IMG/VR virus record: IMGVR_UViG_3300025012_000066
Location: 1-64,000 of that record
Length of the DNA: 64,000 bases
Source of the DNA: a virus
Reading direction: 5' to 3' (one strand)
Part shown: positions 1-64,000 of the stretch, piece after piece
Layout: each line of letters begins with the position of its first letter
Position numbering within the stretch: position 1 is the first letter of the stretch
Notes under the pieces: generated by a model
The model's input: only the letters and a program-made list of their open reading frames with translations
Told to the model about the DNA's origin: nothing
The model's database searches: none
Position numbers and translations under genes: made by a program

Positions 1-247
1 GTCTATATAGATTTCCCTCTGTGATTAAGTTTATTTCTTGCTTTCTACCCATATTATCTATGACCTCGTGTTTCACGACCCCATCTTTTTTACAATGTCT
101 TCCAATAGCATCGTGTGGATTTGCATACCCTAACATTGTTGCCGTAGATGTTGCTCCAAAATATTCTTTACCATTAATTGTGCAAATTTGCAATTCTCCA
201 AATTGCTCATTCATAAATACTTGTAATTCGGTTGTCATTGTTGTCAT
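1..247 (-). CDS. BRO-N domain antirepressor-like protein (runs off the window edge)
   Basis: Manual translation MTTMTTELQVFMNEQFGELQICTINGKEYFGATSTATMLGYANPHDAIGRHCK...LITEGNLYR fits the BRO-N pattern; RBS GAAAGAGG upstream. Not in the ORF track. Confidence 0.85.
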   Translation of the reverse strand, partial: MTTMTTELQVFMNEQFGELQICTINGKEYFGATSTATMLGYANPHDAIGRHCKKDGVVKHEVIDNMGRKQEINLITEGNLYR

Positions 248-595
248 GTTTTTATTTACCTCTTTCATTAATTTTATTTTTGTATTGTTACGATTTACAA
301 AGTTGTTGAAATTTTCATCATTATGTATAAATTATCTCTCAAGGCCCATCTCTGATAATAATATCACTTCCTTTCTATATTATATTTTATACATTTGTAT
401 CACCTTCATCATTATACCTGATTGGAATTGATTTGTAAAGTATAAAATAAAATTATTGACATGAATATGTTTTGTATGATATTATGCTTATATAAATGTA
501 AAGGTTGCTTATTGTTTCACTCCTTATACATATGTTTTGATTTTATAGACATATGAGTATTATGATATAATAGATAGGAATGGAGTGATTGGAAT

Positions 596-802
596 ATGGC
601 AATTAAGAATAGATTAAAAGAGATTATGGATGAGAGAGGTCTGAAACAGATTTGGCTTGCAGATAAGATTGGGATAGATAGAAGTACATTATCATCTGTG
701 ATTGCAAATAGAAAAGGAACAAATTTAGAAACTGCTATGCGTATTGCTCATACTTTAGATTTGAAGATGGAAGATATATTTGAATTAGCTAATGATGATT
801 AA
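596..802 (+). CDS. XRE/Cro-type HTH regulator
   Basis: NRLKEIMDERGLKQIWLADKIGIDRSTLS HTH pattern. Confidence 0.9.
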   Translation: MAIKNRLKEIMDERGLKQIWLADKIGIDRSTLSSVIANRKGTNLETAMRIAHTLDLKMEDIFELANDD

Positions 803-926
803 GGAAAACTTTTTGATAGATTATGAAAATTTAATGTTGACATAACCAACAATTTCTTCTATAATAATTGATGTAAGGAAGATTAATTCGGCCTTAACAA
901 ATATTAGAGTAGAGGAGATACATAAA

Positions 927-1406
927 ATGACTAAAGCATATGTAATTAAAGATTCTAATAATCATTATGGTGGTCATCTCAATATTTTCTCCAACGCAGA
1001 AAATGGCAAAGGTGATTACAAGTGGAGTTATTACTCTACTCCTTATCCTTTTTGTTGGTTCGAGTGCGAATGTGATAATTGTGATGAAATTAATTTAGAG
1101 TTACAGAATGAGATTAGTAAATTAAGGGAAATTAATTTATTAGCTGAGTTTGATTTAGATTGGATGATTGAGGAATTTAAGAGTCGTGAGGATATGGTGG
1201 AATTGTTTGTGAGAGGTAGGGATTTAGGTTATGGTAGTAGGGATAGTTTTGTTGTTGTGAAGGATATAAAGAAGAGTTGTGTTGGTTCTAGTAGGAAAAT
1301 GTTGAGGGAGATTAGGAAGAAGTATAAGGATATGAGTATGATTAGAGAGATAGATAAGGATAAAGGTGATATAGACGATAAATACATAGTAAATGAGTTG
1401 GTTTGA
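927..1406 (+). CDS. hypothetical protein
   Basis: ORF with RBS GAGGAG; TTGACA..TATAAT promoter upstream. Confidence 0.7.
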   Translation: MTKAYVIKDSNNHYGGHLNIFSNAENGKGDYKWSYYSTPYPFCWFECECDNCDEINLELQNEISKLREINLLAEFDLDWMIEEFKSREDMVELFVRGRDLGYGSRDSFVVVKDIKKSCVGSSRKMLREIRKKYKDMSMIREIDKDKGDIDDKYIVNELV

Positions 1407-1594
1407 TTATGGGTAAGATTATTGAATTTCCTTGTAGGAATTATTACGAGGAATGGAATTATGAAGAGTATTATGCCAATGAAGAGTTTGAGGAACAAGA
1501 TTATGGAAATTGTGGTAGCGAAGTTTTAATTAAGGAGAATTTGTTTAAAGGGTTTATTAGGAAATGTTTGATGTTTGTTTTGATTAGGTTGTGA
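1403..1594 (+). CDS. hypothetical protein
   Basis: Short acidic ORF abutting the previous gene. Confidence 0.5.
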   Translation: MIMGKIIEFPCRNYYEEWNYEEYYANEEFEEQDYGNCGSEVLIKENLFKGFIRKCLMFVLIRL

Positions 1595-1845
1595 TTATTG
1601 GGATTATTTTGGATTAAGTTAGTTTGAAAATTATGGGGATTTCACTATCCCCTTCCTCTAATTTTTGTTTTGAATTAATTTTATTTATTGCTTGACACCA
1701 TTGTTCTATTCATGTATAATGAGATAGAAAGGGTGGTGAGGTAATATGCCTAGAGATCCAACGGATATAGGTATGTAATTTAGTCAGGTGGTATAAATCA
1801 ATAAATAAATAAAATAATATTAAAATGAAAGAGGTAACGAAATAA

Positions 1846-2664
1846 ATGGCAAACGAATTAATGATTAAAGAAGTAGATTTTAATGGTGCTAATATATTAG
1901 TAGCACAAAATATTGATGGTAAAATGTATGCAGGGGTTAAATGGGTTTGTGATGGTCTTGGATTAGATGTTAAAGGACAAAGAGAAAAAATTCAGAAACA
2001 TGAAGTATTTTCAAAGGGGGTGGCAACCTTGCCCCTACCTTCAAATGGAGGAATTCAAGATACTATAATGATAGAATTAGATTTTCTACCTCTTTGGTTA
2101 GCTAATATTAATCCCAAATTAGTAGGAGAATCTGTCAAAGAGAAATTAATAATATATCAACTTAAAGCTAAAGATGTACTTGCAAAAGCATTTCTGCCAG
2201 ACATAGAGACATTTATTCAAGATTATCTAGATATGGATGAAGATGAAAGAGGAATTGCATATTTTAAAGAAAAGAAACAAAGAAAAATGTTAGAACTTCA
2301 AAATAAAGAGTTAATTCCTAAAGCAAATTCATTTGACAAACTTATTGGAGCTAATGGAAGTCAAAATATGAATTCAGTCGCAAAGTCGTTTAAGGTAGGA
2401 CGTACCAGACTATTTGCATTCTTAAGATATAATGATATTTTAATGACTGGAAGTAAAAATGATAAAGAAAAGCATAATGTTCCTAGACAACAATATCTTG
2501 AACAAAAATTATTTGTAGTTAGAGAATATACAATTCCTGACGATGATGGTGAAATTGTTAATAGAGTGCAAACTTTGGTGACTAGTAAAGGGATTGAATT
2601 TATTGATAAATTGTTGAAGAAAGTCAATTATAATTTAGATAGTTTTGGTGATTTGGATGATTAA
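1846..2664 (+). CDS. phage antirepressor (P22 AR-N-like N-terminus, KilAC/ANT C-terminus)
   Basis: VDFNGANI...GVKWVCDGLGL...LPLWL; C-terminal PKANSFD...GRTRLFAFLR...QTLVTSKGIEFI. Confidence 0.9.
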   Translation: MANELMIKEVDFNGANILVAQNIDGKMYAGVKWVCDGLGLDVKGQREKIQKHEVFSKGVATLPLPSNGGIQDTIMIELDFLPLWLANINPKLVGESVKEKLIIYQLKAKDVLAKAFLPDIETFIQDYLDMDEDERGIAYFKEKKQRKMLELQNKELIPKANSFDKLIGANGSQNMNSVAKSFKVGRTRLFAFLRYNDILMTGSKNDKEKHNVPRQQYLEQKLFVVREYTIPDDDGEIVNRVQTLVTSKGIEFIDKLLKKVNYNLDSFGDLDD

Positions 2665-2807
2665 GTTAGTAATATAAATACATAAATAAACTGTTTTTGT
2701 TTTTCCGGCTTTTATTGTTGTTGTGAATGTTGTAAATGTGAATATTTTAAGAATCCACTGGTTTTAGTGGGTTCTTTTTGTGCGTCTATTTTTAATTTTG
2801 ATAGTTT

Positions 2808-2965
2808 TAGCAAATCATTGGACGCTTTGATCTTGCTATTAAATATTTTTTGTGAGAACAGTCTACTCCTATGGATTGTTCTCACTTTTTGTATGTAAAA
2901 ATTTAGAACATAGGAGAAATGGTTTGTTTGGTCTATAAGTAATAAATAAAACATAGGAGAGTGAT
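2808..2965 (+). promoter_or_regulatory. structured HEG leader: two hairpins, loop complementary to the SD
   Basis: GTGAGAACAGTCTA-CTCCTA-TGGATTGTTCTCAC at 2852-2885; TAGGAG at 2911 and 2954. Confidence 0.65.
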
Positions 2966-4378
2966 TTGTTAATGGGAATTAAAATTGATAAACAATTTGG
3001 TTTAGATAGGCTTAAAGAACATTGTAAAATATATAATAAAATACTTACTAGAGAAGAATTTAAAAAATACAACATTAATCCTTCATATAGTTGGTATGAA
3101 AGAAATTTCGGTGATTATAAAAATGCTTGTTATGAAGCAGGATTAATAGAGAAACCATTAACCGAAGAAGAAAGAATTAAGATATCAGTTAATGAATTAA
3201 TAAAATTGGCACATAATTTAAATAAATGTCCAACTGTTGCTGAATATGAATCTATTAAACATAGAGGATACCAAAGGCGTGATTTAGAAAAACATTTAAA
3301 TATGAAATATAATGACATTTGCAGAAAATATATTCCGCAATATAAGTTAAATAATGATATGGATGTGTCTAAAGAAACGATATTTAAAGATATGAAAGAT
3401 ATGCTGATTAAGAATGGTAGAGCTATGACATTTGATGAAATGAAAGAGCAAGGTCTTCATTATTCTTACAGTATCTTTGAATCAAAATGCAACATGCTTT
3501 TTAATGATATTATATTACATCTTGGATATGTCCCTATTGGTACTACAACCTCAACAAGAACAAGAGACGAAATGTTAGATGATTTTAATAAATTATTTAT
3601 AAAATTAAATAGAATTCCAACAGTAAAAGATTTAGATAAAAATAATGGAGAAACATCAAATTGGTCTACATATATTAGACATTTTGATTCTATAGAAAAT
3701 ATATGCAAAATACTAAATATTGATTATGATAAATATTATATCAATAAAAGTCCAGGAAAAAGTTGTCTTGATAAAAATGGTGGAAAATGTAGATCATTTA
3801 TGGAGTGTATAATAACCAATTATTACATAGATAATAATATTGTATATGAAAAGGAACCTTCCTATAGTGATTTTATAGAAAACGACACAAGAAGATTAGA
3901 CTGGAAATTAACTTTAAATAATAAATTTTACTACGTAGAGTACGCTGGAATGTACTATCCAAATAAAATGTATAGTCATATAAATGAGAAGTATGTAAAT
4001 AAAATAGATAACAAAATAAAAGACTTAAAAGATGTTGGAAGATATGAAGAATGTCTTTTTATTTTTCCAGAGGATATTAAAACAAAAACATTAAAGGAAA
4101 TATTTGAACCTTTTCTTGGTATTGAACTTGAAGAAAATAAAAATGGATATAATATTACCATTGTTGAGTATTTCAATAAAACAGACAAGGAGCTTTTAGA
4201 TATTATAATGAAACATAGCACTAATGCTAATATTTTACCAAGTACCTCAATTATTTCAAGGAAAGAGGGAGGTGCTTATAATGAGATTAGAAAAAGGTTT
4301 AAGACATATAATAACTTTGCTCTACATTTCGGGATGACAACAATGTGTACACCTAGACAGAAAATTTTTCAGATGTAA
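2966..4378 (+). CDS. free-standing homing endonuclease-like protein (helical repeats + PD-(D/E)XK-like domain)
   Basis: Repeated PTVAEY/PTVKDL..YIRHF units; RSFME..YEKEP..LDWKL..YVEYAG. Confidence 0.7.
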   Translation: MLMGIKIDKQFGLDRLKEHCKIYNKILTREEFKKYNINPSYSWYERNFGDYKNACYEAGLIEKPLTEEERIKISVNELIKLAHNLNKCPTVAEYESIKHRGYQRRDLEKHLNMKYNDICRKYIPQYKLNNDMDVSKETIFKDMKDMLIKNGRAMTFDEMKEQGLHYSYSIFESKCNMLFNDIILHLGYVPIGTTTSTRTRDEMLDDFNKLFIKLNRIPTVKDLDKNNGETSNWSTYIRHFDSIENICKILNIDYDKYYINKSPGKSCLDKNGGKCRSFMECIITNYYIDNNIVYEKEPSYSDFIENDTRRLDWKLTLNNKFYYVEYAGMYYPNKMYSHINEKYVNKIDNKIKDLKDVGRYEECLFIFPEDIKTKTLKEIFEPFLGIELEENKNGYNITIVEYFNKTDKELLDIIMKHSTNANILPSTSIISRKEGGAYNEIRKRFKTYNNFALHFGMTTMCTPRQKIFQM

Positions 4379-4413
4379 GTAATAAATAATAATTGAAAGA
4401 AGGAATATAAATA

Positions 4414-4893
4414 ATGGCAAATAAAAAATTAACGCTATCTGCAATTAAAAAGGACAATGCAAAATTTAATGAGAAAATGACAGTTCAAATTAAGGACGGT
4501 AAATATGAGATTATTGTTAATAAATACTTTAAAAAGACAGACACCGCAAAACTTTTAGGAGACTATATTTTACTTACTGAGCAATTAATTGAAAGTGGAG
4601 CAAACATAGACATTACTTCTAATGAAATATTCCTCTTTCCAATTTTACTCGTCAAATACATGACAAACATCCCTCTTCCGGAAACAGCATTAGAATTAAT
4701 AGCCTATATACAAGAATTAATCAATGCTGAATTATTAAATGAAATTATTGACGCATTACCAAAAGATGAAGTAGATAAGGTTGAAGGATGGATTAATGAC
4801 TCATTTAAGAATATGCCACAAGTATTAGAATTAATGAAGAAACAACAAAATTTTGGATTAGAGCAAGAGGCGATTGAAGTTGGGGATATCTGA
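4414..4893 (+). CDS. putative tail assembly chaperone
   Basis: Size and position upstream of the tape measure gene. Confidence 0.5.
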   Translation: MANKKLTLSAIKKDNAKFNEKMTVQIKDGKYEIIVNKYFKKTDTAKLLGDYILLTEQLIESGANIDITSNEIFLFPILLVKYMTNIPLPETALELIAYIQELINAELLNEIIDALPKDEVDKVEGWINDSFKNMPQVLELMKKQQNFGLEQEAIEVGDI

Positions 4894-5338
4894 TAAAATA
4901 AATAAGATGCTAAATTCTACAGCTTTTCTTTCAATAGTAAGAGACATTGAAAAAGAAGCAACCCAAGACCTTAGAGATGCTGTATTAAAATTTCATTATC
5001 AAGCTTATTCCCCAAAGGAATACGAAAGGACTTATCAGTTTTTAAACTCAATTCGTAGCGAACTTACTGTTGGAGGAAATAGTATTGAAATGAAAATATT
5101 TTTTGACCAAAATTTAATGAATCACAAATCTGTTGTAGACGGAGATGGGACTTTTGTCCCTCCCCTACTTTATTTCGGTCATACTCAATCTGGATATGAA
5201 GGAGTTAATGATTATTTTCATGATTATCCAGGCAATAAAGATTGGTTAATTGAAACAGCAGAAAAAATAAAACTTAATGTCAGTATGAAATTCAAAAAGG
5301 CAATAGTAACAATAATAACTAATAAAAATTATAGATAG
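4874..5338 (+). CDS. phage tail-region protein
   Basis: Position in the tail module; YSPKEYERTY motif. Confidence 0.55.
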   Translation: MKLGISDKINKMLNSTAFLSIVRDIEKEATQDLRDAVLKFHYQAYSPKEYERTYQFLNSIRSELTVGGNSIEMKIFFDQNLMNHKSVVDGDGTFVPPLLYFGHTQSGYEGVNDYFHDYPGNKDWLIETAEKIKLNVSMKFKKAIVTIITNKNYR

Positions 5339-5424
5339 TCTTATTTTGTTTTGAGAGGTTATAATTCTTCTTTGTTTCTGGTATAATATTTTTATAAATT
5401 AGAAATTAAAAGGAGTGTTTTAAA

Positions 5425-5817
5425 ATGAAGAAAAGTAAATATCTTGTTTATTTTATTATCGTAGTTTTATTATTGTCGATAATGGGTTGCTCGGATAAAA
5501 ACGCTAGTAAAACAACTTATAGACCGACAGTAACACAAGAAAAAATAGAAGCGGATTTAAAAGAAGCGTATTCGACAATGAATGAGATAGTTGATTATGA
5601 ACTCAGCAAAGATAACCATACACTTACACTATATGTTACAGACGCGATGAAAATTGGAACATATCAACAAAAGAAAGATTTATTGAATAAAATGGCAGAA
5701 TATTTCAGTTTGACAGTAAGAGAATTTGACCAAAGTAAAGTAAATGTATATGTTAAATCAAATTCTTCTAAGCAATTACTTTATTATTACGAGGGTGGTC
5801 TTATAGGGGTTAAATAA
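5425..5817 (+). CDS. lipoprotein (moron-like)
   Basis: MKK + hydrophobic stretch + lipobox SIMGC; TGGTATAAT upstream and a hairpin/T-tract downstream. Confidence 0.75.
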   Translation: MKKSKYLVYFIIVVLLLSIMGCSDKNASKTTYRPTVTQEKIEADLKEAYSTMNEIVDYELSKDNHTLTLYVTDAMKIGTYQQKKDLLNKMAEYFSLTVREFDQSKVNVYVKSNSSKQLLYYYEGGLIGVK

Positions 5818-5892
5818 GCAAGAAAATATTAAACTCCCTCTTTTTATTAAGAGGGTATTTTTATGCCCTAAATTAAAGAGAGGTGATTAAAT

Positions 5893-8800
5893 TTGGCTAA
5901 TAAAGATGATATGTTTGGGATAGGTATAAAATTAACTTGGACTCCACAAGAGTTAACAAGTCAAATTAATGCAATACAAAATTACATAACTAAGAACCAT
6001 AATCTAAAAATAAATCTTAACTTAAACGAAGCTACATTAAAGGGATTGGAAAGATTAAGTCAACTTTCTAAATCTGCTGCAAAAGAACTTAATGCAATAA
6101 AAGCACCAATGTTTAATCTTGATAACCCAAATCAAGAAGCACAAAAATATATTGGAACAATAAATAATTTAGTTTCTACTTTTCAAAAATTTAAAGGTCA
6201 AACTTCAGTTGTTTATGATGAGTTTGGTAAGGTAAGTTTAAAGGTTGATACAGCAAGTGGTGCTATTAAAAGATATACATTGCAATGGGATGAACTAACT
6301 CAAAGACTTTCAAGAACAAATATGAGAAATATCGATAATTCTAATGTAAATATTGAAAGAGAATTACAATTGCGTCAGCGATTAAATGCTCAAATACAAA
6401 ATAATGCTGAATCTTTGCAACATTATCTTAGAATTCAACAAATGAACTTAAACTCTTCAATGAGTAGATTTGAAACTCAAAGAACCGGATTGTACAATGT
6501 TGATGAATTAAATAATTTAAGAACTAGATTAAATCAATTAACTCCAACAACAGAAAATTTAAGAAGAAATGTAGGATTATTAAGAGCAGAGTTTAATGCA
6601 TTAAACACAACTGCAATTGCCAATGGAATAAATACCGTAAATAGAAATGCGATGTCTCTAGGAGAAAGTTTAAAACTTGTAGCTTTTAAAATGCTTACGT
6701 GGCTTGGGATGGGAAATTTAATTTTTGGAACTATTTCCCAAATAAAATCTGCAGTGGTTTTTATCAAGGATCTAGATTCTGCCATGATTAATCTAAAAAA
6801 AGTTACAAATGAAACATCTACTGCATATAAAGAATTTGAAAATGATGCAGGTAATTTAGGTAGAGAGCTTGCTAGAACGACAATAGAAGTGGTCAAGGCT
6901 ACGGCAAATTTTGCTAAAATGGGATATACGCTACGAGAAGCAAAGGAATTAGCAAAAGAAGCACTGATTATGCAAAATGTTGGTGATATTGAAAATGTTG
7001 ATAAAGCAACTCAATATTTAATTGCAACATTAAAAGGATTTAATTTACAAGCAACCCAAAGTGCAAAAGTTGTCGATATTATGAATGAAGTGTCGAATTT
7101 ACACAGTATTACGGTAGATGGATTAGGAAAAGCTTATGAGCGATCTTCGGCAGTAATGGCTCAGGCAGGAAATACTATCGAAGAAACTACTGCATTATTA
7201 ACTTCCGCGAACGCCGTGGTCCAAAATCCGGAAAAGGTAGGAAATGGATTTAAAACTTTAGCACTCAGACTTAGAGGTGTCGATGAAGAAGCAAAAGAAT
7301 TATTTCCAAAATTAGAAGCAGATTTAAATGCTGTTGGAGTTCAGTTAAGAAATGTTGATGGTGGATGGAGAAGCACTTATAATATTCTTAAAGATTTCTC
7401 AAAGGTCTATATGCAAATGCCAGATATGGCTAGAAGTAAGCTTCTTGAAGATATGTCAGGTAAATATCAGGCTAATATTTTAGCTGCCACGCTTCAGAAC
7501 TTTTCCGAAGCGGAAAAGACATTGGAAGACGCATTGACATCTGTAGGGTCAAGTGCTCGTGAAAATGAAATATATTTAACCTCAGTTGAAGCAAGAGTAC
7601 GACAATTTAAGGTAAGTTTAGAGGAATTATACAAATTATTTCTCTCTTCAGACTTGCTTAAAGGTGGCATAAGTGTTCTTGGAGGGCTAGTTAGTGTAAT
7701 GAGTGGTGTTTCTTCTGTTTTTGGTGGAATTCCAGCATTAGCTGGGGCAGCTACTACATCAGTTTTAGTATTTTCTAGTGCTCTTAGAACATCAATTTAT
7801 GAAACCATTAGATTAAAAGTTGAACAATATGGGTTTCTACGTTCTATTCCTGCTTTATGGTTAACTGCTACTGGTGGAGTTAGAGGATTTTCGGGAACTT
7901 TAGCATTTTTACGCACTAGTTTAACATCAACAAGAATTGCAGTAATTGCACTACAAACAACTATGACATTAGGATTAAGTTTAGTTATTACTGGTGTAAT
8001 TGCATTAGTTCAAAAATTAGTAGAAGCTCTTGGTAGATCAAAAAATGCAATGGATGAACAAAGTCAAGCATTTAAAGATACTTTAGATAACTTGGGTAAT
8101 CTTACTTCTGATTATGAAAAAGCAAATAAGCTAATTGCTATATATAATGAATTATCTAAAGTAACTAATAAAACAGTCGATCAAAAGCAGAAATTGGTTG
8201 ATGTACAACAACAATTAGCACAACTTTTTCCTTCATTAGTGACAGGTTATGATTTAGAAGGTCAAGCAATTTTAGATTTGGATTCAAAACATGATGATCT
8301 TATTGCTAAAAAGAAAGAAGAAATCAACTTAGAAACCAAACGTCTTTCTTCTCAATTTTATCAAAATCAAGCGATTTGGATTCAATCTATGGTTGAATCT
8401 CAGAAAGAATTAAATAAATTAAAAATAGAACAAAAAGACATCCAAGATAATATAGATAATATTAAAACTAATACTAGTCTATCAGAAGATGTGAAGGAAT
8501 CTTATTTAGTTGGATGGTATGAAAAGTTCGATGCGGTTAGTGGAAAAATATCTGATACTCAGTTAAAATTAAATAAGGTAAAAACAACTTACGATCAAGG
8601 TTTAACATCAACTGTTAAATATGAATTGGAGTCATTAAAACTTTCTAATGATACCATAAACAATTTTTCTGATAATTATTTATCGCTAGTTGAGGTTTTA
8701 AAGAATAGTGGTAATGATCCCTCTGTTGTTTTGAGGGGAATATTTGAGTCGATAAAGAAAAATTCTGATATACAAAATGTCTTTAAGAATTGGACTGATG

Positions 8801-11800
8801 CTCAAAATAAATATAAAGAAGGATCTATTGAAGCTGTTGAAGTTGAAAAGTTACATAAGAAGACAATTGATGATTTAACTGAATCACTAAAAAAATCTAA
8901 TCCTGAATTAAAACCAGAAATAGTTGATTCGATTGCACAGTCTTTTATTTTATTAGGAAATGTTACTCCCAAAGTTAAAGATGGGATAGATTCTACAGCA
9001 CAATCTTTTGCTACTCTCCAAGAAACCCTATCCGATTCCTCTTCTGCAATCTCAGAGATACAATCTGCTCTTGATTCCTATAATGAGACAGGGAAATTTA
9101 GTCTTGATAATATTATCAAATTGTCTTCTACATATCCTAAACTCCTTGGAATGCTAGGCGATGAAAAAGCTATCCGCGAAGAACTAACAAACATTATAGA
9201 ACAAGAACAAGAAAAATCCAGACAAGCTTATATTGTTATGCTCAATGGAAGTGTTAATTTCTATAATAAAAACATTGAAGGTATACAAAAATTTGTCGCT
9301 GGATTAGATGGTGCTCGCGAAGTTGATTTATCTGGAGCAAAATCATTAGCTGAAGCAAAATTAAAAGTCGAAAATGAACTAATGAAGAATCTAGCAGGAA
9401 TGTGGTCACAATATTATGATGCCCAAGGCAATATGACTAAGGCTAATATTATTGATGGTGGAAGAACTATTGTAGGCCAAGATGGTAAGGAAACCTATAT
9501 TACTCCTGAAATGAGAGCACAACTTAAGGCGTATTATGATGCTTCTTCAGCAGTTAAGAAGAAGTTTGATGATATTGCAATGAGTGGAACAAAAAGCATA
9601 GACTTCTCCAAACTCGGTATGTCTAAAAGTGACTCTAAGAAAAAAGAAGAAAAACTCCTCTCAATAGAATCCACAACCCAAGCACTCATCAATCAAATCC
9701 AACAAGAATATCTCCTCCAAAAAGCCAAATCAGATTCAATCCAAAAAGACCTCTCTCAAGCACAATCCCAAAAAGACTATGCAAAAACTCTCGAACTGAC
9801 CAACTCTTTAATTTCCTCGCAAGCTCAAGAATTATCTCTTCTTTCTACAGCTCGCTCCAAAATAAACCAAGCAAAAGATTCTGCAATATCTTCTGCATCA
9901 TCTCAATTTGGTAACATCAGTGAACGTTGGTTTACTGGAAATGATAATCAAGAAAGCGTTGCATATATTGAAGAACACAATAAAGCATCAGAAAAAACTC
10001 GTAAGATTATGGAAGAAACTTTTAAATCACTTCAATTATTAAGAAATGCTTGGATGTCTAATAAATCTACTATGGACGAAAATGCTGAATCATCTAAATC
10101 CCTCAAAACATCCCTAACTCAAATCCAAATAGATAAATTTAACCAATCTATCTCATTCCTTGACGATTCAATTTCTCAATCAAAAGCAAATCTAGACCTC
10201 TATTCCACATCTTCCCAAGAATATTCTAATGAGCAATCCTATCAAATCTCTCTTCTTCAACAAAAGAAATCAGCTATTGATTCTGAAATATTATCTTTAA
10301 AATCCCAACTTGTTAACACAGAATTAACAACCGAAGCAACTGTATTATTAAGCGAAGCATTAAAAACTTCTATATCAGATGGAATAAATGCTCAAAAGGC
10401 ATTATTAGATGCAAAATCCTCAATTGCGGATTCAGTAATATCAACAATGAAATCATCCCTTGAAACTCAAAAAGATATTGCATTAAAATCCATAGACTTA
10501 CAAATGGATGCAGAAGATAAACGTCATACTAACGAAATAGACAATATTGAAAAAGAAACAAAAGAGACTGCAAAAAAATACAAAACTATTACTGATGATA
10601 TTGATGCCCAAACTGAAGCAGAAGTAGATCGTCATAAAATAGCAACTGATAATATTGATGCAGAAATTGAAACCGAAGAAAAAAGACATACATCTGTCAT
10701 AGATAATATTGATGCAGAAATAGCTAAACTAAATGAGCAAGCAGATACGGATTCTTATAATACCAAATTAGCTAAAGATCAAAAAGAAGCCCAAGATATA
10801 CAGGATAAAATAAATATATTGTCTCTTGATAATTCTTTAGAAGCTAAAGCTAAAATTTCCGATTTAAATGATGAACTTTCTGAAAAGCAAATTGCTATTG
10901 CAGATTTTCAACAAAAGCATAGTCTTGATTTGCAAAATAAAAATCTACAAAGACTTAAAGATGCAGAAAATACTAAAAATGATTTGCGGAATAAGGATTT
11001 TAAGAATTTTAAAGACGTAGAAGATACTAAAAATGATTTAATAAACAAAAATCTTAAAACTTATAAAGATGCTCAATCTGATATAAATGATTCTCAAAAT
11101 GAATATTATCAAAATATGAAAGATGCAGAAGATAATAAAAATAAAATCATAAAAGATGGTTTAGATTTGCAGAAAAAGAATCAAGAGTATTTTTGGAATG
11201 AGCAAATTAATAATGAAAGATATTTTGCCAGTCTCCGCACTCAAATAATAAATGGCAATATAGACCAAATGAAGACAAAGTTAACTTCATTTTTAGCTGA
11301 TTTTAAGAATATGAATGAGGAAACTGCAAAAGCACTAGGTGTAAGTTGGACAGGATTGCAAAGTTTGATTGATGGGGTTCAAGCTTCTCAAACTAACTTA
11401 AATGTTATTTCTAATGGAGTAACTACGCCTTATTATCCTGGCACGACAATGAATGGAGTCCCTGTAAGTAATAACGGTAGTTCTAGTTCATCCTCTAGCT
11501 CCGGAAGTAGTTCTACAAGTTCATCTAGTGGAAATTATGTTACATGGAACAACGGTTCTTCTGGGTGGAATGCACATGATTCTAGTGGTAACATAATTGC
11601 GTCAGGAGTAGCTAATCCACCTAAATATGCTGAAGGAGGAGAAACTCAATCAACTGGTATGCATTATTTAGATGGTAAAGTAGGAAAACCAGAAAGAGTA
11701 TTATCTCCGGTTCAAACTACAAGCTTTAACCAACTCGTAAAAGATTTACCTTCGCTCACTACTGTCATGGATAATTTAATGAAAAATAACCTACTGATGA

Positions 11801-11994
11801 ATAACTTTAAACAACCCCAAATTGACTTTTCAAATTTTAAACCGAGATCATCCGAAACTCATGTCAGTGTGCCAACTACAATAAATTTTAATGTTACAGG
11901 AAAAGATTTTACGACAAGAGATTTGGATAAGATTAGTGGGCATATAGCTCATAGAACTATCACCAATTTAAAAAGAGTAGGAGTTAATATTTAA
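5893..11994 (+). CDS. tail tape measure protein (TP901-type core)
   Basis: 2033 aa, helical/coiled-coil; LDSAMINLKKVT...GNGFKTLALRL core, hydrophobic middle, C-terminal YAEGG...PERVLS. Confidence 0.95.
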   Translation: MANKDDMFGIGIKLTWTPQELTSQINAIQNYITKNHNLKINLNLNEATLKGLERLSQLSKSAAKELNAIKAPMFNLDNPNQEAQKYIGTINNLVSTFQKFKGQTSVVYDEFGKVSLKVDTASGAIKRYTLQWDELTQRLSRTNMRNIDNSNVNIERELQLRQRLNAQIQNNAESLQHYLRIQQMNLNSSMSRFETQRTGLYNVDELNNLRTRLNQLTPTTENLRRNVGLLRAEFNALNTTAIANGINTVNRNAMSLGESLKLVAFKMLTWLGMGNLIFGTISQIKSAVVFIKDLDSAMINLKKVTNETSTAYKEFENDAGNLGRELARTTIEVVKATANFAKMGYTLREAKELAKEALIMQNVGDIENVDKATQYLIATLKGFNLQATQSAKVVDIMNEVSNLHSITVDGLGKAYERSSAVMAQAGNTIEETTALLTSANAVVQNPEKVGNGFKTLALRLRGVDEEAKELFPKLEADLNAVGVQLRNVDGGWRSTYNILKDFSKVYMQMPDMARSKLLEDMSGKYQANILAATLQNFSEAEKTLEDALTSVGSSARENEIYLTSVEARVRQFKVSLEELYKLFLSSDLLKGGISVLGGLVSVMSGVSSVFGGIPALAGAATTSVLVFSSALRTSIYETIRLKVEQYGFLRSIPALWLTATGGVRGFSGTLAFLRTSLTSTRIAVIALQTTMTLGLSLVITGVIALVQKLVEALGRSKNAMDEQSQAFKDTLDNLGNLTSDYEKANKLIAIYNELSKVTNKTVDQKQKLVDVQQQLAQLFPSLVTGYDLEGQAILDLDSKHDDLIAKKKEEINLETKRLSSQFYQNQAIWIQSMVESQKELNKLKIEQKDIQDNIDNIKTNTSLSEDVKESYLVGWYEKFDAVSGKISDTQLKLNKVKTTYDQGLTSTVKYELESLKLSNDTINNFSDNYLSLVEVLKNSGNDPSVVLRGIFESIKKNSDIQNVFKNWTDAQNKYKEGSIEAVEVEKLHKKTIDDLTESLKKSNPELKPEIVDSIAQSFILLGNVTPKVKDGIDSTAQSFATLQETLSDSSSAISEIQSALDSYNETGKFSLDNIIKLSSTYPKLLGMLGDEKAIREELTNIIEQEQEKSRQAYIVMLNGSVNFYNKNIEGIQKFVAGLDGAREVDLSGAKSLAEAKLKVENELMKNLAGMWSQYYDAQGNMTKANIIDGGRTIVGQDGKETYITPEMRAQLKAYYDASSAVKKKFDDIAMSGTKSIDFSKLGMSKSDSKKKEEKLLSIESTTQALINQIQQEYLLQKAKSDSIQKDLSQAQSQKDYAKTLELTNSLISSQAQELSLLSTARSKINQAKDSAISSASSQFGNISERWFTGNDNQESVAYIEEHNKASEKTRKIMEETFKSLQLLRNAWMSNKSTMDENAESSKSLKTSLTQIQIDKFNQSISFLDDSISQSKANLDLYSTSSQEYSNEQSYQISLLQQKKSAIDSEILSLKSQLVNTELTTEATVLLSEALKTSISDGINAQKALLDAKSSIADSVISTMKSSLETQKDIALKSIDLQMDAEDKRHTNEIDNIEKETKETAKKYKTITDDIDAQTEAEVDRHKIATDNIDAEIETEEKRHTSVIDNIDAEIAKLNEQADTDSYNTKLAKDQKEAQDIQDKINILSLDNSLEAKAKISDLNDELSEKQIAIADFQQKHSLDLQNKNLQRLKDAENTKNDLRNKDFKNFKDVEDTKNDLINKNLKTYKDAQSDINDSQNEYYQNMKDAEDNKNKIIKDGLDLQKKNQEYFWNEQINNERYFASLRTQIINGNIDQMKTKLTSFLADFKNMNEETAKALGVSWTGLQSLIDGVQASQTNLNVISNGVTTPYYPGTTMNGVPVSNNGSSSSSSSSGSSSTSSSSGNYVTWNNGSSGWNAHDSSGNIIASGVANPPKYAEGGETQSTGMHYLDGKVGKPERVLSPVQTTSFNQLVKDLPSLTTVMDNLMKNNLLMNNFKQPQIDFSNFKPRSSETHVSVPTTINFNVTGKDFTTRDLDKISGHIAHRTITNLKRVGVNI

Positions 11995-12003
11995 TAAATC
12001 AAG

Positions 12004-12040
12004 AAAATAAGATGTGCATTGAACTACACATCTTATTTTC
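12004..12040 (+). terminator. hairpin after the tape measure gene
   Basis: GAAAATAAGATGTG...CACATCTTATTTTC inverted repeat. Confidence 0.55.
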
Positions 12041-12064
12041 TATAAAAAGGTAGGTGAATAATTA

Positions 12065-12841
12065 ATGTCAATATCAGAATCATTATTTTTTATTTATGAT
12101 AATGTAAACTTTTATGAACAATTTGGAATTATAAATGTCCATGTTGATTCAGGGTTATATGATGAAAGTTTTCTATCAAATAGAACCATAATTGAACAAA
12201 AAATAAGAAAAAATCCAGTTCCATATTTTCAAGAAATTCAAGAAGATACATTAGAGTTAAAATTATCATTTGCTTTTTCTGATAAATTTGATGAAGAGAA
12301 AATTCGTGAAGTGGCAAGAAGTCTAAAAAAAGATTTTTATGCTCCTTTGATTTTTTCAGAGAATCCAGACCGTATCTTTTTCGCATTATGTACTGACAAT
12401 CCAAGATTAATACACACTGGATTGGGAACTGGCTATATAAATTTGAATTTCAGATGCAACGCTCCTTGGAGTTTTAGTCCAATTTACTCTTCTCCTATTT
12501 ATGATTACTCCTCTAATTCTGTTGAAGGAACTCAATTGAAATTTATAAACAATGGTGATCTTCCATTGTCACCTCTCATTAATGTAGAAATCGTTAGTGG
12601 GACATCTTTTTCAATTCAAAACTTATCTGATGGTGGAAAATTAATGTCATTCACAGATTTAGAAGTTGGTGAAATTTTAGAAATAAATTGTGAATCTGAA
12701 GATATTAAAACCAATATTCCGTTAATTTATAGATATGATTCTATATCAGGAGATTTTCTGAGTTTGAATAGAGGAATTTCAAATTTGTTGGTTAAAGGTA
12801 ATATAAAACTACAATTCCAATATGAACATAGAATTCTCTAG
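12065..12841 (+). CDS. distal tail protein (Dit)
   Basis: Follows the tape measure gene; LIFSENPDRIF, FRCNAPW, INNGD..P, FLSLNRG motifs. Confidence 0.85.
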   Translation: MSISESLFFIYDNVNFYEQFGIINVHVDSGLYDESFLSNRTIIEQKIRKNPVPYFQEIQEDTLELKLSFAFSDKFDEEKIREVARSLKKDFYAPLIFSENPDRIFFALCTDNPRLIHTGLGTGYINLNFRCNAPWSFSPIYSSPIYDYSSNSVEGTQLKFINNGDLPLSPLINVEIVSGTSFSIQNLSDGGKLMSFTDLEVGEILEINCESEDIKTNIPLIYRYDSISGDFLSLNRGISNLLVKGNIKLQFQYEHRIL

Positions 12842-12884
12842 TTTTAGTCATAATTCTGAAGTTATTAATGAAAGGAAATAAAAT

Positions 12885-15800
12885 ATGTTGCAACAAATCG
12901 ATTTGTCAAATACTACTCAAACGCCTAAAATACAAATATGTAAACCAAATAAAACAATTATAGGCAATATTAAAGAATCATACAATATAAATCTAAAACA
13001 AAAAATAATTGGTACATCTGAACTAAACTTTAATATACCATATCTTATAGAAAAAAATCATCAATTAATAGGCAATCCTCATATATCTCAATTGAAAAAT
13101 AGATACTTAATTAAATTTACTTTAGGAGAATTTGTAGAGTGGTTTATTATTAACAATCCATCAAATAATTCAGATGATAGTTCAGATTTTTTATCTATTC
13201 AAGCATTCTCTCTTGAATATGAATTAAGCGATAGATATATTCGCAATTATCATCCAACATCTATTATACTTTCAGATGTGATTAACATTGCACTAATAGA
13301 TACATCTTGGACAATAAGCAGTGTTCCCAATGGTTTTGATACTGTTTATAGAGCATTTGATGTTTCGTCTACTTCTGTATTGTCATTTATTTTAGAAGTG
13401 GCAGAGAAATTTAATTTAATTGCAAAATTTAATACATCCCTTAGACAAATTGACTTTTATAAAAAGGATAATTTGGGACAAAATAAAGGATTGACTGCTA
13501 ATGAGAGAAAATATTTAAAATCTATTAGTGATGGAATAGACAATACTAAATTCTGTACAAGATTAAAAGTTTTTGGCAAAGACGATTTAACAATAAATAG
13601 AGTAAACCCTACGGGTCAGAATTATGTAGAAGATTATACATATTTTATGCTACCATTCACAAGAGATGTAAATAAAGTTACTATAACTCATTCAGATTAT
13701 TTGTCTGACGAATTATGTCAAGCCGAATTGGATTTTATAGATTTAATATCATCTAAATTAACAGATTATAATTATTTGCTCTCACAATTAACACCATTAC
13801 AAGAATTATTAACAACCAAACAAAATGAATTAGATGAATTAAATATAACGTTAAAGAATAATAATTATAATATACAATTATCAGTCGCGGAAGTTACAGA
13901 TTTGACAGTATTGTTGGCAGAGCAAACCAATGTAAAAAATGCAATAACTTCCAAAGAAGCGGAAATAATTGTTGTAGGAATAGATATTTATGCAATACAA
14001 TCTCAAATTACTGCATTACAATCTTTATTGTCTTTATCAAACAATTTCTCTTCATCTTTATTAGCAGAAAGAAATCGATTTATTATAGAAAAAGAAATTA
14101 CAGATAGTGCATATATTGATGATGTAGACTTATATGGTTTTGCAAAGGATAAATTAGATGAAATGTGCATCCCTCCAATTTCCCTACAGATTAATATTGT
14201 AAATTTTCTAGAATGCATAACGGAACAGCATAACTGGGGGAAAATTGTTTTAGGAGATACTGTCAACGTAAAACATAGTTTACTTAATGTCAATGTAACT
14301 GCCCAAATAACTGAAACAAATTTTAATTTTGAAAGTAGGGACATAGATTTAACAATATCCAATATAGTTAAGATTGAAAATGAAGATGAGAAATTATCGA
14401 GATTAATTAATAAAGCATCTTATGTTGGAAATATAGTAGATATCAATAAACCTGAATGGGATAATGCTTTGTCTAATTCTCAAAAATACACAGACTTGCA
14501 AGCACAAGATATTAATAAATCATTAATTAATTTGGCTGTGAATGCAAATATAATTTCTCAAGATGGGTACATTACATTAATTGAGTCAAATACTTTAAAA
14601 ACGTCATTAGATCAGTTATTGTCTGAGTCAATTGAATTTTTAAGTGTAGATTATTTAGATATTGCTACAGAGAAAACGAATTATCAAAATGCTTTAGACG
14701 TATTGCAAATAGAATTAGATAATTGGATTGGGAAAAGTAGTTATCCTATCTTTATTACTTTAGCACAAAAAACCATATTAACAACTAAATTTGAAAATGT
14801 TCAAAGTACAAAATCAATTTTAATTAATAAAATAAGCATTGTTAGGGAGAATAATGCAAAATTTTATTCGACAAGTCAATTGAATAATTTTATTAGTGAA
14901 ACTTATGATCTTGATTTAACAGGGATTCAAACTCAAATAGATGGAAAAATAGAATCGTATTTTACGGATACAGACCCCAATACTTGGTTGGAAACAGATA
15001 GAACAAAGCATAATGGAGATATGTGGTACAGTGCTTCGACCAAATTATTAAAACGATATAATGGAACAACGAATTTGTGGGCGTTAATTGAAGATCAAAA
15101 AGCCATTGACGCTTATACAAGTGCTTCAACGGCACAAGATACGGCAGATTCTAAACGTAGAGTATTTATTGCAACTCCTACAGTCCCTTATGATATTGGC
15201 GACTTATGGAGAATTGAAGGTCAACCAGATTTCAAAATATGTATTGTTAGTAAATTAATATCTGAAACTTATGTTAGTACAGATTGGATTATAGCTACAG
15301 ATACAGAAGGGTTTATTAATGCACAAATTTTAGATGTAGAAACATCTCTTGGTAGTTTAAAAGCAAATATAGATGATTTTTCAAGTGATTCTATATTAAC
15401 ATTATCTGAAGCGAATTCATTGAAGATATCTTTAAGTCAAGTTAATTCTGAAAGTGCAGACTTGATTATTATTGCTGATAAATTATTAATTACAACAGAG
15501 AAATACAATTATCAAACTGCATTAAATAATTTACAATCAGAATTAAATAGTTGGATTACCGTTCCTAATGGAAACTACACGGGGACATATCCGATTGTCA
15601 TAACGCCAACTAATAGAACAAACATTCAAACAAAATTTCAAGATGTTCAAAATAAAAAATCGATATTAATAAATATTATAGGGGAGGTAAGAAATACAAA
15701 TGCAACATTTTGGGGAATTGAATCTGGTGGTGCAATATCTGTAATGAATCTTACTCCTTTAGATTATGAACCTAAATCTCAATTTACAGGATATAGCACA

Positions 15801-17330
15801 GGAGTAATACCAAATACTATTTCAGTTGCAAGTACAGCAAATTTTCCTAGCTCTGGAATTATATACTATACTGTCCATGTCAATGAAGGGGGTATAATTA
15901 AAGATTATATACTTCCACAAGTTTATACGTCAAAAGATGACATTAATAATAAATTTTATTTAAATGATCCACCAACTTACTCTATAAATTCATATCCTCC
16001 GGGTGGTGGTATGATTTATACATTCCCATATCAGCCACAAACTACGGTTTATGAAGTTTCCCTCGATTATAAGGACATATGGGTTGCAAGCACAAGTGGG
16101 TTTCCTGATTCTGGTATTCTATATAGTTATAACAATAATAAAATAATACAACAACCTTATATTTCTAAAGATGCAAATGCTTTTTATTGTGATGCAATGA
16201 ATGAAGAAATGGTTAGTGATGAAGTTACCTATGTTGGTCTTTATCAAAATCCTGTTACTGTTGATATTAGTGTTGGGGAAATAATTGCAGTTAATAATAA
16301 GAATGTAAGGATGGTTGTTCCTGCAAAAACATGGACAAATTACCCGATATATTTATCACATACAGGATGCAGAGATTCAAGAAGAATGGATGTTGGTTGG
16401 ATATATGTATATATCTATATAGATCAAAACAGTGAATTACAAATTGCTAATTATGATACTATTAATGGTGTAGTTTTATTTCCACCACAATTGAACATTT
16501 ATAATCCATCTCCCTATATTTGGCAAACACCAGTAAGTAGTTATTCAATGATTGCTATAACCTATCCTAATCCTTCTCAATTATGGGGAGTAATGTGTAA
16601 TGATACAAATAGAAGATATATTTATGTTAATTCTACTTGGTATTTCTATGACACATACTCTTCCAATGATATTTTAGTTGGTTATTTAATGTGTGGTTTT
16701 GGAAAAACAGAACCAAGTGGGATATATAGTTTTGGTAATTTTGACACTAATACGGACAATACTCCAGTTTGGAAAGCAATTGTAAAACAAGACTTTCGCT
16801 ATAGAAATGATAAGTTAATTCAATATGATTTAAGTGGAAATGGAGTTAATTTATCAACATATGGTACTGATATGATATCAATGATATTGACAGGGGCGAA
16901 CAGTAGTGTTCAATCAATATATAATACTCATACAAAGTATATTCCATTAGGAATAAGTAAAAGAACATGTGATTTATCAATTACTTCTAATACTACAAAG
17001 ACCGGAGCAGACATTTTGGTTCAGGGTGCTCATTTTAACGTTGGTAGAAAAGCTGCAGGTGGAGATAGTTATGGTATTAAAGTATTGTGGGGTATTTATG
17101 TAAATTCGGATGGAACCTCAGTCCATGTTGACCAAAAAAGAAATAGTGTAACATGGGGGGATTACGTAATTCCACCTACTGCATTAAACACTATATATAC
17201 AATAATTTGTGACCTTGATATTATGCCATATCCAAATAATCCAAATATAATGTGTTTAAAAGTTGTATTATTTAATTATTCTAACGTAGATGAAACTGTT
17301 AATTTAAGATTGAATTGGTCTGCTAGTTAA
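12885..17330 (+). CDS. tail spike / Tal-like protein with two internal ~90-aa repeats
   Basis: Follows Dit; TRLKVFGKDDL..NPTGQNY, LGDTVNV; repeats at about 14560-14850 and 15385-15690. Confidence 0.85.
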   Translation: MLQQIDLSNTTQTPKIQICKPNKTIIGNIKESYNINLKQKIIGTSELNFNIPYLIEKNHQLIGNPHISQLKNRYLIKFTLGEFVEWFIINNPSNNSDDSSDFLSIQAFSLEYELSDRYIRNYHPTSIILSDVINIALIDTSWTISSVPNGFDTVYRAFDVSSTSVLSFILEVAEKFNLIAKFNTSLRQIDFYKKDNLGQNKGLTANERKYLKSISDGIDNTKFCTRLKVFGKDDLTINRVNPTGQNYVEDYTYFMLPFTRDVNKVTITHSDYLSDELCQAELDFIDLISSKLTDYNYLLSQLTPLQELLTTKQNELDELNITLKNNNYNIQLSVAEVTDLTVLLAEQTNVKNAITSKEAEIIVVGIDIYAIQSQITALQSLLSLSNNFSSSLLAERNRFIIEKEITDSAYIDDVDLYGFAKDKLDEMCIPPISLQINIVNFLECITEQHNWGKIVLGDTVNVKHSLLNVNVTAQITETNFNFESRDIDLTISNIVKIENEDEKLSRLINKASYVGNIVDINKPEWDNALSNSQKYTDLQAQDINKSLINLAVNANIISQDGYITLIESNTLKTSLDQLLSESIEFLSVDYLDIATEKTNYQNALDVLQIELDNWIGKSSYPIFITLAQKTILTTKFENVQSTKSILINKISIVRENNAKFYSTSQLNNFISETYDLDLTGIQTQIDGKIESYFTDTDPNTWLETDRTKHNGDMWYSASTKLLKRYNGTTNLWALIEDQKAIDAYTSASTAQDTADSKRRVFIATPTVPYDIGDLWRIEGQPDFKICIVSKLISETYVSTDWIIATDTEGFINAQILDVETSLGSLKANIDDFSSDSILTLSEANSLKISLSQVNSESADLIIIADKLLITTEKYNYQTALNNLQSELNSWITVPNGNYTGTYPIVITPTNRTNIQTKFQDVQNKKSILINIIGEVRNTNATFWGIESGGAISVMNLTPLDYEPKSQFTGYSTGVIPNTISVASTANFPSSGIIYYTVHVNEGGIIKDYILPQVYTSKDDINNKFYLNDPPTYSINSYPPGGGMIYTFPYQPQTTVYEVSLDYKDIWVASTSGFPDSGILYSYNNNKIIQQPYISKDANAFYCDAMNEEMVSDEVTYVGLYQNPVTVDISVGEIIAVNNKNVRMVVPAKTWTNYPIYLSHTGCRDSRRMDVGWIYVYIYIDQNSELQIANYDTINGVVLFPPQLNIYNPSPYIWQTPVSSYSMIAITYPNPSQLWGVMCNDTNRRYIYVNSTWYFYDTYSSNDILVGYLMCGFGKTEPSGIYSFGNFDTNTDNTPVWKAIVKQDFRYRNDKLIQYDLSGNGVNLSTYGTDMISMILTGANSSVQSIYNTHTKYIPLGISKRTCDLSITSNTTKTGADILVQGAHFNVGRKAAGGDSYGIKVLWGIYVNSDGTSVHVDQKRNSVTWGDYVIPPTALNTIYTIICDLDIMPYPNNPNIMCLKVVLFNYSNVDETVNLRLNWSAS

Positions 17331-17607
17331 TTTTTAAATAAGGGGTGATGATATGTCGGATGAAAATTTAATTCCACAGAGAATTAGAGTAGCAATTACT
17401 TTTGATCAAGTGATTGCTACAAATGCAAATGAGCAAAACTTCTTGTTGATAGGAATCGATGAAGGTGAAAAAACAGAATGAAACTAATTGGATGATATTC
17501 TGTTTACTATTTTAATGAAATAAGAACAGAAAGCATAATTGCCGAGGAGGAATTTAATTCTTCCTCTTTTGCTGTTCAAATAAACTTTTAAGGAAGGTGA
17601 TTAATTA

Positions 17608-18489
17608 ATGGCTTTTTTCTCAGATTCAAATCCGTTATATACTTTAGAAAATCTAGAACCATATCCATCTACCACAGATTTATTACCCGTAGTAAGTGGT
17701 CGTACAATTTTGTTACAAATTCCAAATGAATTCCAAAAAGTTGTTGTTTCAGATCCATCTGCTCCCTTAGTTCAATATTTTGAAACGACTGGATTATTAA
17801 CCCAATCAACTTTTTATAGAGTTGATTATAAAAATGGTGGAATTGTTTACTTAGATTCTTCTCAAAATGGTAAAACATTACAATTTAATTATTATAGTAA
17901 AGGTGTAATGGGGATTAGTTCTAGACGAGTTATCACAGATAATAATGCCGATCCTACTGAGACTTTGCAATCTTTTATTGATGCAACAGGTCAAGATTTA
18001 CAACAATTTAAAAATGATACAAATCAGACATACAGTGATTTTGTTGAATCAACAAATAATTCTTATGATGATTATGTAAATACAACGGATTTAAGAATTC
18101 AATATACAGATTCAATAATGATTAGTAAATTTTCTGAGATAGATGTAAAAATTGCAGATACGGAAGTTGCTAGACAAAATGCAATTGTTGCAACGAGTGA
18201 TGCAAATGTTGCAACAACTAATGCAAGCAATGCGACAACTTTAGCTAATACAGCATATACAACAACTTTAACAATTCCTAAAGTTCCAGTTGCTACATAT
18301 TCACAAATTACAAGTGTTTATTCTAATCCATCTGTTGGGTGGGAAGTTGTAACCTTGGATACTGGTAATAAGTATAGATATAGTGGCTCTGCTTGGATTG
18401 AAAATGGTAATGTTAATAGAGGTGGAATTTTGGTTGGATCAAGTCAACCTTCCGACAATTCTATAATCTGGATAGATATTAATAGTTAG
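17608..18489 (+). CDS. virion/baseplate-associated protein
   Basis: Tail module; YRVDYKNGGIVYL; C-terminal PSDNSIIWID. Confidence 0.65.
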   Translation: MAFFSDSNPLYTLENLEPYPSTTDLLPVVSGRTILLQIPNEFQKVVVSDPSAPLVQYFETTGLLTQSTFYRVDYKNGGIVYLDSSQNGKTLQFNYYSKGVMGISSRRVITDNNADPTETLQSFIDATGQDLQQFKNDTNQTYSDFVESTNNSYDDYVNTTDLRIQYTDSIMISKFSEIDVKIADTEVARQNAIVATSDANVATTNASNATTLANTAYTTTLTIPKVPVATYSQITSVYSNPSVGWEVVTLDTGNKYRYSGSAWIENGNVNRGGILVGSSQPSDNSIIWIDINS

Positions 18490-18580
18490 TAGTCAATAAA
18501 TAATAATTATTAAATTACTTGATTTTAGAACGGATATATTTTTATCTGTTTATTTATTTTGTGTAAAAGGAGTTTTAAAA

Positions 18581-18748
18581 ATGAATATTTACAATTGCTT
18601 CTCACAGAAGTTGGCTGGATTTTTACTTACGAATGGATTTCCTATTATTGGAGTTAAATCTGATTTAAAGAAAACTGGTAGAAATATTTATTTGTTTCAA
18701 GATAGTGAATTGCTTAGAGCAATGATTAGTAAGTATAAAACAGTATAA
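18581..18748 (+). CDS. DUF5659-like small protein (55 aa)
   Basis: Manual translation MNIYNCFSQKLAGFLLTNGF...RNIYLFQDSELL; RBS AAGGAG; paralog of 31889-32080. Confidence 0.75.
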   Translation: MNIYNCFSQKLAGFLLTNGFPIIGVKSDLKKTGRNIYLFQDSELLRAMISKYKTV

Positions 18749-18770
18749 AAAGAAAGAAGGTTGTATAAAT

Positions 18771-19616
18771 ATGCCATATATAAAATTTAAAATAGAAAAA
18801 ACATATGAAGAATATCTAGAACTATTTAAAATTACTTGTGAAGAGTTAGGTAAAGCATTGACCGTAAAAGAATTAAGAAATAATAAAAACTTACCTTATG
18901 AGAACTATTTTATAAAATATTGTCCAAATAAAGATGTAAAGAAATATAATGATTTTCTAGAATGGATAGGTCTTAATCCTAACATTAAACTATCTATATA
19001 CACTTATGAAATAGCATATGAAGAATTTGCGAAACGAGGATTTATTTTATTACCACAAGAATATAAAGATTCTAAATCTCCTTTAACATATGTATGTCTT
19101 AAACATCCAAATATAATTCAAACGAAAACTCTGAATAATTTATTATTTGGCAAATATAGTGAAACTCAAATGTGTTACCTTTGTTACAAAGAAAGCATAA
19201 CTGGATCAGGAAGTCATTTTTGGAAAGGCGGTATCTCTTCTCTAAACGCCTACTTACGAGAATTTATAGATGAATGGAAAAAGAAAAGTATGGCAAATTC
19301 TGGTTATAGATGTGTAATAACAGGTGGTAAATTTGATGTAATTCATCATCTTTACTCATTTAATAAAATATTACAAGAAGTGTTAACAGAATTAGACATA
19401 CCAATTTATTCTATAATTAATAAATATACTACCGAAGAATTAGAACTACTAAAAATAAATATTGCGCGAAAACATGATGATTATCCTTTGGGAGTATGTT
19501 TATGTAAAAAGATACATAATTTATATCATCATATTTATGGCGACGATAATGCCCCTGAACAATTTGAAGAGTTTAAGAACAAATATAATAATGGCGAATT
19601 TGAAGAGGCAAGTTAA
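18771..19616 (+). CDS. HNH homing endonuclease
   Basis: YRCVITG...IHHL...GVCLCKKIHNLYH. Confidence 0.85.
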   Translation: MPYIKFKIEKTYEEYLELFKITCEELGKALTVKELRNNKNLPYENYFIKYCPNKDVKKYNDFLEWIGLNPNIKLSIYTYEIAYEEFAKRGFILLPQEYKDSKSPLTYVCLKHPNIIQTKTLNNLLFGKYSETQMCYLCYKESITGSGSHFWKGGISSLNAYLREFIDEWKKKSMANSGYRCVITGGKFDVIHHLYSFNKILQEVLTELDIPIYSIINKYTTEELELLKINIARKHDDYPLGVCLCKKIHNLYHHIYGDDNAPEQFEEFKNKYNNGEFEEAS

Positions 19617-19669
19617 GTCTCTTTTTTAATTTAAAGATAAAATTCTTATAAAGGAGGAATATAAATAAA

Positions 19670-22600
19670 ATGTCTACGATGAAATATTTTGATATAGGTA
19701 CACAAACTTGGCAAAGAGTTGATTCGGGAGCCATCAACGATGGAGTGGATAGAATAATTCCTAGTGATTTAAAATCATTTCATAGAAGTCAATTACATAG
19801 TGGATTTTTAAACTTTGGTAGCATAAGTGATTTTACACTTTCTATTTCGACTTTGAATGCAGTAAAAATTAATCGTGATTTGTTTGTTAATTTAAATAGT
19901 TATTATGTTAAAATTCCTGTGAATACTTTAATTCAATTTTCGGCACCCCCCTCTTCAGGAATAAGAAATGATTTGGCATATTTAAAAGCAACATTAGATT
20001 CTAAAGGATATTTAACAGGAGCGACTATTCAGGTTGCTGATAATGCAAATACATTAACTAACATAAGTTATACATTAGATAGTGTTGATAAAGGTTTGTA
20101 TAAAAACGGAAGTAATTTAGCAATAGAAATTTGCACTATTCCAAGGAGAAATTCTGGTTCATATTTACCTTCAAATCCTAATGGGGCAAAAAATTATTAT
20201 GCTCTTGGTGCTTCTAACTCTATTACCACAACTTATACAGGATCTTCAGTAATAATTACAGTTCCTTCTACTACAGGAATGCAAATTAATGACATCATAA
20301 AATCAGGAGCTAATATATTTTTAGTAACAGCAATTGGTTCTTCAACTCAGTTTACAGCAACTTATACAACTCCTACGAGTAGTGTTTCAGGAGTTTTAAA
20401 TTTAACTTTAGTTTCTGATAGGGTAGATGGTAATTATTCCAATGTAATTGATAGTAGAGATTTACAAATCAATAATGATTTACGTCATAGAACACAATTT
20501 CAATATAATTTTGATTATGAAGTTAAACGTGGTTCGGACCAATTTATGAGAGGTGAATTAAGTCCTAAAAAGTTATTGAAGACGTATCATGGAATTCCAA
20601 AAACAGAAATAGATAACAACACTATATTCTACGCTAGTTTGGATGGGACGACTGTAGCTGAGGTTGGTGGAACGGATTTAAAAAATGTTACTGCAACTTT
20701 TAAGCCGTCTTTAGTTGGTTCTGGATTAGTTGTTTCTGGTTATTATAAAAGGATAGATGTTAGTACATTTAATCTAAACAGCGCTGGAACAATTGATCTT
20801 TTAGTAAGTCCTCTTGTTAATACAAGCAATGGTATATTTTCTTTAAGGGATGCTTCTGATAAATGTTTATTGTCTTTGGTTATGGATACAGCTTCAACTA
20901 GATTATTTCTAGGTACTGGCAATGGAACAACTTATTATACAGACACCGTTTTAGGTGGCTCAACTTTTAAGTACACTACAATGCCCGAAATAGCTAAACA
21001 ATCTATGATACCCCTAAGAGTTACTATGGCCTACTCTGGTTCAACGACTGTAATTAAATTATTAGTAAATGGCAGTGTAAAATACACAATTACTTTTTCT
21101 GGTCAACTGCCTACCATTAAAGATTTAGTGTTTTTTAGCACTTCTGATATGCACAACAGTCAAAACTTTAGTGCTTATTATGCTAACGGGATTTTAGCAG
21201 ACATCTCAATCTCCAACATCGACCGTGGCTCACTATTCCCCAATCTCCCTGCCGACTTCATATCAGGTGACGCAGTAATCATGCCAGCCTACACCGACCA
21301 AAGACGCATTTTATCGGAGAGTCAGACGACACAAACTGTCAATTCTATTGTAAAAGCGACAAATTTGTTAAATAGTCGTGGTGTTTCTAGGGTAATAATT
21401 GGCACTCCTAATACTTGGAGTGCGAATGATACAGTGACAGTTACAGGTATGGCAGGAGAATTGATTTCTGGAGTTTATTCAAGTCCTTTAGCAACTGTGA
21501 TTAAGGATGCTTTATCTACTGATACAGTTATTTATACTGATTCAGTTACAGGATTGGTCGCTGGTGATGAAGTTAAATTAGTTGATAGAGTTTTAGGTAC
21601 AATTTTAGCAACAAAAACTATTGCTACAGATGGAGTAGATACTACTTTAAAGAAAGTAACATTTACAGCAACTATTGGAGTAGCATTAAGTAAATATCAA
21701 GTTGTAGTAATGGAGTCAACTGCTAGTTCAAGCGTTCCATTAGTCTACCACATGGTAGCAGGAGTAAAAACGGCAGTAGTAGGAACATGGGCAACACTTA
21801 GTACAAATGTAGCAACATTTACATTGGGAACAAATGCAGGACTTGTAGCACAAGACATTCAAATTGATTATTCTATGATTATGCCAGCAGGTCAACCTGC
21901 ATTGAGTGTACCGACAACAACTACTTTAATGGGTGAAGCAGGGTTTAGATTACCTTATGCTAATCAAACTATTACAAGTGATTATGCTAATAAGGTTAGT
22001 GGTAGGACATGGGAGAATCCGAATATTGCTAAGACATTAAGTGCGATTGTAGCAAATAATCCTGCTCCCACAGATTTTACTACAGAATTGATTACTTCTG
22101 AATACGCAAAAATGTTTACATTAGATGGAATTTTAACTACATTTAGCACAAGTGTCAATGGTGATCAAGCAGTTAGAATTCATCAATTAAATACAATTAA
22201 AAATATTGAACGCAAATTAGGTAGTAAAATTCCTGCAAGTACGACTGCTTTAAAAGTGGCATGGATTAAATCTAATGTAAGTAAATTAATTCCAAAACTC
22301 AATTGTTCAGGAAGTTCACCAACTGGCAATAAAGCCACGGTAGCAATTCGAGATAATAATAGCAATACTTGGACTGTTGGAGGTAATCATACTAATGCAG
22401 GGATTACATTAATTTCTTATGATATTACAAGTGCAAGCACAGTCACATTAGCAAATGCTATTGATGCTAATGGAATATTGAATGTAATTTCGTATGGCGA
22501 TGTATCAGATGGTGTGACTGCAAGTGTAATTAATAATGATTATGTGAGTTTGGATATTGTTTTTCAGAATAAAATCGTGAATTTATTTGGTTTAGCGACA

Positions 22601-23905
22601 GGTCAAACCGTTGATGTAAGGGATGATTTTGTGGGGAAGGTTAGTGGGAGTGTAGTTGAGAATCCTAATTTATTTAAGTATGCTCCAGGTCTTACAACAT
22701 TACAAACACCTACTGGAACTTGGCTTGAACCTACACAAGGACAATTAGATCTAATTAAATCACTAGATAATAGTTTATCCGTTTCTTCTCGTTTAGAGAA
22801 TGGTGCAATAGCACAATACCTTTTCTCCTATAACATCATAGCAATTGTGGAGCAAAAATACGGCGCAATCCCTGCGATTGATAAGGTACAGTGGTTGAAG
22901 GATAATTTGAGTAATGTTGTTTGTAATTGGTGGGGGTATGGTAGTGGTCCAAGTGGAAATAAAGCTATAATTGCTAGTTGGCGTACAAATAGTTCTTCGT
23001 GGGTAAATTTCTCAACAAATAACACTACAGCTACAGTTCAGAGAGTGCAAGGCGTCTTCAGCAATATTCCTGAGTCGTACATCATAAATAGTGACGGCTT
23101 CGTCCACTTCCTAGCCTACGCAGACGCTTCAGACGGAGTAACAGCATCCACCATCTACACGGACTACTGCAACATTGAATTAACCTTCAAAAAGCCAACA
23201 GGTTATGATGTTTTATCTTCTAGTAATCCAAGAAGAGATGCAGGGTTGAGTAATATTTTGCTTGTTAGTAAAAATACAAAAGAAGTACAAGTGTTGTTTA
23301 ATTGGAGTAACGAGTATAATCTAGTGACTTATTCAGAATATTTAGAAGCACCAAGTCCAATTTCAGCAAGTACAGAGGTGACGGTTTTAAGTGAAATTCC
23401 AGAATGGCAAATCGTTGACATCTCAAGTGCTTGCGGAACCAAAGAGGGTATTCATCCTTGGAAATCATTAGCTTATAGAGTTGGTCAAGACAATTTAAAT
23501 CTCTATGGTGAAATCGGAATATCAAATCTCCCCTTTGCTTCAGATAATATCAATACAAATATTGGGAGTAAAGTCACAATAAATGGATTAGGTTATTTAG
23601 CAAATTATACTAAACAATATGGATTAACTGCTATATCAAAACCACTTGTGGGAATTAGCAGATGGTTATGTATGTATAACTCTCAACTTTATCTATTAGT
23701 TTTAAGCAAATATGTAACGAATGGTTCATTTGTTGTAGATGGGGCTGGAAGTTGCTATTTAATTCCAATTATAGGGAAAAATTTAGTGAAGATAGATGAT
23801 GGAATTGTTAGGAGTGGTGTGGTGACTCCTACTAAGTGGGCAACAAATAGTTTAGTTGTTGAAGGTTTTGTGTCGAAAGCAACTAATACATTAATTACTT
23901 CTTAA
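19670..23905 (+). CDS. tail fibre / receptor-binding protein (LamG-like segment + two repeated domains)
   Basis: 1411 aa, T/S/G/V-rich; two DxxxKVSG...ENPN ... SDGVTAS...DY repeats. Confidence 0.8.
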   Translation: MSTMKYFDIGTQTWQRVDSGAINDGVDRIIPSDLKSFHRSQLHSGFLNFGSISDFTLSISTLNAVKINRDLFVNLNSYYVKIPVNTLIQFSAPPSSGIRNDLAYLKATLDSKGYLTGATIQVADNANTLTNISYTLDSVDKGLYKNGSNLAIEICTIPRRNSGSYLPSNPNGAKNYYALGASNSITTTYTGSSVIITVPSTTGMQINDIIKSGANIFLVTAIGSSTQFTATYTTPTSSVSGVLNLTLVSDRVDGNYSNVIDSRDLQINNDLRHRTQFQYNFDYEVKRGSDQFMRGELSPKKLLKTYHGIPKTEIDNNTIFYASLDGTTVAEVGGTDLKNVTATFKPSLVGSGLVVSGYYKRIDVSTFNLNSAGTIDLLVSPLVNTSNGIFSLRDASDKCLLSLVMDTASTRLFLGTGNGTTYYTDTVLGGSTFKYTTMPEIAKQSMIPLRVTMAYSGSTTVIKLLVNGSVKYTITFSGQLPTIKDLVFFSTSDMHNSQNFSAYYANGILADISISNIDRGSLFPNLPADFISGDAVIMPAYTDQRRILSESQTTQTVNSIVKATNLLNSRGVSRVIIGTPNTWSANDTVTVTGMAGELISGVYSSPLATVIKDALSTDTVIYTDSVTGLVAGDEVKLVDRVLGTILATKTIATDGVDTTLKKVTFTATIGVALSKYQVVVMESTASSSVPLVYHMVAGVKTAVVGTWATLSTNVATFTLGTNAGLVAQDIQIDYSMIMPAGQPALSVPTTTTLMGEAGFRLPYANQTITSDYANKVSGRTWENPNIAKTLSAIVANNPAPTDFTTELITSEYAKMFTLDGILTTFSTSVNGDQAVRIHQLNTIKNIERKLGSKIPASTTALKVAWIKSNVSKLIPKLNCSGSSPTGNKATVAIRDNNSNTWTVGGNHTNAGITLISYDITSASTVTLANAIDANGILNVISYGDVSDGVTASVINNDYVSLDIVFQNKIVNLFGLATGQTVDVRDDFVGKVSGSVVENPNLFKYAPGLTTLQTPTGTWLEPTQGQLDLIKSLDNSLSVSSRLENGAIAQYLFSYNIIAIVEQKYGAIPAIDKVQWLKDNLSNVVCNWWGYGSGPSGNKAIIASWRTNSSSWVNFSTNNTTATVQRVQGVFSNIPESYIINSDGFVHFLAYADASDGVTASTIYTDYCNIELTFKKPTGYDVLSSSNPRRDAGLSNILLVSKNTKEVQVLFNWSNEYNLVTYSEYLEAPSPISASTEVTVLSEIPEWQIVDISSACGTKEGIHPWKSLAYRVGQDNLNLYGEIGISNLPFASDNINTNIGSKVTINGLGYLANYTKQYGLTAISKPLVGISRWLCMYNSQLYLLVLSKYVTNGSFVVDGAGSCYLIPIIGKNLVKIDDGIVRSGVVTPTKWATNSLVVEGFVSKATNTLITS

Positions 23906-23931
23906 TCATGTATAAACAAAAAATAATAAAT

Positions 23932-24043
23932 ATGGTTGATAAATAAGGTTGCAAACTTATTTATTGTAATAAAAGAGCTATGCTGATACATGGCTCTTTT
24001 CCAATTTCTAAAAACTTTTGTCAGAAAGGATGATTAAATTATA
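23932..24043 (+). promoter_or_regulatory. structured HEG leader
   Basis: AAAAGAGCTATG-CTGATA-CATGGCTCTTTT at 23971-24000; TGTCAG at 24019 abuts SD AAAGGA. Confidence 0.65.
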
Positions 24044-25036
24044 ATGACGAGAAAAAAGACGAACGAAGAATTTATTAATGAATTATATAATTTAAGAGGT
24101 AATCAATATGAAGTATTAGAAAAATATAATGGGAGTCGTATTAAATTATTAACTAGACATAATTGTAATGAATGTAATAATTATGAATGGGAAGTTTCTC
24201 CTTATGATTTAATAAGTAAAGAAGTGCAATGTCCAGTTTGTCAGCATAAAAAACAAGGAGAGATGAGAGCAAGATCGCAGGAAACTTTTGAATCACAAGT
24301 TTTTAATGTTTTTGGCGATAAATATATTATTAAAGGAAAGTTTAAGAATATTGACAAACAAATTGAAGTTTATTGTACTATTTGTAATAAATCATGGAGT
24401 CCTATTCCTTATCATCTATTGAATGGACATGGATGTCCACATTGTAATGGAAATGCTCAAAAAACAACAGATGAATTCACTCAACAAATAAAAGATAAAC
24501 ATAAGAATAGATACACAGTAATTGGTAAATACATAAATTCAAAAACAAAAATAGAAATATTATGTAATATCTGCAATGAACCTTGGTTAATATTCCCTAA
24601 TAATTTAATAAGAGATTATGGTGGATGTCCAAATTGTAACCTTAATAGAGCAGAATTAGCAATTAAAGAATGCTTAACTCAAAAGCAAATCAATTTTAAA
24701 CCTCAATATAAATTTGATGATTGTCGTAACATTAAACCATTACCTTTTGATTCAGCAATATTAGATGAATATAATAATGTAATAGGTTTAATCGAAGCAG
24801 ATGGGCAACAGCATTTTGAACCTGTGAGATTTGGTGGTATATCGCAAGAAAAAGCAGAGAAGAATTTTATAGAAACTAAAAAGAGGGATAAGATTAAAAC
24901 GGAATACTGTGAGAAAAATCATATCCCCTTACTCAGAATCCCATATTGGGAGTTCAACAACATAGAACAAATAATAAATAATTTCATCCAAGAACTATCA
25001 CCCCAACAAGATAATTCTATTTTAATTGCCAAATAA
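24044..25036 (+). CDS. Hef-like homing endonuclease (zinc-ribbon repeats + DUF559/Vsr-like nuclease)
   Basis: Three CxxC..W..CPxC repeats; QYKFDDC..LPFD..IEADGQQH..RIPYWE. Confidence 0.85.
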   Translation: MTRKKTNEEFINELYNLRGNQYEVLEKYNGSRIKLLTRHNCNECNNYEWEVSPYDLISKEVQCPVCQHKKQGEMRARSQETFESQVFNVFGDKYIIKGKFKNIDKQIEVYCTICNKSWSPIPYHLLNGHGCPHCNGNAQKTTDEFTQQIKDKHKNRYTVIGKYINSKTKIEILCNICNEPWLIFPNNLIRDYGGCPNCNLNRAELAIKECLTQKQINFKPQYKFDDCRNIKPLPFDSAILDEYNNVIGLIEADGQQHFEPVRFGGISQEKAEKNFIETKKRDKIKTEYCEKNHIPLLRIPYWEFNNIEQIINNFIQELSPQQDNSILIAK

Positions 25037-25060
25037 TCAATCATAATATAATAAATCAAC

Positions 25061-25119
25061 TCAATAAAGTTCAATAAAGTTCAATAAAGTTCAATAAAGT
25101 TCAATAAAGTTCAATAAAG
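25061..25119 (+). repeat. 10-bp tandem repeat TCAATAAAGT x ~6
   Basis: Five perfect copies plus TCAATAAAG running into RBS AAAGGAGG. Confidence 0.97.
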
Positions 25120-25133
25120 GAGGTACAATCTTA

Positions 25134-26018
25134 ATGAAAACAATACTATTCGATAGAATTTCTAATAAAATTACAGGAATCGACAGAGAAAAATTAAACT
25201 TCGAATACTCGGTTCTGCTCCCATTTCCTATCAATCTCAATAAAACAATATCTGAACCAACAAATGAAAAAATACAAAAAGTCAATGATAATGGTGAATA
25301 TTTATACAAAGATAATATCCAAACCATTACAGATGAATTTGGCAATGAAATTGAGACATATGATGAGACTATTGAATCAGAAAAAGTAATAGAATGGGAC
25401 AAACAAACTGTAACTTACCGTATAGCATCAGATGAATATATTACAGAATTGCAAGATGTGATTCAAGAGGATGGTTCAATAGTTCAAGAAGAAGTTCAAA
25501 TTATTGTATATCAAGAAATAACAAATGTAGTTAATGTTCCTAAGACTATTGTAAAATTAGAACCTGTAATGATTGATGGAATAGTTGGTAGAATTTATAC
25601 ATTAGAAAATGGATATATGAATTTTGATTATCATGAGGTTTTGGAAGCAAAGAAACAAAGTATAAATAATAATTCATTGACCAATCTCTGCTTTTTTGAT
25701 GAGGACTTCATTAATAACGATTTAATCTTATCAAATTGCAGTATCGGTGATGGGATTTTAATCTTACATTCTGGAGGAGTTGTTTCTAAAACAGTTCAAC
25801 TCCCTAAATTAACAAACATCATAGAAATTTACCAAGAATCACAAAATAATGGATTGGTTTTTGAAGTAAATGATGTTCAAGTACATTTTGAAGGAGACAC
25901 AATAATATCGTCTAAAGGTAGGGTTAAATTACCTGAATACATAAATGAAATTACGATAAAAGTATCAAATCCAATAAATAAGAATCTTGAATTGTATGCG
26001 TTAGGAGTGATGTGTTAA
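25134..26018 (+). CDS. tail-associated hypothetical protein
   Basis: Strong RBS; follows the tail fibre gene. Confidence 0.7.
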   Translation: MKTILFDRISNKITGIDREKLNFEYSVLLPFPINLNKTISEPTNEKIQKVNDNGEYLYKDNIQTITDEFGNEIETYDETIESEKVIEWDKQTVTYRIASDEYITELQDVIQEDGSIVQEEVQIIVYQEITNVVNVPKTIVKLEPVMIDGIVGRIYTLENGYMNFDYHEVLEAKKQSINNNSLTNLCFFDEDFINNDLILSNCSIGDGILILHSGGVVSKTVQLPKLTNIIEIYQESQNNGLVFEVNDVQVHFEGDTIISSKGRVKLPEYINEITIKVSNPINKNLELYALGVMC

Positions 26019-26353
26019 TGTCTGATTCGATTGATCTATGGCAAATTGTAGAGAAAGATTTAGAAAAACAAACGGGTAGTCTAAGCAAGAATGTCAGTTA
26101 CTTGGAATATTACAGTGATATATTAGGTTTAATTTTAAAAGAAATGGTCTCAATATTACCTCCAGAATCAATTACTCCTCAATTACAAGCAAAAGTTAAT
26201 ATATTAAGTACAATATTAGAACATTCTAGTATTGATTTATCAAATATTTCTTCTCCTTTAGAAATATGGAAAGTTGGAGGAATCATTGACCTTAAAAAAA
26301 TTAATACAGAATTACGAGAGATGTACATTTCAGCGAAAATGAGTGGTGTTTAA
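26012..26353 (+). CDS. hypothetical protein
   Basis: Coupled ORF with RBS AGGAG. Confidence 0.65.
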   Translation: MLMSDSIDLWQIVEKDLEKQTGSLSKNVSYLEYYSDILGLILKEMVSILPPESITPQLQAKVNILSTILEHSSIDLSNISSPLEIWKVGGIIDLKKINTELREMYISAKMSGV

Positions 26354-26355
26354 TC

Positions 26356-26835
26356 ATGGATATTAATGAAATAAAACCAACAGATATATTAGCATATAAA
26401 GGTTCAAATCCAATATCAAAAATAGTTAAAAAATTAACAAATTCTAATTATTCACATTTGATAATTTATATATCAGATGGCATTGCAATAGAAGCAGATT
26501 GGAATGGAATTCAATATTGTAATATAGATAAATATAAAAATTATCTAGATGTCTATACATGCGATTCTTTAACAGATATTCAAAGAAAATTAATTTGTGA
26601 TTATGCTATATCAAAAGTTGGAGATAAGTACGATTATGGTTTATTAATTTTTATGTTTTTGAAAAGAATATTAAAGTTCAGGTTTAGAATCAGGGATAGA
26701 AATAGTGATGTGTGTAGTGAATTGGTTAATGATTCATATGCTAAAGTTGATGGAATGAGATTAGTAAAGAAAAGATATCCTTCGCCACAAGAGGTAATTA
26801 GTTCAGATAAGTTAAGGTATATTAGAAGTTATTAA
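26356..26835 (+). CDS. permuted papain-like amidase (YaeF/YiiX, C92 family)
   Basis: DILAYKG, YSH, IEA, GDKYDY, CSELV (His precedes Cys). Confidence 0.85.
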   Translation: MDINEIKPTDILAYKGSNPISKIVKKLTNSNYSHLIIYISDGIAIEADWNGIQYCNIDKYKNYLDVYTCDSLTDIQRKLICDYAISKVGDKYDYGLLIFMFLKRILKFRFRIRDRNSDVCSELVNDSYAKVDGMRLVKKRYPSPQEVISSDKLRYIRSY

Positions 26836-26916
26836 ATAATTAATATTTCAGAAAATAGTGGAGAATGGATAATAAGATTTAATTCTTTTTATTAATTAAA
26901 TGGAAGGTGAATAATT

Positions 26917-27792
26917 ATGATAAAAAATAAGGTAGTCGTGCTCGATATAGGTCATGGAGGTCGTGATCCAGGGGCATTGGGTATTAAAACACAAGAAAAA
27001 AATAATAATTTAACTTTAGGACTAAAAGTAGGAAAAATACTTCAACAACATGGAGTCACAGTAAATTATACTAGAACAACTGATAAAGATTTTTGTTCAA
27101 ATTCATATGATATAAATGAAGATTTACAGAATCGTATTGCAATTGCGAAACAATATAATCCTGATGTCTTTATAAGTTTTCATAATAATGCGTTTAATAA
27201 ATCAGCCAAAGGAATCGAATGTCACTGTTTTAAATTTGGAGGAACAGATGAGAAATTAAGTAGAAGTATTCAAAGTAATATGGTTTTTGCTTTAAACATG
27301 ATGATTGCCCGTAAAGTTAAGGCAAGTAATTTTTATGTTTTGCGTAAATTCGATGGAACAAATACAGATGCTTGTTTAGTTGAATATGGATTTATTGATT
27401 CTGAGGAAGATGCTATTTTAGCAAATATGGATAAAGCGAGTGTTGCTATTAGTAAGGGGATTTTAGAGCATCTTGATATTGCTTATAAAGAACAAATTAC
27501 TTCTACTATTCAATCAGCAATAAATAATAATCAAGGAGTGAATGATATGTTAGATGTTTGTGTATTGCTTTACAGTAAAGAAGATTATTGGTCTGGGACA
27601 GATGTTTCTGAAAAAAATGGTAACTGTGCTTTATTTATTCGACCTGCTGATAAATCTGTACCAAAAGATGCGATGAGTTCAAAGAAGTTGATTATAGTTG
27701 GAGGATCTAGTGTTGGACATCCTTGTGAAATTTTATTAAGTGGAAAAACAAAATACAATACGGCTGAAGCAGTTGGAAAATATTTAGGATAA
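26917..27792 (+). CDS. endolysin: N-acetylmuramoyl-L-alanine amidase (Amidase_3) + C-terminal domain
   Basis: LDIGHGGRDPGA, E, ISFHNNA, LVEYGFID. Confidence 0.95.
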   Translation: MIKNKVVVLDIGHGGRDPGALGIKTQEKNNNLTLGLKVGKILQQHGVTVNYTRTTDKDFCSNSYDINEDLQNRIAIAKQYNPDVFISFHNNAFNKSAKGIECHCFKFGGTDEKLSRSIQSNMVFALNMMIARKVKASNFYVLRKFDGTNTDACLVEYGFIDSEEDAILANMDKASVAISKGILEHLDIAYKEQITSTIQSAINNNQGVNDMLDVCVLLYSKEDYWSGTDVSEKNGNCALFIRPADKSVPKDAMSSKKLIIVGGSSVGHPCEILLSGKTKYNTAEAVGKYLG

Positions 27793-27954
27793 TAAAACAA
27801 ATGCCAATTAGAGGTATAAAATAAAAATTACACCTCTTTATTAACCTATTAAATTGGTCAATATTATTTTATTCAGTTTTGTATGTATTTGACAGCCAGA
27901 TATTGCCCATCTGGACTGTCATTTGGGAATTACAAAGCGTTAACTTTGTAAGAC

Positions 27955-28392
27955 TTGTCTGAATTATACATCAAGAAAGGGGCAATTGTCAACATGAAAA
28001 ATATAATTATGGAAGAGGTGTTGAATTTGAGCATTGAGCCAGAAATAAAGGAAGTTTTGGACGACCATAAAAAAATATTAGAGGAGCATACAGATAAGAT
28101 TCAGGATCTTCAAATTGATAATGCTAGTACAAAGGAGCAATTAAATTCGATTAAAACACAAATGAATGATGTAAAGGAAATTGTAACAGAATTTAAAACT
28201 AGTTATTTACAGACAACAAGTTCAATGATGGGAACATTAAGCCAAGTGGTAATTAATACTAGCAATAATAATAAAGAAATTGCAACAACCACTAATAATA
28301 ATAAAACTCAAATTGCACTCAAGGTTTTAGCTATTGTTGGTGGTTTAATTGTTGGGTGGTTTGCTTTAAAGGGAGTCACTATTAGTATTTAA
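27955..28392 (+). CDS. coiled-coil protein with C-terminal TM helix (XhlA-like lysis accessory)
   Basis: Lysis cassette position; C-terminal LAIVGGLIVGWFAL. Confidence 0.65.
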   Translation: MSELYIKKGAIVNMKNIIMEEVLNLSIEPEIKEVLDDHKKILEEHTDKIQDLQIDNASTKEQLNSIKTQMNDVKEIVTEFKTSYLQTTSSMMGTLSQVVINTSNNNKEIATTTNNNKTQIALKVLAIVGGLIVGWFALKGVTISI

Positions 28393-28418
28393 TATTAAAA
28401 ATAAGGAGAATGATTTAA

Positions 28419-28769
28419 ATGGATATTACAACAGCATTACAAAGTTTTATGGTTTTAGGTACTTTAACTCTTGGTGTCACACAAGTTTATAAAGAAGTGA
28501 TTTCTGACAAGAATACACAAAAAGTTAGTGTATTGATTGCTATGATTCTTGCTCTAGTTACTGGGACTAGTATTTTACAACCTTTAGGTTTTGTACCTGC
28601 AACTAATTTTGTTGATTTAGTGAGTCAATTTAAAGTTGGATTTGATGTTTTATACTGGATTGCAGATATTGGTGTAACAGGATTCTTAGCATCAAAGGGG
28701 AGTAACTTTGCCATTGATTTGTTTAGTAAGAAAAATATAAATGAAAACAAAACAGAAAAAGTAGATTAG
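28419..28769 (+). CDS. holin
   Basis: Small multi-TM protein; TGFLASKGSN motif; charged C-terminus. Confidence 0.8.
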   Translation: MDITTALQSFMVLGTLTLGVTQVYKEVISDKNTQKVSVLIAMILALVTGTSILQPLGFVPATNFVDLVSQFKVGFDVLYWIADIGVTGFLASKGSNFAIDLFSKKNINENKTEKVD

Positions 28770-28808
28770 TATCATCTACATAATAAAAACCAATAATTTC
28801 ACAAATAT

Positions 28809-28887
28809 AAACACTCTCTAAGCGTTTAGAAAAGTCTCTATCATACAAACTTACATAGAATCAATTTAAACAGCTTAGAGAGTGTTT
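28809..28887. repeat. inverted repeat with 15-bp arms
   Basis: AAACACTCTCTAAGC ... GCTTAGAGAGTGTTT. Confidence 0.85.
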
Positions 28888-29301
28888 TCTGTGTGAATCA
28901 GATTATTGTGGGCCTGAAAGTGTTGATATAGTAAGGTTTAAAATGTGTCTGACTTACAAGAATTTACTATTTTAAAGAGTTAGTTCACTAAGGGCATTGG
29001 ATGTAATCCAAGCAAATGCTAATTTTAAAGGTATGGTCAAGAGAGGGATTTATGAGAATAAATTTCCTCTCTTTTATTATGTCTAAATTTAAATAATCTT
29101 CCAAAAATCACTTAGAGAATAGTGAAAACTATTCTAACACATTTTCTTTCATTCTTATTTTATTTAGTAAGAAACGGCGAAGAGAAGAGTTAGGATTTTC
29201 TTGACTTTTCTCTAAGTGATTTTTGTATATGGAAACAATTCTTCGCCGTTTTGTTTTTGTATTGAAATTACTAATAAAAATAAGAAAGAAGGAAAAAGAA
29301 A

Positions 29302-30498
29302 ATGAGTAATGGTAATGTATTAGTAGAGTCCCAATCAGCAAGAGAAGAATTAGTAGTCAAGGTAAGTGAGGAAAGAGTTGGAGAAATCTTAAACAAGGTA
29401 AAAGGTTTAGTTTTGTTGGCAGATGATACACACGTGACGACAGAAATGGTTGCGAATTTTTATGAAGTTGGACTAGAAGCAATAAACAGTTTGATAAAAG
29501 ATCATCGTAATGAATTAAATACTGATGGGTTAACGGTTTTAGAGGGTGAACAACTAAAGTCCTTTAAGAACATCTGTCAAATTGAGTCAAGGGCAAGAGC
29601 TTTAACGATTATTCCTCGCAGAGCAATACTTCGTATAGGTATGATTTTAAGAGATAGTATTATCGCTCAACAAGTTAGAACTTATTTACTTGATGTTGAA
29701 GGTAATACAAAAGTAGAAGATAAACTCATTGCATTAGGACAAGAAACTAACAATATAATATCAATATTAAATGAAAAGGTAGATAATTTACAATTGAGTA
29801 ATAATACACTTAGACAAAATAATAGTGTAATTATTACAGACAATGAAGAATTAAAACATAATGTCTTAATGTTAATAACTAAAGTTGATGAATTATTAGA
29901 GCAACCTCTTTTCAAGATCCACTCTAATTCTAGTAGATTATATGACATGTTAATTATAAATGACTTTATGAATGCAATGGAATCATTAGGAATGAAAAAA
30001 TCATATGATAAACATTACGCTTTGTTTAATAAAGAGTTTGAGAATTGGACAGGAATAAATTTTGGTGATAAGAAAATAAATAAAAAACAATATTGGATTT
30101 CATATTATGGAATTGAATCAATAAAGCAATTTATCGTTGGTATTGCACAGAAAATAATTATTAAAAATGATAATGGATATTGGGTTAGCAAAGCAGGTAT
30201 TTATAGCAATAAAGTTGAATGGAAGAAAATATTAAATTCCTTTGGCAATAAATGTGCTTATTGCAGTAGCGAAGAAATAATTCTAGCAGAACATATTGTG
30301 CCACAAAGTAGTGAGGGATCAACCGATTGTATTCATAATTTAATTCCAAGTTGTTCTCTTTGTAATGATAGAAAAGGTACAATGGATATGAAGTCATGGA
30401 TAGAACTTAAAAGAAAAGAGGGAATGACTGATGAACAATATGAAAAAATTAGAGATCATTGGAGAAAATATCATATTGTTTTAGATTTAGATATTTAA
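29302..30498 (+). CDS. antirepressor-like DNA-binding domain + coiled coil + HNH endonuclease
   Basis: VTTEMVANFYEV...RRAILRIGMILRDS; CAYC..EHIVP..NLIPSCSLCNDRKG. Confidence 0.8.
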   Translation: MSNGNVLVESQSAREELVVKVSEERVGEILNKVKGLVLLADDTHVTTEMVANFYEVGLEAINSLIKDHRNELNTDGLTVLEGEQLKSFKNICQIESRARALTIIPRRAILRIGMILRDSIIAQQVRTYLLDVEGNTKVEDKLIALGQETNNIISILNEKVDNLQLSNNTLRQNNSVIITDNEELKHNVLMLITKVDELLEQPLFKIHSNSSRLYDMLIINDFMNAMESLGMKKSYDKHYALFNKEFENWTGINFGDKKINKKQYWISYYGIESIKQFIVGIAQKIIIKNDNGYWVSKAGIYSNKVEWKKILNSFGNKCAYCSSEEIILAEHIVPQSSEGSTDCIHNLIPSCSLCNDRKGTMDMKSWIELKRKEGMTDEQYEKIRDHWRKYHIVLDLDI

Positions 30499-30542
30499 CA
30501 ATACATAAATAATATTATCATATTGATTAGGAGGAATACAAC

Positions 30543-30761
30543 ATGAGCAAATCAAGAATTGAAGAAATAAAAACACTATTAAATAATGAAGGTTTTTATA
30601 TGGATATGGGAATTGATCATTCAAATCACACATTTAATGTCAGTGTAATTGATAATAATGATGAACTCGTAGATGTTTATACTATAGGATTGACAGAACT
30701 ATACAATAAATTATTCGATGATGATGCTGAATTTAAATGGATTGGTGATCTGGATAATTAA
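30543..30761 (+). CDS. hypothetical protein
   Basis: RBS AGGAGG. Confidence 0.7.
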   Translation: MSKSRIEEIKTLLNNEGFYMDMGIDHSNHTFNVSVIDNNDELVDVYTIGLTELYNKLFDDDAEFKWIGDLDN

Positions 30762-30870
30762 TAGTTTATACAAAGGGGTTGTCCAATTAATAATTTGGAT
30801 GACTCCTATTTGAAGATTTCACTACCAATCCTATAGAGAAAAATAAATAAACAAAAAAAGGAATGATTTT

Positions 30871-30963
30871 ATGACAAATCAAACATTAGAAAGTAATAAA
30901 TCAGAACTTAAAACCTTCTATGTTAAAAGTATGAAATTGGCTGGATTTTTGAAATATTATTAA
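30871..30963 (+). pseudogene. truncated 5' copy of the DUF5659-like gene
   Basis: MTNQTLESNKSELKTFYVKSMKLAGFLKYY*; 16 aa identical to 31889-32080. Confidence 0.8.
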
Positions 30964-31008
30964 AATATAACAGATACAAAAAATAAATAAATTGTAAACA
31001 CAAATTTT

Positions 31009-31131
31009 ACTAGCAAGAGGTAGTGGAAGTAATTACCCACTATTAGATGTAACTCGCACATCGTTCTTGCTAGTTTTTATAATTACGGGCGAGTATACTA
31101 AAATCAAAATAAGAAAGCGAGTTGTTTATTA
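31009..31131 (+). promoter_or_regulatory. structured HEG leader
   Basis: Outer stem ACTAGCAAGA/TCTTGCTAGT; GATGT-AACTCGC-ACATC; GCGAGT(T) at 31089 and 31117. Confidence 0.7.
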
Positions 31132-31872
31132 ATGGAAGGAAATATTGAAATTAAAGAGGAAGAAATTCTCGAACCCTATGGTTTTATTTATGTGACAACC
31201 AATATGGTTAATGGCAAAAAGTATATTGGTCAGAAAATGTTTAAAAAAGATTGGAAATATTATTTAGGTAGTGGAGCATATTTCTTAAGGGCTGTAAAAA
31301 AGTATGGTAAGAAAAATTTTAGTAGAGAAATTATTGCTATTGCATATTCAAAAGAAGAGTTAGATATATTAGAAGTTCAATTTATAAATCACCACAATGC
31401 AGTTAATAGTACAGATTATTATAACCTTGTTGGAGGTGGATATGGAGGGAATGCTGGAATACCTGCGTCAGAAGAACAAAAGAAGAAAATGAGCGATTCT
31501 CATAAAGGGCATGAAACATCAGAGGAAACAAGAAAGAAAATTGGAGAAGCAAGAAAAGGTCATTTAGTATCAGAAGCAACTAGGGATAAAATAAGCAATA
31601 CTCTTAAAAATTACATAATAACAGATGAACATAGAACGAGTTTAAGTGAATCTGGCAAAGGACGCATCTTTTCAGAAGAAACAAAATTAAAAATAAGTGA
31701 GTCACATAAAGGAAAGAATATGGCTTTAAATTCTGAACAAATAGTAGAAATTAGAGAAAAATATGCAACTGGAGAATATAAACAGTATGAATTAGCAGAA
31801 ATATATTTTGTTACAAAACAAACAATCAATAATGTTGTAAATTATAAATATGCATATAAAAATGTATCGTAA
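31132..31872 (+). CDS. GIY-YIG homing endonuclease with NUMOD3 repeats and C-terminal HTH
   Basis: GFIYVTTNMVNGKKYIGQ; repeated SEETRKKI-type units. Confidence 0.92.
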   Translation: MEGNIEIKEEEILEPYGFIYVTTNMVNGKKYIGQKMFKKDWKYYLGSGAYFLRAVKKYGKKNFSREIIAIAYSKEELDILEVQFINHHNAVNSTDYYNLVGGGYGGNAGIPASEEQKKKMSDSHKGHETSEETRKKIGEARKGHLVSEATRDKISNTLKNYIITDEHRTSLSESGKGRIFSEETKLKISESHKGKNMALNSEQIVEIREKYATGEYKQYELAEIYFVTKQTINNVVNYKYAYKNVS

Positions 31873-31888
31873 ATTAAGGAGTGTTATT

Positions 31889-32080
31889 ATGGAATCAAAT
31901 ATAATTGAATTAAAGACATTTTATGTAAAAAGCATGAAATTAGCCGGATTTCTTATGATGAAAGGGTTTGTCCTTCATGGAGTAAAACCAGAGGAAAATT
32001 CAAACAGAAATATATTCTTATTCACAAATAGTCCTCAATTATTAAAAGCAATTGAGCAATATAAACAAATCAAGAAGTAA
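31889..32080 (+). CDS. DUF5659-like small protein
   Basis: RBS AAGGAG; KLAGFLMMKGF...RNIFLF..SPQL. Confidence 0.8.
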   Translation: MESNIIELKTFYVKSMKLAGFLMMKGFVLHGVKPEENSNRNIFLFTNSPQLLKAIEQYKQIKK

Positions 32081-32083
32081 AAA

Positions 32084-32219
32084 TATTTGACTACATAAAT
32101 AGTGTAGTTAAAACTTAGTTACTTATCCATAATGACAGTAAAAATATTTGACTACCACTTTTATGTAGTTCAATACTTACAATTTACTGTATTTGACTAC
32201 ATAAAACAGGTAGTCAAAT
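32084..32219. repeat. three palindromic sites TATTTGACTAC-N9-GTAGTY (iteron/operator-like)
   Basis: Copies start at 32084, 32145 and 32190, each with a 9-bp spacer. Confidence 0.85.
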
Positions 32220-32349
32220 GAGGTGTAATAAGAGTAACTAAGTATTAATAAGAGAGAATAATATACTCATGTCTCGCGAAACGCGATTCATAAATTATTT
32301 TCTTTTCTAATGATTATCATAAACAAATTAAAGAAAGAGGTTTTAACAA

Positions 32350-33876
32350 ATGACAGAAAAACAAACATTAAATAATAAAGGTATATTTTGCAAGTTACCA
32401 AATGAATTATTCTATTTCTCTGAAAAGAATCAAGACTCAGATCCTAAAAAAAGGAAGTTTAGCATATTGGAAAATACAAAATCAGATAAAGGTAAATTTA
32501 ATTATAAATCATTGTATATTTTAGACTTCATTTATATGAATAAGAATATGAGAAATATTACAAATTTCTATCTTAAAGATATGATTACTGATTGTGGTTA
32601 TAAATATAACACTAGAACTGGTGAATCAGTTGATCAATTCAAACAAATATTGTCCAAATTGCAAGAGTTAAAATTAATAAGTTGTGATATCAATTTTATA
32701 GATGTAAAAGTTAATGAAAGAATATCATGCACATTAGATATTGATTTAGATAATCAATTCTTTATGCTTTATGATTGTGATAAAGAGAAAATACTTAATC
32801 AAACTATAGATAAAACAGACAATATGAATCTCCTTGTTTATTTTTGCTACTTGACCTGTAAAATGTATAAGCGTCCAAAAGGTGATGAAGTTGAAAAATC
32901 AGGTGGTAGAACAGAGGTATGTTGGCCTCCATATAAAACAATTAATAAGGAGTTAGGTTTTGTTGATGATTCGATTAATAAATATAACAAAATATTGGTA
33001 GAGTTAGATTTAATAAGAGTTGGAAATGCAGGATTATGGTATTACAAAGATGATATTAATAAAGCACTAAAAGAGAGTTGTAATATTTATACTTTATTCA
33101 CCACTGAAGATGAATCTACTCATAATCTTAAAGAAGGTATTAAATACTGGAAGAAATTAGATACAAATCAGAATAGAGTATTCAAAGGCACTAGGGAATA
33201 TGAGAATAATAATCGTAAACTTAATGGAGAATTAGGTTCTATTATTAAGAAAGAAAATTTGGGAACTGTAACAGCAGAAGATATTGTTAGAAAAGGTGAA
33301 ATATTAGCGTCAACAAAACCTGATGAAGAAAAGTATAAAATCATGTCAATATTAGATGCTAACCCTAATGAATTATTGTCTAATATATTTGAAGGTAAAA
33401 ATATTGAGATTTCAGAAAAATATTATGATTTAGAGGATTCTTTAGGTTTGATGGATGGAGAAAATTTAGCAGATGGTATCAAATATGAGGATTATAAATG
33501 GGTAATGATTAATTATAAAGAGAATGAGCATCAAAAGTTTATTGATTATGTTGTCAAGAAAAAGACAGATGTATTTGATATCATTGATAATCGTACATCA
33601 GCAGAGATTAAGGGTAGAGGGTTACAGAATAATAAGAGAAAATTGATTATAGAAGATACTGTGAATGTAACTGTAAGCAATGAGCCAGATATATTTGAAG
33701 ATTGGTTTAATGTAGATGAATGTGATAATAATAATGATTTGACTGATGAAGAATATCAAGCAAAACAAGAATGTATTGAGTTGAATCATGCTCAAATACC
33801 CGATGAAGTGTTGAGAGAAATAGAAGAAGATATGTATAATAGGAATAAAGAAAATATCTTTGAGATGTTTTTATAA
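32350..33876 (+). CDS. putative replication initiator (winged-helix)
   Basis: CWPPYKTINKELGF...SINKYNKILVELDLI wHTH pattern; acidic tail; preceded by repeated sites. Confidence 0.55.
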   Translation: MTEKQTLNNKGIFCKLPNELFYFSEKNQDSDPKKRKFSILENTKSDKGKFNYKSLYILDFIYMNKNMRNITNFYLKDMITDCGYKYNTRTGESVDQFKQILSKLQELKLISCDINFIDVKVNERISCTLDIDLDNQFFMLYDCDKEKILNQTIDKTDNMNLLVYFCYLTCKMYKRPKGDEVEKSGGRTEVCWPPYKTINKELGFVDDSINKYNKILVELDLIRVGNAGLWYYKDDINKALKESCNIYTLFTTEDESTHNLKEGIKYWKKLDTNQNRVFKGTREYENNNRKLNGELGSIIKKENLGTVTAEDIVRKGEILASTKPDEEKYKIMSILDANPNELLSNIFEGKNIEISEKYYDLEDSLGLMDGENLADGIKYEDYKWVMINYKENEHQKFIDYVVKKKTDVFDIIDNRTSAEIKGRGLQNNKRKLIIEDTVNVTVSNEPDIFEDWFNVDECDNNNDLTDEEYQAKQECIELNHAQIPDEVLREIEEDMYNRNKENIFEMFL

Positions 33877-34283
33877 ATTATAAACCAATAAATAAAATAT
33901 TGCTTTACATTTATCATCTCATAATGTACAATTATCATACAAAAGTGAGGTGATAATATTATTATGAGTTTAACAGACGATGCTTTAGAAACTGCCAAAT
34001 ATGTTAATGATTTATTAAATGGTGACTCTCAAAAACTAAAAAGGATTTATGAACATCTTTGTGTACATGATATTATAATGTATCATGCTTCAAAAGAACA
34101 AATGCTTGATATTTTTAAAGATATCTAATCTCCTATTGACATAAATCATAAAATAATGTATCATAACAAACATAAGTGATTAATTTTCATTTTTCATTTA
34201 TAACTCTTTCTTTCATCCTCAAGAGGGAGTCTTACTTATTAGTAGGATTTCCTCATTTTTTACCTTTTTGACAATGGATTGCT

Positions 34284-34514
34284 TTGTTCGCTATAATTGG
34301 AAAAGGAGTGTTGAATATGAATGATTGCATGAGAGAAGACGCTATAAGATTCTGTAAATTAATTAATCACAATGCTAGTGAAGAAGATATTGAATTATAT
34401 ATCAAATTCTTTTGTGATAGGTGTAAAAATCTTGGATGTAAATCTCCCAATTTAAAATTAAGGAAAATTTATAAGGATCAGGATGCTAGAATGAAAAGAA
34501 TGAGTGACATATAA
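34284..34514 (+). CDS. hypothetical protein
   Basis: TTGACA/TATAAT promoter and RBS upstream; true start probably the internal Met. Confidence 0.55.
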   Translation: MFAIIGKGVLNMNDCMREDAIRFCKLINHNASEEDIELYIKFFCDRCKNLGCKSPNLKLRKIYKDQDARMKRMSDI

Positions 34515-34581
34515 TCCTTTATTTGTTTTTTGACAATCCTATACCCATCCTCTATAATTAGTATAATAGGAGAGTGATTAA

Positions 34582-35253
34582 ATGATTATTTTGGATGATA
34601 ATAAAATACAATTCACTGTACAAAGACAAAAACATATTATTGGAAGTAAATTATTTCCAGTTTCATCAAAAAGTAAACTCCAAGTATTTAACTCTGAATA
34701 TACAGAAGAATTAGATAAAAACGATCCTAAAATACTTCAATTCACTAAACTTGTTGATCAATGTAAATTTGAAATGGGCCATGCTTATACAAGTTCTGAT
34801 ATTATTCTTCAAATTGCAGATGCAATAAATTTAGAAGCAAAATTCTTTTCGGGTTGGTTAATTTATCCTTTTAGTAATACATTTCCTAGTCATCATGCAT
34901 AGACAGTAATTAATGGTAATAGCGTTGTAGATGTAATGCAATTCCCTGAAGAAATTGATGTAATGATGAAAACTGATATGACTGATCCTAAATTTAAAGA
35001 AAAACTTGCCATAAAAATAACTGAAATACGGAAGAAAGAAAAACCTCTTTCTGAATCATGTTTCTTCGGTAAAATTAATTATGATTGGGTTTATTATGTT
35101 GGGAGTCCAGATACTTCGGAAAACGCTAAGAGAATATTTAGAGAATTAATTTCAAAATATCCTAATCATCCTGCTTATATTCGTAAAGGGGTAAGAGAGT
35201 CAAATGGTAGAACTGAATTACAAAATTTAATTAATAAGGAAATGGGAGAGTGA
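34582..35253 (+). pseudogene. transglutaminase/papain-like protein interrupted by an in-frame TAG
   Basis: 34582-34902 and 34936-35253 share a frame; HHA*TVINGNSVVD where HAW is expected. Confidence 0.75.
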
Positions 35254-35259
35254 GTAAGT

Positions 35260-35643
35260 ATGAATACTAACAATATTAAGATAAATCATTCTAAAATCGG
35301 CAAATGTTATGAATTAAGTTTGCAATTTGTATTAAGACATCAGGATTGGAAATTAGTTCATGGATATATTACTAATCGACATCCACCATTTCAGACTATT
35401 GATCATGCTTGGTGTGCAAAAGGCGATATTGTTAGAGACGAAATATTTGAAAATGAGTTCAGTATAGAAGTGCATAATGCTTTATTTAATCCAAAGACTG
35501 TAAAAGAATACACTTTTGATAAAATGGTTACTATGATGAATAAGTTTGAGACTTATGGCCCTTGGCATAAGATAAAAAGTCCTAGTAAAAAATATTATGA
35601 TGAAAATGGTAATTTAAAAGATGAGTATAATGAGAGGAAATGA
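35260..35643 (+). CDS. small transglutaminase/papain-like protein
   Basis: GKCY...LVHG...DHAWC...VRD, a putative Cys-His-Asp triad. Confidence 0.6.
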   Translation: MNTNNIKINHSKIGKCYELSLQFVLRHQDWKLVHGYITNRHPPFQTIDHAWCAKGDIVRDEIFENEFSIEVHNALFNPKTVKEYTFDKMVTMMNKFETYGPWHKIKSPSKKYYDENGNLKDEYNERK

Positions 35644-35861
35644 TAATTATGCAAGAAACTAACAAATTTTCTTACACAGAAGAACAATACGAAAGATATT
35701 GTCAATTCTATTCAATCATTGCTAATGGTGATATTTCTGATATGATTAGAGCAAACGAAGGTTTAGAAAAATGGATTGAAATTAGAAAGATATCTGAGGA
35801 AATGATTTCTGAAATGTCTTTGAGAATGGAAAAAGAATCTGAAGCAGAGATGGGTAATTAA
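35640..35861 (+). CDS. hypothetical protein
   Basis: Coupled ORF. Confidence 0.6.
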   Translation: MIIMQETNKFSYTEEQYERYCQFYSIIANGDISDMIRANEGLEKWIEIRKISEEMISEMSLRMEKESEAEMGN

Positions 35862-35875
35862 AGGAGAAATGTAAA

Positions 35876-36478
35876 ATGGGAACAAGACATTTAATTTGTG
35901 TAGTTAATAATGGTGAGTATAAAGTTGCTCAATATGGACAATGGGATGGTCAACCAAGTGGTCAAGGAGTAGGTATATTAGATTTTTTACGAAATGAAAT
36001 GAATAGAGTTAAATTTGAAAATCAGATTGAAGCATTAAGTTTTATTTCAAAAGAAGAACTAGAACAAATGTGGATTGAAGCAGGAAAAGATCCTAATGAA
36101 AAACTCATACCTATGGAAATATCAAGCAAATTCAAAGAGTTATATCCTGAAAATTCGAAAGATACTGGTTCTGGAATCCTCCAGTTAATTCAGGATTCTA
36201 ATCGGCAATTAAAATTAACTGATAACCTTATTTTTGCTAATGATTCATTGTCATGTAGATGGGGTTATGTAATTGATTTAGATAAGAATTTATTTGAGGT
36301 GTATGAAGGGGCTAATGAAACTCCATTAGATGAGAATGAAAGATTTTATTCTATGCAAGACAAATTAAAACCAATCACTGTCTATGATAAAACCTATTAT
36401 CCTATTAAACAGGTTATTAGTTTTGATTTGGATGACTTACCAACAGAAGAAGAGTTTTTGGAAAACTTTGAGGATTAA
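35876..36478 (+). CDS. conserved phage hypothetical protein (MGTR...QWDG type)
   Basis: MGTRHLI..KVAQYGQWDG.P and WGYVIDLD motifs; RBS AAGGAG. Confidence 0.75.
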   Translation: MGTRHLICVVNNGEYKVAQYGQWDGQPSGQGVGILDFLRNEMNRVKFENQIEALSFISKEELEQMWIEAGKDPNEKLIPMEISSKFKELYPENSKDTGSGILQLIQDSNRQLKLTDNLIFANDSLSCRWGYVIDLDKNLFEVYEGANETPLDENERFYSMQDKLKPITVYDKTYYPIKQVISFDLDDLPTEEEFLENFED

Positions 36479-36650
36479 ATATGAAAATTAAAAAATATTC
36501 GATTATTATTATATTTTCCAAGGATTATTGGGATGTTTTTGAAGTTATGGCTGAGTCTAAAGAACATGCTAAACAATTAGCTCGATTAGATTTTCCTAAT
36601 GCTAGAATTGGAAATATATTTAGAGCATAATAGGGAAGTAGTGATTAAAT

Positions 36651-36905
36651 ATGTATAAAGTAAAAGTAAAGATTATTATGACAGCAATATTAGAGGTTGA
36701 AATCAACCAAGAGAAAATGTTTGATCCTGATGACTTTGAGGAAGAAGATATACCGACCATTAATGATTCTATTAAAGGAGTTGTAGAAAGTTATATTGAT
36801 AATCCTATAGCTTTTGTGGATGATGAAAGTGTTAAGATAAACATAAGGCATGAAGTTATTGGAGAAATTCAAAAGTGTAAAATTAAAGCAGAGATAATGA
36901 ATTAA
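36651..36905 (+). CDS. hypothetical protein
   Basis: ORF in operon. Confidence 0.6.
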   Translation: MYKVKVKIIMTAILEVEINQEKMFDPDDFEEEDIPTINDSIKGVVESYIDNPIAFVDDESVKINIRHEVIGEIQKCKIKAEIMN

Positions 36906-36975
36906 CTTAATAAGGGGAAGTAAAATTCCCTTTCTGCTTTTTCTTTTCTTATGAATATAAAAAATAATATTATCC

Positions 36976-37102
36976 TTGACAAACTTTGGCAGATAGTGGT
37001 ATGATGAAAGAGTAGAAAGTGAGGTGAGGGAAAATGGATATTAAATCAATAAATAAATTTTACAAAATAAAACTTGACAGGCATTTCCACTTATGGTAAA
37101 CT
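36976..37102 (+). promoter_or_regulatory. two sigma-A-type promoters upstream of the CRISPR locus
   Basis: TTGACA(36976)-N18-TATGAT and TTGACA(37074)-N17-TAAACT, both with TGn extension. Confidence 0.7.
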
Positions 37103-37202
37103 GATTATAGGTTGAAGCAAGAAATAAAAAGAAAAGTTGTGATAATTAATGTTTATAAATACATAAATAAATTATTAAGTTCACAATCATTAATTAAATA
37201 AA

Positions 37203-37426
37203 AGGCCATCTTAGAAAGGTATTCCTTTAGTTGTGTTTTTAACAACTTGGCCTAAAATCGAGAAGTGTTCATAATATCTTATTTATAAGGTTGTGAATAA
37301 CACTCGTAAGGTAATGGGAATAATGCGAATGTAAGGTATACATAAAAATACTAGGTATTTCGCACCCATTGAAACTGCTGGCACAAATACCGTCCAGCAC
37401 TCTTATATGTATATACAAATTGTAAC
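37203..37426 (+). ncRNA. tracrRNA of the Cas12f system (ends approximate)
   Basis: Anti-repeat 37401-37426 is 25/26 complementary to the repeat; several stems; CGAGAAGTG, TAACACTCGTAAGGTA, TGAAACT and GCACAAA.ACCG blocks resemble AsCas12f1 tracrRNA as I remember it. Confidence 0.8.
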
Positions 37427-37429
37427 AAT

Positions 37430-37491
37430 TAAATAGGTTCGCATTTTATATAGTTGTAAGTGTTGGTGTGATTGAGTTGCAATGTAGGGCT
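37430..37491 (+). promoter_or_regulatory. CRISPR leader-like sequence
   Basis: Directly 5' of repeat 1; AATAGGTTCGCA...TAAGTGTTGG resembles clostridial leaders. Confidence 0.45.
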
Positions 37492-37656
37492 GTTACAACT
37501 TGTGTGTATGTATAAGATGTAAGTATCACTCCTCTTAAACCTCTATTAATGTTCTTCCGTTACAACTTGCATATACATATAAGATATAAGTATCAAGATA
37601 TTCCAAAAGGCAAAATCACACATCGTTACAACTTGTATATACATATAAGATGTAAG
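37492..37656 (+). CRISPR. mini CRISPR array: 3 repeats (32-34 bp), 2 enclosed spacers, possible third terminal spacer
   Basis: GTTACAACTTGTATATACATATAAGATGTAAG-type repeats at 37492, 37559 and 37625 (period 67/66); unrelated spacers of 35 and 34 bp. Confidence 0.93.
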
Positions 37657-37721
37657 TACCTTTGCACCAATCTTATTTACGATTTTAACTCATAAAAATA
37701 AATTAAAAGAGGATGATATAA

Positions 37722-39081
37722 ATGAATCAATGTGTAAAAATTGAAATAAAGAAAACGATTATAAAAAAATATTGGATTATAGGAAAATATTAAGAGATTT
37801 AAGGTATCAATCATGGTTAGCGTTCAATAAAGCAATGACTTATTTTTGCACATTTGCTATGGAAAATATGGAATACAAGGAATTAAATGGTGTAAATATA
37901 AATGAACGTGAAAGATTTGGTAAAACTCATGGAGCTTGGATACAAAACAGAATGAATGAAGTTATGGTATCTCATAATAGTGGAAATGTTGCTCAAGCAT
38001 ATCAATTTGTATCAAAAAGATTTAGTGATGATAAAAAGAAAGGTGTGTTCAAAGGGCAGTCTGGAGTTTCAAATTTTAAGTTAAATGATCCAATAATTAT
38101 AAAGAACACTAATTATAAAATTAATGTTAATAATAAGGGATTTGAAGTTGAATGTAGTTTATTTAATAGGATATATCAAAAAGAAAATAATATAAAACAA
38201 GTGAATTTCACTATTGAAAGTTTGGGTACTAGCCAAAAATTTATATTAAATAAAATTATATCTGGAGAATACAAACAAGGGTCTGCACAAATTATTGAAG
38301 ATAAAAAGAAAAGTGATAAGTGGTATCTAATAATAAGTTTTAGTTTTGAACCAGTTACAAGGCAATTAGATATGAATAAAGTATTAGGAATTGACTTAGG
38401 ATTAGTAAATACAGCAGTAATGCAAGTATTTGATATGAGTACTGAAAAATGGGATAAATTATCTTGGAATGAGATAAATTATCTTGGAATGAGAGCGTAA
38501 TTAATGGCAAGGAAATATCACAGTTTAGAAATAAACTAAATGCTAGAAAAAGGCAAATTCAAAAAGCCAGTAAAATTGTTGGTAATGGGAGAATAGGGCA
38601 TGGTAGAAATACTAGAATGAAACCATTGATAGATATTGGTGATAAAGTAGCAAGATTTAAAGATACATATAACCATAAAGTTAGCAAATACATAGTAGAA
38701 TTTGCTGTAAAACATAATTGTGCTACAATTCAAATGGAAAATCTAAGTGGATTTTCAGAACAACAATCAGTAAAATTTTTAAAGAATTGGGCATATCATG
38801 ATTTGCAAACAAAGATTCAATATAAATGTGAAGAAAAGGGTATTAAGTTCGTACTCATTGACCCAAAGTACACAAGCAAGAGATGTAGTCATTGTGGATG
38901 TATTAGTGATGAAAATAGAGATTGCAAGGGTAATCAAGCAAGGTTTAAATGTGTTACATGTGGACATGAAGAAAATGCAGATATTAATGCTGCAAAAAAT
39001 ATTAGTATACCAATGATTGATAGTATTATTGTGGATCAATTGAAGATGATGAAAGAGTTTAAGGATAAGAAGATTAGTTAA
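37722..39081 (+). pseudogene. cas12f: Cas12f1 (type V-F, AsCas12f1-like) nuclease split by two frameshifts
   Basis: RuvC motifs GIDLG / MENL / NADINAA; CSHC..CVTC zinc finger; GHGR..RMKP; RBS AGAGGA + ATG 37722. Reconstructs to about 446 aa after adding one base near 37763-37769 and removing the 20-bp duplication at 38453-38492. Confidence 0.9.
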
Positions 39082-39177
39082 TATGATCTAGTGTTTAAAT
39101 ACGTTATTAACTCCTTACCCACCAAGGATTAATATAAATAGGGTTGTGACCTACACTAAATTAGAAAGGGGCAAATT

Positions 39178-39738
39178 ATGTCTAAAAATATTAATATTGA
39201 AACCCAAGTTCAACTCGATGAAAAAAGTCACATTATTCTCAATGAGAAATTAAAAACCTTTAATTTAGACAGTGATATGAATTATGCTGTTGCAGTTCTG
39301 AAAATATTTATTACAAATTCAGAATCAAAGAAATATAATAAGTTAGCTGTTAATGTTGTACCTAAAGTACAATTTGTTGTACCATTTGTTTCAAAAATAC
39401 TGGCAACTGAATATATGAAGGAATTGTCTCAGAAAAATAAGTTAATGATGTTTCTTCATGTTGAAAAAGGTAATATTGTTGTAAAAGATGAAGATATTGA
39501 TTTAGCTATTAATAATTTACTAAATACATCAACAAGTCCAGAAATAGAATATGAAGAAATATCTAGATTAAGTTTATTTAATCTTATTGCCTATAATTGG
39601 ATGAATTTCTCAGAACAAGAAAAAGATGAATATGCTTATAAACTAGGAGGATTGAACGGGCATTATCACATACGAGCACTACTTGATAATTGGGAATTTA
39701 GTCCTGAGTTTGAGAAAGAAGTAGTAAACTATATATAA
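39178..39738 (+). CDS. hypothetical protein
   Basis: RBS AAAGGGG. Confidence 0.7.
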   Translation: MSKNINIETQVQLDEKSHIILNEKLKTFNLDSDMNYAVAVLKIFITNSESKKYNKLAVNVVPKVQFVVPFVSKILATEYMKELSQKNKLMMFLHVEKGNIVVKDEDIDLAINNLLNTSTSPEIEYEEISRLSLFNLIAYNWMNFSEQEKDEYAYKLGGLNGHYHIRALLDNWEFSPEFEKEVVNYI

Positions 39739-39833
39739 AATTTATTAAACATACTACTTAGTGATATCTGCTGAGGTGGGCAGTAGATATAAAGATTAAA
39801 ATATAAAATAAATTAATGGAGGTTTAAATTAAC

Positions 39834-40073
39834 ATGAAAGATTATGACGGATTAGGAAATGGTATTATTGCTAACGAAACTTTAAAAATGCTCATAAGAG
39901 ATATTAGTAAACAATGGGGCAATATTTTCTCATCTGAAGACAAAGAAGAAATTGCTGAGTTTATAGTGGGGAAACATAATAAAGAATTGTTTATTACTTT
40001 ATTAGATTCTCCATATTTTCAATGGTTGATAGGAATGATTTCTGAAGAAAATACCGGAAGACCAATATCTTAA
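39834..40073 (+). CDS. hypothetical protein
   Basis: RBS GGAGG. Confidence 0.65.
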   Translation: MKDYDGLGNGIIANETLKMLIRDISKQWGNIFSSEDKEEIAEFIVGKHNKELFITLLDSPYFQWLIGMISEENTGRPIS

Positions 40074-40342
40074 TATAATGTAATATGTATATATTGACCC
40101 ATAGCAGAGGGGTTCATACTCTGCTAATATATTGATAAGGATGTGGTGTTTCTATGAATTCTAAAACTGCCGTAAAAATTAGAAATAAGGGAATGTGGTT
40201 TCATAAGCATGGGAAACACAAAGGATTAAAAGAAATATCAATTATATTTAACAAGAGAAGAAGATTTATGTATGTGTTTGAACCAATAGATATTAGTTGT
40301 GGGAATTGGTCAAGTTTTAGGTGGTAGAAAGGAAGTTTAATT

Positions 40343-40567
40343 ATGGAAGATACTCTAAATGATTCAAAAGACAATGTTTTTAATTATTATTTTCATTATT
40401 ATGGTTTATTATGTAGTATTTATGATTATAAAACAGATTATCAAATGACAAGATTGTTTAATAAATTAGCCGAATGGGATGTTAGGATTGATAAATTACC
40501 AGAACAAATTAGAAATCAAATAAAAGAGTTGCAGCAAATTGACAATCAAGAAGATTGGGATTTTTAA
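40343..40567 (+). CDS. hypothetical protein
   Basis: RBS AAAGGA. Confidence 0.6.
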   Translation: MEDTLNDSKDNVFNYYFHYYGLLCSIYDYKTDYQMTRLFNKLAEWDVRIDKLPEQIRNQIKELQQIDNQEDWDF

Positions 40568-40661
40568 AATAAATATTCATTATGTAAATATAAAATATAC
40601 AGGAGAGAACTTGCAAGTTTATGGGTAGCTATCCCTCCCTGATCAGGAGGAGAGAATTGAA

Positions 40662-41912
40662 TTGGGCAAAAATTTTACTATTGACTATGAAATTATTAGT
40701 AGTTTTAAATTAAAATTGGTGGGAACAGAACCTAAAAACGCAAAACAAAATTTTACAATGGAAGACAAAGAGGGATATATTTATTTTGGCAATTTAAGTG
40801 ATATGAAACAAAAATTGAAACAGAATCATTCTCTGAGTAGATTTCATACATCAAATTCGCATACTATAGATAATATAAAACTATGGTGCAAATTAAATAG
40901 TGTTGAATTGGAATTAGTAAGTACAATATATTTAAACAACAAACAAAAACTGGTGTTCAAAGACAAAGAAGGATATTATTATCTTTTATCTTTAGATTGC
41001 CTGCGAAGAAATTCGACGGCTTCTAGATTTCACAAATCAAACTCATATACAATACAAAATATAAAACTATGGTGCAATTTAAATAATAAACCATTTAAAT
41101 TAATTAGTAAAATATATGTTGGTGCTGATGATAAATTAGAATGGCAATGTTTAAAAGATGGTTGTGGCGAAATATTCAAAATGAAATGGAGTCATATTTA
41201 TGATAACCACGGTTGTGGGTTCTGTCATGGCAAACAAATTGGTTTGTCAAATTGTCTTGAAACTTTAAGATTTAAACTTTCTAAAGAATGGCATCCTATA
41301 AAGAATGGTGATTTAACTCCATTTGATGTAACAGTAAGTAATGGAGAGTATGCTTGGTGGAGTTGTAAAAAATGTAATCATGAATGGGAAGCAGTTATTG
41401 CTAGTAGAAGTAGTGGAATTGGTTGTCCTAGATGTGCTGAAATTAATGCAGAATCTCATTTACAGAAGAGAACAAGACTATACATAAATGAATGTGGATA
41501 CGATGTATTACATGAAAAAGAATGCACGTTAAATCCTAAAAATATAATAAACCCTCCTGTAAATATTATAAGCAATAAACAGAGAAGAAAGGGGATATTA
41601 AGATATGATAATGAAATAATAATTGATAATAGACATCTTTTTATCGAAGTTAACGGACAGCAACATGATTTAGAGGATAATATATTTAATATAAAATCTT
41701 CTAAAAAGCACAATACCACACCAAAAGAAGAGTTAGAATATCTTAAAGCTAGGGATAAATTTAAAGAACAATATGTACATATGCAAGGAGAAAATTATTA
41801 TTACTTAGTATTGTGGTATTACGATTTTGATAAAGAGGATACATATAAAAAATTGATAGATGATAAGATAAATGAGGTATTATCAAACCTTCCACTCCCA
41901 AAAGCAATATAG
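40662..41912 (+). CDS. homing endonuclease-like protein (tandem repeats, zinc ribbon, DUF559-like nuclease)
   Basis: Duplicated DKEGY..SRFH..NIKLWC unit; EWHPIKNG..WWSCKKCNHEW..GCPRC; YD..IEVNGQQH. Confidence 0.8.
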   Translation: MGKNFTIDYEIISSFKLKLVGTEPKNAKQNFTMEDKEGYIYFGNLSDMKQKLKQNHSLSRFHTSNSHTIDNIKLWCKLNSVELELVSTIYLNNKQKLVFKDKEGYYYLLSLDCLRRNSTASRFHKSNSYTIQNIKLWCNLNNKPFKLISKIYVGADDKLEWQCLKDGCGEIFKMKWSHIYDNHGCGFCHGKQIGLSNCLETLRFKLSKEWHPIKNGDLTPFDVTVSNGEYAWWSCKKCNHEWEAVIASRSSGIGCPRCAEINAESHLQKRTRLYINECGYDVLHEKECTLNPKNIINPPVNIISNKQRRKGILRYDNEIIIDNRHLFIEVNGQQHDLEDNIFNIKSSKKHNTTPKEELEYLKARDKFKEQYVHMQGENYYYLVLWYYDFDKEDTYKKLIDDKINEVLSNLPLPKAI

Positions 41913-41932
41913 TTAAATACATAAATAATTAT

Positions 41933-42112
41933 TATATTGTACCAGTATCACCTATTCAGATGAGATTTCCAGTATATAATAGTAGTATATTTTCATCGTG
42001 GGAAGGTCATTTTCGTATACTTGGAGATCAAGAAGCAAGGGATATAGTTTATCATAGTGGATTAGGTTCAAAAACAAATTGTGGATTTGGCTGTTTGGAT
42101 AGGGTTATATAA
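41933..42112 (+). pseudogene. cas6: cas6 C-terminal remnant
   Basis: Manual translation ...SSWEGHFRILGDQEARDIVYHSGLGSKTNCGFGCLDRVI* contains the Cas6 glycine-rich loop; no 5' part or RBS. Confidence 0.75.
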
Positions 42113-42167
42113 TACATAAATAAAATTATTAAATTATTCCTATGAAGGAGCAAATAAAATACATTCG

Positions 42168-42865
42168 CTAGATTATAAATCCAATGTCAATCACCTCTTT
42201 CCCAAACTTATCATATAGTTTTTCAAAAGAATCATCATTCTCTATACCAAACATCATTGGATTAACTTCAAAGACATTAACCAGTTCTATAAACTGATCT
42301 AAACTTATTTTCTTTTCTCCTAATTCAACTCTGCTTAAATAATATCCATTCAAACTAGTATTTTTAGCTATTTTTATATAAGATAATTTCTTTAATTTTC
42401 TTATTCTTTTAATATTAAAACCCATATAATTTTTTGTATTAATCAGGGTATTAGTTTCTAATTGTAGATAAAAATCTTTTGTACTTAGGTTTAAGTCTGG
42501 TTTTACGTAAGTAGTAGGGGTTTGTTTTTCATTGTTGTTTCGGCACTTAGAACAAAATAATCCATATGGTATGGGAGCGTTGCACACTAAGCACAATTTC
42601 ATTTGATAACTAATATAATTTGATTCATATTCTTCTTTTCTGCAAGAATCACACTTTGTATATCTTTGATTTATTATCTCAATACCACATTTAATACATC
42701 TTCCTGATTTTTTATATCTACTAGCAGATTTCTCCTTCTTTTTTGTAATGACATATTAATACAAGTCCTGCATTTTTGTGTTGTTTCATCTTGTTCTAAA
42801 GGTTTTCCACAATATGTGCATAAGCGAAGTGCTTTTCTTGTTTTTTGAGTTATATTTCTAGCCAT
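42168..42865 (-). pseudogene. CxxC-repeat + XRE HTH protein, frameshifted near 42740
   Basis: The frame of 42168-42602 extends upstream as RYKKSGRCIKCG..CDSC and overlaps the 42674-42874 ORF at an A6 run; paralog of 47166-48041. Confidence 0.7.
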
Positions 42866-42980
42866 TAAATACACTCCTTTTTAAGATTATATCATATTTA
42901 TGGTTATTATGTCCGTTCAATTGAGTAATATGTTTATTCTAGTTTACCTTAACTATATTAATTTAAGGAGGTGATGAAAA

Positions 42981-43196
42981 ATGTTTATCAGTATGCTTGG
43001 CAATATACTTAGTAGTAGCAGTATACTAATGGAAGGAAGTGGTAAAATGAATTATATCGAAGAAACTTTACTTGAAATCAAAAATGCTAAAACAGACGAA
43101 ACAATTAAAAATATTATGTATGATATCTATATTACTACTCAATATGACTCAGCAATTAGGAAAGAATTTGATGATTATTTTGAAGATGTTAAGTAA
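42981..43196 (+). CDS. hypothetical protein
   Basis: RBS AAGGAGGTGA. Confidence 0.55.
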   Translation: MFISMLGNILSSSSILMEGSGKMNYIEETLLEIKNAKTDETIKNIMYDIYITTQYDSAIRKEFDDYFEDVK

Positions 43197-43250
43197 TTGA
43201 TATTGATTAATCAGTAAAATAATAAATTTAAAAAAGGTGATAAAATAGAA

Positions 43251-43457
43251 ATGAAATACATACTAATAAATAAACAAGTATTATTTACAGATTTAAAAGG
43301 CAATGAATTTGAGGGTTATGTCCTAAAAACAGAAAAACAAAATCTAGATATTTTTCAAATTCAAGAACTTGTAAAGATAATCTATAAAGATGCTAAAGGT
43401 AATTATGAGATTGTGAAAGTTCCAATGTCTTGTATTTTAGGGATGCATTATAATTAA
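43251..43457 (+). CDS. hypothetical protein
   Basis: RBS AAGGTGA. Confidence 0.6.
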   Translation: MKYILINKQVLFTDLKGNEFEGYVLKTEKQNLDIFQIQELVKIIYKDAKGNYEIVKVPMSCILGMHYN

Positions 43458-43488
43458 AAATATATACTTAGAAAGGAGGTGATAAACA

Positions 43489-43617
43489 ATGGAAGAACTC
43501 TACAGCGAATTAAAATCAGTTTGGTCTACATATTCAGACGAAGCAAGAGATAATTGGGCAATGTTGCTTGGTGGTAAGAGTGGTAAGAGTGAAGTTATGG
43601 TTTTGATGAGTAAGTAG
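43489..43617 (+). CDS. 42-aa ORF resembling a tape-measure segment
   Basis: RBS AAAGGAGGTGA; MEELYSELKSVWSTYSDEARDNWAMLLGGKSGKSEVMVLMSK. Confidence 0.55.
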   Translation: MEELYSELKSVWSTYSDEARDNWAMLLGGKSGKSEVMVLMSK

Positions 43618-43667
43618 GATTAAGGGGTAGTTTAAAGTAAAATAAAAATAAAGGATGGTAATGTAAA

Positions 43668-43910
43668 ATGAATGAATCAAGAGTTGAATTGGAGAAGCAT
43701 GTATGGGATACTTCTGAAACCGAATATGACAGCACAAAGGAATTAGCAAATTTTCTAAGCAATATGGATGCTAGAATTAAAGTGTTAGAAGAATTTGTAG
43801 AAAATTTGCAAAAAGAAAAACTAAAAGAAAAACTAAAAGAAAAACTAGATACGAAGAATATATCAAAAATAGTAATTAATGAGATTAATAAAGGATTTGC
43901 AAAGACTTGA
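43668..43910 (+). CDS. hypothetical coiled-coil protein with a 12-bp x3 repeat (KEKL)3
   Basis: AAAGAAAAACTA x3 at about 43812-43847. Confidence 0.6.
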   Translation: MNESRVELEKHVWDTSETEYDSTKELANFLSNMDARIKVLEEFVENLQKEKLKEKLKEKLDTKNISKIVINEINKGFAKT

Positions 43911-44032
43911 TAAATAAATCCATTTGAAAGTTATAAAAAATGAGAGGGCGGCAACCCTCTCTTGCATGAAATTTAAGCTATGTGGCTAGGGCGTTTTACA
44001 AGAACGCTCATTGAGAGGAGGTGAAAAATAAA

Positions 44033-44345
44033 ATGAAAATATATAAAGTTACTCAAGAAACAAAAATTATCAACTATCAACCAGTAGAAGAAAATCATGC
44101 TCATTTCTACACAAAATATAAAGGAAAATTATCGCCATGGAGTTAATTTTGAAAAAATGTTCTTATCAAAAGAAAACGCAGATATAGTTTATAATGAAAT
44201 ACTTGATGAAATAATGACTGGATCAGACGGAATAATAAAGAGTGGCAACACCATTTATTATGTAAAGAATGTTTGGGAACTAAATAAACATCCGTATTCA
44301 ATTATTAGTTGTGCCTGTGTTCAGGAAGTTGAAATTGCTGAGTAG
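44033..44345 (+). pseudogene. hypothetical gene, probably frameshifted
   Basis: Strong RBS before ATG 44033 (stop at 44146); the overlapping frame 44097-44345 has no RBS. Confidence 0.55.
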
Positions 44346-44401
44346 TAAATTAGTAAGTTTTAGGGTTGTGACCGACCACTATAATAAAGGAGGAAATTAA
44401 A

Positions 44402-44908
44402 ATGGAATTAAAAGATTTTGAGAGATATTTGGAATTAGTAAAAATTAATGAGGAATATATTAACATATGGAGAGAAACAAGAAGTGATGAAAACTATGAA
44501 AACTATGATAACGTGTCTAAAACAAGGGAAGAACTAAGTAATTTTAAAAATAATCTATTAAAGTTTGTTTTTGGAAACCAAAGTAGCATAGAAACAGTTA
44601 TAGATAAGCTTAAATTTAGACTTAATCGTTTTAATGAATATGCTGGATCTGATGAAAATAGAGCATTTAATGAAATAAAAATGGTTAAGGAAATATTGAA
44701 TTTACTTGAGATGTATGATTGGAAACTTATGCACTCAGAGTATTATACAGGAGAAGTTAAACAAGTTGCTATTTGGGAACAAAATGGAGAAGGATTAATT
44801 AGGAGACATAAAGTTTGGAATGTAGTTGATGCTATAAATACTACAAAAGATTCAGGGAGAATTATTGGTAAAGCAATGGGAAGCATTTCTGAAAATATTA
44901 ATAATTAA
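44402..44908 (+). CDS. hypothetical protein
   Basis: RBS AAGGAGG. Confidence 0.75.
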   Translation: MELKDFERYLELVKINEEYINIWRETRSDENYENYDNVSKTREELSNFKNNLLKFVFGNQSSIETVIDKLKFRLNRFNEYAGSDENRAFNEIKMVKEILNLLEMYDWKLMHSEYYTGEVKQVAIWEQNGEGLIRRHKVWNVVDAINTTKDSGRIIGKAMGSISENINN

Positions 44909-44944
44909 GGGTTGCGTCCAAACGCAAGAAAGAAGGAAATAACA

Positions 44945-45967
44945 ATGAAAGAAATTATGATTAAAACAATCAAGGAAGATATCACATATATGTTGGCAGA
45001 ACTAGGTAATATGCGTAAAGCTGAAGTCAATAAAGATACAAAGAATAAATTAATGGAAAACTCAGGTTTAAGTCAAGATTCAGTAGGATATCGTGTCTAT
45101 TTTAAGGATTTTAGACCTTATAGAAAAATGGTTGATTCATTATCAAAACTATATGATAGTCTTAATCAAATGTATAAATATAATATGTTAAAAGGAGATG
45201 AAGAGTTTGTAGAATATATTGTATCATCTCTATTTGCAGAATCTAAAGAATTACATAAGTTAATGGAAACTTGTAAAGAAGATTATGATCAGTATAGATG
45301 TATGAGCGATGCTTATGTTAAACTGACTGATAAAATATGTAGGATTGAGAGGGATATGCCATATGATTTGATCAATCAAAAGGAATTATTAGATTTAGAG
45401 GCATCTTTAAACATAGTCCTTGCAGAATCAGAAGATATTGTTAATATTGCTGAAAGTTTAGGAATCTTAACTGAAAAACATAATTATCAAAACGCATTAT
45501 ATTCTTTAAGTGTAGAATTAGATAATTGGATTGGTAAAGTGTCATATCCTATTAAAATTAGTAAAGATCAAAGAAATTTTATCAAAACATTATTTTCAAA
45601 TGTTCAAGGGGCAAAGGGTATTTTGGTTAATAAAATTTCATCTTTTAAACAAGATGGTCTGTCATTAAATGAGTATAAATATGTAAAACCAATGTATATT
45701 GATTGTGTTTGTAGTGAAGGCAAAGAAAATGATAAAGTGATAGCATACGTTGGCAATGAATTAATTGCTTTTAATTCTAGAAAACATATGCAACAACCAA
45801 TGAGCATAATTGACTATGCTGAAATTATTCATGATGTAGCCATCCAAAAAGGATATGAAATATTTATTAATACTCAAGGATTTGGAATGAGTTTGTATGA
45901 TCATCTTATAGAATTTGGAGATTTGAAGGTTAGTAAGTTAATACAAATGGTTTTAGGTAAGAAATAA
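44945..45967 (+). CDS. mosaic protein carrying a copy of the tail-protein internal repeat
   Basis: TEKHNYQNAL...ELDNWIGKVSYPI matches TEKTNYQNAL...ELDNWIGKSSYPI in 12885-17330; ATG 44945 follows an RBS. Confidence 0.8.
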   Translation: MKEIMIKTIKEDITYMLAELGNMRKAEVNKDTKNKLMENSGLSQDSVGYRVYFKDFRPYRKMVDSLSKLYDSLNQMYKYNMLKGDEEFVEYIVSSLFAESKELHKLMETCKEDYDQYRCMSDAYVKLTDKICRIERDMPYDLINQKELLDLEASLNIVLAESEDIVNIAESLGILTEKHNYQNALYSLSVELDNWIGKVSYPIKISKDQRNFIKTLFSNVQGAKGILVNKISSFKQDGLSLNEYKYVKPMYIDCVCSEGKENDKVIAYVGNELIAFNSRKHMQQPMSIIDYAEIIHDVAIQKGYEIFINTQGFGMSLYDHLIEFGDLKVSKLIQMVLGKK

Positions 45968-45983
45968 AAAATATAACAAATAC

Positions 45984-46011
45984 TCCTAACTGCTTTAGTT
46001 GGCAGTTAGGA
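45984..46011. terminator. hairpin between convergent genes
   Basis: TCCTAACTGC / GCAGTTAGGA. Confidence 0.65.
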
Positions 46012-46047
46012 ATATTAATATAATATTAATATAATATAGTATATAAA

Positions 46048-46296
46048 TTATTCAGGTGTTTGAAATTTATCTAAATCAATATTGATTTCTAAAAAGAACA
46101 TAAGATATCCACAATCTAAACATACATAATTAATAGGATACATAGGCATTGTAATCTCTTTTTCTGGTGTTTGAAATTTCATGGTGGCATTTATGTTCAT
46201 AGTATCTACTTTATTACTTTTGCAAATAGGGCAAGATTTAGATTGATTTGATATTGTTTCTTTGGTAATTTTACGAATGTTTTGATTTTCTTCCAT
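46048..46296 (-). CDS. small zinc-ribbon protein
   Basis: CPIC...CLDCGY; RBS GGGAGG. Confidence 0.7.
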   Translation of the reverse strand: MEENQNIRKITKETISNQSKSCPICKSNKVDTMNINATMKFQTPEKEITMPMYPINYVCLDCGYLMFFLEINIDLDKFQTPE

Positions 46297-46356
46297 ATGA
46301 TTGCCTCCCTATGTTTGATAATATTGATTAGCATGTCCATTTTGTTTGATTAATAA

Positions 46357-47176
46357 TTATCTCAATCTAATCTTCTTAACATTAATTAAACAATCTGGAT
46401 CAACAATAACCTCACTCTCACCCCTCTTGTCAATATAAGCAAGAACATCTTCAATTTTTATCATTGCTTCATATAATTTCCCATTATCAGGATCAAATCT
46501 TGTAGCAAAGAATTTAGCTGCATTAATATCAATTGTCCAAGAAAATGCTTTCTTATAAGGCGTAGATTCAGTGTTTTGTCCTCGATATATTTTAACAAGA
46601 CCACTACTATCTACTTTTAAAATTTTTCTAAAATCTTCTTTTGGTTTGTACTTAAATATATTGAGAAAGAAGTTTTTATTAAGTTTTGAAAAACCATATT
46701 CAGAACGTCTATAAATGTCCTCAAAGCACTTATATTTTTGTTCATCAGGTATATTTTCAAATGATTCAATATAGAAATCTAGAGTAATCTTCTTCTCTAT
46801 AAGGAAAAATAATTTATCATATTGTTTTTTAGAGATGTATTTGTTCATACTCTCTTCAACTTTTTCGATTCTTAATTTAGTTTGATAAAGGGTTAAAACT
46901 TTGATATCGAATGCATCTATATCTACCATGACAGGGCCAGAGAGGTATGCGTAAGGCGTTATGAAAGTTATCATTGAAGTAGAACCTATCTATTGGCTTA
47001 TCAAGGTGTTTAATGGCATTTAGGATGATTTCATATAGAGGTATTTCGTATTCAGTTTCTTCTATTATTTTGAGTCTAAATTGGTTGTTTTGGAATCGAG
47101 AAATAGGAATTAGTAAATCTTGGTTGACGACACGGTGAGATAGGTTGAATAATTTGTTTATGTCATTAGTTTTCAT
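46357..47176 (-). pseudogene. ADP-ribosyltransferase-like protein (R-S-E type), frameshifted near 46965
   Basis: IYRG...SWT...A..FA...ESEV; removing one T joins DRFYFNDNF to ITPYAYL. Confidence 0.6.
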
Positions 47177-48041
47177 TTCTGTATTCTCCTTTAATTATAA
47201 AATCAATGTTAACAATTTCAGTATTAAATTTAGAATATAGTTTCTTACATAATTTATCTGATTCGATTCCAAACAGAGATGAATCAATGCCTAACACCTT
47301 AATAATTTCTTTAAACTGTGGTAGATTGATTTTTCTTTTACCTTTCTCAATATTATATAATTCATCTAATTTTAGATTGGAATTTTTAATAAAGTTAGAT
47401 GTAGATATTTTCTTTAACTTTCTTACTCTTTTAATATTGAATCCTATATAATTGCCATTTTTTATAGCTTGATCAATTTCTAATTGAATATAGAAGTTTT
47501 TTGTGCTGATTTGTTTTTCTTTTTCGGTTAGAGTTTTTCCTTGATAACTTTTACGTTCTGTAATTGGTTTTGATTGTTGATTATTTTGATTAAGTTTCTT
47601 GTAGAAACTTTTATCATATGAGTTTTTAATATTTCTTTTAATACTTTCTTTTTTACATTCAGGACAATATTTGCCGAATTGATCTACAAAGACTCCACAA
47701 CCACCTAGACATAGTTTTGGTGCTTTTGATTTTCGGTCTATTTTATCATTATATGGTTTTTGATGTATACGAGCTTTTTCATAGCATTTTCTACATTTAA
47801 AATATTCCGTTGAATCTAATCTTGTGCCACAAGTAAAACAGATTCTTAATTGTTTACAGTTTTCTTTTTTTGCTTGATAATCTTGTTTGATAATTAATCT
47901 GCATTTTTCACAGTGTATTTTTGTTTCTTTAGGTGATAGAGGTTCACAACATTTAAAACAGAGACGAAGTTTCTTTCTGATTGAGTGTGTTGGGTTTATA
48001 CTTGTATTTTTTGGTGTTTGATTAATTGTATCTTGTGTCAT
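47166..48041 (-). CDS. multi-CxxC zinc-finger + XRE HTH protein
   Basis: Several CxxC pairs; GFNIKRVRKLKK...IEKGKRKI; RBS GGAGG before ATG 48041. Confidence 0.75.
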   Translation of the reverse strand: MTQDTINQTPKNTSINPTHSIRKKLRLCFKCCEPLSPKETKIHCEKCRLIIKQDYQAKKENCKQLRICFTCGTRLDSTEYFKCRKCYEKARIHQKPYNDKIDRKSKAPKLCLGGCGVFVDQFGKYCPECKKESIKRNIKNSYDKSFYKKLNQNNQQSKPITERKSYQGKTLTEKEKQISTKNFYIQLEIDQAIKNGNYIGFNIKRVRKLKKISTSNFIKNSNLKLDELYNIEKGKRKINLPQFKEIIKVLGIDSSLFGIESDKLCKKLYSKFNTEIVNIDFIIKGEYRNEN

Positions 48042-48310
48042 TTGTGACAACCTCCATTTCGACAATGATGATTATATTATAGCATATTTAGGGGTTTTGT
48101 TCAAATTTGAGTTTTATTATTATCCAATAAAAGTATGTTTTTATTTTGTTTGAAATAGTGGGTTTGAAAGTGGTTTGTAGTAAGGGTTGTAGAGGTGGGA
48201 ATTGTTGGTAATTGGATGATTTGGAGTTTATTAGTTATAATTTAATATTTTTTATTTTTAAAGAGCTGTTGAGGCTCTTTTTTGTTTTGTTTAGTGAAAT
48301 TGAATTTAAT

Positions 48311-48426
48311 ATGGTTTTCAATAAGTTAGGCCAAATTTATTGAAGTAAAACTAGGACAATCATGCCAATACATAGTTGTCCTTATTCCATTTGTGTCTCT
48401 AAATATTGGAAGGAGAATGATAAATA
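48311..48426 (+). promoter_or_regulatory. structured HEG leader
   Basis: AGGACAATCATG-CCAATA-CATAGTTGTCCT at 48353-48382; TATTGG at 48404 abuts SD AAGGAG. Confidence 0.7.
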
Positions 48427-49947
48427 ATGGGATTGATTAGTACAGAGGTTGAGGTTGGAGTAAATGGCAAAAATATTGAACAATATGAAGAAAAAGGTTA
48501 TAAATTTGAAAGATATTATAATGAACATAATAGAAAAATGTTAGTTAGAAAAGGAACAAAGATAAAAGTTAGAGTAGAAGATTTAGGTGATAAATCTAGT
48601 GCGAAGGTAGATGCAGAATGTGATGGCTGTGGTAAAGAATTAAAAGGAATAAGATGGGTAGATTATAAGGAACAAGTAAAAGAAGATGGAAAATATTTTT
48701 GTATAAGATGTGCTAGTGCTGGATTTAAACAATGGATAAGTTTTTATAAATGGTGCTATGATAATTTACCAAAAGAATTAGCAGATTATATATTAAGTAG
48801 ATGGAATAAAGAATTAAATATTGATAAAGATGGCAACCAATTAACTTCTCACGATGTTAGTTATGCTTCACAAGGTATAGACAGGAAAGGATATTGGTTT
48901 AATTGTTTAGATAACTTTGAACACAAACCAGAACAAAAACATATAAGTTCTTTTACAGGAGGACAAAGAGGTAGTCTTGATTGTGATATGTGTAACACCA
49001 TTTTTGTTACTCATCATCACTTAGTACACTTCTTTGTTAATAAAGAGGATGCACATAAATACTCTTTTGGATCAGGTAAGTATGTATTAGTTAAATGTCC
49101 AGACTGTAGTTATGAAAAAAGAATTAAAATTTCCAATTTGGTAAATCACGGGTTTGGTTGTAATCGTTGCGGAGATGGTGTTAGCTTCTCAGAAAAGGTT
49201 ACGATAAATGTTTTAGAACAATTACACGAAACATTTATAATTCAATTATCTAAAACTACTTTTAAATGGTGTAAAGATTATAGATATGATTTATATATAA
49301 ATAAAATAAATGGGATTTGCGAGGTTATGGGCAACCAACACTACGAAGAAACATATGGCAAATGGGGGACATTGCAAGAGATACAAGAAAATGATAGGGA
49401 CAAAGAAAATTTAGCTAAAGAAAATAATATTACTAATTACATAATTATAGACTGTAGGAGAAGTGAATTAGAATGGATTAAAAACAATATTATGAATCGT
49501 GATCCAAGTCGTCCAGATCAACAATGTCTTGCAGAAGTATTAAACTTTAATGAATCTGATATTGATTGGTTAAAAGTCTATGAATCAGGGTTCAGAAACT
49601 TAGTTAAGACAGCATGTATTTTATGGAATGAAGGACTTAAAAGCACAGTCAAGATAGGGAATAATTTAAATTTAAGTAGTGGAGCAATAAGAAATTATCT
49701 CAAAAAAGGAACTGAATTAGGATGGTGTTCTTATAATCCAAAAGAAGAGATATGTGAGAAAGTAATATGCTTGACAACTGGTGAAATATTTAACTCCATA
49801 CATGAAGCTTCATTGAATGGTAGAGAATCAATTAGACCAAATATTTCTGCTTGTTGTAAAGGAAAACATAAATCAGCAGGCAAGTCAATAACTGGCGAGC
49901 CGTTGGTTTGGATGTACTATGATAAATATTTAGAAATCAACAAATAA
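48427..49947 (+). CDS. homing endonuclease-like protein (zinc ribbons, DUF559-like, NUMOD1-like C-terminus)
   Basis: CDGCG, CPDC, CNRC; YRYD..EVMGNQH; VICLTTGEIFNSIHEAS..ISACCKGK. Confidence 0.8.
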   Translation: MGLISTEVEVGVNGKNIEQYEEKGYKFERYYNEHNRKMLVRKGTKIKVRVEDLGDKSSAKVDAECDGCGKELKGIRWVDYKEQVKEDGKYFCIRCASAGFKQWISFYKWCYDNLPKELADYILSRWNKELNIDKDGNQLTSHDVSYASQGIDRKGYWFNCLDNFEHKPEQKHISSFTGGQRGSLDCDMCNTIFVTHHHLVHFFVNKEDAHKYSFGSGKYVLVKCPDCSYEKRIKISNLVNHGFGCNRCGDGVSFSEKVTINVLEQLHETFIIQLSKTTFKWCKDYRYDLYINKINGICEVMGNQHYEETYGKWGTLQEIQENDRDKENLAKENNITNYIIIDCRRSELEWIKNNIMNRDPSRPDQQCLAEVLNFNESDIDWLKVYESGFRNLVKTACILWNEGLKSTVKIGNNLNLSSGAIRNYLKKGTELGWCSYNPKEEICEKVICLTTGEIFNSIHEASLNGRESIRPNISACCKGKHKSAGKSITGEPLVWMYYDKYLEINK

Positions 49948-49951
49948 TATT

Positions 49952-49996
49952 ATAGAGAGTAACTATAATTAATTTTGTAGTTACTCTCTATTTTTT
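49952..49996. terminator. hairpin terminator between convergent genes
   Basis: ATAGAGAGTAACTA / TAGTTACTCTCTAT followed by a T-tract. Confidence 0.75.
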
Positions 49997-50001
49997 ACAA
50001 T

Positions 50002-51528
50002 TTATTCTCTTCCAATTTCCTCTAAATTCTTACCATCAATAACATACTCCTTAAAGACTTTATTGATCCATGTTGCACTCTTGCTAGTAGAAATCATCTT
50101 ATTTCCTTCACGCATAATTTTTCTAAAGATAGGATTTTCTTTTGCTAAAAATTTTCCCCTGAATCCCTTATATTCAATGTCGTCATTAAACTTAGAAAGT
50201 ATATTTAATATCTCTTCTTTGTTTTTTTCTTGTAATAATTTAGAGATGTAGAAATATCCACCCCATGCTAAAGCCTCCATTGTTAGACTATTTAATCTAA
50301 GCAATTTCCTCTCCTCTAAATCTCTACTTGCCATAAATTTAGGGAAGGTTTGAATTAGTGAATCCACAAAGGTTATGAGATATTTGCTCATTTCTTCAAT
50401 TTCAGATTTTGTTTGAGGAGAATAATTATCCTTTATATTTTTTGATAAAACTCCAAAAGTAATTATCGAATTTGAGTTACTCTTAATAGATGTAGAAATT
50501 ACCTCTACCTTATCCTTCATATCACTGAATTTGATTATTTCTCTGCACAGTTTGTTTGTATTGTCTTCCACGTTTAAATACTCACCGCGACTTTTATTAA
50601 TTCTCAAACCTTTTAGACAATATTCGCTAAAAAGTGACTTTGCCGAACTATCATCTAACATTTCAATTACCACGGATATTTGATATTCAGTAGGATTTGG
50701 TACTGACTCTGGATTTTTGCGATATGCCTTTAAAATCTTCGAAAAGGCAGCCAATCTATGTTGACCATCAAGTATTTCGAGTTTCGTAGTAATTGGAGCA
50801 GTTATTGTGTGAGAATCTTCATCATACTCTATTGAATTTTCTTTATCTGGGTTTAAATTAAGCACGATAAAACCGCCATGCATTTGATCCTTAGTTAGAC
50901 TATCATATATTTGATTAATATGGGATACTGAACGTACAGCAACCAATTCATTCTTACTATTCTTTTTCCATCCTCGATTTAATTCTCCATTGTATTGAAT
51001 AATATTACGATCTAAAAGATTAGCCAATACGTCTGAACTCACCACGCATTGATATTTTGCCAATTCACCATTTCGATAAATTTCAACAACGTTTTCAAAT
51101 GTGTAACTGTCAGAATTATTCATTTGACTCAATCTTTTTCTAACCTCTTTCTTAGTTTTTTGTATATCTTTTTGCTTTTGAATTTCATTAAAATTTTCAT
51201 TAAATTCATTTTTTGGGATCTGATTATCTTCATTTGATTCATTTGCTTTTACTATTTCACTCATACTTGGGAATAGAGGTTTAATAGTTTCAGATTCAAT
51301 CTCTTGTTGATTATTATTAACCTTTTCTTCTTCCCAAACTCCTGTGTCTAAAGTAGATGCAGTTTCTTCTTTTGCTTTCTCTAAATTTTTAATCATTTGA
51401 GAATCATCTTCGCCTTGAGTCATATCATCCTTAACAATTTCCACCTGAGTAAACCTATTCTTCTTCGCCATATCGGTGTTTTCCTCCATTTTCTCATCTA
51501 CTAATTTATTCACCATATTAATAATCAT
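50002..51528 (-). CDS. DGQHR-domain (DndB/ParB-like) protein
   Basis: ILDGQHRLAA and upstream NRG motif; acidic N-terminal extension. Confidence 0.8.
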   Translation of the reverse strand: MIINMVNKLVDEKMEENTDMAKKNRFTQVEIVKDDMTQGEDDSQMIKNLEKAKEETASTLDTGVWEEEKVNNNQQEIESETIKPLFPSMSEIVKANESNEDNQIPKNEFNENFNEIQKQKDIQKTKKEVRKRLSQMNNSDSYTFENVVEIYRNGELAKYQCVVSSDVLANLLDRNIIQYNGELNRGWKKNSKNELVAVRSVSHINQIYDSLTKDQMHGGFIVLNLNPDKENSIEYDEDSHTITAPITTKLEILDGQHRLAAFSKILKAYRKNPESVPNPTEYQISVVIEMLDDSSAKSLFSEYCLKGLRINKSRGEYLNVEDNTNKLCREIIKFSDMKDKVEVISTSIKSNSNSIITFGVLSKNIKDNYSPQTKSEIEEMSKYLITFVDSLIQTFPKFMASRDLEERKLLRLNSLTMEALAWGGYFYISKLLQEKNKEEILNILSKFNDDIEYKGFRGKFLAKENPIFRKIMREGNKMISTSKSATWINKVFKEYVIDGKNLEEIGRE

Positions 51529-51635
51529 AATAATAACCTCATTTCATCGTATTTTGATATTATCACAATTCTATACAATTTGAAAGAGTTCTATACCAAA
51601 AACATTAAAAATTATTAAAAAAAGAAAAGAGTAAA

Positions 51636-54017
51636 TCAAAACTTACTCTCCTTTTTACTCTTAAATCTCTTCTCAGGTGGTAATTGCATCTTGCAAATAA
51701 ATGGCACAGCATTTTCCCCACCACTTCTAATAATATTAATACTATGCCAACGTTTCAACTTTAAGCAATCCTCCAAAGTAAACGGATAAACCTCTTCCTT
51801 TAAACTTATCCAAGTTAATTTACTTGTAGGATAAATATGATAATGTGGCAAAGCATTTCGAATTGCTTTCTGTAAATTATTGGGAATTTGTTCCCAATAA
51901 TGGAACGTCCAAAAGTACCCCACAAGCCACTTTCGACTCTCGACAGCAGCACCCTCCCATATTGAAGCACTACGAAGATATTGATGTGGCTCGTCTAACA
52001 TGATATAGAAAGGAAATTCTGCTTCAGATCCATATATTTTCTTTCTAAGTCTCATAGCAATATCAATTTTGGAACATAGTAAATTGACAATTACATCTAT
52101 TGCCGATTTATCTAAGTCGTCACTAGGAACATCAAATACAATAATTTTCTTTTGTGACATTAATTGAACCATGTCTAAACTATTATTAGAATTTACACAA
52201 TTTGCTAAGTGGGGATCTGATAATATCCTATTCAATCTATTGTAAATAGGAGATAATATCTTACCCTTCATACCGTCACCCATACCTTCAAATTCTTTTA
52301 AAGTTGCCTTATTTAATCCTTCATCCATACCATCAATAACTTGTTTAAGATAAGTTTTATCATTAAAAATCTTGATAATTTCTGATACTTTACCAGTAGT
52401 CATTCCAATTATAGATGCTCTTAAAAATCTTTCAGTTTGTCCAGTTGTATCGTCACTTACACCAAAAAAATCTACGGCAGTTCCAGCTAATCTTGCCTTT
52501 GTACTAGAATCATGTAATGTCTCACACCAATCTAATGAAAATGCTTGTTGTCCTAAATCTATTCTAATAAAATCTTCCTTCTTTACAATTCCTGCATTAA
52601 CAGCACATTGTATTTGATCTCCAATTTCACGTTTATTAGGATCAATTGCCAAACCTCCATATCCCTTTAAATAAGCCCCTATGAGCCAATTTGAAGCCAA
52701 TCCTTTTGTCTTACCCTGCCCCATACCTCCGATCCCTACATTCGGCAAGCAAGCTTCATCAGGATCATTTACAGGTTGATATACTTTAACAGTTTGTCCT
52801 TTAAATGTTGCATCACCTAATTCAATCCCTTTTGATTCATTTAAGAATTTATTGTTTACTTCAACTTCTGCTAATTCAACTCTTTCAACTTCAGGATATT
52901 TTTCTTGAAGTTCTCTACCAGGGATTTGAACAATTTTAGATATTTCTGCTGATGACATAATATTAAAATTTAGCTTAACTCTTGGTGGTTTATGAGTATT
53001 TATAATTCTTAAAACTTCATTTGCTTTTTTACCTTTTAATTGACAAGGTGCTAATTCATTGTCTAAGCTTATGTCATGAAAACTACTTGCTATTGTCCTT
53101 GCTATTGTATTTGCCCTTGCAGATTCATCTGATTCAACAATAACCCAAAGATAAGTTCTTATAGATGATTTATTTCTTTTTTCTTTTGTAGAATTTGATA
53201 AATTTTCTATTGTGTACTTTTGGCCTTCCGGATCAGATGGTTTTTTAGCGTATATATTTTGACTATTTCCATCACTAATTAACTCACTCAAACCAATAAT
53301 TACCTCTCTAATTAACTCTGTTAATCCGATAGCAATTGTAAAGGTAATATTTTTAAATGATTGATTCCATTTTCTCGGAGCATTTCCACTTCTTAATTTA
53401 TCCCACGCTTCATCTAATTCGCCTTGCCATGCTAATTGATATATTGGATCAAGATAGCAAAATAATCTTGCCTTTTCATTTTCTCCTATTAATCTTCCTG
53501 CTTCAATTAATGATATAAGTGGAAGATTGTCCTTTGAATCAGTGTGTAGTGAATATAGATCGTGCTTACTGTAAACTAATTCATAAACAACAGATTTGTT
53601 TGAATTAAATTCTTCTGCATTATCTACTTTGTCGATTGTGGTCTTGTCCCATATAGATGTTAATCTTCTGTAAATAAGAGGTGCAATAGTTTCAGGCACA
53701 CCAATGTAAAATGTTACATTGTTTTCTTTGAAATCAATTTCAAATGATGCCCTTTCCTGCACTTTATATCCTCTTGGTAAGATTGCTTGTCTTATAATTC
53801 TATCAATAGGTAGTTTAAATTGATCTGCAATAGTTTTAACAAAATCTTCTGTACGATAATTTCTAGCAGAAGAGTCAGGTTTAATTTTAAATCTTACATA
53901 TTTAGGATTAACAATATTAAACCAATTAATATTTTTAATAGTAGTAATTTTTTCAGCAAAAATCATTGTATGGTCACTCCTAACATTTTTAATATGATAT
54001 AAAATGCAAAAGTCCAA
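51636..54017 (-). CDS. VirB4/TraG/HerA-FtsK superfamily ATPase
   Basis: Walker A GGMGQGKT, IDP, Walker B IMLDEPHQ, ESRK; start probably at the internal Met (about 53966). Confidence 0.8.
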   Translation of the reverse strand: MDFCILYHIKNVRSDHTMIFAEKITTIKNINWFNIVNPKYVRFKIKPDSSARNYRTEDFVKTIADQFKLPIDRIIRQAILPRGYKVQERASFEIDFKENNVTFYIGVPETIAPLIYRRLTSIWDKTTIDKVDNAEEFNSNKSVVYELVYSKHDLYSLHTDSKDNLPLISLIEAGRLIGENEKARLFCYLDPIYQLAWQGELDEAWDKLRSGNAPRKWNQSFKNITFTIAIGLTELIREVIIGLSELISDGNSQNIYAKKPSDPEGQKYTIENLSNSTKEKRNKSSIRTYLWVIVESDESARANTIARTIASSFHDISLDNELAPCQLKGKKANEVLRIINTHKPPRVKLNFNIMSSAEISKIVQIPGRELQEKYPEVERVELAEVEVNNKFLNESKGIELGDATFKGQTVKVYQPVNDPDEACLPNVGIGGMGQGKTKGLASNWLIGAYLKGYGGLAIDPNKREIGDQIQCAVNAGIVKKEDFIRIDLGQQAFSLDWCETLHDSSTKARLAGTAVDFFGVSDDTTGQTERFLRASIIGMTTGKVSEIIKIFNDKTYLKQVIDGMDEGLNKATLKEFEGMGDGMKGKILSPIYNRLNRILSDPHLANCVNSNNSLDMVQLMSQKKIIVFDVPSDDLDKSAIDVIVNLLCSKIDIAMRLRKKIYGSEAEFPFYIMLDEPHQYLRSASIWEGAAVESRKWLVGYFWTFHYWEQIPNNLQKAIRNALPHYHIYPTSKLTWISLKEEVYPFTLEDCLKLKRWHSINIIRSGGENAVPFICKMQLPPEKRFKSKKESKF

Positions 54018-54610
54018 TAAACTCCTTTTACAGCTCTTTTAGAACCGAATATTGCAAGTAAAGCTAATATCATAGCAACTAATATTGCATAATCACTGTT
54101 TTGAACTATCCAATGGAATAAATCAGATATAAATGATAAAAACTTGTTAAATATACTTTGTTTTGCTTCATCTAATAAATCCGTACCAGAAGTAGTTAAT
54201 ACATGCCATGTTTTTTCCCAAAATCCTGTTTCAGTTGCTTTTTGAAGATAATTGCTTGGGTCTTGATATTGACCATTTGATGATATTAGCCCAACGTGGA
54301 TATGCGGGCCTGTACTTCTTCCAGAATTTCCAGTTAATCCTAATGTTTCTCCCACTTTAACATGTTGACCATAAGTTACATTCACTTGAGATAAATGACC
54401 ATAAACCAATTCTTTGCCATTATCTAACTTAACTCCAATGCCATTTCCAATAATATTATCGTGAATTATCCTGCTAATGATTCCATCCGTTAAAGATTGG
54501 GCAGGAGTAGACATAGGACTTCCAATATCTACTCCAGAATGAGGAATCTTGTGAACACTATCAATTGCTCCAAATTTTGCTGTGATAGGATATTGCAAGA
54601 ATTTAATCAT
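53963..54610 (-). CDS. M23 (LytM) peptidase with C-terminal TM helices
   Basis: HSGVD, YGHL, STGPHIH. Confidence 0.92.
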   Translation of the reverse strand: MIKFLQYPITAKFGAIDSVHKIPHSGVDIGSPMSTPAQSLTDGIISRIIHDNIIGNGIGVKLDNGKELVYGHLSQVNVTYGQHVKVGETLGLTGNSGRSTGPHIHVGLISSNGQYQDPSNYLQKATETGFWEKTWHVLTTSGTDLLDEAKQSIFNKFLSFISDLFHWIVQNSDYAILVAMILALLAIFGSKRAVKGVYWTFAFYIILKMLGVTIQ

Positions 54611-54624
54611 AATGATTATCTCCT

Positions 54625-55100
54625 TTATCTAGGAATTGCTATTTGAACTGAACTAAAAGCATTATGAATTGCAACAAAAAATGTAGGAATAATGAACATA
54701 CTTATATAACCAATGACCGCAAATTTTAATTTCTGCTTCCATCCAGGAGAACCAATAATCATTTCTACCATTCCCCATATTGATACAATAATTCCTACTG
54801 GTAATGCTAAATCTTGAACCATTGTGATAATAGGCCATAATGAAACAATTAGATTTGCTGTGCCAACTGGATTACCTACTGAATTTGTTAATGTTGGTAC
54901 AGGTGAAACTACTGCTAAAACAGGTGATGCTAAATTAATTACACTTAAAACAACAGAGGTTGGAACTAGATAATTTTTGAATAGTTTTTCTACTTTTTTA
55001 CCTACTTCAATCCATTGATTTACTAATACTTCTTTTTCAAGTGTTACCAATGGATGAACACATGGAGGATTTAAAACAGATCCATTAATTCTAACAATCA
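54625..55100 (-). CDS. membrane protein with TrbC/VirB2 pilin-like C-terminal hairpin
   Basis: RBS AAAGGAGG before MIVRING; two C-terminal hydrophobic helices joined by GWKQKLK. Confidence 0.55.
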
Positions 55101-55365
55101 TTTTTAATAAACCTCCTTTAGATGTATAAGTATTTGAATTTGCGGTAATACTAAAGTCATATTGGAAGGAGATGATTTTCATGACACCTGCACTCATAAA
55201 AATACTCATTGGATTTGGTTTAGTAGCATTCCATTATTTACCGATAGTCTCCAAATAGGTAGTACTTGCATAATAAAATATATGTGTGCATAAATATGAT
55301 TCATCATATTAAATGAGTTAAGTCTACCCTTTACCAAATCCCCACCATTGGGGATATTTTTTTGT

Positions 55366-55590
55366 TCATTTTCTCCTTTTAATTGCTTCTTTAGTAAGTC
55401 TAATAATTTCAGGCATACTTTTGAACATTGATTTCAACATAAAGAATGCTCCAAATAAAAACATTATACAACCTAATAATCCCACTAAAGAACCTACAAT
55501 TAATGAAAATGGAGTAATTAATTCAGAACCAATACCAATAATAAAAGTGCCAGTAACCATAGTCAACATTGCTTTTGTATCTTTTCTCAT
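55366..55590 (-). CDS. small 2-TM membrane protein
   Basis: Two hydrophobic segments; RBS AAGGAGG. Confidence 0.7.
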   Translation of the reverse strand: MRKDTKAMLTMVTGTFIIGIGSELITPFSLIVGSLVGLLGCIMFLFGAFFMLKSMFKSMPEIIRLTKEAIKRRK

Positions 55591-55853
55591 AATAATTCCT
55601 CCTTAAAACTTGATTTAAAATCCTTAATAATTTCAATTCCTTTTTCTGAAATATAATAGCAGAAGGCATTCCTTTCTTTATATCCAGAAAAAATAAGCTT
55701 TAATTGATTAAGATGTCCAATTATATTCCTAAGTCTAAAATAATTAAGATTTAATAGAGTTGATAATTTCTTTATAGAGATAGAATTCATTTGATTATTG
55801 AATTGATTATCAAATAAATACAGCAAAACATCTACTTCAATCTTACTTAACAT
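55587..55853 (-). CDS. winged-helix (MarR-like) protein
   Basis: SIKKLSTLL...LKLI...YYISEKG. Confidence 0.7.
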   Translation of the reverse strand: MLSKIEVDVLLYLFDNQFNNQMNSISIKKLSTLLNLNYFRLRNIIGHLNQLKLIFSGYKERNAFCYYISEKGIEIIKDFKSSFKEELL

Positions 55854-55977
55854 TTAATTAATTCACCTCACCTTCCCTAATGTATATTAAGCAATGCTTA
55901 TTCTATATGTATAGTAATAAATGGGAATTTAAAATTTCTCCCAAAATAAAAACTCTGATTTCTCAGGACTTAATTTA

Positions 55978-56029
55978 TACCCCATACTATCCCTTATCTT
56001 TTCCTACATATTCTCCAATTACCCCATAC
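55978..56029. repeat. TACCCCATAC repeats downstream of the parR-like gene
   Basis: Copies at 55978 and 56020. Confidence 0.65.
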
Positions 56030-56095
56030 AATACTACAATTATTCCTACATACTCACTAAACAAAAAAAGAAGACACAACCATTATAGTTGCGTC

Positions 56096-56359
56096 TCAAA
56101 TCATCATATCATCAAGTTCATCCTTTTCTGCTCTCTTCCTTTCGACTACTTTAGTCTGTATCAAAACATCCTCCTTTATTCCTTCCTTAGTCTCTTTAAC
56201 TACGACCCCATCATTAATTAATTGCTTCTTAACCCATTTACTAAAATTTCTAATCTCATTTGCCTTTTCATAAAGTAATAATTCATCTTCATCATCTAGG
56301 TTAAAATAAACACCTTTTCTTTTTACTCTGCCTGTGAGTTCGCCTGTGCTTTTGCCCAT
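56096..56359 (-). CDS. ParR-like adaptor (RHH-like)
   Basis: RKGVYFNL...NFSKWVKKQL; overlaps the end of the ParM gene. Confidence 0.65.
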   Translation of the reverse strand: MGKSTGELTGRVKRKGVYFNLDDEDELLLYEKANEIRNFSKWVKKQLINDGVVVKETKEGIKEDVLIQTKVVERKRAEKDELDDMMI

Positions 56360-57174
56360 TTTTTCACGCCCATCCTGTGATAACCTTCTACGTTAGCATA
56401 GACACAATTATCTAAAACTGAACAATTAGGATAATATTTCTTAAATAAATCACCAAATTGCAATGCTCCTCCACCAGTTAATAAAACTCGATCAGAAATT
56501 TCGTAGTCTGTGAATCTCTGACTAAGTTCAGCTACAATCTTTCCAACATATTGAGAATTATCAATTTGATTTCCTTTTAGTTTAATGGAACCGAAAGCCA
56601 GTGTTCCAGAATCCCTTGTTACAAATTTACTCCCATTCATAGAACTATAATTTACAGTTAAACTTCCTAAGTCAATTATTCTTTTCTTACCAATTGATAA
56701 ATTTTCATCTTTCGATAATGCATATTGAAAGCTGGCAACAGATTCAGGTATAATATTTAGATTGTTTATACAGAATTTTTTATGTTCTCCATTAATTTGA
56801 ATATCGTATTTGCCAAATAATAAATTTTCCAATGCAGATTTTGTTGCGGCATTGAACTGATCAACTGGTACACCTGTGCAAATGTACAAATCACTGTCAT
56901 CTTCCTCTAAGGATAGGCCGACCCCAGTTAAAAAAAGCACCCTTGTCTGTTCATGAATCTTTGATGCTGTACTCATCTCAATTGGAGCAAATGATTCATC
57001 GAGTGCTAATTGTCCTACAAAATGTTTTTCTTTATCGTTGATAATTACTTCATATTCTTCATTATCAGATATTTCCCTATGATGCCAATCTCCAACTACA
57101 GACCTGAATGATTGATTGTTTAATAACTTTACAGTGTTGCGTCCACAGTCGATTGGAATGATCTGAATTGCCAT
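56323..57174 (-). CDS. parM: ParM/StbA actin-like partition ATPase
   Basis: IDCGRNTVK, TGVP, IPES, IIDLGSLT, LTGGGA, ANVEGY. Confidence 0.92.
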   Translation of the reverse strand: MAIQIIPIDCGRNTVKLLNNQSFRSVVGDWHHREISDNEEYEVIINDKEKHFVGQLALDESFAPIEMSTASKIHEQTRVLFLTGVGLSLEEDDSDLYICTGVPVDQFNAATKSALENLLFGKYDIQINGEHKKFCINNLNIIPESVASFQYALSKDENLSIGKKRIIDLGSLTVNYSSMNGSKFVTRDSGTLAFGSIKLKGNQIDNSQYVGKIVAELSQRFTDYEISDRVLLTGGGALQFGDLFKKYYPNCSVLDNCVYANVEGYHRMGVKKWAKAQANSQAE

Positions 57175-57195
57175 AAATATTCCTCCTTCATGTTA

Positions 57196-57256
57196 TACCC
57201 CACTATAAAGTATGGGGTATTTACCTTTATTCTGATTATATCGCATTACCCCATAC
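57196..57256. promoter_or_regulatory. TACCCCATAC repeats upstream of parM (candidate parC/operator)
   Basis: TACCCCAC 57196, GTATGGGGTA 57210, TACCCCATAC 57247. Confidence 0.65.
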
Positions 57257-57363
57257 TTTACAATGCTTTTTCATTTGCGGTATTGATAAAATACAAAGGC
57301 CCATTGCTATATTTATTGTGTAGCAATGGGCTTATTTTTCTTTTTATTATACGGCCTGAATAC

Positions 57364-57482
57364 TTATCAACATGTGGATAAATTTTGTCGAGGACTATCT
57401 ATCCACAAAGGAAATTATGATATATACTATTACCTGTGGATAATTTTTATTCTTAGAAGGAGAATAGTGTCGAGGTGTCGAA
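57364..57482. promoter_or_regulatory. DnaA-box cluster with Spo0A boxes (candidate origin)
   Basis: TGTGGATAA 57373 and 57435 (perfect); TTATCAACA 57364 and CTATCCACA 57399; TGTCGAA 57476; TGTCGAG 57386 and 57468. Confidence 0.75.
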
Positions 57483-57753
57483 TATATAACTCAATCAAAT
57501 TAACTCAATAAATGCGAAAACACCTGACCTCTTGCAAAGATCAAGTGTTTTCTGAGCATAATGTTCTGAACAACATTAAGCTTTTAAGTTCTTGAGATTA
57601 TTGTACCCTAAGTTTAAATTAGAAGCAAGTATAAACTTAGAGAATAATTTAACAAAGAATGTAAAAGGTTAGTAGTTGGTGCAGAAATGTACATGCTACT
57701 AACTTTTTTATTGAGTCAATATTAATAAAATTATTCAAATTGAATAGGTAATG

Positions 57754-57834
57754 AAAAAATCTCCTAGTTAGTGCTTGAGTTGTGGCGACACATCACTAAA
57801 CTAGGAGACCCCTGAAGACTCGTATTGAATTCTT
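57754..57834 (-). ncRNA. putative antisense (countertranscript) RNA of the rep leader
   Basis: Minus-strand TTTACA-N17-TAAAAT promoter (57869-57841); hairpin 57760-57808 followed by T6 on the minus strand. Confidence 0.6.
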
Positions 57835-57926
57835 TAAGTCATTTTATCATGATTTTAAAAATTTGTAAACAGTCTTCAGCATCGCTACGCTCATTTTTTG
57901 AAAAATGCTGAAAGAAGGTTTTATCA

Positions 57927-58481
57927 ATGAAAGCACAACAAACTGTATTTGATTTTATTAAAGAAACAATGGGACATAGCACATTATTGGCTATATCTGG
58001 AGATATGATGCCATTTGCTAATAATTCTTTTGATAATGCAAGATTTCTAAGTCAGTTGCTTTTCTGGGTTGATGATAGAAATGAATGGACTCCAATTCAA
58101 ATGAAGGAATGGAAAGATGTAGCTCATTTATCTAGATATGCTATAGAAAAAGCAAGATATTATTTCTACAGTATTGGAGTTCTAGAATATCGTGTTAAAA
58201 AAGACAGTCAGGGAAATCCTGTTTCTCATTATCGTTTAGACTTTAAAGCATTGATGAATAAGATGAATAAGTTCTTCAAAGATAATAAACCAAAGCAAAT
58301 TGTAACTTTTTCTGGTTTTGCTGATTGCTTCAAAAAGAAAAGTGAACAAAAACAGACTGATATTCCTACAAACACTTATCCTCAATATAAAGAAAAATTA
58401 GAGAGTAAAAATATAGGACAATCTTCTAAAAATGAAACCAGAGAGGAAAGAAAAAAGAGATTAGAGAGACTTTACCTCTGA
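57927..58481 (+). CDS. Rep/replisome-organiser-like winged-helix protein
   Basis: ARFLSQLLFW...EW...LSRYAIEKAR...GVLE...HYRLD pattern. Confidence 0.65.
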   Translation: MKAQQTVFDFIKETMGHSTLLAISGDMMPFANNSFDNARFLSQLLFWVDDRNEWTPIQMKEWKDVAHLSRYAIEKARYYFYSIGVLEYRVKKDSQGNPVSHYRLDFKALMNKMNKFFKDNKPKQIVTFSGFADCFKKKSEQKQTDIPTNTYPQYKEKLESKNIGQSSKNETREERKKRLERLYL

Positions 58482-58555
58482 TCTAATCTCTTCAGCCTCC
58501 ATTAATTAAATAAATCACATTTTAAAAAAGAGAAGTTTATGATACTCTAGCTTTG

Positions 58556-58909
58556 CTATGCCTTAACAATCTCAACATAAAACTCACCACCATCAAAATT
58601 TCCATCCATACGACCCACCAATTCTGGCCCATTCTCATATTTAGCAGATTCATAATTACATCCGCAATCACATTTTAAATCACTAACCATAATTAATTCA
58701 CCACATTCTGCATCAGGAAACATTTCTTTAATTGCAGTATTATATGTCTCAAATACTTCTTTCTTTGCTTCCGAGATTGTTTTAAAAAATGTAGGTTTAG
58801 CGAAAACACCTGATTTTTCTTCTTCAAATAGATTGATACCAAATCTAACTTGATATTTAATATTCTTATTATTTTTGTTTTTATTACAGAATTGTTTAAT
58901 CTTTGCCAT
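58556..58909 (-). CDS. hypothetical protein
   Basis: Coupled ORF. Confidence 0.65.
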   Translation of the reverse strand: MAKIKQFCNKNKNNKNIKYQVRFGINLFEEEKSGVFAKPTFFKTISEAKKEVFETYNTAIKEMFPDAECGELIMVSDLKCDCGCNYESAKYENGPELVGRMDGNFDGGEFYVEIVKA

Positions 58910-59078
58910 TATATCTTCCTTCTTTCTTTAATTCTTCTTTTAAATCATTCCAACTTTTCTTAGGTATTTTTCCTTCTCTTATTAATTTCATTTCTTTTAA
59001 CGATTGTTCTAAAGATTCAGATGGAGTACAATATCTTTTTTTCATCTTTAGTATCATCCATATGAAAACATGTTTCAC
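58896..59078 (-). CDS. small protein (5' end uncertain)
   Basis: ESLEQSLKEMKLIREGK..KKSW. Confidence 0.45.
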   Translation of the reverse strand: MKHVFIWMILKMKKRYCTPSESLEQSLKEMKLIREGKIPKKSWNDLKEELKKEGRYNGKD

Positions 59079-59152
59079 AAGTTAATCCATATTCTTTTGA
59101 AGAACAATTATTTATATCATAATCCACAGGACATTTAAATTTAATCCTCTCC

Positions 59153-59563
59153 TTAACATCCATAACTACAAGTCCAATATTTTTCACTGGTCATTCCATC
59201 TTCTTTTTCAGCAAATTCAATCAAAGGATTTCTGCAGACATTACATATACCTTGTTCTTCACAATATTTCTCATTTTCACTTTTAAAATATTCTTGAAAA
59301 GCATTTTTATCTAGCAATTCAGTATATGGAATTTGGCAATTTACCACTCTCAGCCATTCTATGCTTTCAACACCGAATTCTAGAAAATCTTCAATGTCAT
59401 TATCCTTGCATTTGCAATCACTAGAATTATCAATAAGAATTTCTTCTTTATATGCTTTCTTTAAATCTTGTATAAACATATAGTCTTGATAATTAGAACA
59501 AGGGTAAGTGCATGAAGAGATACGAGTACATTTATCACAAATTTCATTATTGTAATCAATCAT
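59153..59563 (-). CDS. Cys-rich hypothetical protein
   Basis: RBS AAAGGAG before MIDYN; CxxC motifs. Confidence 0.65.
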   Translation of the reverse strand: MIDYNNEICDKCTRISSCTYPCSNYQDYMFIQDLKKAYKEEILIDNSSDCKCKDNDIEDFLEFGVESIEWLRVVNCQIPYTELLDKNAFQEYFKSENEKYCEEQGICNVCRNPLIEFAEKEDGMTSEKYWTCSYGC

Positions 59564-59594
59564 ATTTATTTCTCCTTTGTATTTTATTATTGTA

Positions 59595-60017
59595 TTAATC
59601 CAAATTCCCTTGATCAAACATATTTTCAATCAGTCCTATAACGTCATCAAGTGTCTCACAATGATTTGAAATACAACTATTAATATGTGGACTCCAATGT
59701 TTCTTTCCAAAGGCTATAACAGGCTTTCCTAGCTCTCTAAATCTAGTTAACTCAAAGATAGTACCTGGACTATAATCTATAGCCTCTAAGCACACAATAC
59801 AGATGTCACACTTATTAATATAGTAATTGTTTTGGTCAACCACAATCTTAGAATCGTATGTATGATTAATTTCTCTTAGAAAATTAATACAAGGATTAAA
59901 TACTTTTACTGAATTTTCATAGGCCCAAGCACCAAATTTATCTCTCCAATCTGTGGCCTTATAGAATTCATTGTTTCTATGATGTATGGTTAATGCTCCA
60001 GCTTCATAAATATACAT
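59595..60017 (-). CDS. nucleoside 2-deoxyribosyltransferase-like protein
   Basis: IYEAG...WR...FNP...CDICIV...SPGTIFEL...GKPV. Confidence 0.8.
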   Translation of the reverse strand: MYIYEAGALTIHHRNNEFYKATDWRDKFGAWAYENSVKVFNPCINFLREINHTYDSKIVVDQNNYYINKCDICIVCLEAIDYSPGTIFELTRFRELGKPVIAFGKKHWSPHINSCISNHCETLDDVIGLIENMFDQGNLD

Positions 60018-60557
60018 TTAATCGCCAATCCTCTCATTTAAATATTCTATAAATTTAATAACTTCCTGCTCTAATTCTTCTTTAGTCTCACATTTTATGT
60101 AATAATCAAAGTCATAATTATCTAATGCTGTTTCAGAAGAATGTAATCTTTGTTTTGACGTAAGTTTATTTTCATGATTAAGTCTTTCAATTCTTAAAGA
60201 TATAAAATGAAAATCATTATCCCATCTCTCAATCTCATTGATAAATCTTGTATCTGGAATTAAAACATAATCGTAATCATCTTCAAAGACTTTTACCAAT
60301 TCAATTACATTATCTACCCAATAATTATTATTTTTTGCTCTAACTTTTTCAGTGCCAATTTTCTGTAACAACTCTCTGCCTTTAATATCTTTTTCACCAT
60401 TCCATCCGAAATATTTTTGGCAAAGAAATTTAAGTTGATCACCATAATTTATAATTAATACTCTTTTGCCTTGTTTTTGTAATTCTATTTTAAGAAGAGT
60501 GGCAGTCAGGTCTTTGCCTGATTCTGCCTTTCCTGAAATCGGTATAATGATTGGCAT
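60018..60557 (-). CDS. deoxynucleoside monophosphate kinase-like protein
   Basis: ISGKAESGKD P-loop; RELLQKIGTE; DTRFINE; HSSE. Confidence 0.85.
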   Translation of the reverse strand: MPIIIPISGKAESGKDLTATLLKIELQKQGKRVLIINYGDQLKFLCQKYFGWNGEKDIKGRELLQKIGTEKVRAKNNNYWVDNVIELVKVFEDDYDYVLIPDTRFINEIERWDNDFHFISLRIERLNHENKLTSKQRLHSSETALDNYDFDYYIKCETKEELEQEVIKFIEYLNERIGD

Positions 60558-60562
60558 ATTAT

Positions 60563-61222
60563 TTATTCTCCTTTCAATAACATTTCTTTAGTAGGATATT
60601 TATTACAACCATTTTTCTCATTGCAATATCCTAACACTTCACACTTTACTTTTGCATAACTAATAATTTTTTCCCATTCACTATCCAAATCACTAACAAT
60701 ACTTTTTAATTCCTTAATAAATTTTCTAAATTCCCAATACGCTCTAGTACATTCCCTAACTTCTACCATATGCAAAATTGCTCTTGCGTTGATTTTTAAA
60801 ACCATTTTGCTTTCCATTCCTAATGGGAGAATATTAGCAATATCTTCTTTAGGAATACACAAGTCTTCTAATTTTTTATAAGTATCCATAATATTTGACA
60901 TGATATTTTGATATATTTCTAATGCTAAATTATTTTTTGTAATAGATTGTGGAATAATATAGTTAAATTCTCCATATTTAATATATCTTGTACTGGCTTG
61001 AAGTCTTGACGTTCCTGATATATGAGTATAAATTTCACGGATAACCCTTGCTGAATATCCACTTATTTGTAAAGTGACATCTGCGTACTCTAAGACTCTA
61101 CCATGATTTGATTCAATACAGTCAATTCCTATTTGTGGAGAAGGATTTGAATCCCAACAGTAACTAGCACACTCCCCCATTAATGATAATGGATTTTTTG
61201 TATAACTAATAACTTTAATCAA
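60563..61222 (-). CDS. thyX: FAD-dependent thymidylate synthase (divergent motif)
   Basis: HGRVLEY, SARVIRE..TH...S.LQASTRY, PKED...ILP, INAR..R..RAYWE. Confidence 0.85.
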   Translation of the reverse strand: MIKVISYTKNPLSLMGECASYCWDSNPSPQIGIDCIESNHGRVLEYADVTLQISGYSARVIREIYTHISGTSRLQASTRYIKYGEFNYIIPQSITKNNLALEIYQNIMSNIMDTYKKLEDLCIPKEDIANILPLGMESKMVLKINARAILHMVEVRECTRAYWEFRKFIKELKSIVSDLDSEWEKIISYAKVKCEVLGYCNEKNGCNKYPTKEMLLKGE

Positions 61223-61241
61223 TTATATCTTCCTCTCTTAA

Positions 61242-61760
61242 TTAAATCTTCACCTTGTCGTATTTATATTTCTTCTTATAGACACATTGATTCTTATGTG
61301 ATAAACACCCATCACAATTCTTCTTGACAACAAAATCTATAGGTGAAAAACAGGAATTTTTATTCTTATATGGAATATACCCGTTAGCAATAACCTTGAT
61401 TTCTTCATTGGATAATTCAATATCATCTTCTTGATTTTGACTTAATTCATTGTTTTCATCACTTACTAATTCTGCTTCAAATTTCTCTAAACTCTGAAGG
61501 ATAGTACCATTAATATCCTTCAATAGAGAATCATCCAAGGAAAATTTAATACAGTAATATTCAGTTTGATTCTTGTGACTTCGTTTTGTAATAGTACACA
61601 ACGTATTTCTATATTCCTCAATAATACCCTTGTATATAGCATCACTTCCTACATCAAAAGCATATTTAAATTTAGTTGGTTCACTAGTCTCCTTATATTT
61701 ATCCACTTTCTTAGGTTTACTAGTTTGATTTAGTAAAGATTTACTTGCCAAATTCTTCAC
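61242..61760 (-). CDS. hypothetical protein
   Basis: RBS GAAAGGA. Confidence 0.65.
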   Translation of the reverse strand: MKNLASKSLLNQTSKPKKVDKYKETSEPTKFKYAFDVGSDAIYKGIIEEYRNTLCTITKRSHKNQTEYYCIKFSLDDSLLKDINGTILQSLEKFEAELVSDENNELSQNQEDDIELSNEEIKVIANGYIPYKNKNSCFSPIDFVVKKNCDGCLSHKNQCVYKKKYKYDKVKI

Positions 61761-61889
61761 ATCCTTTCGTTAACTCTGCACTACAATATATACACACACA
61801 CCATATAAATTATTATACATTAATTACAGCACAGAGTCAATATAATTTTATTTCTTGCTTTATGTATAATATTATCCCCCTAATATAAG

Positions 61890-62111
61890 CTAATATTGCA
61901 CAAATCCAACAACATGCTCATCTTTCTCATTCAATAATTCATAAGCAACTTTAATAATTTGCCTTAATATGATATCACACTCATTAAAATCCCTTCCCTC
62001 AAAATCAGCAGTCAAGAATCCTTTCATTCTATCATAGTGTTTTATCTCTAATTCCTTGTTTGAAAGAGTTTCCTTGTTTAAAATGTTTACATTATTTCTC
62101 ATGATAATCAT
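61890..62111 (-). CDS. hypothetical protein
   Basis: RBS AAGGAG. Confidence 0.6.
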   Translation of the reverse strand: MIIMRNNVNILNKETLSNKELEIKHYDRMKGFLTADFEGRDFNECDIILRQIIKVAYELLNEKDEHVVGFVQY

Positions 62112-62141
62112 TCTCCTTTTAATTTATATTTATATTTTACT

Positions 62142-62435
62142 CTACTCCCAAGTATCTTCTTCAGGTAAACTAATTGCAACAACTACTTCACCGCTACGAT
62201 ATAACTCTAAGATATGTCTACACATGTATTCTTTGCTAGGTTTTTGCCAATCAAAACAAATTACAATATTGGCATTGTTAATTTTTAATTTAAATCCATT
62301 CCAATGTTCCTGTTTTTCTATTTCTGCATCAACAACAGATAATTTAGTGATAATTCCCAATTCTCCACCTGAATGAACAGATTCTATTTTAATTACCTTA
62401 TTTAATGTTTTATTAATAAAATATTCTAAATCCAT
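62142..62435 (-). CDS. hypothetical protein
   Basis: RBS AGGAGG. Confidence 0.65.
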   Translation of the reverse strand: MDLEYFINKTLNKVIKIESVHSGGELGIITKLSVVDAEIEKQEHWNGFKLKINNANIVICFDWQKPSKEYMCRHILELYRSGEVVVAISLPEEDTWE

Positions 62436-62651
62436 ATGTATTCCTCCTAATAATTTTATTTTTTAATCTTTGATTTGATATTCAGGGCAATCTAAACTAT
62501 TAAACACAACACCTTGAGTTAACCAACAATACTTTGAAAGTTCATATGTATTGGTTAATCCATGAATACCTAAACACTTATTAATAGAATTATTTACATT
62601 ATGTATACATTTAATTAATTTACAGTTCTGATTCATACTGATACCAACTTC

Positions 62652-63038
62652 CTACCAACTCTTATAATCAGTGAAATCAATTACAATATTACACTCTGGA
62701 CATACACCTTTATATGTAGAACCTATTCCCGAACCATACTCAAACAATAATAAATGTCTTTTACACTTATCACATTCTGCATAGATTCCTTGTGAATTCA
62801 TTTCGTCAGTTTTGCCAATATAAGTGTACCCTTTTCTAATTAATCTCTTCTGTGCTTCTTTATCATATTGATCAGCTTGGAGTTGTGTAATTTGATTTTG
62901 AATTTCTTTAATATATGATTTACGTATGTCTCTTTTAATTCCCAATTCAAGAATTTCTTTTCTAATATTGTCTAACTCTTGATTGGATGATTCTAATTGC
63001 TCTTGTAATTGAGCAATTCGAATGTTTGTATCAAGCAT
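62652..63038 (-). CDS. coiled-coil + zinc-ribbon protein
   Basis: CDKC...CPEC; RBS AAGGAG. Confidence 0.65.
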   Translation of the reverse strand: MLDTNIRIAQLQEQLESSNQELDNIRKEILELGIKRDIRKSYIKEIQNQITQLQADQYDKEAQKRLIRKGYTYIGKTDEMNSQGIYAECDKCKRHLLLFEYGSGIGSTYKGVCPECNIVIDFTDYKSW

Positions 63039-63058
63039 TTTAGTTCACTCCTTTATAA

Positions 63059-63247
63059 TTATTTTATCGCCTTCAATTCTAAAGCAACACGTTCTGAATG
63101 GCCCATTACTCTATATTTCTCAATATCAACAACTTTATAGTTTTTACTTTCATTTTTGATAGTTATTGTTTCACCATTTTTATAATTTGCATTTGATGTG
63201 TATGCTGTTACTACATCACCTTTAGCATTGTATAATAGAATATCCAT
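63059..63247 (-). CDS. hypothetical protein
   Basis: RBS AAGGAGG. Confidence 0.6.
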   Translation of the reverse strand: MDILLYNAKGDVVTAYTSNANYKNGETITIKNESKNYKVVDIEKYRVMGHSERVALELKAIK

Positions 63248-63452
63248 TTAATTTTCCTCCTTTAAATAATTTCAAATTCATTGTAATAATAAATTTCTGC
63301 TAAACCCCTTCTGGCATCAAGTTCAGATAGTTTGTATTCATTCATAAATTCTTCAACTAATTTGAAGTTTATTTTATCCATTGCTTGTAGGATGTAGTTT
63401 TCTTTGTTTGTGATCATTTGTGTGATTCTCCTTCCTTAATTAACATTAAATT

Positions 63453-64000
63453 TTATCTTTCATTTATCCATCTCTCACAAAGACATTTACCACTTTTATA
63501 ACTATCGCAAGGGATTACATTGCCATTCGATAAAACAACTAGCTTTTCTGTTCCTGCGGTACACTTGCCTTCTGAAAATGGTAACCCCAAACGAATTTTG
63601 TCTTGATATTTGAGTTGTAATTCATTGATTATCTTATTCAACTCTTCTTTATTTGGCAATAAAAATTCTTTGTCCGTTCCTCTACCGTGAAGAATGATTT
63701 TTAATAAACTAATCTTATTAACTCCAATGTTTACTAGTTCTATTACTGTATCAATTAATGTATGAAGATTTAATGACATTGGAACAATATGTACTTCTGT
63801 ATTTAAACCAATATCTAAGCAAAGTTTAATATTATTTAAAATAATATCGTGAGCATCTTTTTCTCCAACTATTTGATCATATATGTCATTTTGATGACTG
63901 TAATAAGAAATTATAATATAGTCCAGGTCAATTATTTTTAGTGCTTTTAATTTTGTGTTTATATCGTCTACATAAGTTGAGGTATATAACCGAACTTTAA
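63453..64000 (-). CDS. radical SAM / SPASM-like protein (5' part outside the window)
   Basis: Frame open to the window edge: RLYTS...LDYIIISY...YDQIVG...GRG...CTAG..LVVLSNGNVIPC. Confidence 0.75.
   Translation of the reverse strand, partial: KVRLYTSTYVDDINTKLKALKIIDLDYIIISYYSHQNDIYDQIVGEKDAHDIILNNIKLCLDIGLNTEVHIVPMSLNLHTLIDTVIELVNIGVNKISLLKIILHGRGTDKEFLLPNKEELNKIINELQLKYQDKIRLGLPFSEGKCTAGTEKLVVLSNGNVIPCDSYKSGKCLCERWINER

Follow-up and report, generated by a model that had tools for sequence, protein, structure and literature searches.

The window, which is the whole stretch of 64,000 nucleotides that was analysed, comes from a 75-kb, phage-like element. Structured leaders were found upstream of the homing endonuclease genes (HEGs) H1 to H5, of which H1 encodes an HNH_repeat protein and H3 a GIY-YIG nuclease. 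H2, H4 and H5 have a DUF4379 zinc finger and PHROG families in common and so are not fully unrelated. The initial annotation had assigned the leaders of H1 to H4 (leaders 1 to 4) to one shared architecture, in which a hairpin loop is complementary to sequence at or beside the Shine-Dalgarno (SD) sequence. All four hairpins and loop complements were located exactly at the coordinates it gave, and the complement does occur twice in two leaders (TAGGAG at 2911 and 2954, GCGAGT(T) at 31089 and 31117). The single architecture did not hold, as the leaders form at least three structural classes, namely A (leaders 2 and 4), D (leader 3) and E (leader 1). The ATG..CAT motif reported beside the loop is present in three of the window leaders, but what homologs keep of it is the closing G-C pair alone.

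Type A leaders occur upstream of H2- and H4-family nuclease genes. The features of the two copies in the window are as follows.

23930..24046, + strand: type A leader of HEG H2 (ORF 24044-25036; ATG at 24044)
23932-23935, + strand: 5′ strand of helix P1, ATGG
23937-23966, + strand: hairpin 1, TTGCAA in loop
23971-24000, + strand: hairpin 2 (dG -14.2), loop CTGATA at 23983-23988
Between hairpins 2 and 3, + strand: linker TTCCAATTT
24015-24028, + strand: hairpin 3, CTTT (24015-24018), loop TGTCAG (24019-24024), AAAG (24025-24028)
48310..48429, + strand: type A leader of HEG H4 (ORF 48427-49947; ATG at 48427)
48311-48314 with 48387-48390, + strand: P1, ATGG with CCAT
48316-48345, + strand: hairpin 1, GGCC in loop
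48353-48382, + strand: hairpin 2 (dG -10.9), loop CCAATA at 48365-48370
48396-48416, + strand: hairpin 3, TCTCT (48396-48400), loop containing TATTGG (48404-48409), GGAGA (48412-48416)

The 3′ arm of hairpin 3 is the beginning of the SD AAAGGA in the H2 leader (AAAG) and the SD itself in the H4 leader (GGAGA, 48412-48416). There is one partner site per type A leader, adjoining the SD and not covering it; the H2 pairing of CTGATA with TGTCAG includes one G-U. By itself, hairpin 3 is marginal (-2.4 and +1.3 kcal/mol for the window copies): it would depend on the loop-loop contact to form, and would open without an activator. In both copies the kissing duplex is short (nearest-neighbour energies of -4.1 and -4.4 kcal/mol), and competing pairings are present in the minimum free energy folds of the 3′ parts of the leaders. 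P1 spans 3-5 bp and occurs in several versions (AUAGG/CCUAU, AUUGG/CCAAU and UAGGG/CCCUA), with some leaders as exceptions, and its own-versus-cross comparison (p = 0.003) lends modest support for a helix of this length. Hairpin 2 is followed by a conserved TTCC(C)ATTT tail, not by a U run.

The window alone is suggestive and not decisive, because loop complements of this kind often arise by chance. Among 611 stable hairpins (loop of at least 6 nt) from three phage genomes of the same AT-rich kind, 27% had a complement of at least 6 nt, with at most one G-U, no more than 90 nt downstream. The rate fell to 14% when G-U was disallowed and to 3% for complements of at least 7 nt. Dinucleotide shuffles of each short target gave p = 0.04-0.27 per leader for the match to the ribosome-binding site (RBS) region. 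A reversed-loop control gave 0-1 matches in this genome, against 4.

Seventy six distinct H4-family leaders were taken from metagenomes, approximately 30 of them being type A. These relatives of leaders 2 and 4 contain 14 distinct loop/partner pairs, with loop classes that include CCAATA, CTGATA, TTTGCC, TTGTCA, TTCCTTA, TCGATTA, TTGCCA, CCTTTAA, TCTTTA, CCACTAA, CCACTA, CTACTA and CGATAT. Each loop has its exact complement directly 5′ of the SD (own-versus-cross permutation, p≤1e-5, 14 loop classes), bearing out the earlier proposal that each loop pairs with its own downstream partner. In 30/30 type A leaders the partner lies inside the loop of a pyrimidine/purine hairpin with the SD as its 3′ arm. 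Pairs were counted on a model-based alignment (A7) that was not fitted to the kissing pairing. In the kissing helix 92% of pairings are retained and 5/7 pairs are altered on both sides, hence covariation is present in the homologous leaders. The corresponding values are 98.7% and 9/10 pairs for hairpin 2, and 91% and 3/5 pairs for hairpin 3. When the 3′ partners were slid, the whole structure (all 22 pairs) was 46-52% paired, and none of 500 shuffles reached any of the pair-count measures.

On this comparative evidence, the predicted leader fold, with its tertiary pairing between loop and RBS region, is real and covarying. The commonest class has three arms, the third being a weak hairpin that carries the partner in its loop and has the SD for its 3′ arm. 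The pseudoknot-based translational control put forward in the initial annotation survives as a covarying pairing of loop and RBS region. The type A contact, however, is a loop-loop kiss in a probable three-way-junction fold and not a simple H-type pseudoknot, and the control of translation is inferred.

Leader 3 belongs to type D.

31008..31134, + strand: type D leader of GIY-YIG HEG H3 (ORF 31132-31872; ATG at 31132)
31010-31019 with 31064-31073, + strand: P1, CTAGCAAGAG with TTCTTGCTAG
31019-31044, + strand: P2, palindromic loop GTAATTAC
31051-31057, + strand: loop AACTCGC of P3 (GATGT/ACATC)
31089-31094, + strand: partner site 1, GCGAGT
31117-31123, + strand: partner site 2, GCGAGTT, within SD-like AGAAAGCGAG

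Type D leaders were found upstream of GIY-YIG, HNH_repeat and H4-family genes and one HNH-like remnant. In a homolog upstream of a GIY-YIG gene (L236) the loop TGCTCTC faces GAGAGC and GAGAG(A), the loop and both partner sites being altered together relative to leader 3, while in locus L034 the loop ACTCCAA faces TTGGAGT. The 10-bp P1 is 97% paired, with a single pair (4-65) altered on both sides among 4 sequences. Leader 1, of type E, has the following features.

2808..2974, + strand: type E leader of HNH_repeat protein H1 (ORF 2966/2972-4378)
2808-2838, + strand: first hairpin, homologous to type D P1 of L034
2852-2885, + strand: terminator-like hairpin (dG -18.6), anti-SD loop CTCCTA at 2866-2871
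2911-2916, + strand: pseudo-SD TAGGAG
2954-2959, + strand: real SD TAGGAG
2966 or 2972, + strand: start codon, TTG or ATG respectively

Another locus (L002) has the identical loop and double TAGGAG, and lacks the mini-ORF found behind the first TAGGAG of leader 1. A T run follows the hairpin in both leader 1, where the hairpin was flagged as terminator-like, and leader 3. In types D and E two partner sites are kept, both covarying with the loop. Of the two, the upstream site, outside the RBS, usually matches better, which could leave the RBS mostly free.

The H5 leader had been suggested to be a reduced variant of the same design. A closer look places it instead in a separate conserved class, type B, in which the SD is masked directly.

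40598..40664, + strand: type B leader of HEG H5 (ORF 40662-41912)
40608-40619, + strand: conserved palindrome AACTTGCAAGTT
40623-40635, + strand: near-palindromic hairpin GGGTAGCTATCCC
40634-40639 with 40645-40650, + strand: direct SD-masking hairpin, CCTCC(C) with AGGAGG

Homologous type B leaders were found at six loci (L123, L139, L154, L169, L173 and L004). Only in type B (40598-40661), and not in types A, D or E, does the SD lie in the stem of one stable local hairpin.

The design also precedes a gene that does not encode a HEG.

27890..27996, + strand: leader before non-HEG gene, hairpin plus partner
27890-27921, + strand: hairpin, loop ATTGCCC at 27902-27908
27980-27986, + strand: GGGCAAT, overlapping SD AAAGGGG (ATG at 27994)

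The product is a 132-aa coiled-coil protein with a C-terminal membrane helix, encoded directly behind an Amidase_3 endolysin gene. Since the design is present at this putative lysis-cassette gene, it is not exclusive to HEGs. The earlier view that the leaders travel with HEGs of different nuclease families is thus retained for types A and D, but is qualified by this gene and by the relatedness of H2, H4 and H5. In the cultured phages of Staphylococcus and Clostridium that were checked, the H4-family genes had no such leader. The two covariance models, R1 and R2, have a narrow reach and fail to detect known members of the family, so the distribution is thinly sampled; R1 matches the H4 leader with 63.5 bits (E = 4.5e-11) and the H2 leader, over 23971-24046, with 31.4 bits (E = 5.6e-4).

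The leader fold is uncatalogued. No Rfam match was obtained at the gathering score for the window or six homologous loci, in line with the earlier remark that the element was not recognised as a named family. At E≤1 the sole match in the whole window was a chance-level sRNA elsewhere, and at E≤10 the leaders alone gave only chance miRNA, snoRNA and CRISPR-repeat matches and none to int-alpA (RF02996). No published description of such leaders was found in the literature library that was searched, and a word look-up with the window leader turned up no similar stretch.

We consider it likely that the leaders are cis-acting structured 5′ UTRs that mask their own RBS through a sequence-matched tertiary contact, and they most likely hold nuclease production down by translational repression. 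In type A, a closing helix (AUGG/CCAU) probably unites two hairpins in a three-way junction. The 6-8-nt loop of hairpin 2 would then kiss the loop of weak hairpin 3, of which a pyrimidine run forms the 5′ arm and the purine-rich SD the 3′ arm. The kiss would stabilise hairpin 3, rendering the SD double-stranded and keeping initiation low. In types D and E the anti-SD-like loop may bind two sites directly, the SD and an SD-like sequence upstream of it, and type B would do the same job by a plain CCUCC/GGAGG hairpin. That plain SD-masking hairpins hold the equivalent position in the same HEG family argues for masking as the shared function. Homing endonucleases need enough expression to spread and too little to harm phage or host; to our knowledge, little has been reported on how this balance is set outside T4-like phages. 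The leaders would serve to restrain nucleases that may do harm and, at one gene, a lysis protein.

Such control has precedent. It is well established that structures sequestering the RBS control T-even HEGs as well as certain late T4 genes, the lysozyme gene e among them (PMC2988022). Examples are I-TevI, I-TevII, I-TevIII and segB, mobE of Aeh1, and the T4 late genes e and soc, where the RBS lies in one stable local hairpin, and unmasked transcripts come from a late promoter within that hairpin (PMC2988022). The present leaders are alike in that a cis RNA structure before a free-standing or intron-borne nuclease gene, and also at a lysis gene, would mask the SD and limit translation. They differ in type A, a multi-hairpin fold whose distal loop kisses a weak RBS hairpin via a copy-specific 6-8-nt address; moreover, they have no sequence similarity to the T-even hairpins, and the hosts here are low-GC Firmicutes-type phages.

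It is unlikely, in our judgement, that the leaders are instead two-state or concentration-sensing switches, in which the loop would bind a decoy and the RBS site by turns, or one leader would pair with another through the self-complementary hairpin 1/P2 loops, with a trans factor or mRNA abundance setting translation. The two covarying partner sites of types D and E, the upstream one often the better match, would suit such a switch, but type A has a single site. Self-complementary loops would also suit it (in type A, 7/8 distinct hairpin 1 loops versus 0/13 RBS-pairing hairpin 2 loops, and the P2 loops of 5/5 type D leaders), yet these could stem from a palindrome acting at the DNA level.

That the contact activates translation, by opening or arranging the initiation region and drawing in the ribosome, appears quite unlikely. 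The model for it is the IncI-alpha repZ pseudoknot, which forms next to the RBS and on which repZ translation depends (Asano and Mizobuchi 1998, reviewed in PMC8383071). In IncI-alpha, IncB and related plasmids this repZ/repA pseudoknot depends on a leader peptide being translated, and an antisense RNA blocks it (PMC8383071). The geometry is similar, as in repZ a loop pairs with sequence just in front of its own mRNA's SD, and the type A partner likewise adjoins the SD without covering it. Against this, the RBS hairpin is too weak to need an opener, in types D and E the loop's partner is the SD itself, and type B has plain masking hairpins at the equivalent place. No leader peptide is conserved, the mini-ORF of leader 1 being absent in L002, and no antisense partner is apparent. 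That the leaders have no RNA function, with hairpin 2 as the intrinsic terminator of the preceding unit, or the inverted repeats as protein-binding sites in DNA, and loop complements that arose by chance in AT-rich sequence, is very improbable: the T runs of leaders 1 and 3 and the chance rates would allow it, but the 14 pairs that stay matched in homologs, the compensatory changes, the fixed position of the partner beside the SD, the type A tail and the reversed-loop control all speak against it.

The closest structural parallels are the fully paired 6-7-nt kissing complexes of ColE1 RNA I/RNA II, HIV-1 TAR/TAR* and HIV-1 DIS, in which the stems stack on the loop-loop helix. Here too 6-7 bases of the loop are paired, while the other hairpin has a self-complementary loop that resembles the DIS dimerisation loop. 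Unlike those complexes, which are intermolecular or artificial, the RBS kiss is intramolecular and would regulate initiation; dimerisation is a conjecture. The self-complementary second loop hints at RNA-RNA dimerisation, and we know of no report of leader dimerisation for bacterial or phage messages. Tentatively, and with rather low expectation, the leaders may be an addressable control, in which the loop/partner address locks its own mRNA, the palindromic loop dimerises in a DIS-like manner to gate HEG and lysis-gene translation by mRNA concentration or infection stage, and the module is swapped by recombination. A leader family with a covarying kissing-loop RBS lock would constitute a novel natural form of translational control. 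In practice the leaders could help to flag mobile nuclease cassettes during annotation, and synthetic biology could use them as compact, programmable parts.

The transcripts presumably span the whole leader. Consensus scans, from which phage-specific promoters may differ, found promoter-like sites to be no more frequent than in shuffles. One such site, TTGTCA-N16-TATAAT at 24018-24045, overlaps the H2 start codon.

The source record is a single contig of 75,469 bp with 29% G+C, the window covering its first 64 kb, and no near relative of it was found among cultured phages. Six nuclease-like ORFs were examined in the window:

2966-4378, H1: two HNH_repeat domains
24044-25036, H2: DUF4379 treble-clef finger and CapR; PHROG 'HNH endonuclease'
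29302-30498, sixth nuclease-like gene: HNH-domain protein
31132-31872, H3: GIY-YIG of the SegE type, with NUMOD3
40662-41912, H5: DUF4379; PHROG 'homing endonuclease' family
48427-49947, H4: DUF4379; PHROG 'homing endonuclease' family

Five of the six look like free-standing homing endonucleases; H1 differs in carrying only a repeat associated with homing endonuclease genes (HEGs). No catalytic nuclease domain was found by Pfam in H1 or in its 62%-identical homolog at metagenome locus L034 (1093-2877). H1 is without the N-terminal 136 residues of that homolog, equivalent to one more HNH_repeat, and the sequence upstream shows no detectable trace of them. The initial annotation described H1 to H4 as unrelated. 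This holds when H1 and H3 are set against the others, but only loosely within H2, H4 and H5, because these share DUF4379; their mutual likeness in BLAST is marginal (E 0.008-0.4).

The hairpins and loop complements reported upstream of H1 to H4 (leaders 1 to 4) are all present at the coordinates given. However, the single layout proposed for them breaks down into type A (leaders 2 and 4), type D (leader 3) and type E (leader 1). By themselves, the loop matches of the window are suggestive rather than decisive. This genome and two complete genomes of related phages contain 611 stable hairpins whose loops measure at least 6 nt. No more than 90 nt downstream, 27% of these hairpins have a complement to the loop of at least 6 nt, with at most one G-U; the figure is 14% for Watson-Crick pairs only and 3% for complements of at least 7 nt. 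When each short target was shuffled, p was 0.04-0.27, and dinucleotide shuffles of 40-80-nt targets are over-conservative, hence uninformative (p = 0.43 for TAAGGA). When the partner (the downstream complement) had to lie at most 30 nt from a start codon that has an SD, this genome gave four matches (those of H2, of H4 and of a lysis-cassette gene, and a fourth within a long ORF), against 0-1 with reversed loops. In an unbiased scan of two related complete genomes (G001, G002) only the leader of the H4 homolog stood above the reversed-loop control.

A metagenome scan with an H4-family protein alignment returned 80 loci (47-88% identity) with 76 distinct upstream regions, about 30 of which have the layout of leaders 2 and 4. 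This runs, 5' to 3', from a conserved TAATATGG through hairpin 1 (~30 nt), G-TAAAAC or TAATTA, hairpin 2 (stem variable, loop 6-8 nt), a conserved TTCC(C)ATTT, an exact loop complement and a purine-rich SD to the ATG; AAATTTTA is, like TAATATGG, a conserved leader motif. The type A loops differ widely (CCAATA, CTGATA, TTTGCC, TTGTCA, TTCCTTA, TCGATTA, TTGCCA, CCTTTAA, TCTTTA, CCACTAA, CCACTA, CTACTA, CGATAT) and the partner changes along with the loop, bearing out the earlier claim that each fits its own. When each of the 14 classes of distinct loop was represented by a single leader, loops formed a mean of 6.4 contiguous pairs with their own target and 4.5 with those of other leaders, a sum reached in none of 100,000 permutations (p<=1e-5).

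A covariance model of type A leaders (R1), seeded with six sequences and hairpins 2 and 3 only, matched 48353-48429 (63.5 bits) and 23971-24046 (31.4 bits), with no further convincing match in the window. The loop-partner pairing had not been fitted, and on R1's 17-row alignment it was kept at 92%, both sides having changed in five of seven pairs; covariation is thus seen in type A homologs. The corresponding values were 98.7% and nine of ten pairs for hairpin 2, and 91% and three of five for hairpin 3. Sliding the partners left 46-52% for the whole structure, and none of 500 shuffles reached any measure. Both R1 and a second model, R2, find the two window copies; they miss known members such as L028/L115 and L029/L137 and gave no match in five viral records, being too narrow for a census. 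MAFFT with RNAalifold yielded no structure for the leaders because the variable hairpins misalign.

One hairpin 1 sequence (L117, L132, L148, L175) is found with four different loop/partner sets, and an HEG that is 88% identical and shares the genomic context is preceded by wholly different hairpins 1 and 2 (window 48240-48430, L115 1310-1503). Hairpin 1 is thus swapped between leaders independently of hairpin 2 and its partner, and the leader modules appear to recombine.

Each of the 30 type A leaders has its partner inside the loop of a third hairpin, which makes the contact a loop-loop kiss. Hairpin 3 is formed by a run of pyrimidines as 5' arm (TCTCT, TTTCTT, CTTT and similar) and, as 3' arm, by the purine SD or the first half of it (GGAGA, AAGAAA, AAAG and similar). 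In the window these are:

48396-48416, hairpin 3 of leader 4: TCTCT-aaaTATTGGaa-GGAGA
24015-24028, hairpin 3 of leader 2: CTTT-TGTCAG-AAAG

Alone, hairpin 3 is marginal (-2.4 and +1.3 kcal/mol for the two copies); by nearest-neighbour rules the kiss contributes about -4 kcal/mol. A conserved ATGG 5' of hairpin 1 can pair over 3-5 bp with CCAT 3' of hairpin 2. Apparently compensatory variants occur (AUAGG/CCUAU, AUAGG/CCUGU, AUUGG/CCAAU, UAGGG/CCCUA), with exceptions, and the own-versus-cross permutation gave p = 0.003. Such a closing helix (P1), which would make a three-way junction, is probable rather than established. Pairing between ATGGGA at the start codon and the conserved linker TTCCCATTT was rejected, since the linker persists before ORFs that begin ATGTTA as well as before those that begin ATGGGA. 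A near-consensus sigma-70-like site (TTGTCA-N16-TATAAT, 11/12; 24018-24045) lies over the kissing partner TGTCAG and terminates on the H2 start codon.

The putative three-way junction is clearer in leader 3 than in type A:

P1: CTAGCAAGAG with TTCTTGCTAG
P2: loop GTAATTAC
P3: loop AACTCGC
31089, partner site 1: GCGAGT
31117, partner site 2: GCGAGTT, inside the SD-like AGAAAGCGAG

Type D relatives came from protein neighbourhoods and from a search for the exact P1 pattern, which returned mostly chance palindromes, with L215 and L236 the only relatives. Before a GIY-YIG homolog (L236) the loop is TGCTCTC with GAGAGC and GAGAG(A), both sites having changed along with the loop. An H4-family gene (L158) is preceded by TACTCGC with GCGAGTA and GCGAGTT, and an H1-family gene (L034) by ACTCCAA with TTGGAGT and the SD GGAGG, so that the element does occur with different nuclease families, as first proposed. 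In L215 the loop is identical to that of leader 3 and a 27-29-aa HNH-like remnant lies downstream. A four-sequence alignment, a small sample, is consistent with the type D structure (P1 97% paired, P3 93%, loop to site 2 86% with one compensatory pair). At L215 (IMGVR_UViG_3300025030_000004, 10268-10468, minus strand) a complete leader is followed only by the remnant MEEIKTKVCKICGKEK..., the leader having apparently outlasted its decayed nuclease gene.

The 5' hairpin of leader 1 and the P1 of L034, a type D leader, are homologous. The second hairpin is separate and terminator-like, and its loop CTCCTA is anti-SD; two TAGGAG copies are present, as they are before an H2-like gene (L002). No covariation is to be expected here because the SD is constrained. 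The leader of H5 (40598-40661), previously suggested to be a reduced variant, instead belongs to a separate conserved class (type B), comprising GGAGAACTTGCAAGT, a 12-nt palindrome and a CCTCC/GGAGG hairpin, which precedes H4- and H2-family genes too. Type B leaders (window 40608-40635; L123, L139, L154, L169, L173) carry a conserved palindrome, AACTTGCAAGTT, followed by a 12-nt palindrome, perfect or nearly so, whose sequence varies (GCGTAGCTACGC, GTGTCGCGACAC, GTGTGATCACAC, GGATACGTATCC). The symmetry of the latter extends to its four central bases, which an RNA hairpin would not need. Before the HNH ORF 29302-30498, a 12-bp GC-rich stem (AAACGGCGAAGA/TCTTCGCCGTTT) at 29172-29251 has other hairpins inside it and a run of T after it; no clear loop-to-SD complement was found.

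Every class would converge on a double-stranded SD: types B, D and E would pair it directly, and type A would hold it in a weak hairpin stabilised by the kiss. RBS masking is known to control HEGs of T-even phages and some late genes of T4 (PMC2988022), and we favour constitutive or conditional repression of translation initiation as a fairly likely function. That types D and E have two partner sites, the upstream one often matching better, suggests a two-state element. The main mechanistic rival, a repZ-type activator pseudoknot (PMC8383071), fits poorly, given that hairpin 3 needs no opener and there is no conserved leader peptide. A plain terminator with chance matches is rejected in view of the covariation. 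Reading the two hairpins as a group I intron fails, there being no Rfam intron or other match and the flanking ORFs being unrelated genes. No Rfam 15 family, int-alpA included, was matched at any threshold tried, and a full-text literature search returned T4 hairpins and unrelated pseudoknots only.

The loop-to-SD design is not restricted to nucleases. In the stretch 27890-27996, the hairpin at 27890-27921 has the loop ATTGCCC, and its complement GGGCAAT overlaps the SD of a gene (ATG 27994) for a 132-aa protein with a coiled coil and a C-terminal membrane helix. The gene directly follows that of an Amidase_3 endolysin and is a putative lysis-cassette member. In the one homolog available (88% protein identity; L213 470-590) TTGCCC/GGGCAA is kept and the stem is entirely different. 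Before the H4-family genes of Clostridium phage BG3P and of two Twort-like phages of Staphylococcus there are promoters or terminators and no such lock; a blastn search of cultured phages with the leaders as queries gave nothing useful, and among these no phage with the leaders was found.

The other loop, of hairpin 1 or P2, is self-complementary in nearly every leader, with varying sequence (TTCGAA, TTGCAA, GGCC, ATCGAT, TCATGA, GTAATTAC, TGATCA, TAATTA, TTAGCTAA, TCGCGA). Such loops lie at 23947-23956, 48327-48334 and 31027-31036 in the window and at loci L115-L191, L002, L006, L034, L158, L215 and L236. Seven of eight distinct type A hairpin 1 loops are self-complementary, against 0/13 of the RBS-pairing loops.

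Follow-up and report, generated by a model that had tools for sequence, protein, structure and literature searches.

A probable type V-F1 CRISPR-Cas12f cassette in a phage, with a predicted tracrRNA, a short array and a broken nuclease gene

Results

The cassette and its carrier

The locus described here lies in a virus record of IMG/VR (IMGVR_UViG_3300025012_000066; 75,469 bp), the first 64 kb of which make up the window, that is, the whole stretch of DNA that was analysed. Within 2.2 kb, and on the plus strand throughout, it holds promoter-like sites, a predicted tracrRNA, a leader, a short repeat-spacer array and a cas12f gene whose reading frame is broken twice. Two related loci are named in the feature list below: L006, and L135 (contig Ga0209728_1000651), which came out of a metagenome scan with spacer 2 and is 91% identical over window positions 36904-39230.

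36904-39082, plus strand: whole cassette (promoter-like sites, tracrRNA, leader, array, cas12f)
36912-36933, plus strand: terminator-like hairpin of the upstream gene, from a terminator scan; left edge of the cassette common to relatives
36976-37005, plus strand: promoter-like site P1, TTGACA-18-TATGAT, TG-extended, 11 of 12 consensus matches, kept in L006; putative function
37074-37102, plus strand: promoter-like site P2, TTGACA-17-TAAACT, TG-extended, 10 of 12 consensus matches, kept in L006; putative function
37203-37400, plus strand: predicted tracrRNA scaffold, from its fold, 94% identity to L135 and covariation
37401-37426, plus strand: anti-repeat, the 3' part of the predicted tracrRNA, 26 nt, forming a 25-26 bp duplex with each of the three repeats
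37427-37491, plus strand: leader from the anti-repeat to repeat 1, 65 nt, holding a conserved TTCGCA ... TTGGTRTGAT element
37492-37527, plus strand: repeat 1, 36 nt, a variant with four transitions
37528-37558, plus strand: spacer 1, 31 nt
37559-37594, plus strand: repeat 2, 36 nt
37595-37624, plus strand: spacer 2, 30 nt, common to the L135 array
37625-37660, plus strand: repeat 3, 36 nt, the closest complement to the anti-repeat
37661-37721, plus strand: trailing sequence with the cas12f ribosome-binding site AAAGAGGA, 61 nt, 100% identical to L135
37722-39081, plus strand: cas12f pseudogene of the V-F1/V-U3 clade, from tblastn with intact homologues, HMMs and PDB matches
37744-37750, plus strand: lesion 1, deletion junction (13 nt lost between direct AATAAA repeats), from the alignment with L135
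38453-38492, plus strand: lesion 2, a perfect tandem duplication (2 x 20 nt), with the frame lost between RuvC-I and RuvC-II

Homology shared with the related loci begins at 36910 for L006 and at 36904 for L135. The tandem promoters, structured region, 26-nt anti-repeat and RuvC/zinc-finger gene of the original prediction were all recovered at or near the positions it had given for them; of its three 32-bp repeats with 34-35 bp spacers, the number of copies stood, whereas the repeats proved to be 36 nt long and the spacers 31 and 30 nt.

The window has a GC range of 26-35%, and its genes include those for a tape measure protein of 2,033 aa, for minor tail proteins and for several endonucleases of the HNH or homing kind. 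Given the IMG/VR entry together with the tape measure and tail proteins, the claim that the locus is phage-encoded is sound. A megablast search with the locus gave no match among cultured phages, and no hits were obtained when the window was scanned for Rfam families and tRNAs. In the 75,469-bp record, which by CheckV completeness represents about 45% of the phage, no Cas1, Cas2, Cas4, Y1 TnpA (PF01797) or serine recombinase (PF00239) was found, so that the absence of cas1/cas2/cas4 and tnpA, first proposed for the window, holds for the whole record.

Promoter-like sites, predicted tracrRNA and leader

As the whole promoter scan was no richer in sites than shuffled sequence, P1 and P2 are consensus matches whose use we infer. 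P2 is likely to be the promoter of the tracrRNA. Downstream of these sites, the region 37195-37530 folds with -91 kcal/mol (z = -4.9 against shuffles). The conserved core of the tracrRNA spans 37248-37399 and has homologues on the gene strand in 10 other loci; stem 1 (about 37203-37253) varies between loci, with shortened forms in the related loci L013, L014 and L015. The consensus structure of the scaffold consists of 30 pairs and is 92.7% paired across 11 sequences. Compensatory double changes were seen in 12 of these pairs, compared with 5.0 +/- 1.4 in column shuffles (none of 500 reached the observed number) and 3-4 in a control with slid pairing partners.

The duplexes between the anti-repeat and the repeats have energies of -27 to -32 kcal/mol, compared with -6 to -8 kcal/mol for shuffled repeats, and the two partners co-vary between the window and L006 (ATATG/CATAT versus ATACG/CGTAT, and TCTTAT/ATAAGA versus CCTTAT/ATAAGG). 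In silico, the duplex energies, this co-variation and the scaffold covariation across 11 loci all argue for a tracrRNA that comprises a structured scaffold and an anti-repeat. A literature search with the tracrRNA core motif returned no match.

The motif in the leader is conserved in the window, L013, L014, L015, L016 and L135, and the array may be transcribed from it as an extended -10 promoter. The window's own hexamer in this element is TGTGAT, which is weaker. The long-form tracrRNA of S. pyogenes targets the promoter of its own locus, and on this model we also considered autoregulation through a degenerate 'repeat 0' and a conserved guide directed against the cassette's own promoter. This idea was dropped, as TTGGTATGAT is more simply read as an extended -10 element; a true repeat at the stretch after the anti-repeat is found in L006 only.

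The repeat-spacer array and its targets

The three repeats start 67 and 66 nt apart and form a CRISPR array adjacent to the nuclease gene. They are not identical, and the true spacers number two; what comes after repeat 3 is the gene's own 61-nt 5' leader. Repeat 1 differs from repeat 3 at four positions, all of them A-to-G or C-to-U changes and all giving G:U wobbles with the anti-repeat; such pairing-preserving changes are the outcome that would be expected from selection for tracrRNA pairing. The order of elements is R1-S1-R2-S2-R3 in the window and R1-S2-R-Sx-R3 in L135, and L006 and L013 carry other spacers. The differing spacer content of these four loci suggests that the arrays turn over by loss or recombination even without Cas1-Cas2. 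A small array adjoins the gene in about 60 of the 80 relatives scanned (viral L012-L041 and cellular L053-L102); among the closest relatives it lies upstream of the gene, and other relatives have it downstream.

A target was found for one of the four real spacers tested. Five contigs of a single 36%-GC phage group (L009-L011 and L134, with L133 being the same contig as L009) contain an exact match to the first 24 nt of spacer 2, so that 24 of the spacer's 30 nt are matched and all mismatches lie beyond position 24. Cleavage by Cas12f is reported to occur near position 24 (PMC7229846), and a Cas12f guide no longer matters beyond this point. The matching sequence is inside a 1,086-aa ORF with weak tape-measure similarity, and the phage group is unrelated to the phage of the window. 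The reversed-sequence control for spacer 2 gave 0 matches, and for IMG/VR our own composition-based estimate puts the number of chance matches at about 0.03 with the 22-mer that was searched and at about 0.002 with a 24-mer (rough range 0.002-0.05). As at least one spacer is directed against a structural gene in a phage that is not related to the carrier, the cassette probably excludes competing phages, and from this match we regard the targeting of such phages as likely. The use against competing mobile elements or host loci that had been foreseen thus has one match in its favour, that of spacer 2 over its first 24 nt to a gene of an unrelated phage, the other spacers tested being without detectable targets. 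Spacer 1 had no protospacer in its own record, the phage and plasmid collections, IMG/VR or metagenomes, and none was found for the trailing pseudo-spacer (first 22 nt, searched in IMG/VR), the L135 spacer Sx or one L006 spacer. There was no self-target in the 75-kb record and no cross-target among the fetched loci, and searches of the phage and plasmid collections with the array gave chance-level matches only.

On its 5' side the only protospacer found is flanked by GCATAT, in contrast to the T-rich PAM of AsCas12f. A T-rich PAM is therefore not indicated here, contrary to the 5' T-rich PAM expected in the original prediction.

The cas12f gene and its relatives

The cas12f sequence is divided among three frames (37722-37793, 37772-38500 and 38473-39081). 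For both large fragments, the best matches are the Cas12u3/V-F models of PADLOC (3.5e-39 and 2.3e-73), and they match AsCas12f structures (7wju, 8j12, 8dzj) at 6.6e-28 and 4.1e-55; Pfam PF07282 is matched at 8.9e-23. The motifs GIDLG, QMENL and ENADINAAKN align to the catalytic motifs of AsCas12f, giving a tri-split RuvC with the D/E/D residues, and a zinc ribbon (TNB domain) of the form CxxC...CxxC is present; in the window copy the catalytic residues are spread over two reading frames. The PADLOC and PDB matches and the scores of the TnpB models all identify a V-U3-type effector rather than a transposon TnpB. The assignment to type V-F Cas12f close to AsCas12f1, at first made from sequence motifs, is thereby borne out by the Cas12f/TnpB HMM searches, the structural matches, the covariation and the comparative data.

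L135 carries an intact cas12f of 448 aa with 97% DNA identity to the window gene, and its protein matches Cas12u3 at 1.3e-115 over the full model length and AsCas12f at 1e-87 over residues 23-439. When defined by pairwise alignment to this sequence, and as known from one metagenome assembly, exactly two changes break the frame of the window gene, and there is in addition one in-frame 6-nt insertion. At lesion 1 the frame is lost after codon 10, and a 25-nt gap is found there relative to L006. The need for repair noted in the original prediction therefore has two real causes, the 13-nt deletion and the 20-nt tandem duplication, and the cassette lacks an intact gene from which an effector of about 400-500 aa could be expressed. 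Because each lesion by itself breaks the frame, no effector can be made from the locus in its sequenced form. The remaining codon differences from L135 are 22 synonymous and 9 non-synonymous; this ratio suggests that the gene was under purifying selection until recently, and together with the 97% DNA identity it indicates that the break is recent.

Other close copies are broken in other ways. The cas12f of L006 is frameshifted by 4-nt and 1-nt insertions, and that of L007, in other respects nearly the same as L005, has lost 17 nt within RuvC; L005 itself ends at its contig end and is open over residues 65-444, and L013 and L014 are intact. Of about nine close copies, three (those of the window, L006 and L007) are thus broken, each in its own way, and the different frameshifts in L006 and L007 suggest that loss of the nuclease is recurrent in this mosaic phage group. 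Natural intact orthologues are at hand in L135 (448 aa), P0001 (444 aa) and P0002 (454 aa), and hundreds of relatives of 430-450 aa are present in public data. Reconstruction of the window protein, which had been put forward as a candidate new editor, is for this reason not needed, and its novelty was overstated.

Discussion

In this study, we analysed a phage-borne locus that combines a predicted tracrRNA, a short array and a cas12f gene. Taking the explanation as a whole, we consider it very probable that the locus is a self-contained CRISPR-Cas12f cassette of type V-F1 (V-U3 clade, AsCas12f-like) that a large tailed phage infecting a low-GC Firmicute carries as accessory cargo, and that the copy in the window is a decaying remnant whose RNA parts are intact and which is incapable of interference by itself. 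The RNA-guided nuclease cassette originally proposed is upheld in its family, layout and phage setting; the nuclease gene itself, however, is here a pseudogene. The V-U3 group, now Cas12f1, is found in Clostridia and Bacilli without adaptation proteins, AsCas12f1 included (Karvelis 2020, PMC7229846), and loci without adaptation genes are usual among phage CRISPR loci (Al-Shayeb 2020, PMC7162821). The absence of Cas1, Cas2 and Cas4 from the 75-kb record, itself about 45% complete so that such genes could lie in the rest of the phage, is a V-U3 hallmark and is not special, as it is defining for the V-U3 branch of V-F.

Both lesions could instead be artefacts of assembly or of a mixed population, in which case the system would be functional and the dominant genotype would have an intact cas12f. 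Short repeats are at times collapsed or duplicated by metagenome assembly, sister contigs hold intact alleles, and the rest of the gene is nearly that of its intact sibling, with mostly synonymous differences. Against this, neither the 13-nt deletion nor the perfect duplication of 20 nt is a homopolymer error, the other 1.3 kb of coding sequence has no single-base indels, ORFs of 1,400-2,000 codons elsewhere in the window are intact, and the other multi-base frameshifts in L006 and L007 indicate that breakage is recurrent and real. We therefore regard an artefact as improbable.

Still less probable, and in our judgement very unlikely, is the idea that the locus is kept for its RNAs, with its guides loading a Cas12f that is provided in trans (by the host, by a prophage or by a relative infecting the same cell), or with the breaks acting as a revertible switch. 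It is true that the tracrRNA (94%) and the pairing of the repeats are preserved while the gene is broken, that the close copies are broken in different ways (three of about nine), that intact alleles co-occur in the same sample series, and that a tandem duplication could in principle be reverted by slippage. However, the break is recent, so that intact RNAs may simply not have decayed yet, and the 13-nt deletion is irreversible without a template. Furthermore, a search for the repeat in 401 genomes from the family to which the closest cellular homologue belongs gave no match, and no evidence of a partner in trans was found. A reading of the locus as the remnant of a TnpB/IS200-IS605-type transposon, with the upstream RNA as an omega-RNA-like guide, is the least likely of all: generic Pfam and NCBIfam TnpB models do match the protein and relatives are annotated as 'IS605 OrfB transposase' in their sources, but the specific IS200 and IS607 TnpB models stay far under their cut-offs (52 bits where 425 are required, and 33-37 where 350 are), Cas12u3 is matched end to end at 1e-115, the record has no TnpA gene, the RNA precedes the gene and is accompanied by an anti-repeat and more than one repeat, the spacers differ between relatives, and arrays accompany most members of the family.

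For intact copies of the Cas12f1 cassette, the likeliest mechanism can be proposed by analogy with established Cas12f systems. Transcription from the upstream sigma-A-type promoters would yield a tracrRNA of about 200-300 nt, and its 3' anti-repeat would pair with the first 26 nt of each repeat in a co-directional pre-crRNA. The resulting duplexes would be trimmed by a host RNase, probably RNase III, a single tracrRNA:crRNA pair would be bound by a Cas12f dimer, and PAM-flanked dsDNA matching approximately the first 20-24 nt of the spacer would be cut. It has been shown that AsCas12f1 interferes with dsDNA (PMC7229846). For this locus, we infer promoter use, RNase III-type processing, the binding of a dimer to one guide and PAM-dependent dsDNA cutting from that analogy. 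Lacking Cas1/Cas2, the array would be short and old, and its degenerate repeats are expected if it changes only by recombination and drift.

Among known systems, AsCas12f1 of Acidibacillus sulfuroxidans (V-F1, formerly V-U3) is the best structural-database match for both halves of the window protein and for L135. The two share their approximate size (444-454 aa for the present family versus 422 aa), the RuvC D/E/D residues, the zinc ribbon, a CRISPR array with a tracrRNA (here predicted) and the lack of adaptation genes. They differ in that identity is about 58% in the C-terminal, catalytic half and clearly lower in the N-terminal half, and in that the present locus is phage-borne, has its array and tracrRNA upstream of the gene and in the same direction, and is a broken copy. 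Un1Cas12f1 (Cas14a1) belongs to the same subtype (match 1e-23), and by homology a tracrRNA-dependent dimer architecture would be common to both; it is, however, much more distant and archaeal, and its locus carries cas1, cas2 and cas4 (PMC7229846). With TnpB and its omega-RNA (IS200/IS605, IS607) the protein shares RuvC/zinc-ribbon ancestry, as reflected in the matches to generic TnpB HMMs, but the locus has neither a transposase nor IS ends, and its guide would come from a repeat-spacer array and an anti-repeat and not from a transposon end.

Phage V-F variants without Cas1, Cas2 and Cas4 that have compact arrays and spacers against structural genes of other phages have been described (Al-Shayeb 2020, PMC7162821), and viral effectors grouping with V-F1/V-U3 have been found in landfill viromes (2025). 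A phage-borne V-F locus with a compact array and no adaptation genes is therefore of a kind that is already published. Like the phage type V systems in general (V-F variants, Cas12j/CasPhi, Cas12l/Cas-lambda), the present locus has a nuclease as its only protein component, a mini-array and a spacer against the structural gene of another phage. It differs from CasPhi in belonging to the bacterial V-U3/Cas12f1 clade and in its predicted need for a long tracrRNA, as CasPhi needs none.

What the locus provides is a well-resolved case of a Cas12f1 (V-U3) cassette that appears to move among related phages as a module extending from promoter to stop codon, complete with tracrRNA, array, a candidate target and both intact and broken natural alleles. 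What makes it of interest is the clarity of this comparison and the existence of intact orthologues, rather than the broken copy of the window. The intact orthologues (444-454 aa), together with the scaffold supported by covariation, could be screened as miniature editors, though many similar proteins are known. The comparison also suggests how phage CRISPR loci without adaptation genes may age: repeats drift with wobble pairing kept, spacers are shuffled or lost, and the nuclease gene is readily lost. Should the repeated knockout of cas12f with persisting tracrRNA and repeats reflect selection rather than neutral decay, the cassette could act as a switchable or RNA-only module; we hold this to be a long shot, and if true it would mean that the guides are used by Cas12f in trans or that a costly nuclease is toggled within phage populations.

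A natural single-guide-like tracrRNA-crRNA fusion in a sister phage

In the sister phage locus L006 (IMGVR_UViG_3300024999_000356), a copy of the repeat lies directly 3' of the anti-repeat, the 3' part of the tracrRNA that pairs with the array repeats.

L006 4824-4878: anti-repeat and adjoining repeat copy

Together the two elements make up a perfect hairpin, its stem 18 bp and its loop 10 nt long, and 3' of this hairpin follow the 3' end of the repeat and then a spacer. This arrangement is a natural, single-guide-like tracrRNA-crRNA fusion. The window and four other relatives carry a conserved leader element at the position where L006 has the repeat copy.

Surroundings of the cassette and other cas12f loci

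The cassette is embedded in a mosaic region dense in HNH and GIY-YIG-like homing endonuclease genes.

Window 29302-30498, 40662-41912 and 48427-49947: homing-endonuclease-rich surroundings
L006 2079-2816, 6922-7941 and 8052-9131: homing-endonuclease-rich surroundings

Its flanks are rearranged among the sister phages; the gene of window 39100-39800, for example, is found upstream of the cassette in the sister locus L014.

Further downstream in the window, immediately after an HNH endonuclease gene, we found a previously unannotated open frame.

Window 41876-42109, + strand: Cas6-like open frame of 78 codons, PF01881 match

The frame matches the Cas6 C-terminal domain PF01881 (5.2e-9, 37.4 bits, cut-off 23) and contains the glycine-rich loop. 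The N-terminal part is absent; a homologue was not found among the fetched relatives. The frame may be what is left, in the phage lineage, of a class 1 CRISPR module.

Among the cellular relatives, Sarcina ventriculi (G002) carries on one contig both an intact homologue and a second cas12f copy that is heavily degraded and contains 14 stop codons, a further instance of cas12f decay in the family. In L053, a Bacillota MAG locus, tracrRNA-core-like sequences and repeat clusters flank the cas12f gene on both sides.

G002 C5:61163-62366: degraded second cas12f copy
L053 2963-3130 and 4898-5041: tracrRNA-core-like sequences and repeat clusters

Minor features of the window

Window 37025-37090: 21-codon ORF preceded by a good ribosome-binding site
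Window 32076-32218: three direct repeats of 37 nt each, TATTTGACTAC ... GTAGT

The small ORF sits between the promoter-like sites P1 and P2 and overlaps the latter. Its counterpart in L006 is shortened to 9 codons, and the ORF is therefore probably non-coding. The direct repeats occupy the gap 5' of a 508-codon ORF at window 32350; each contains an internal inverted repeat, and they look like repeated promoter or operator sites rather than CRISPR repeats.
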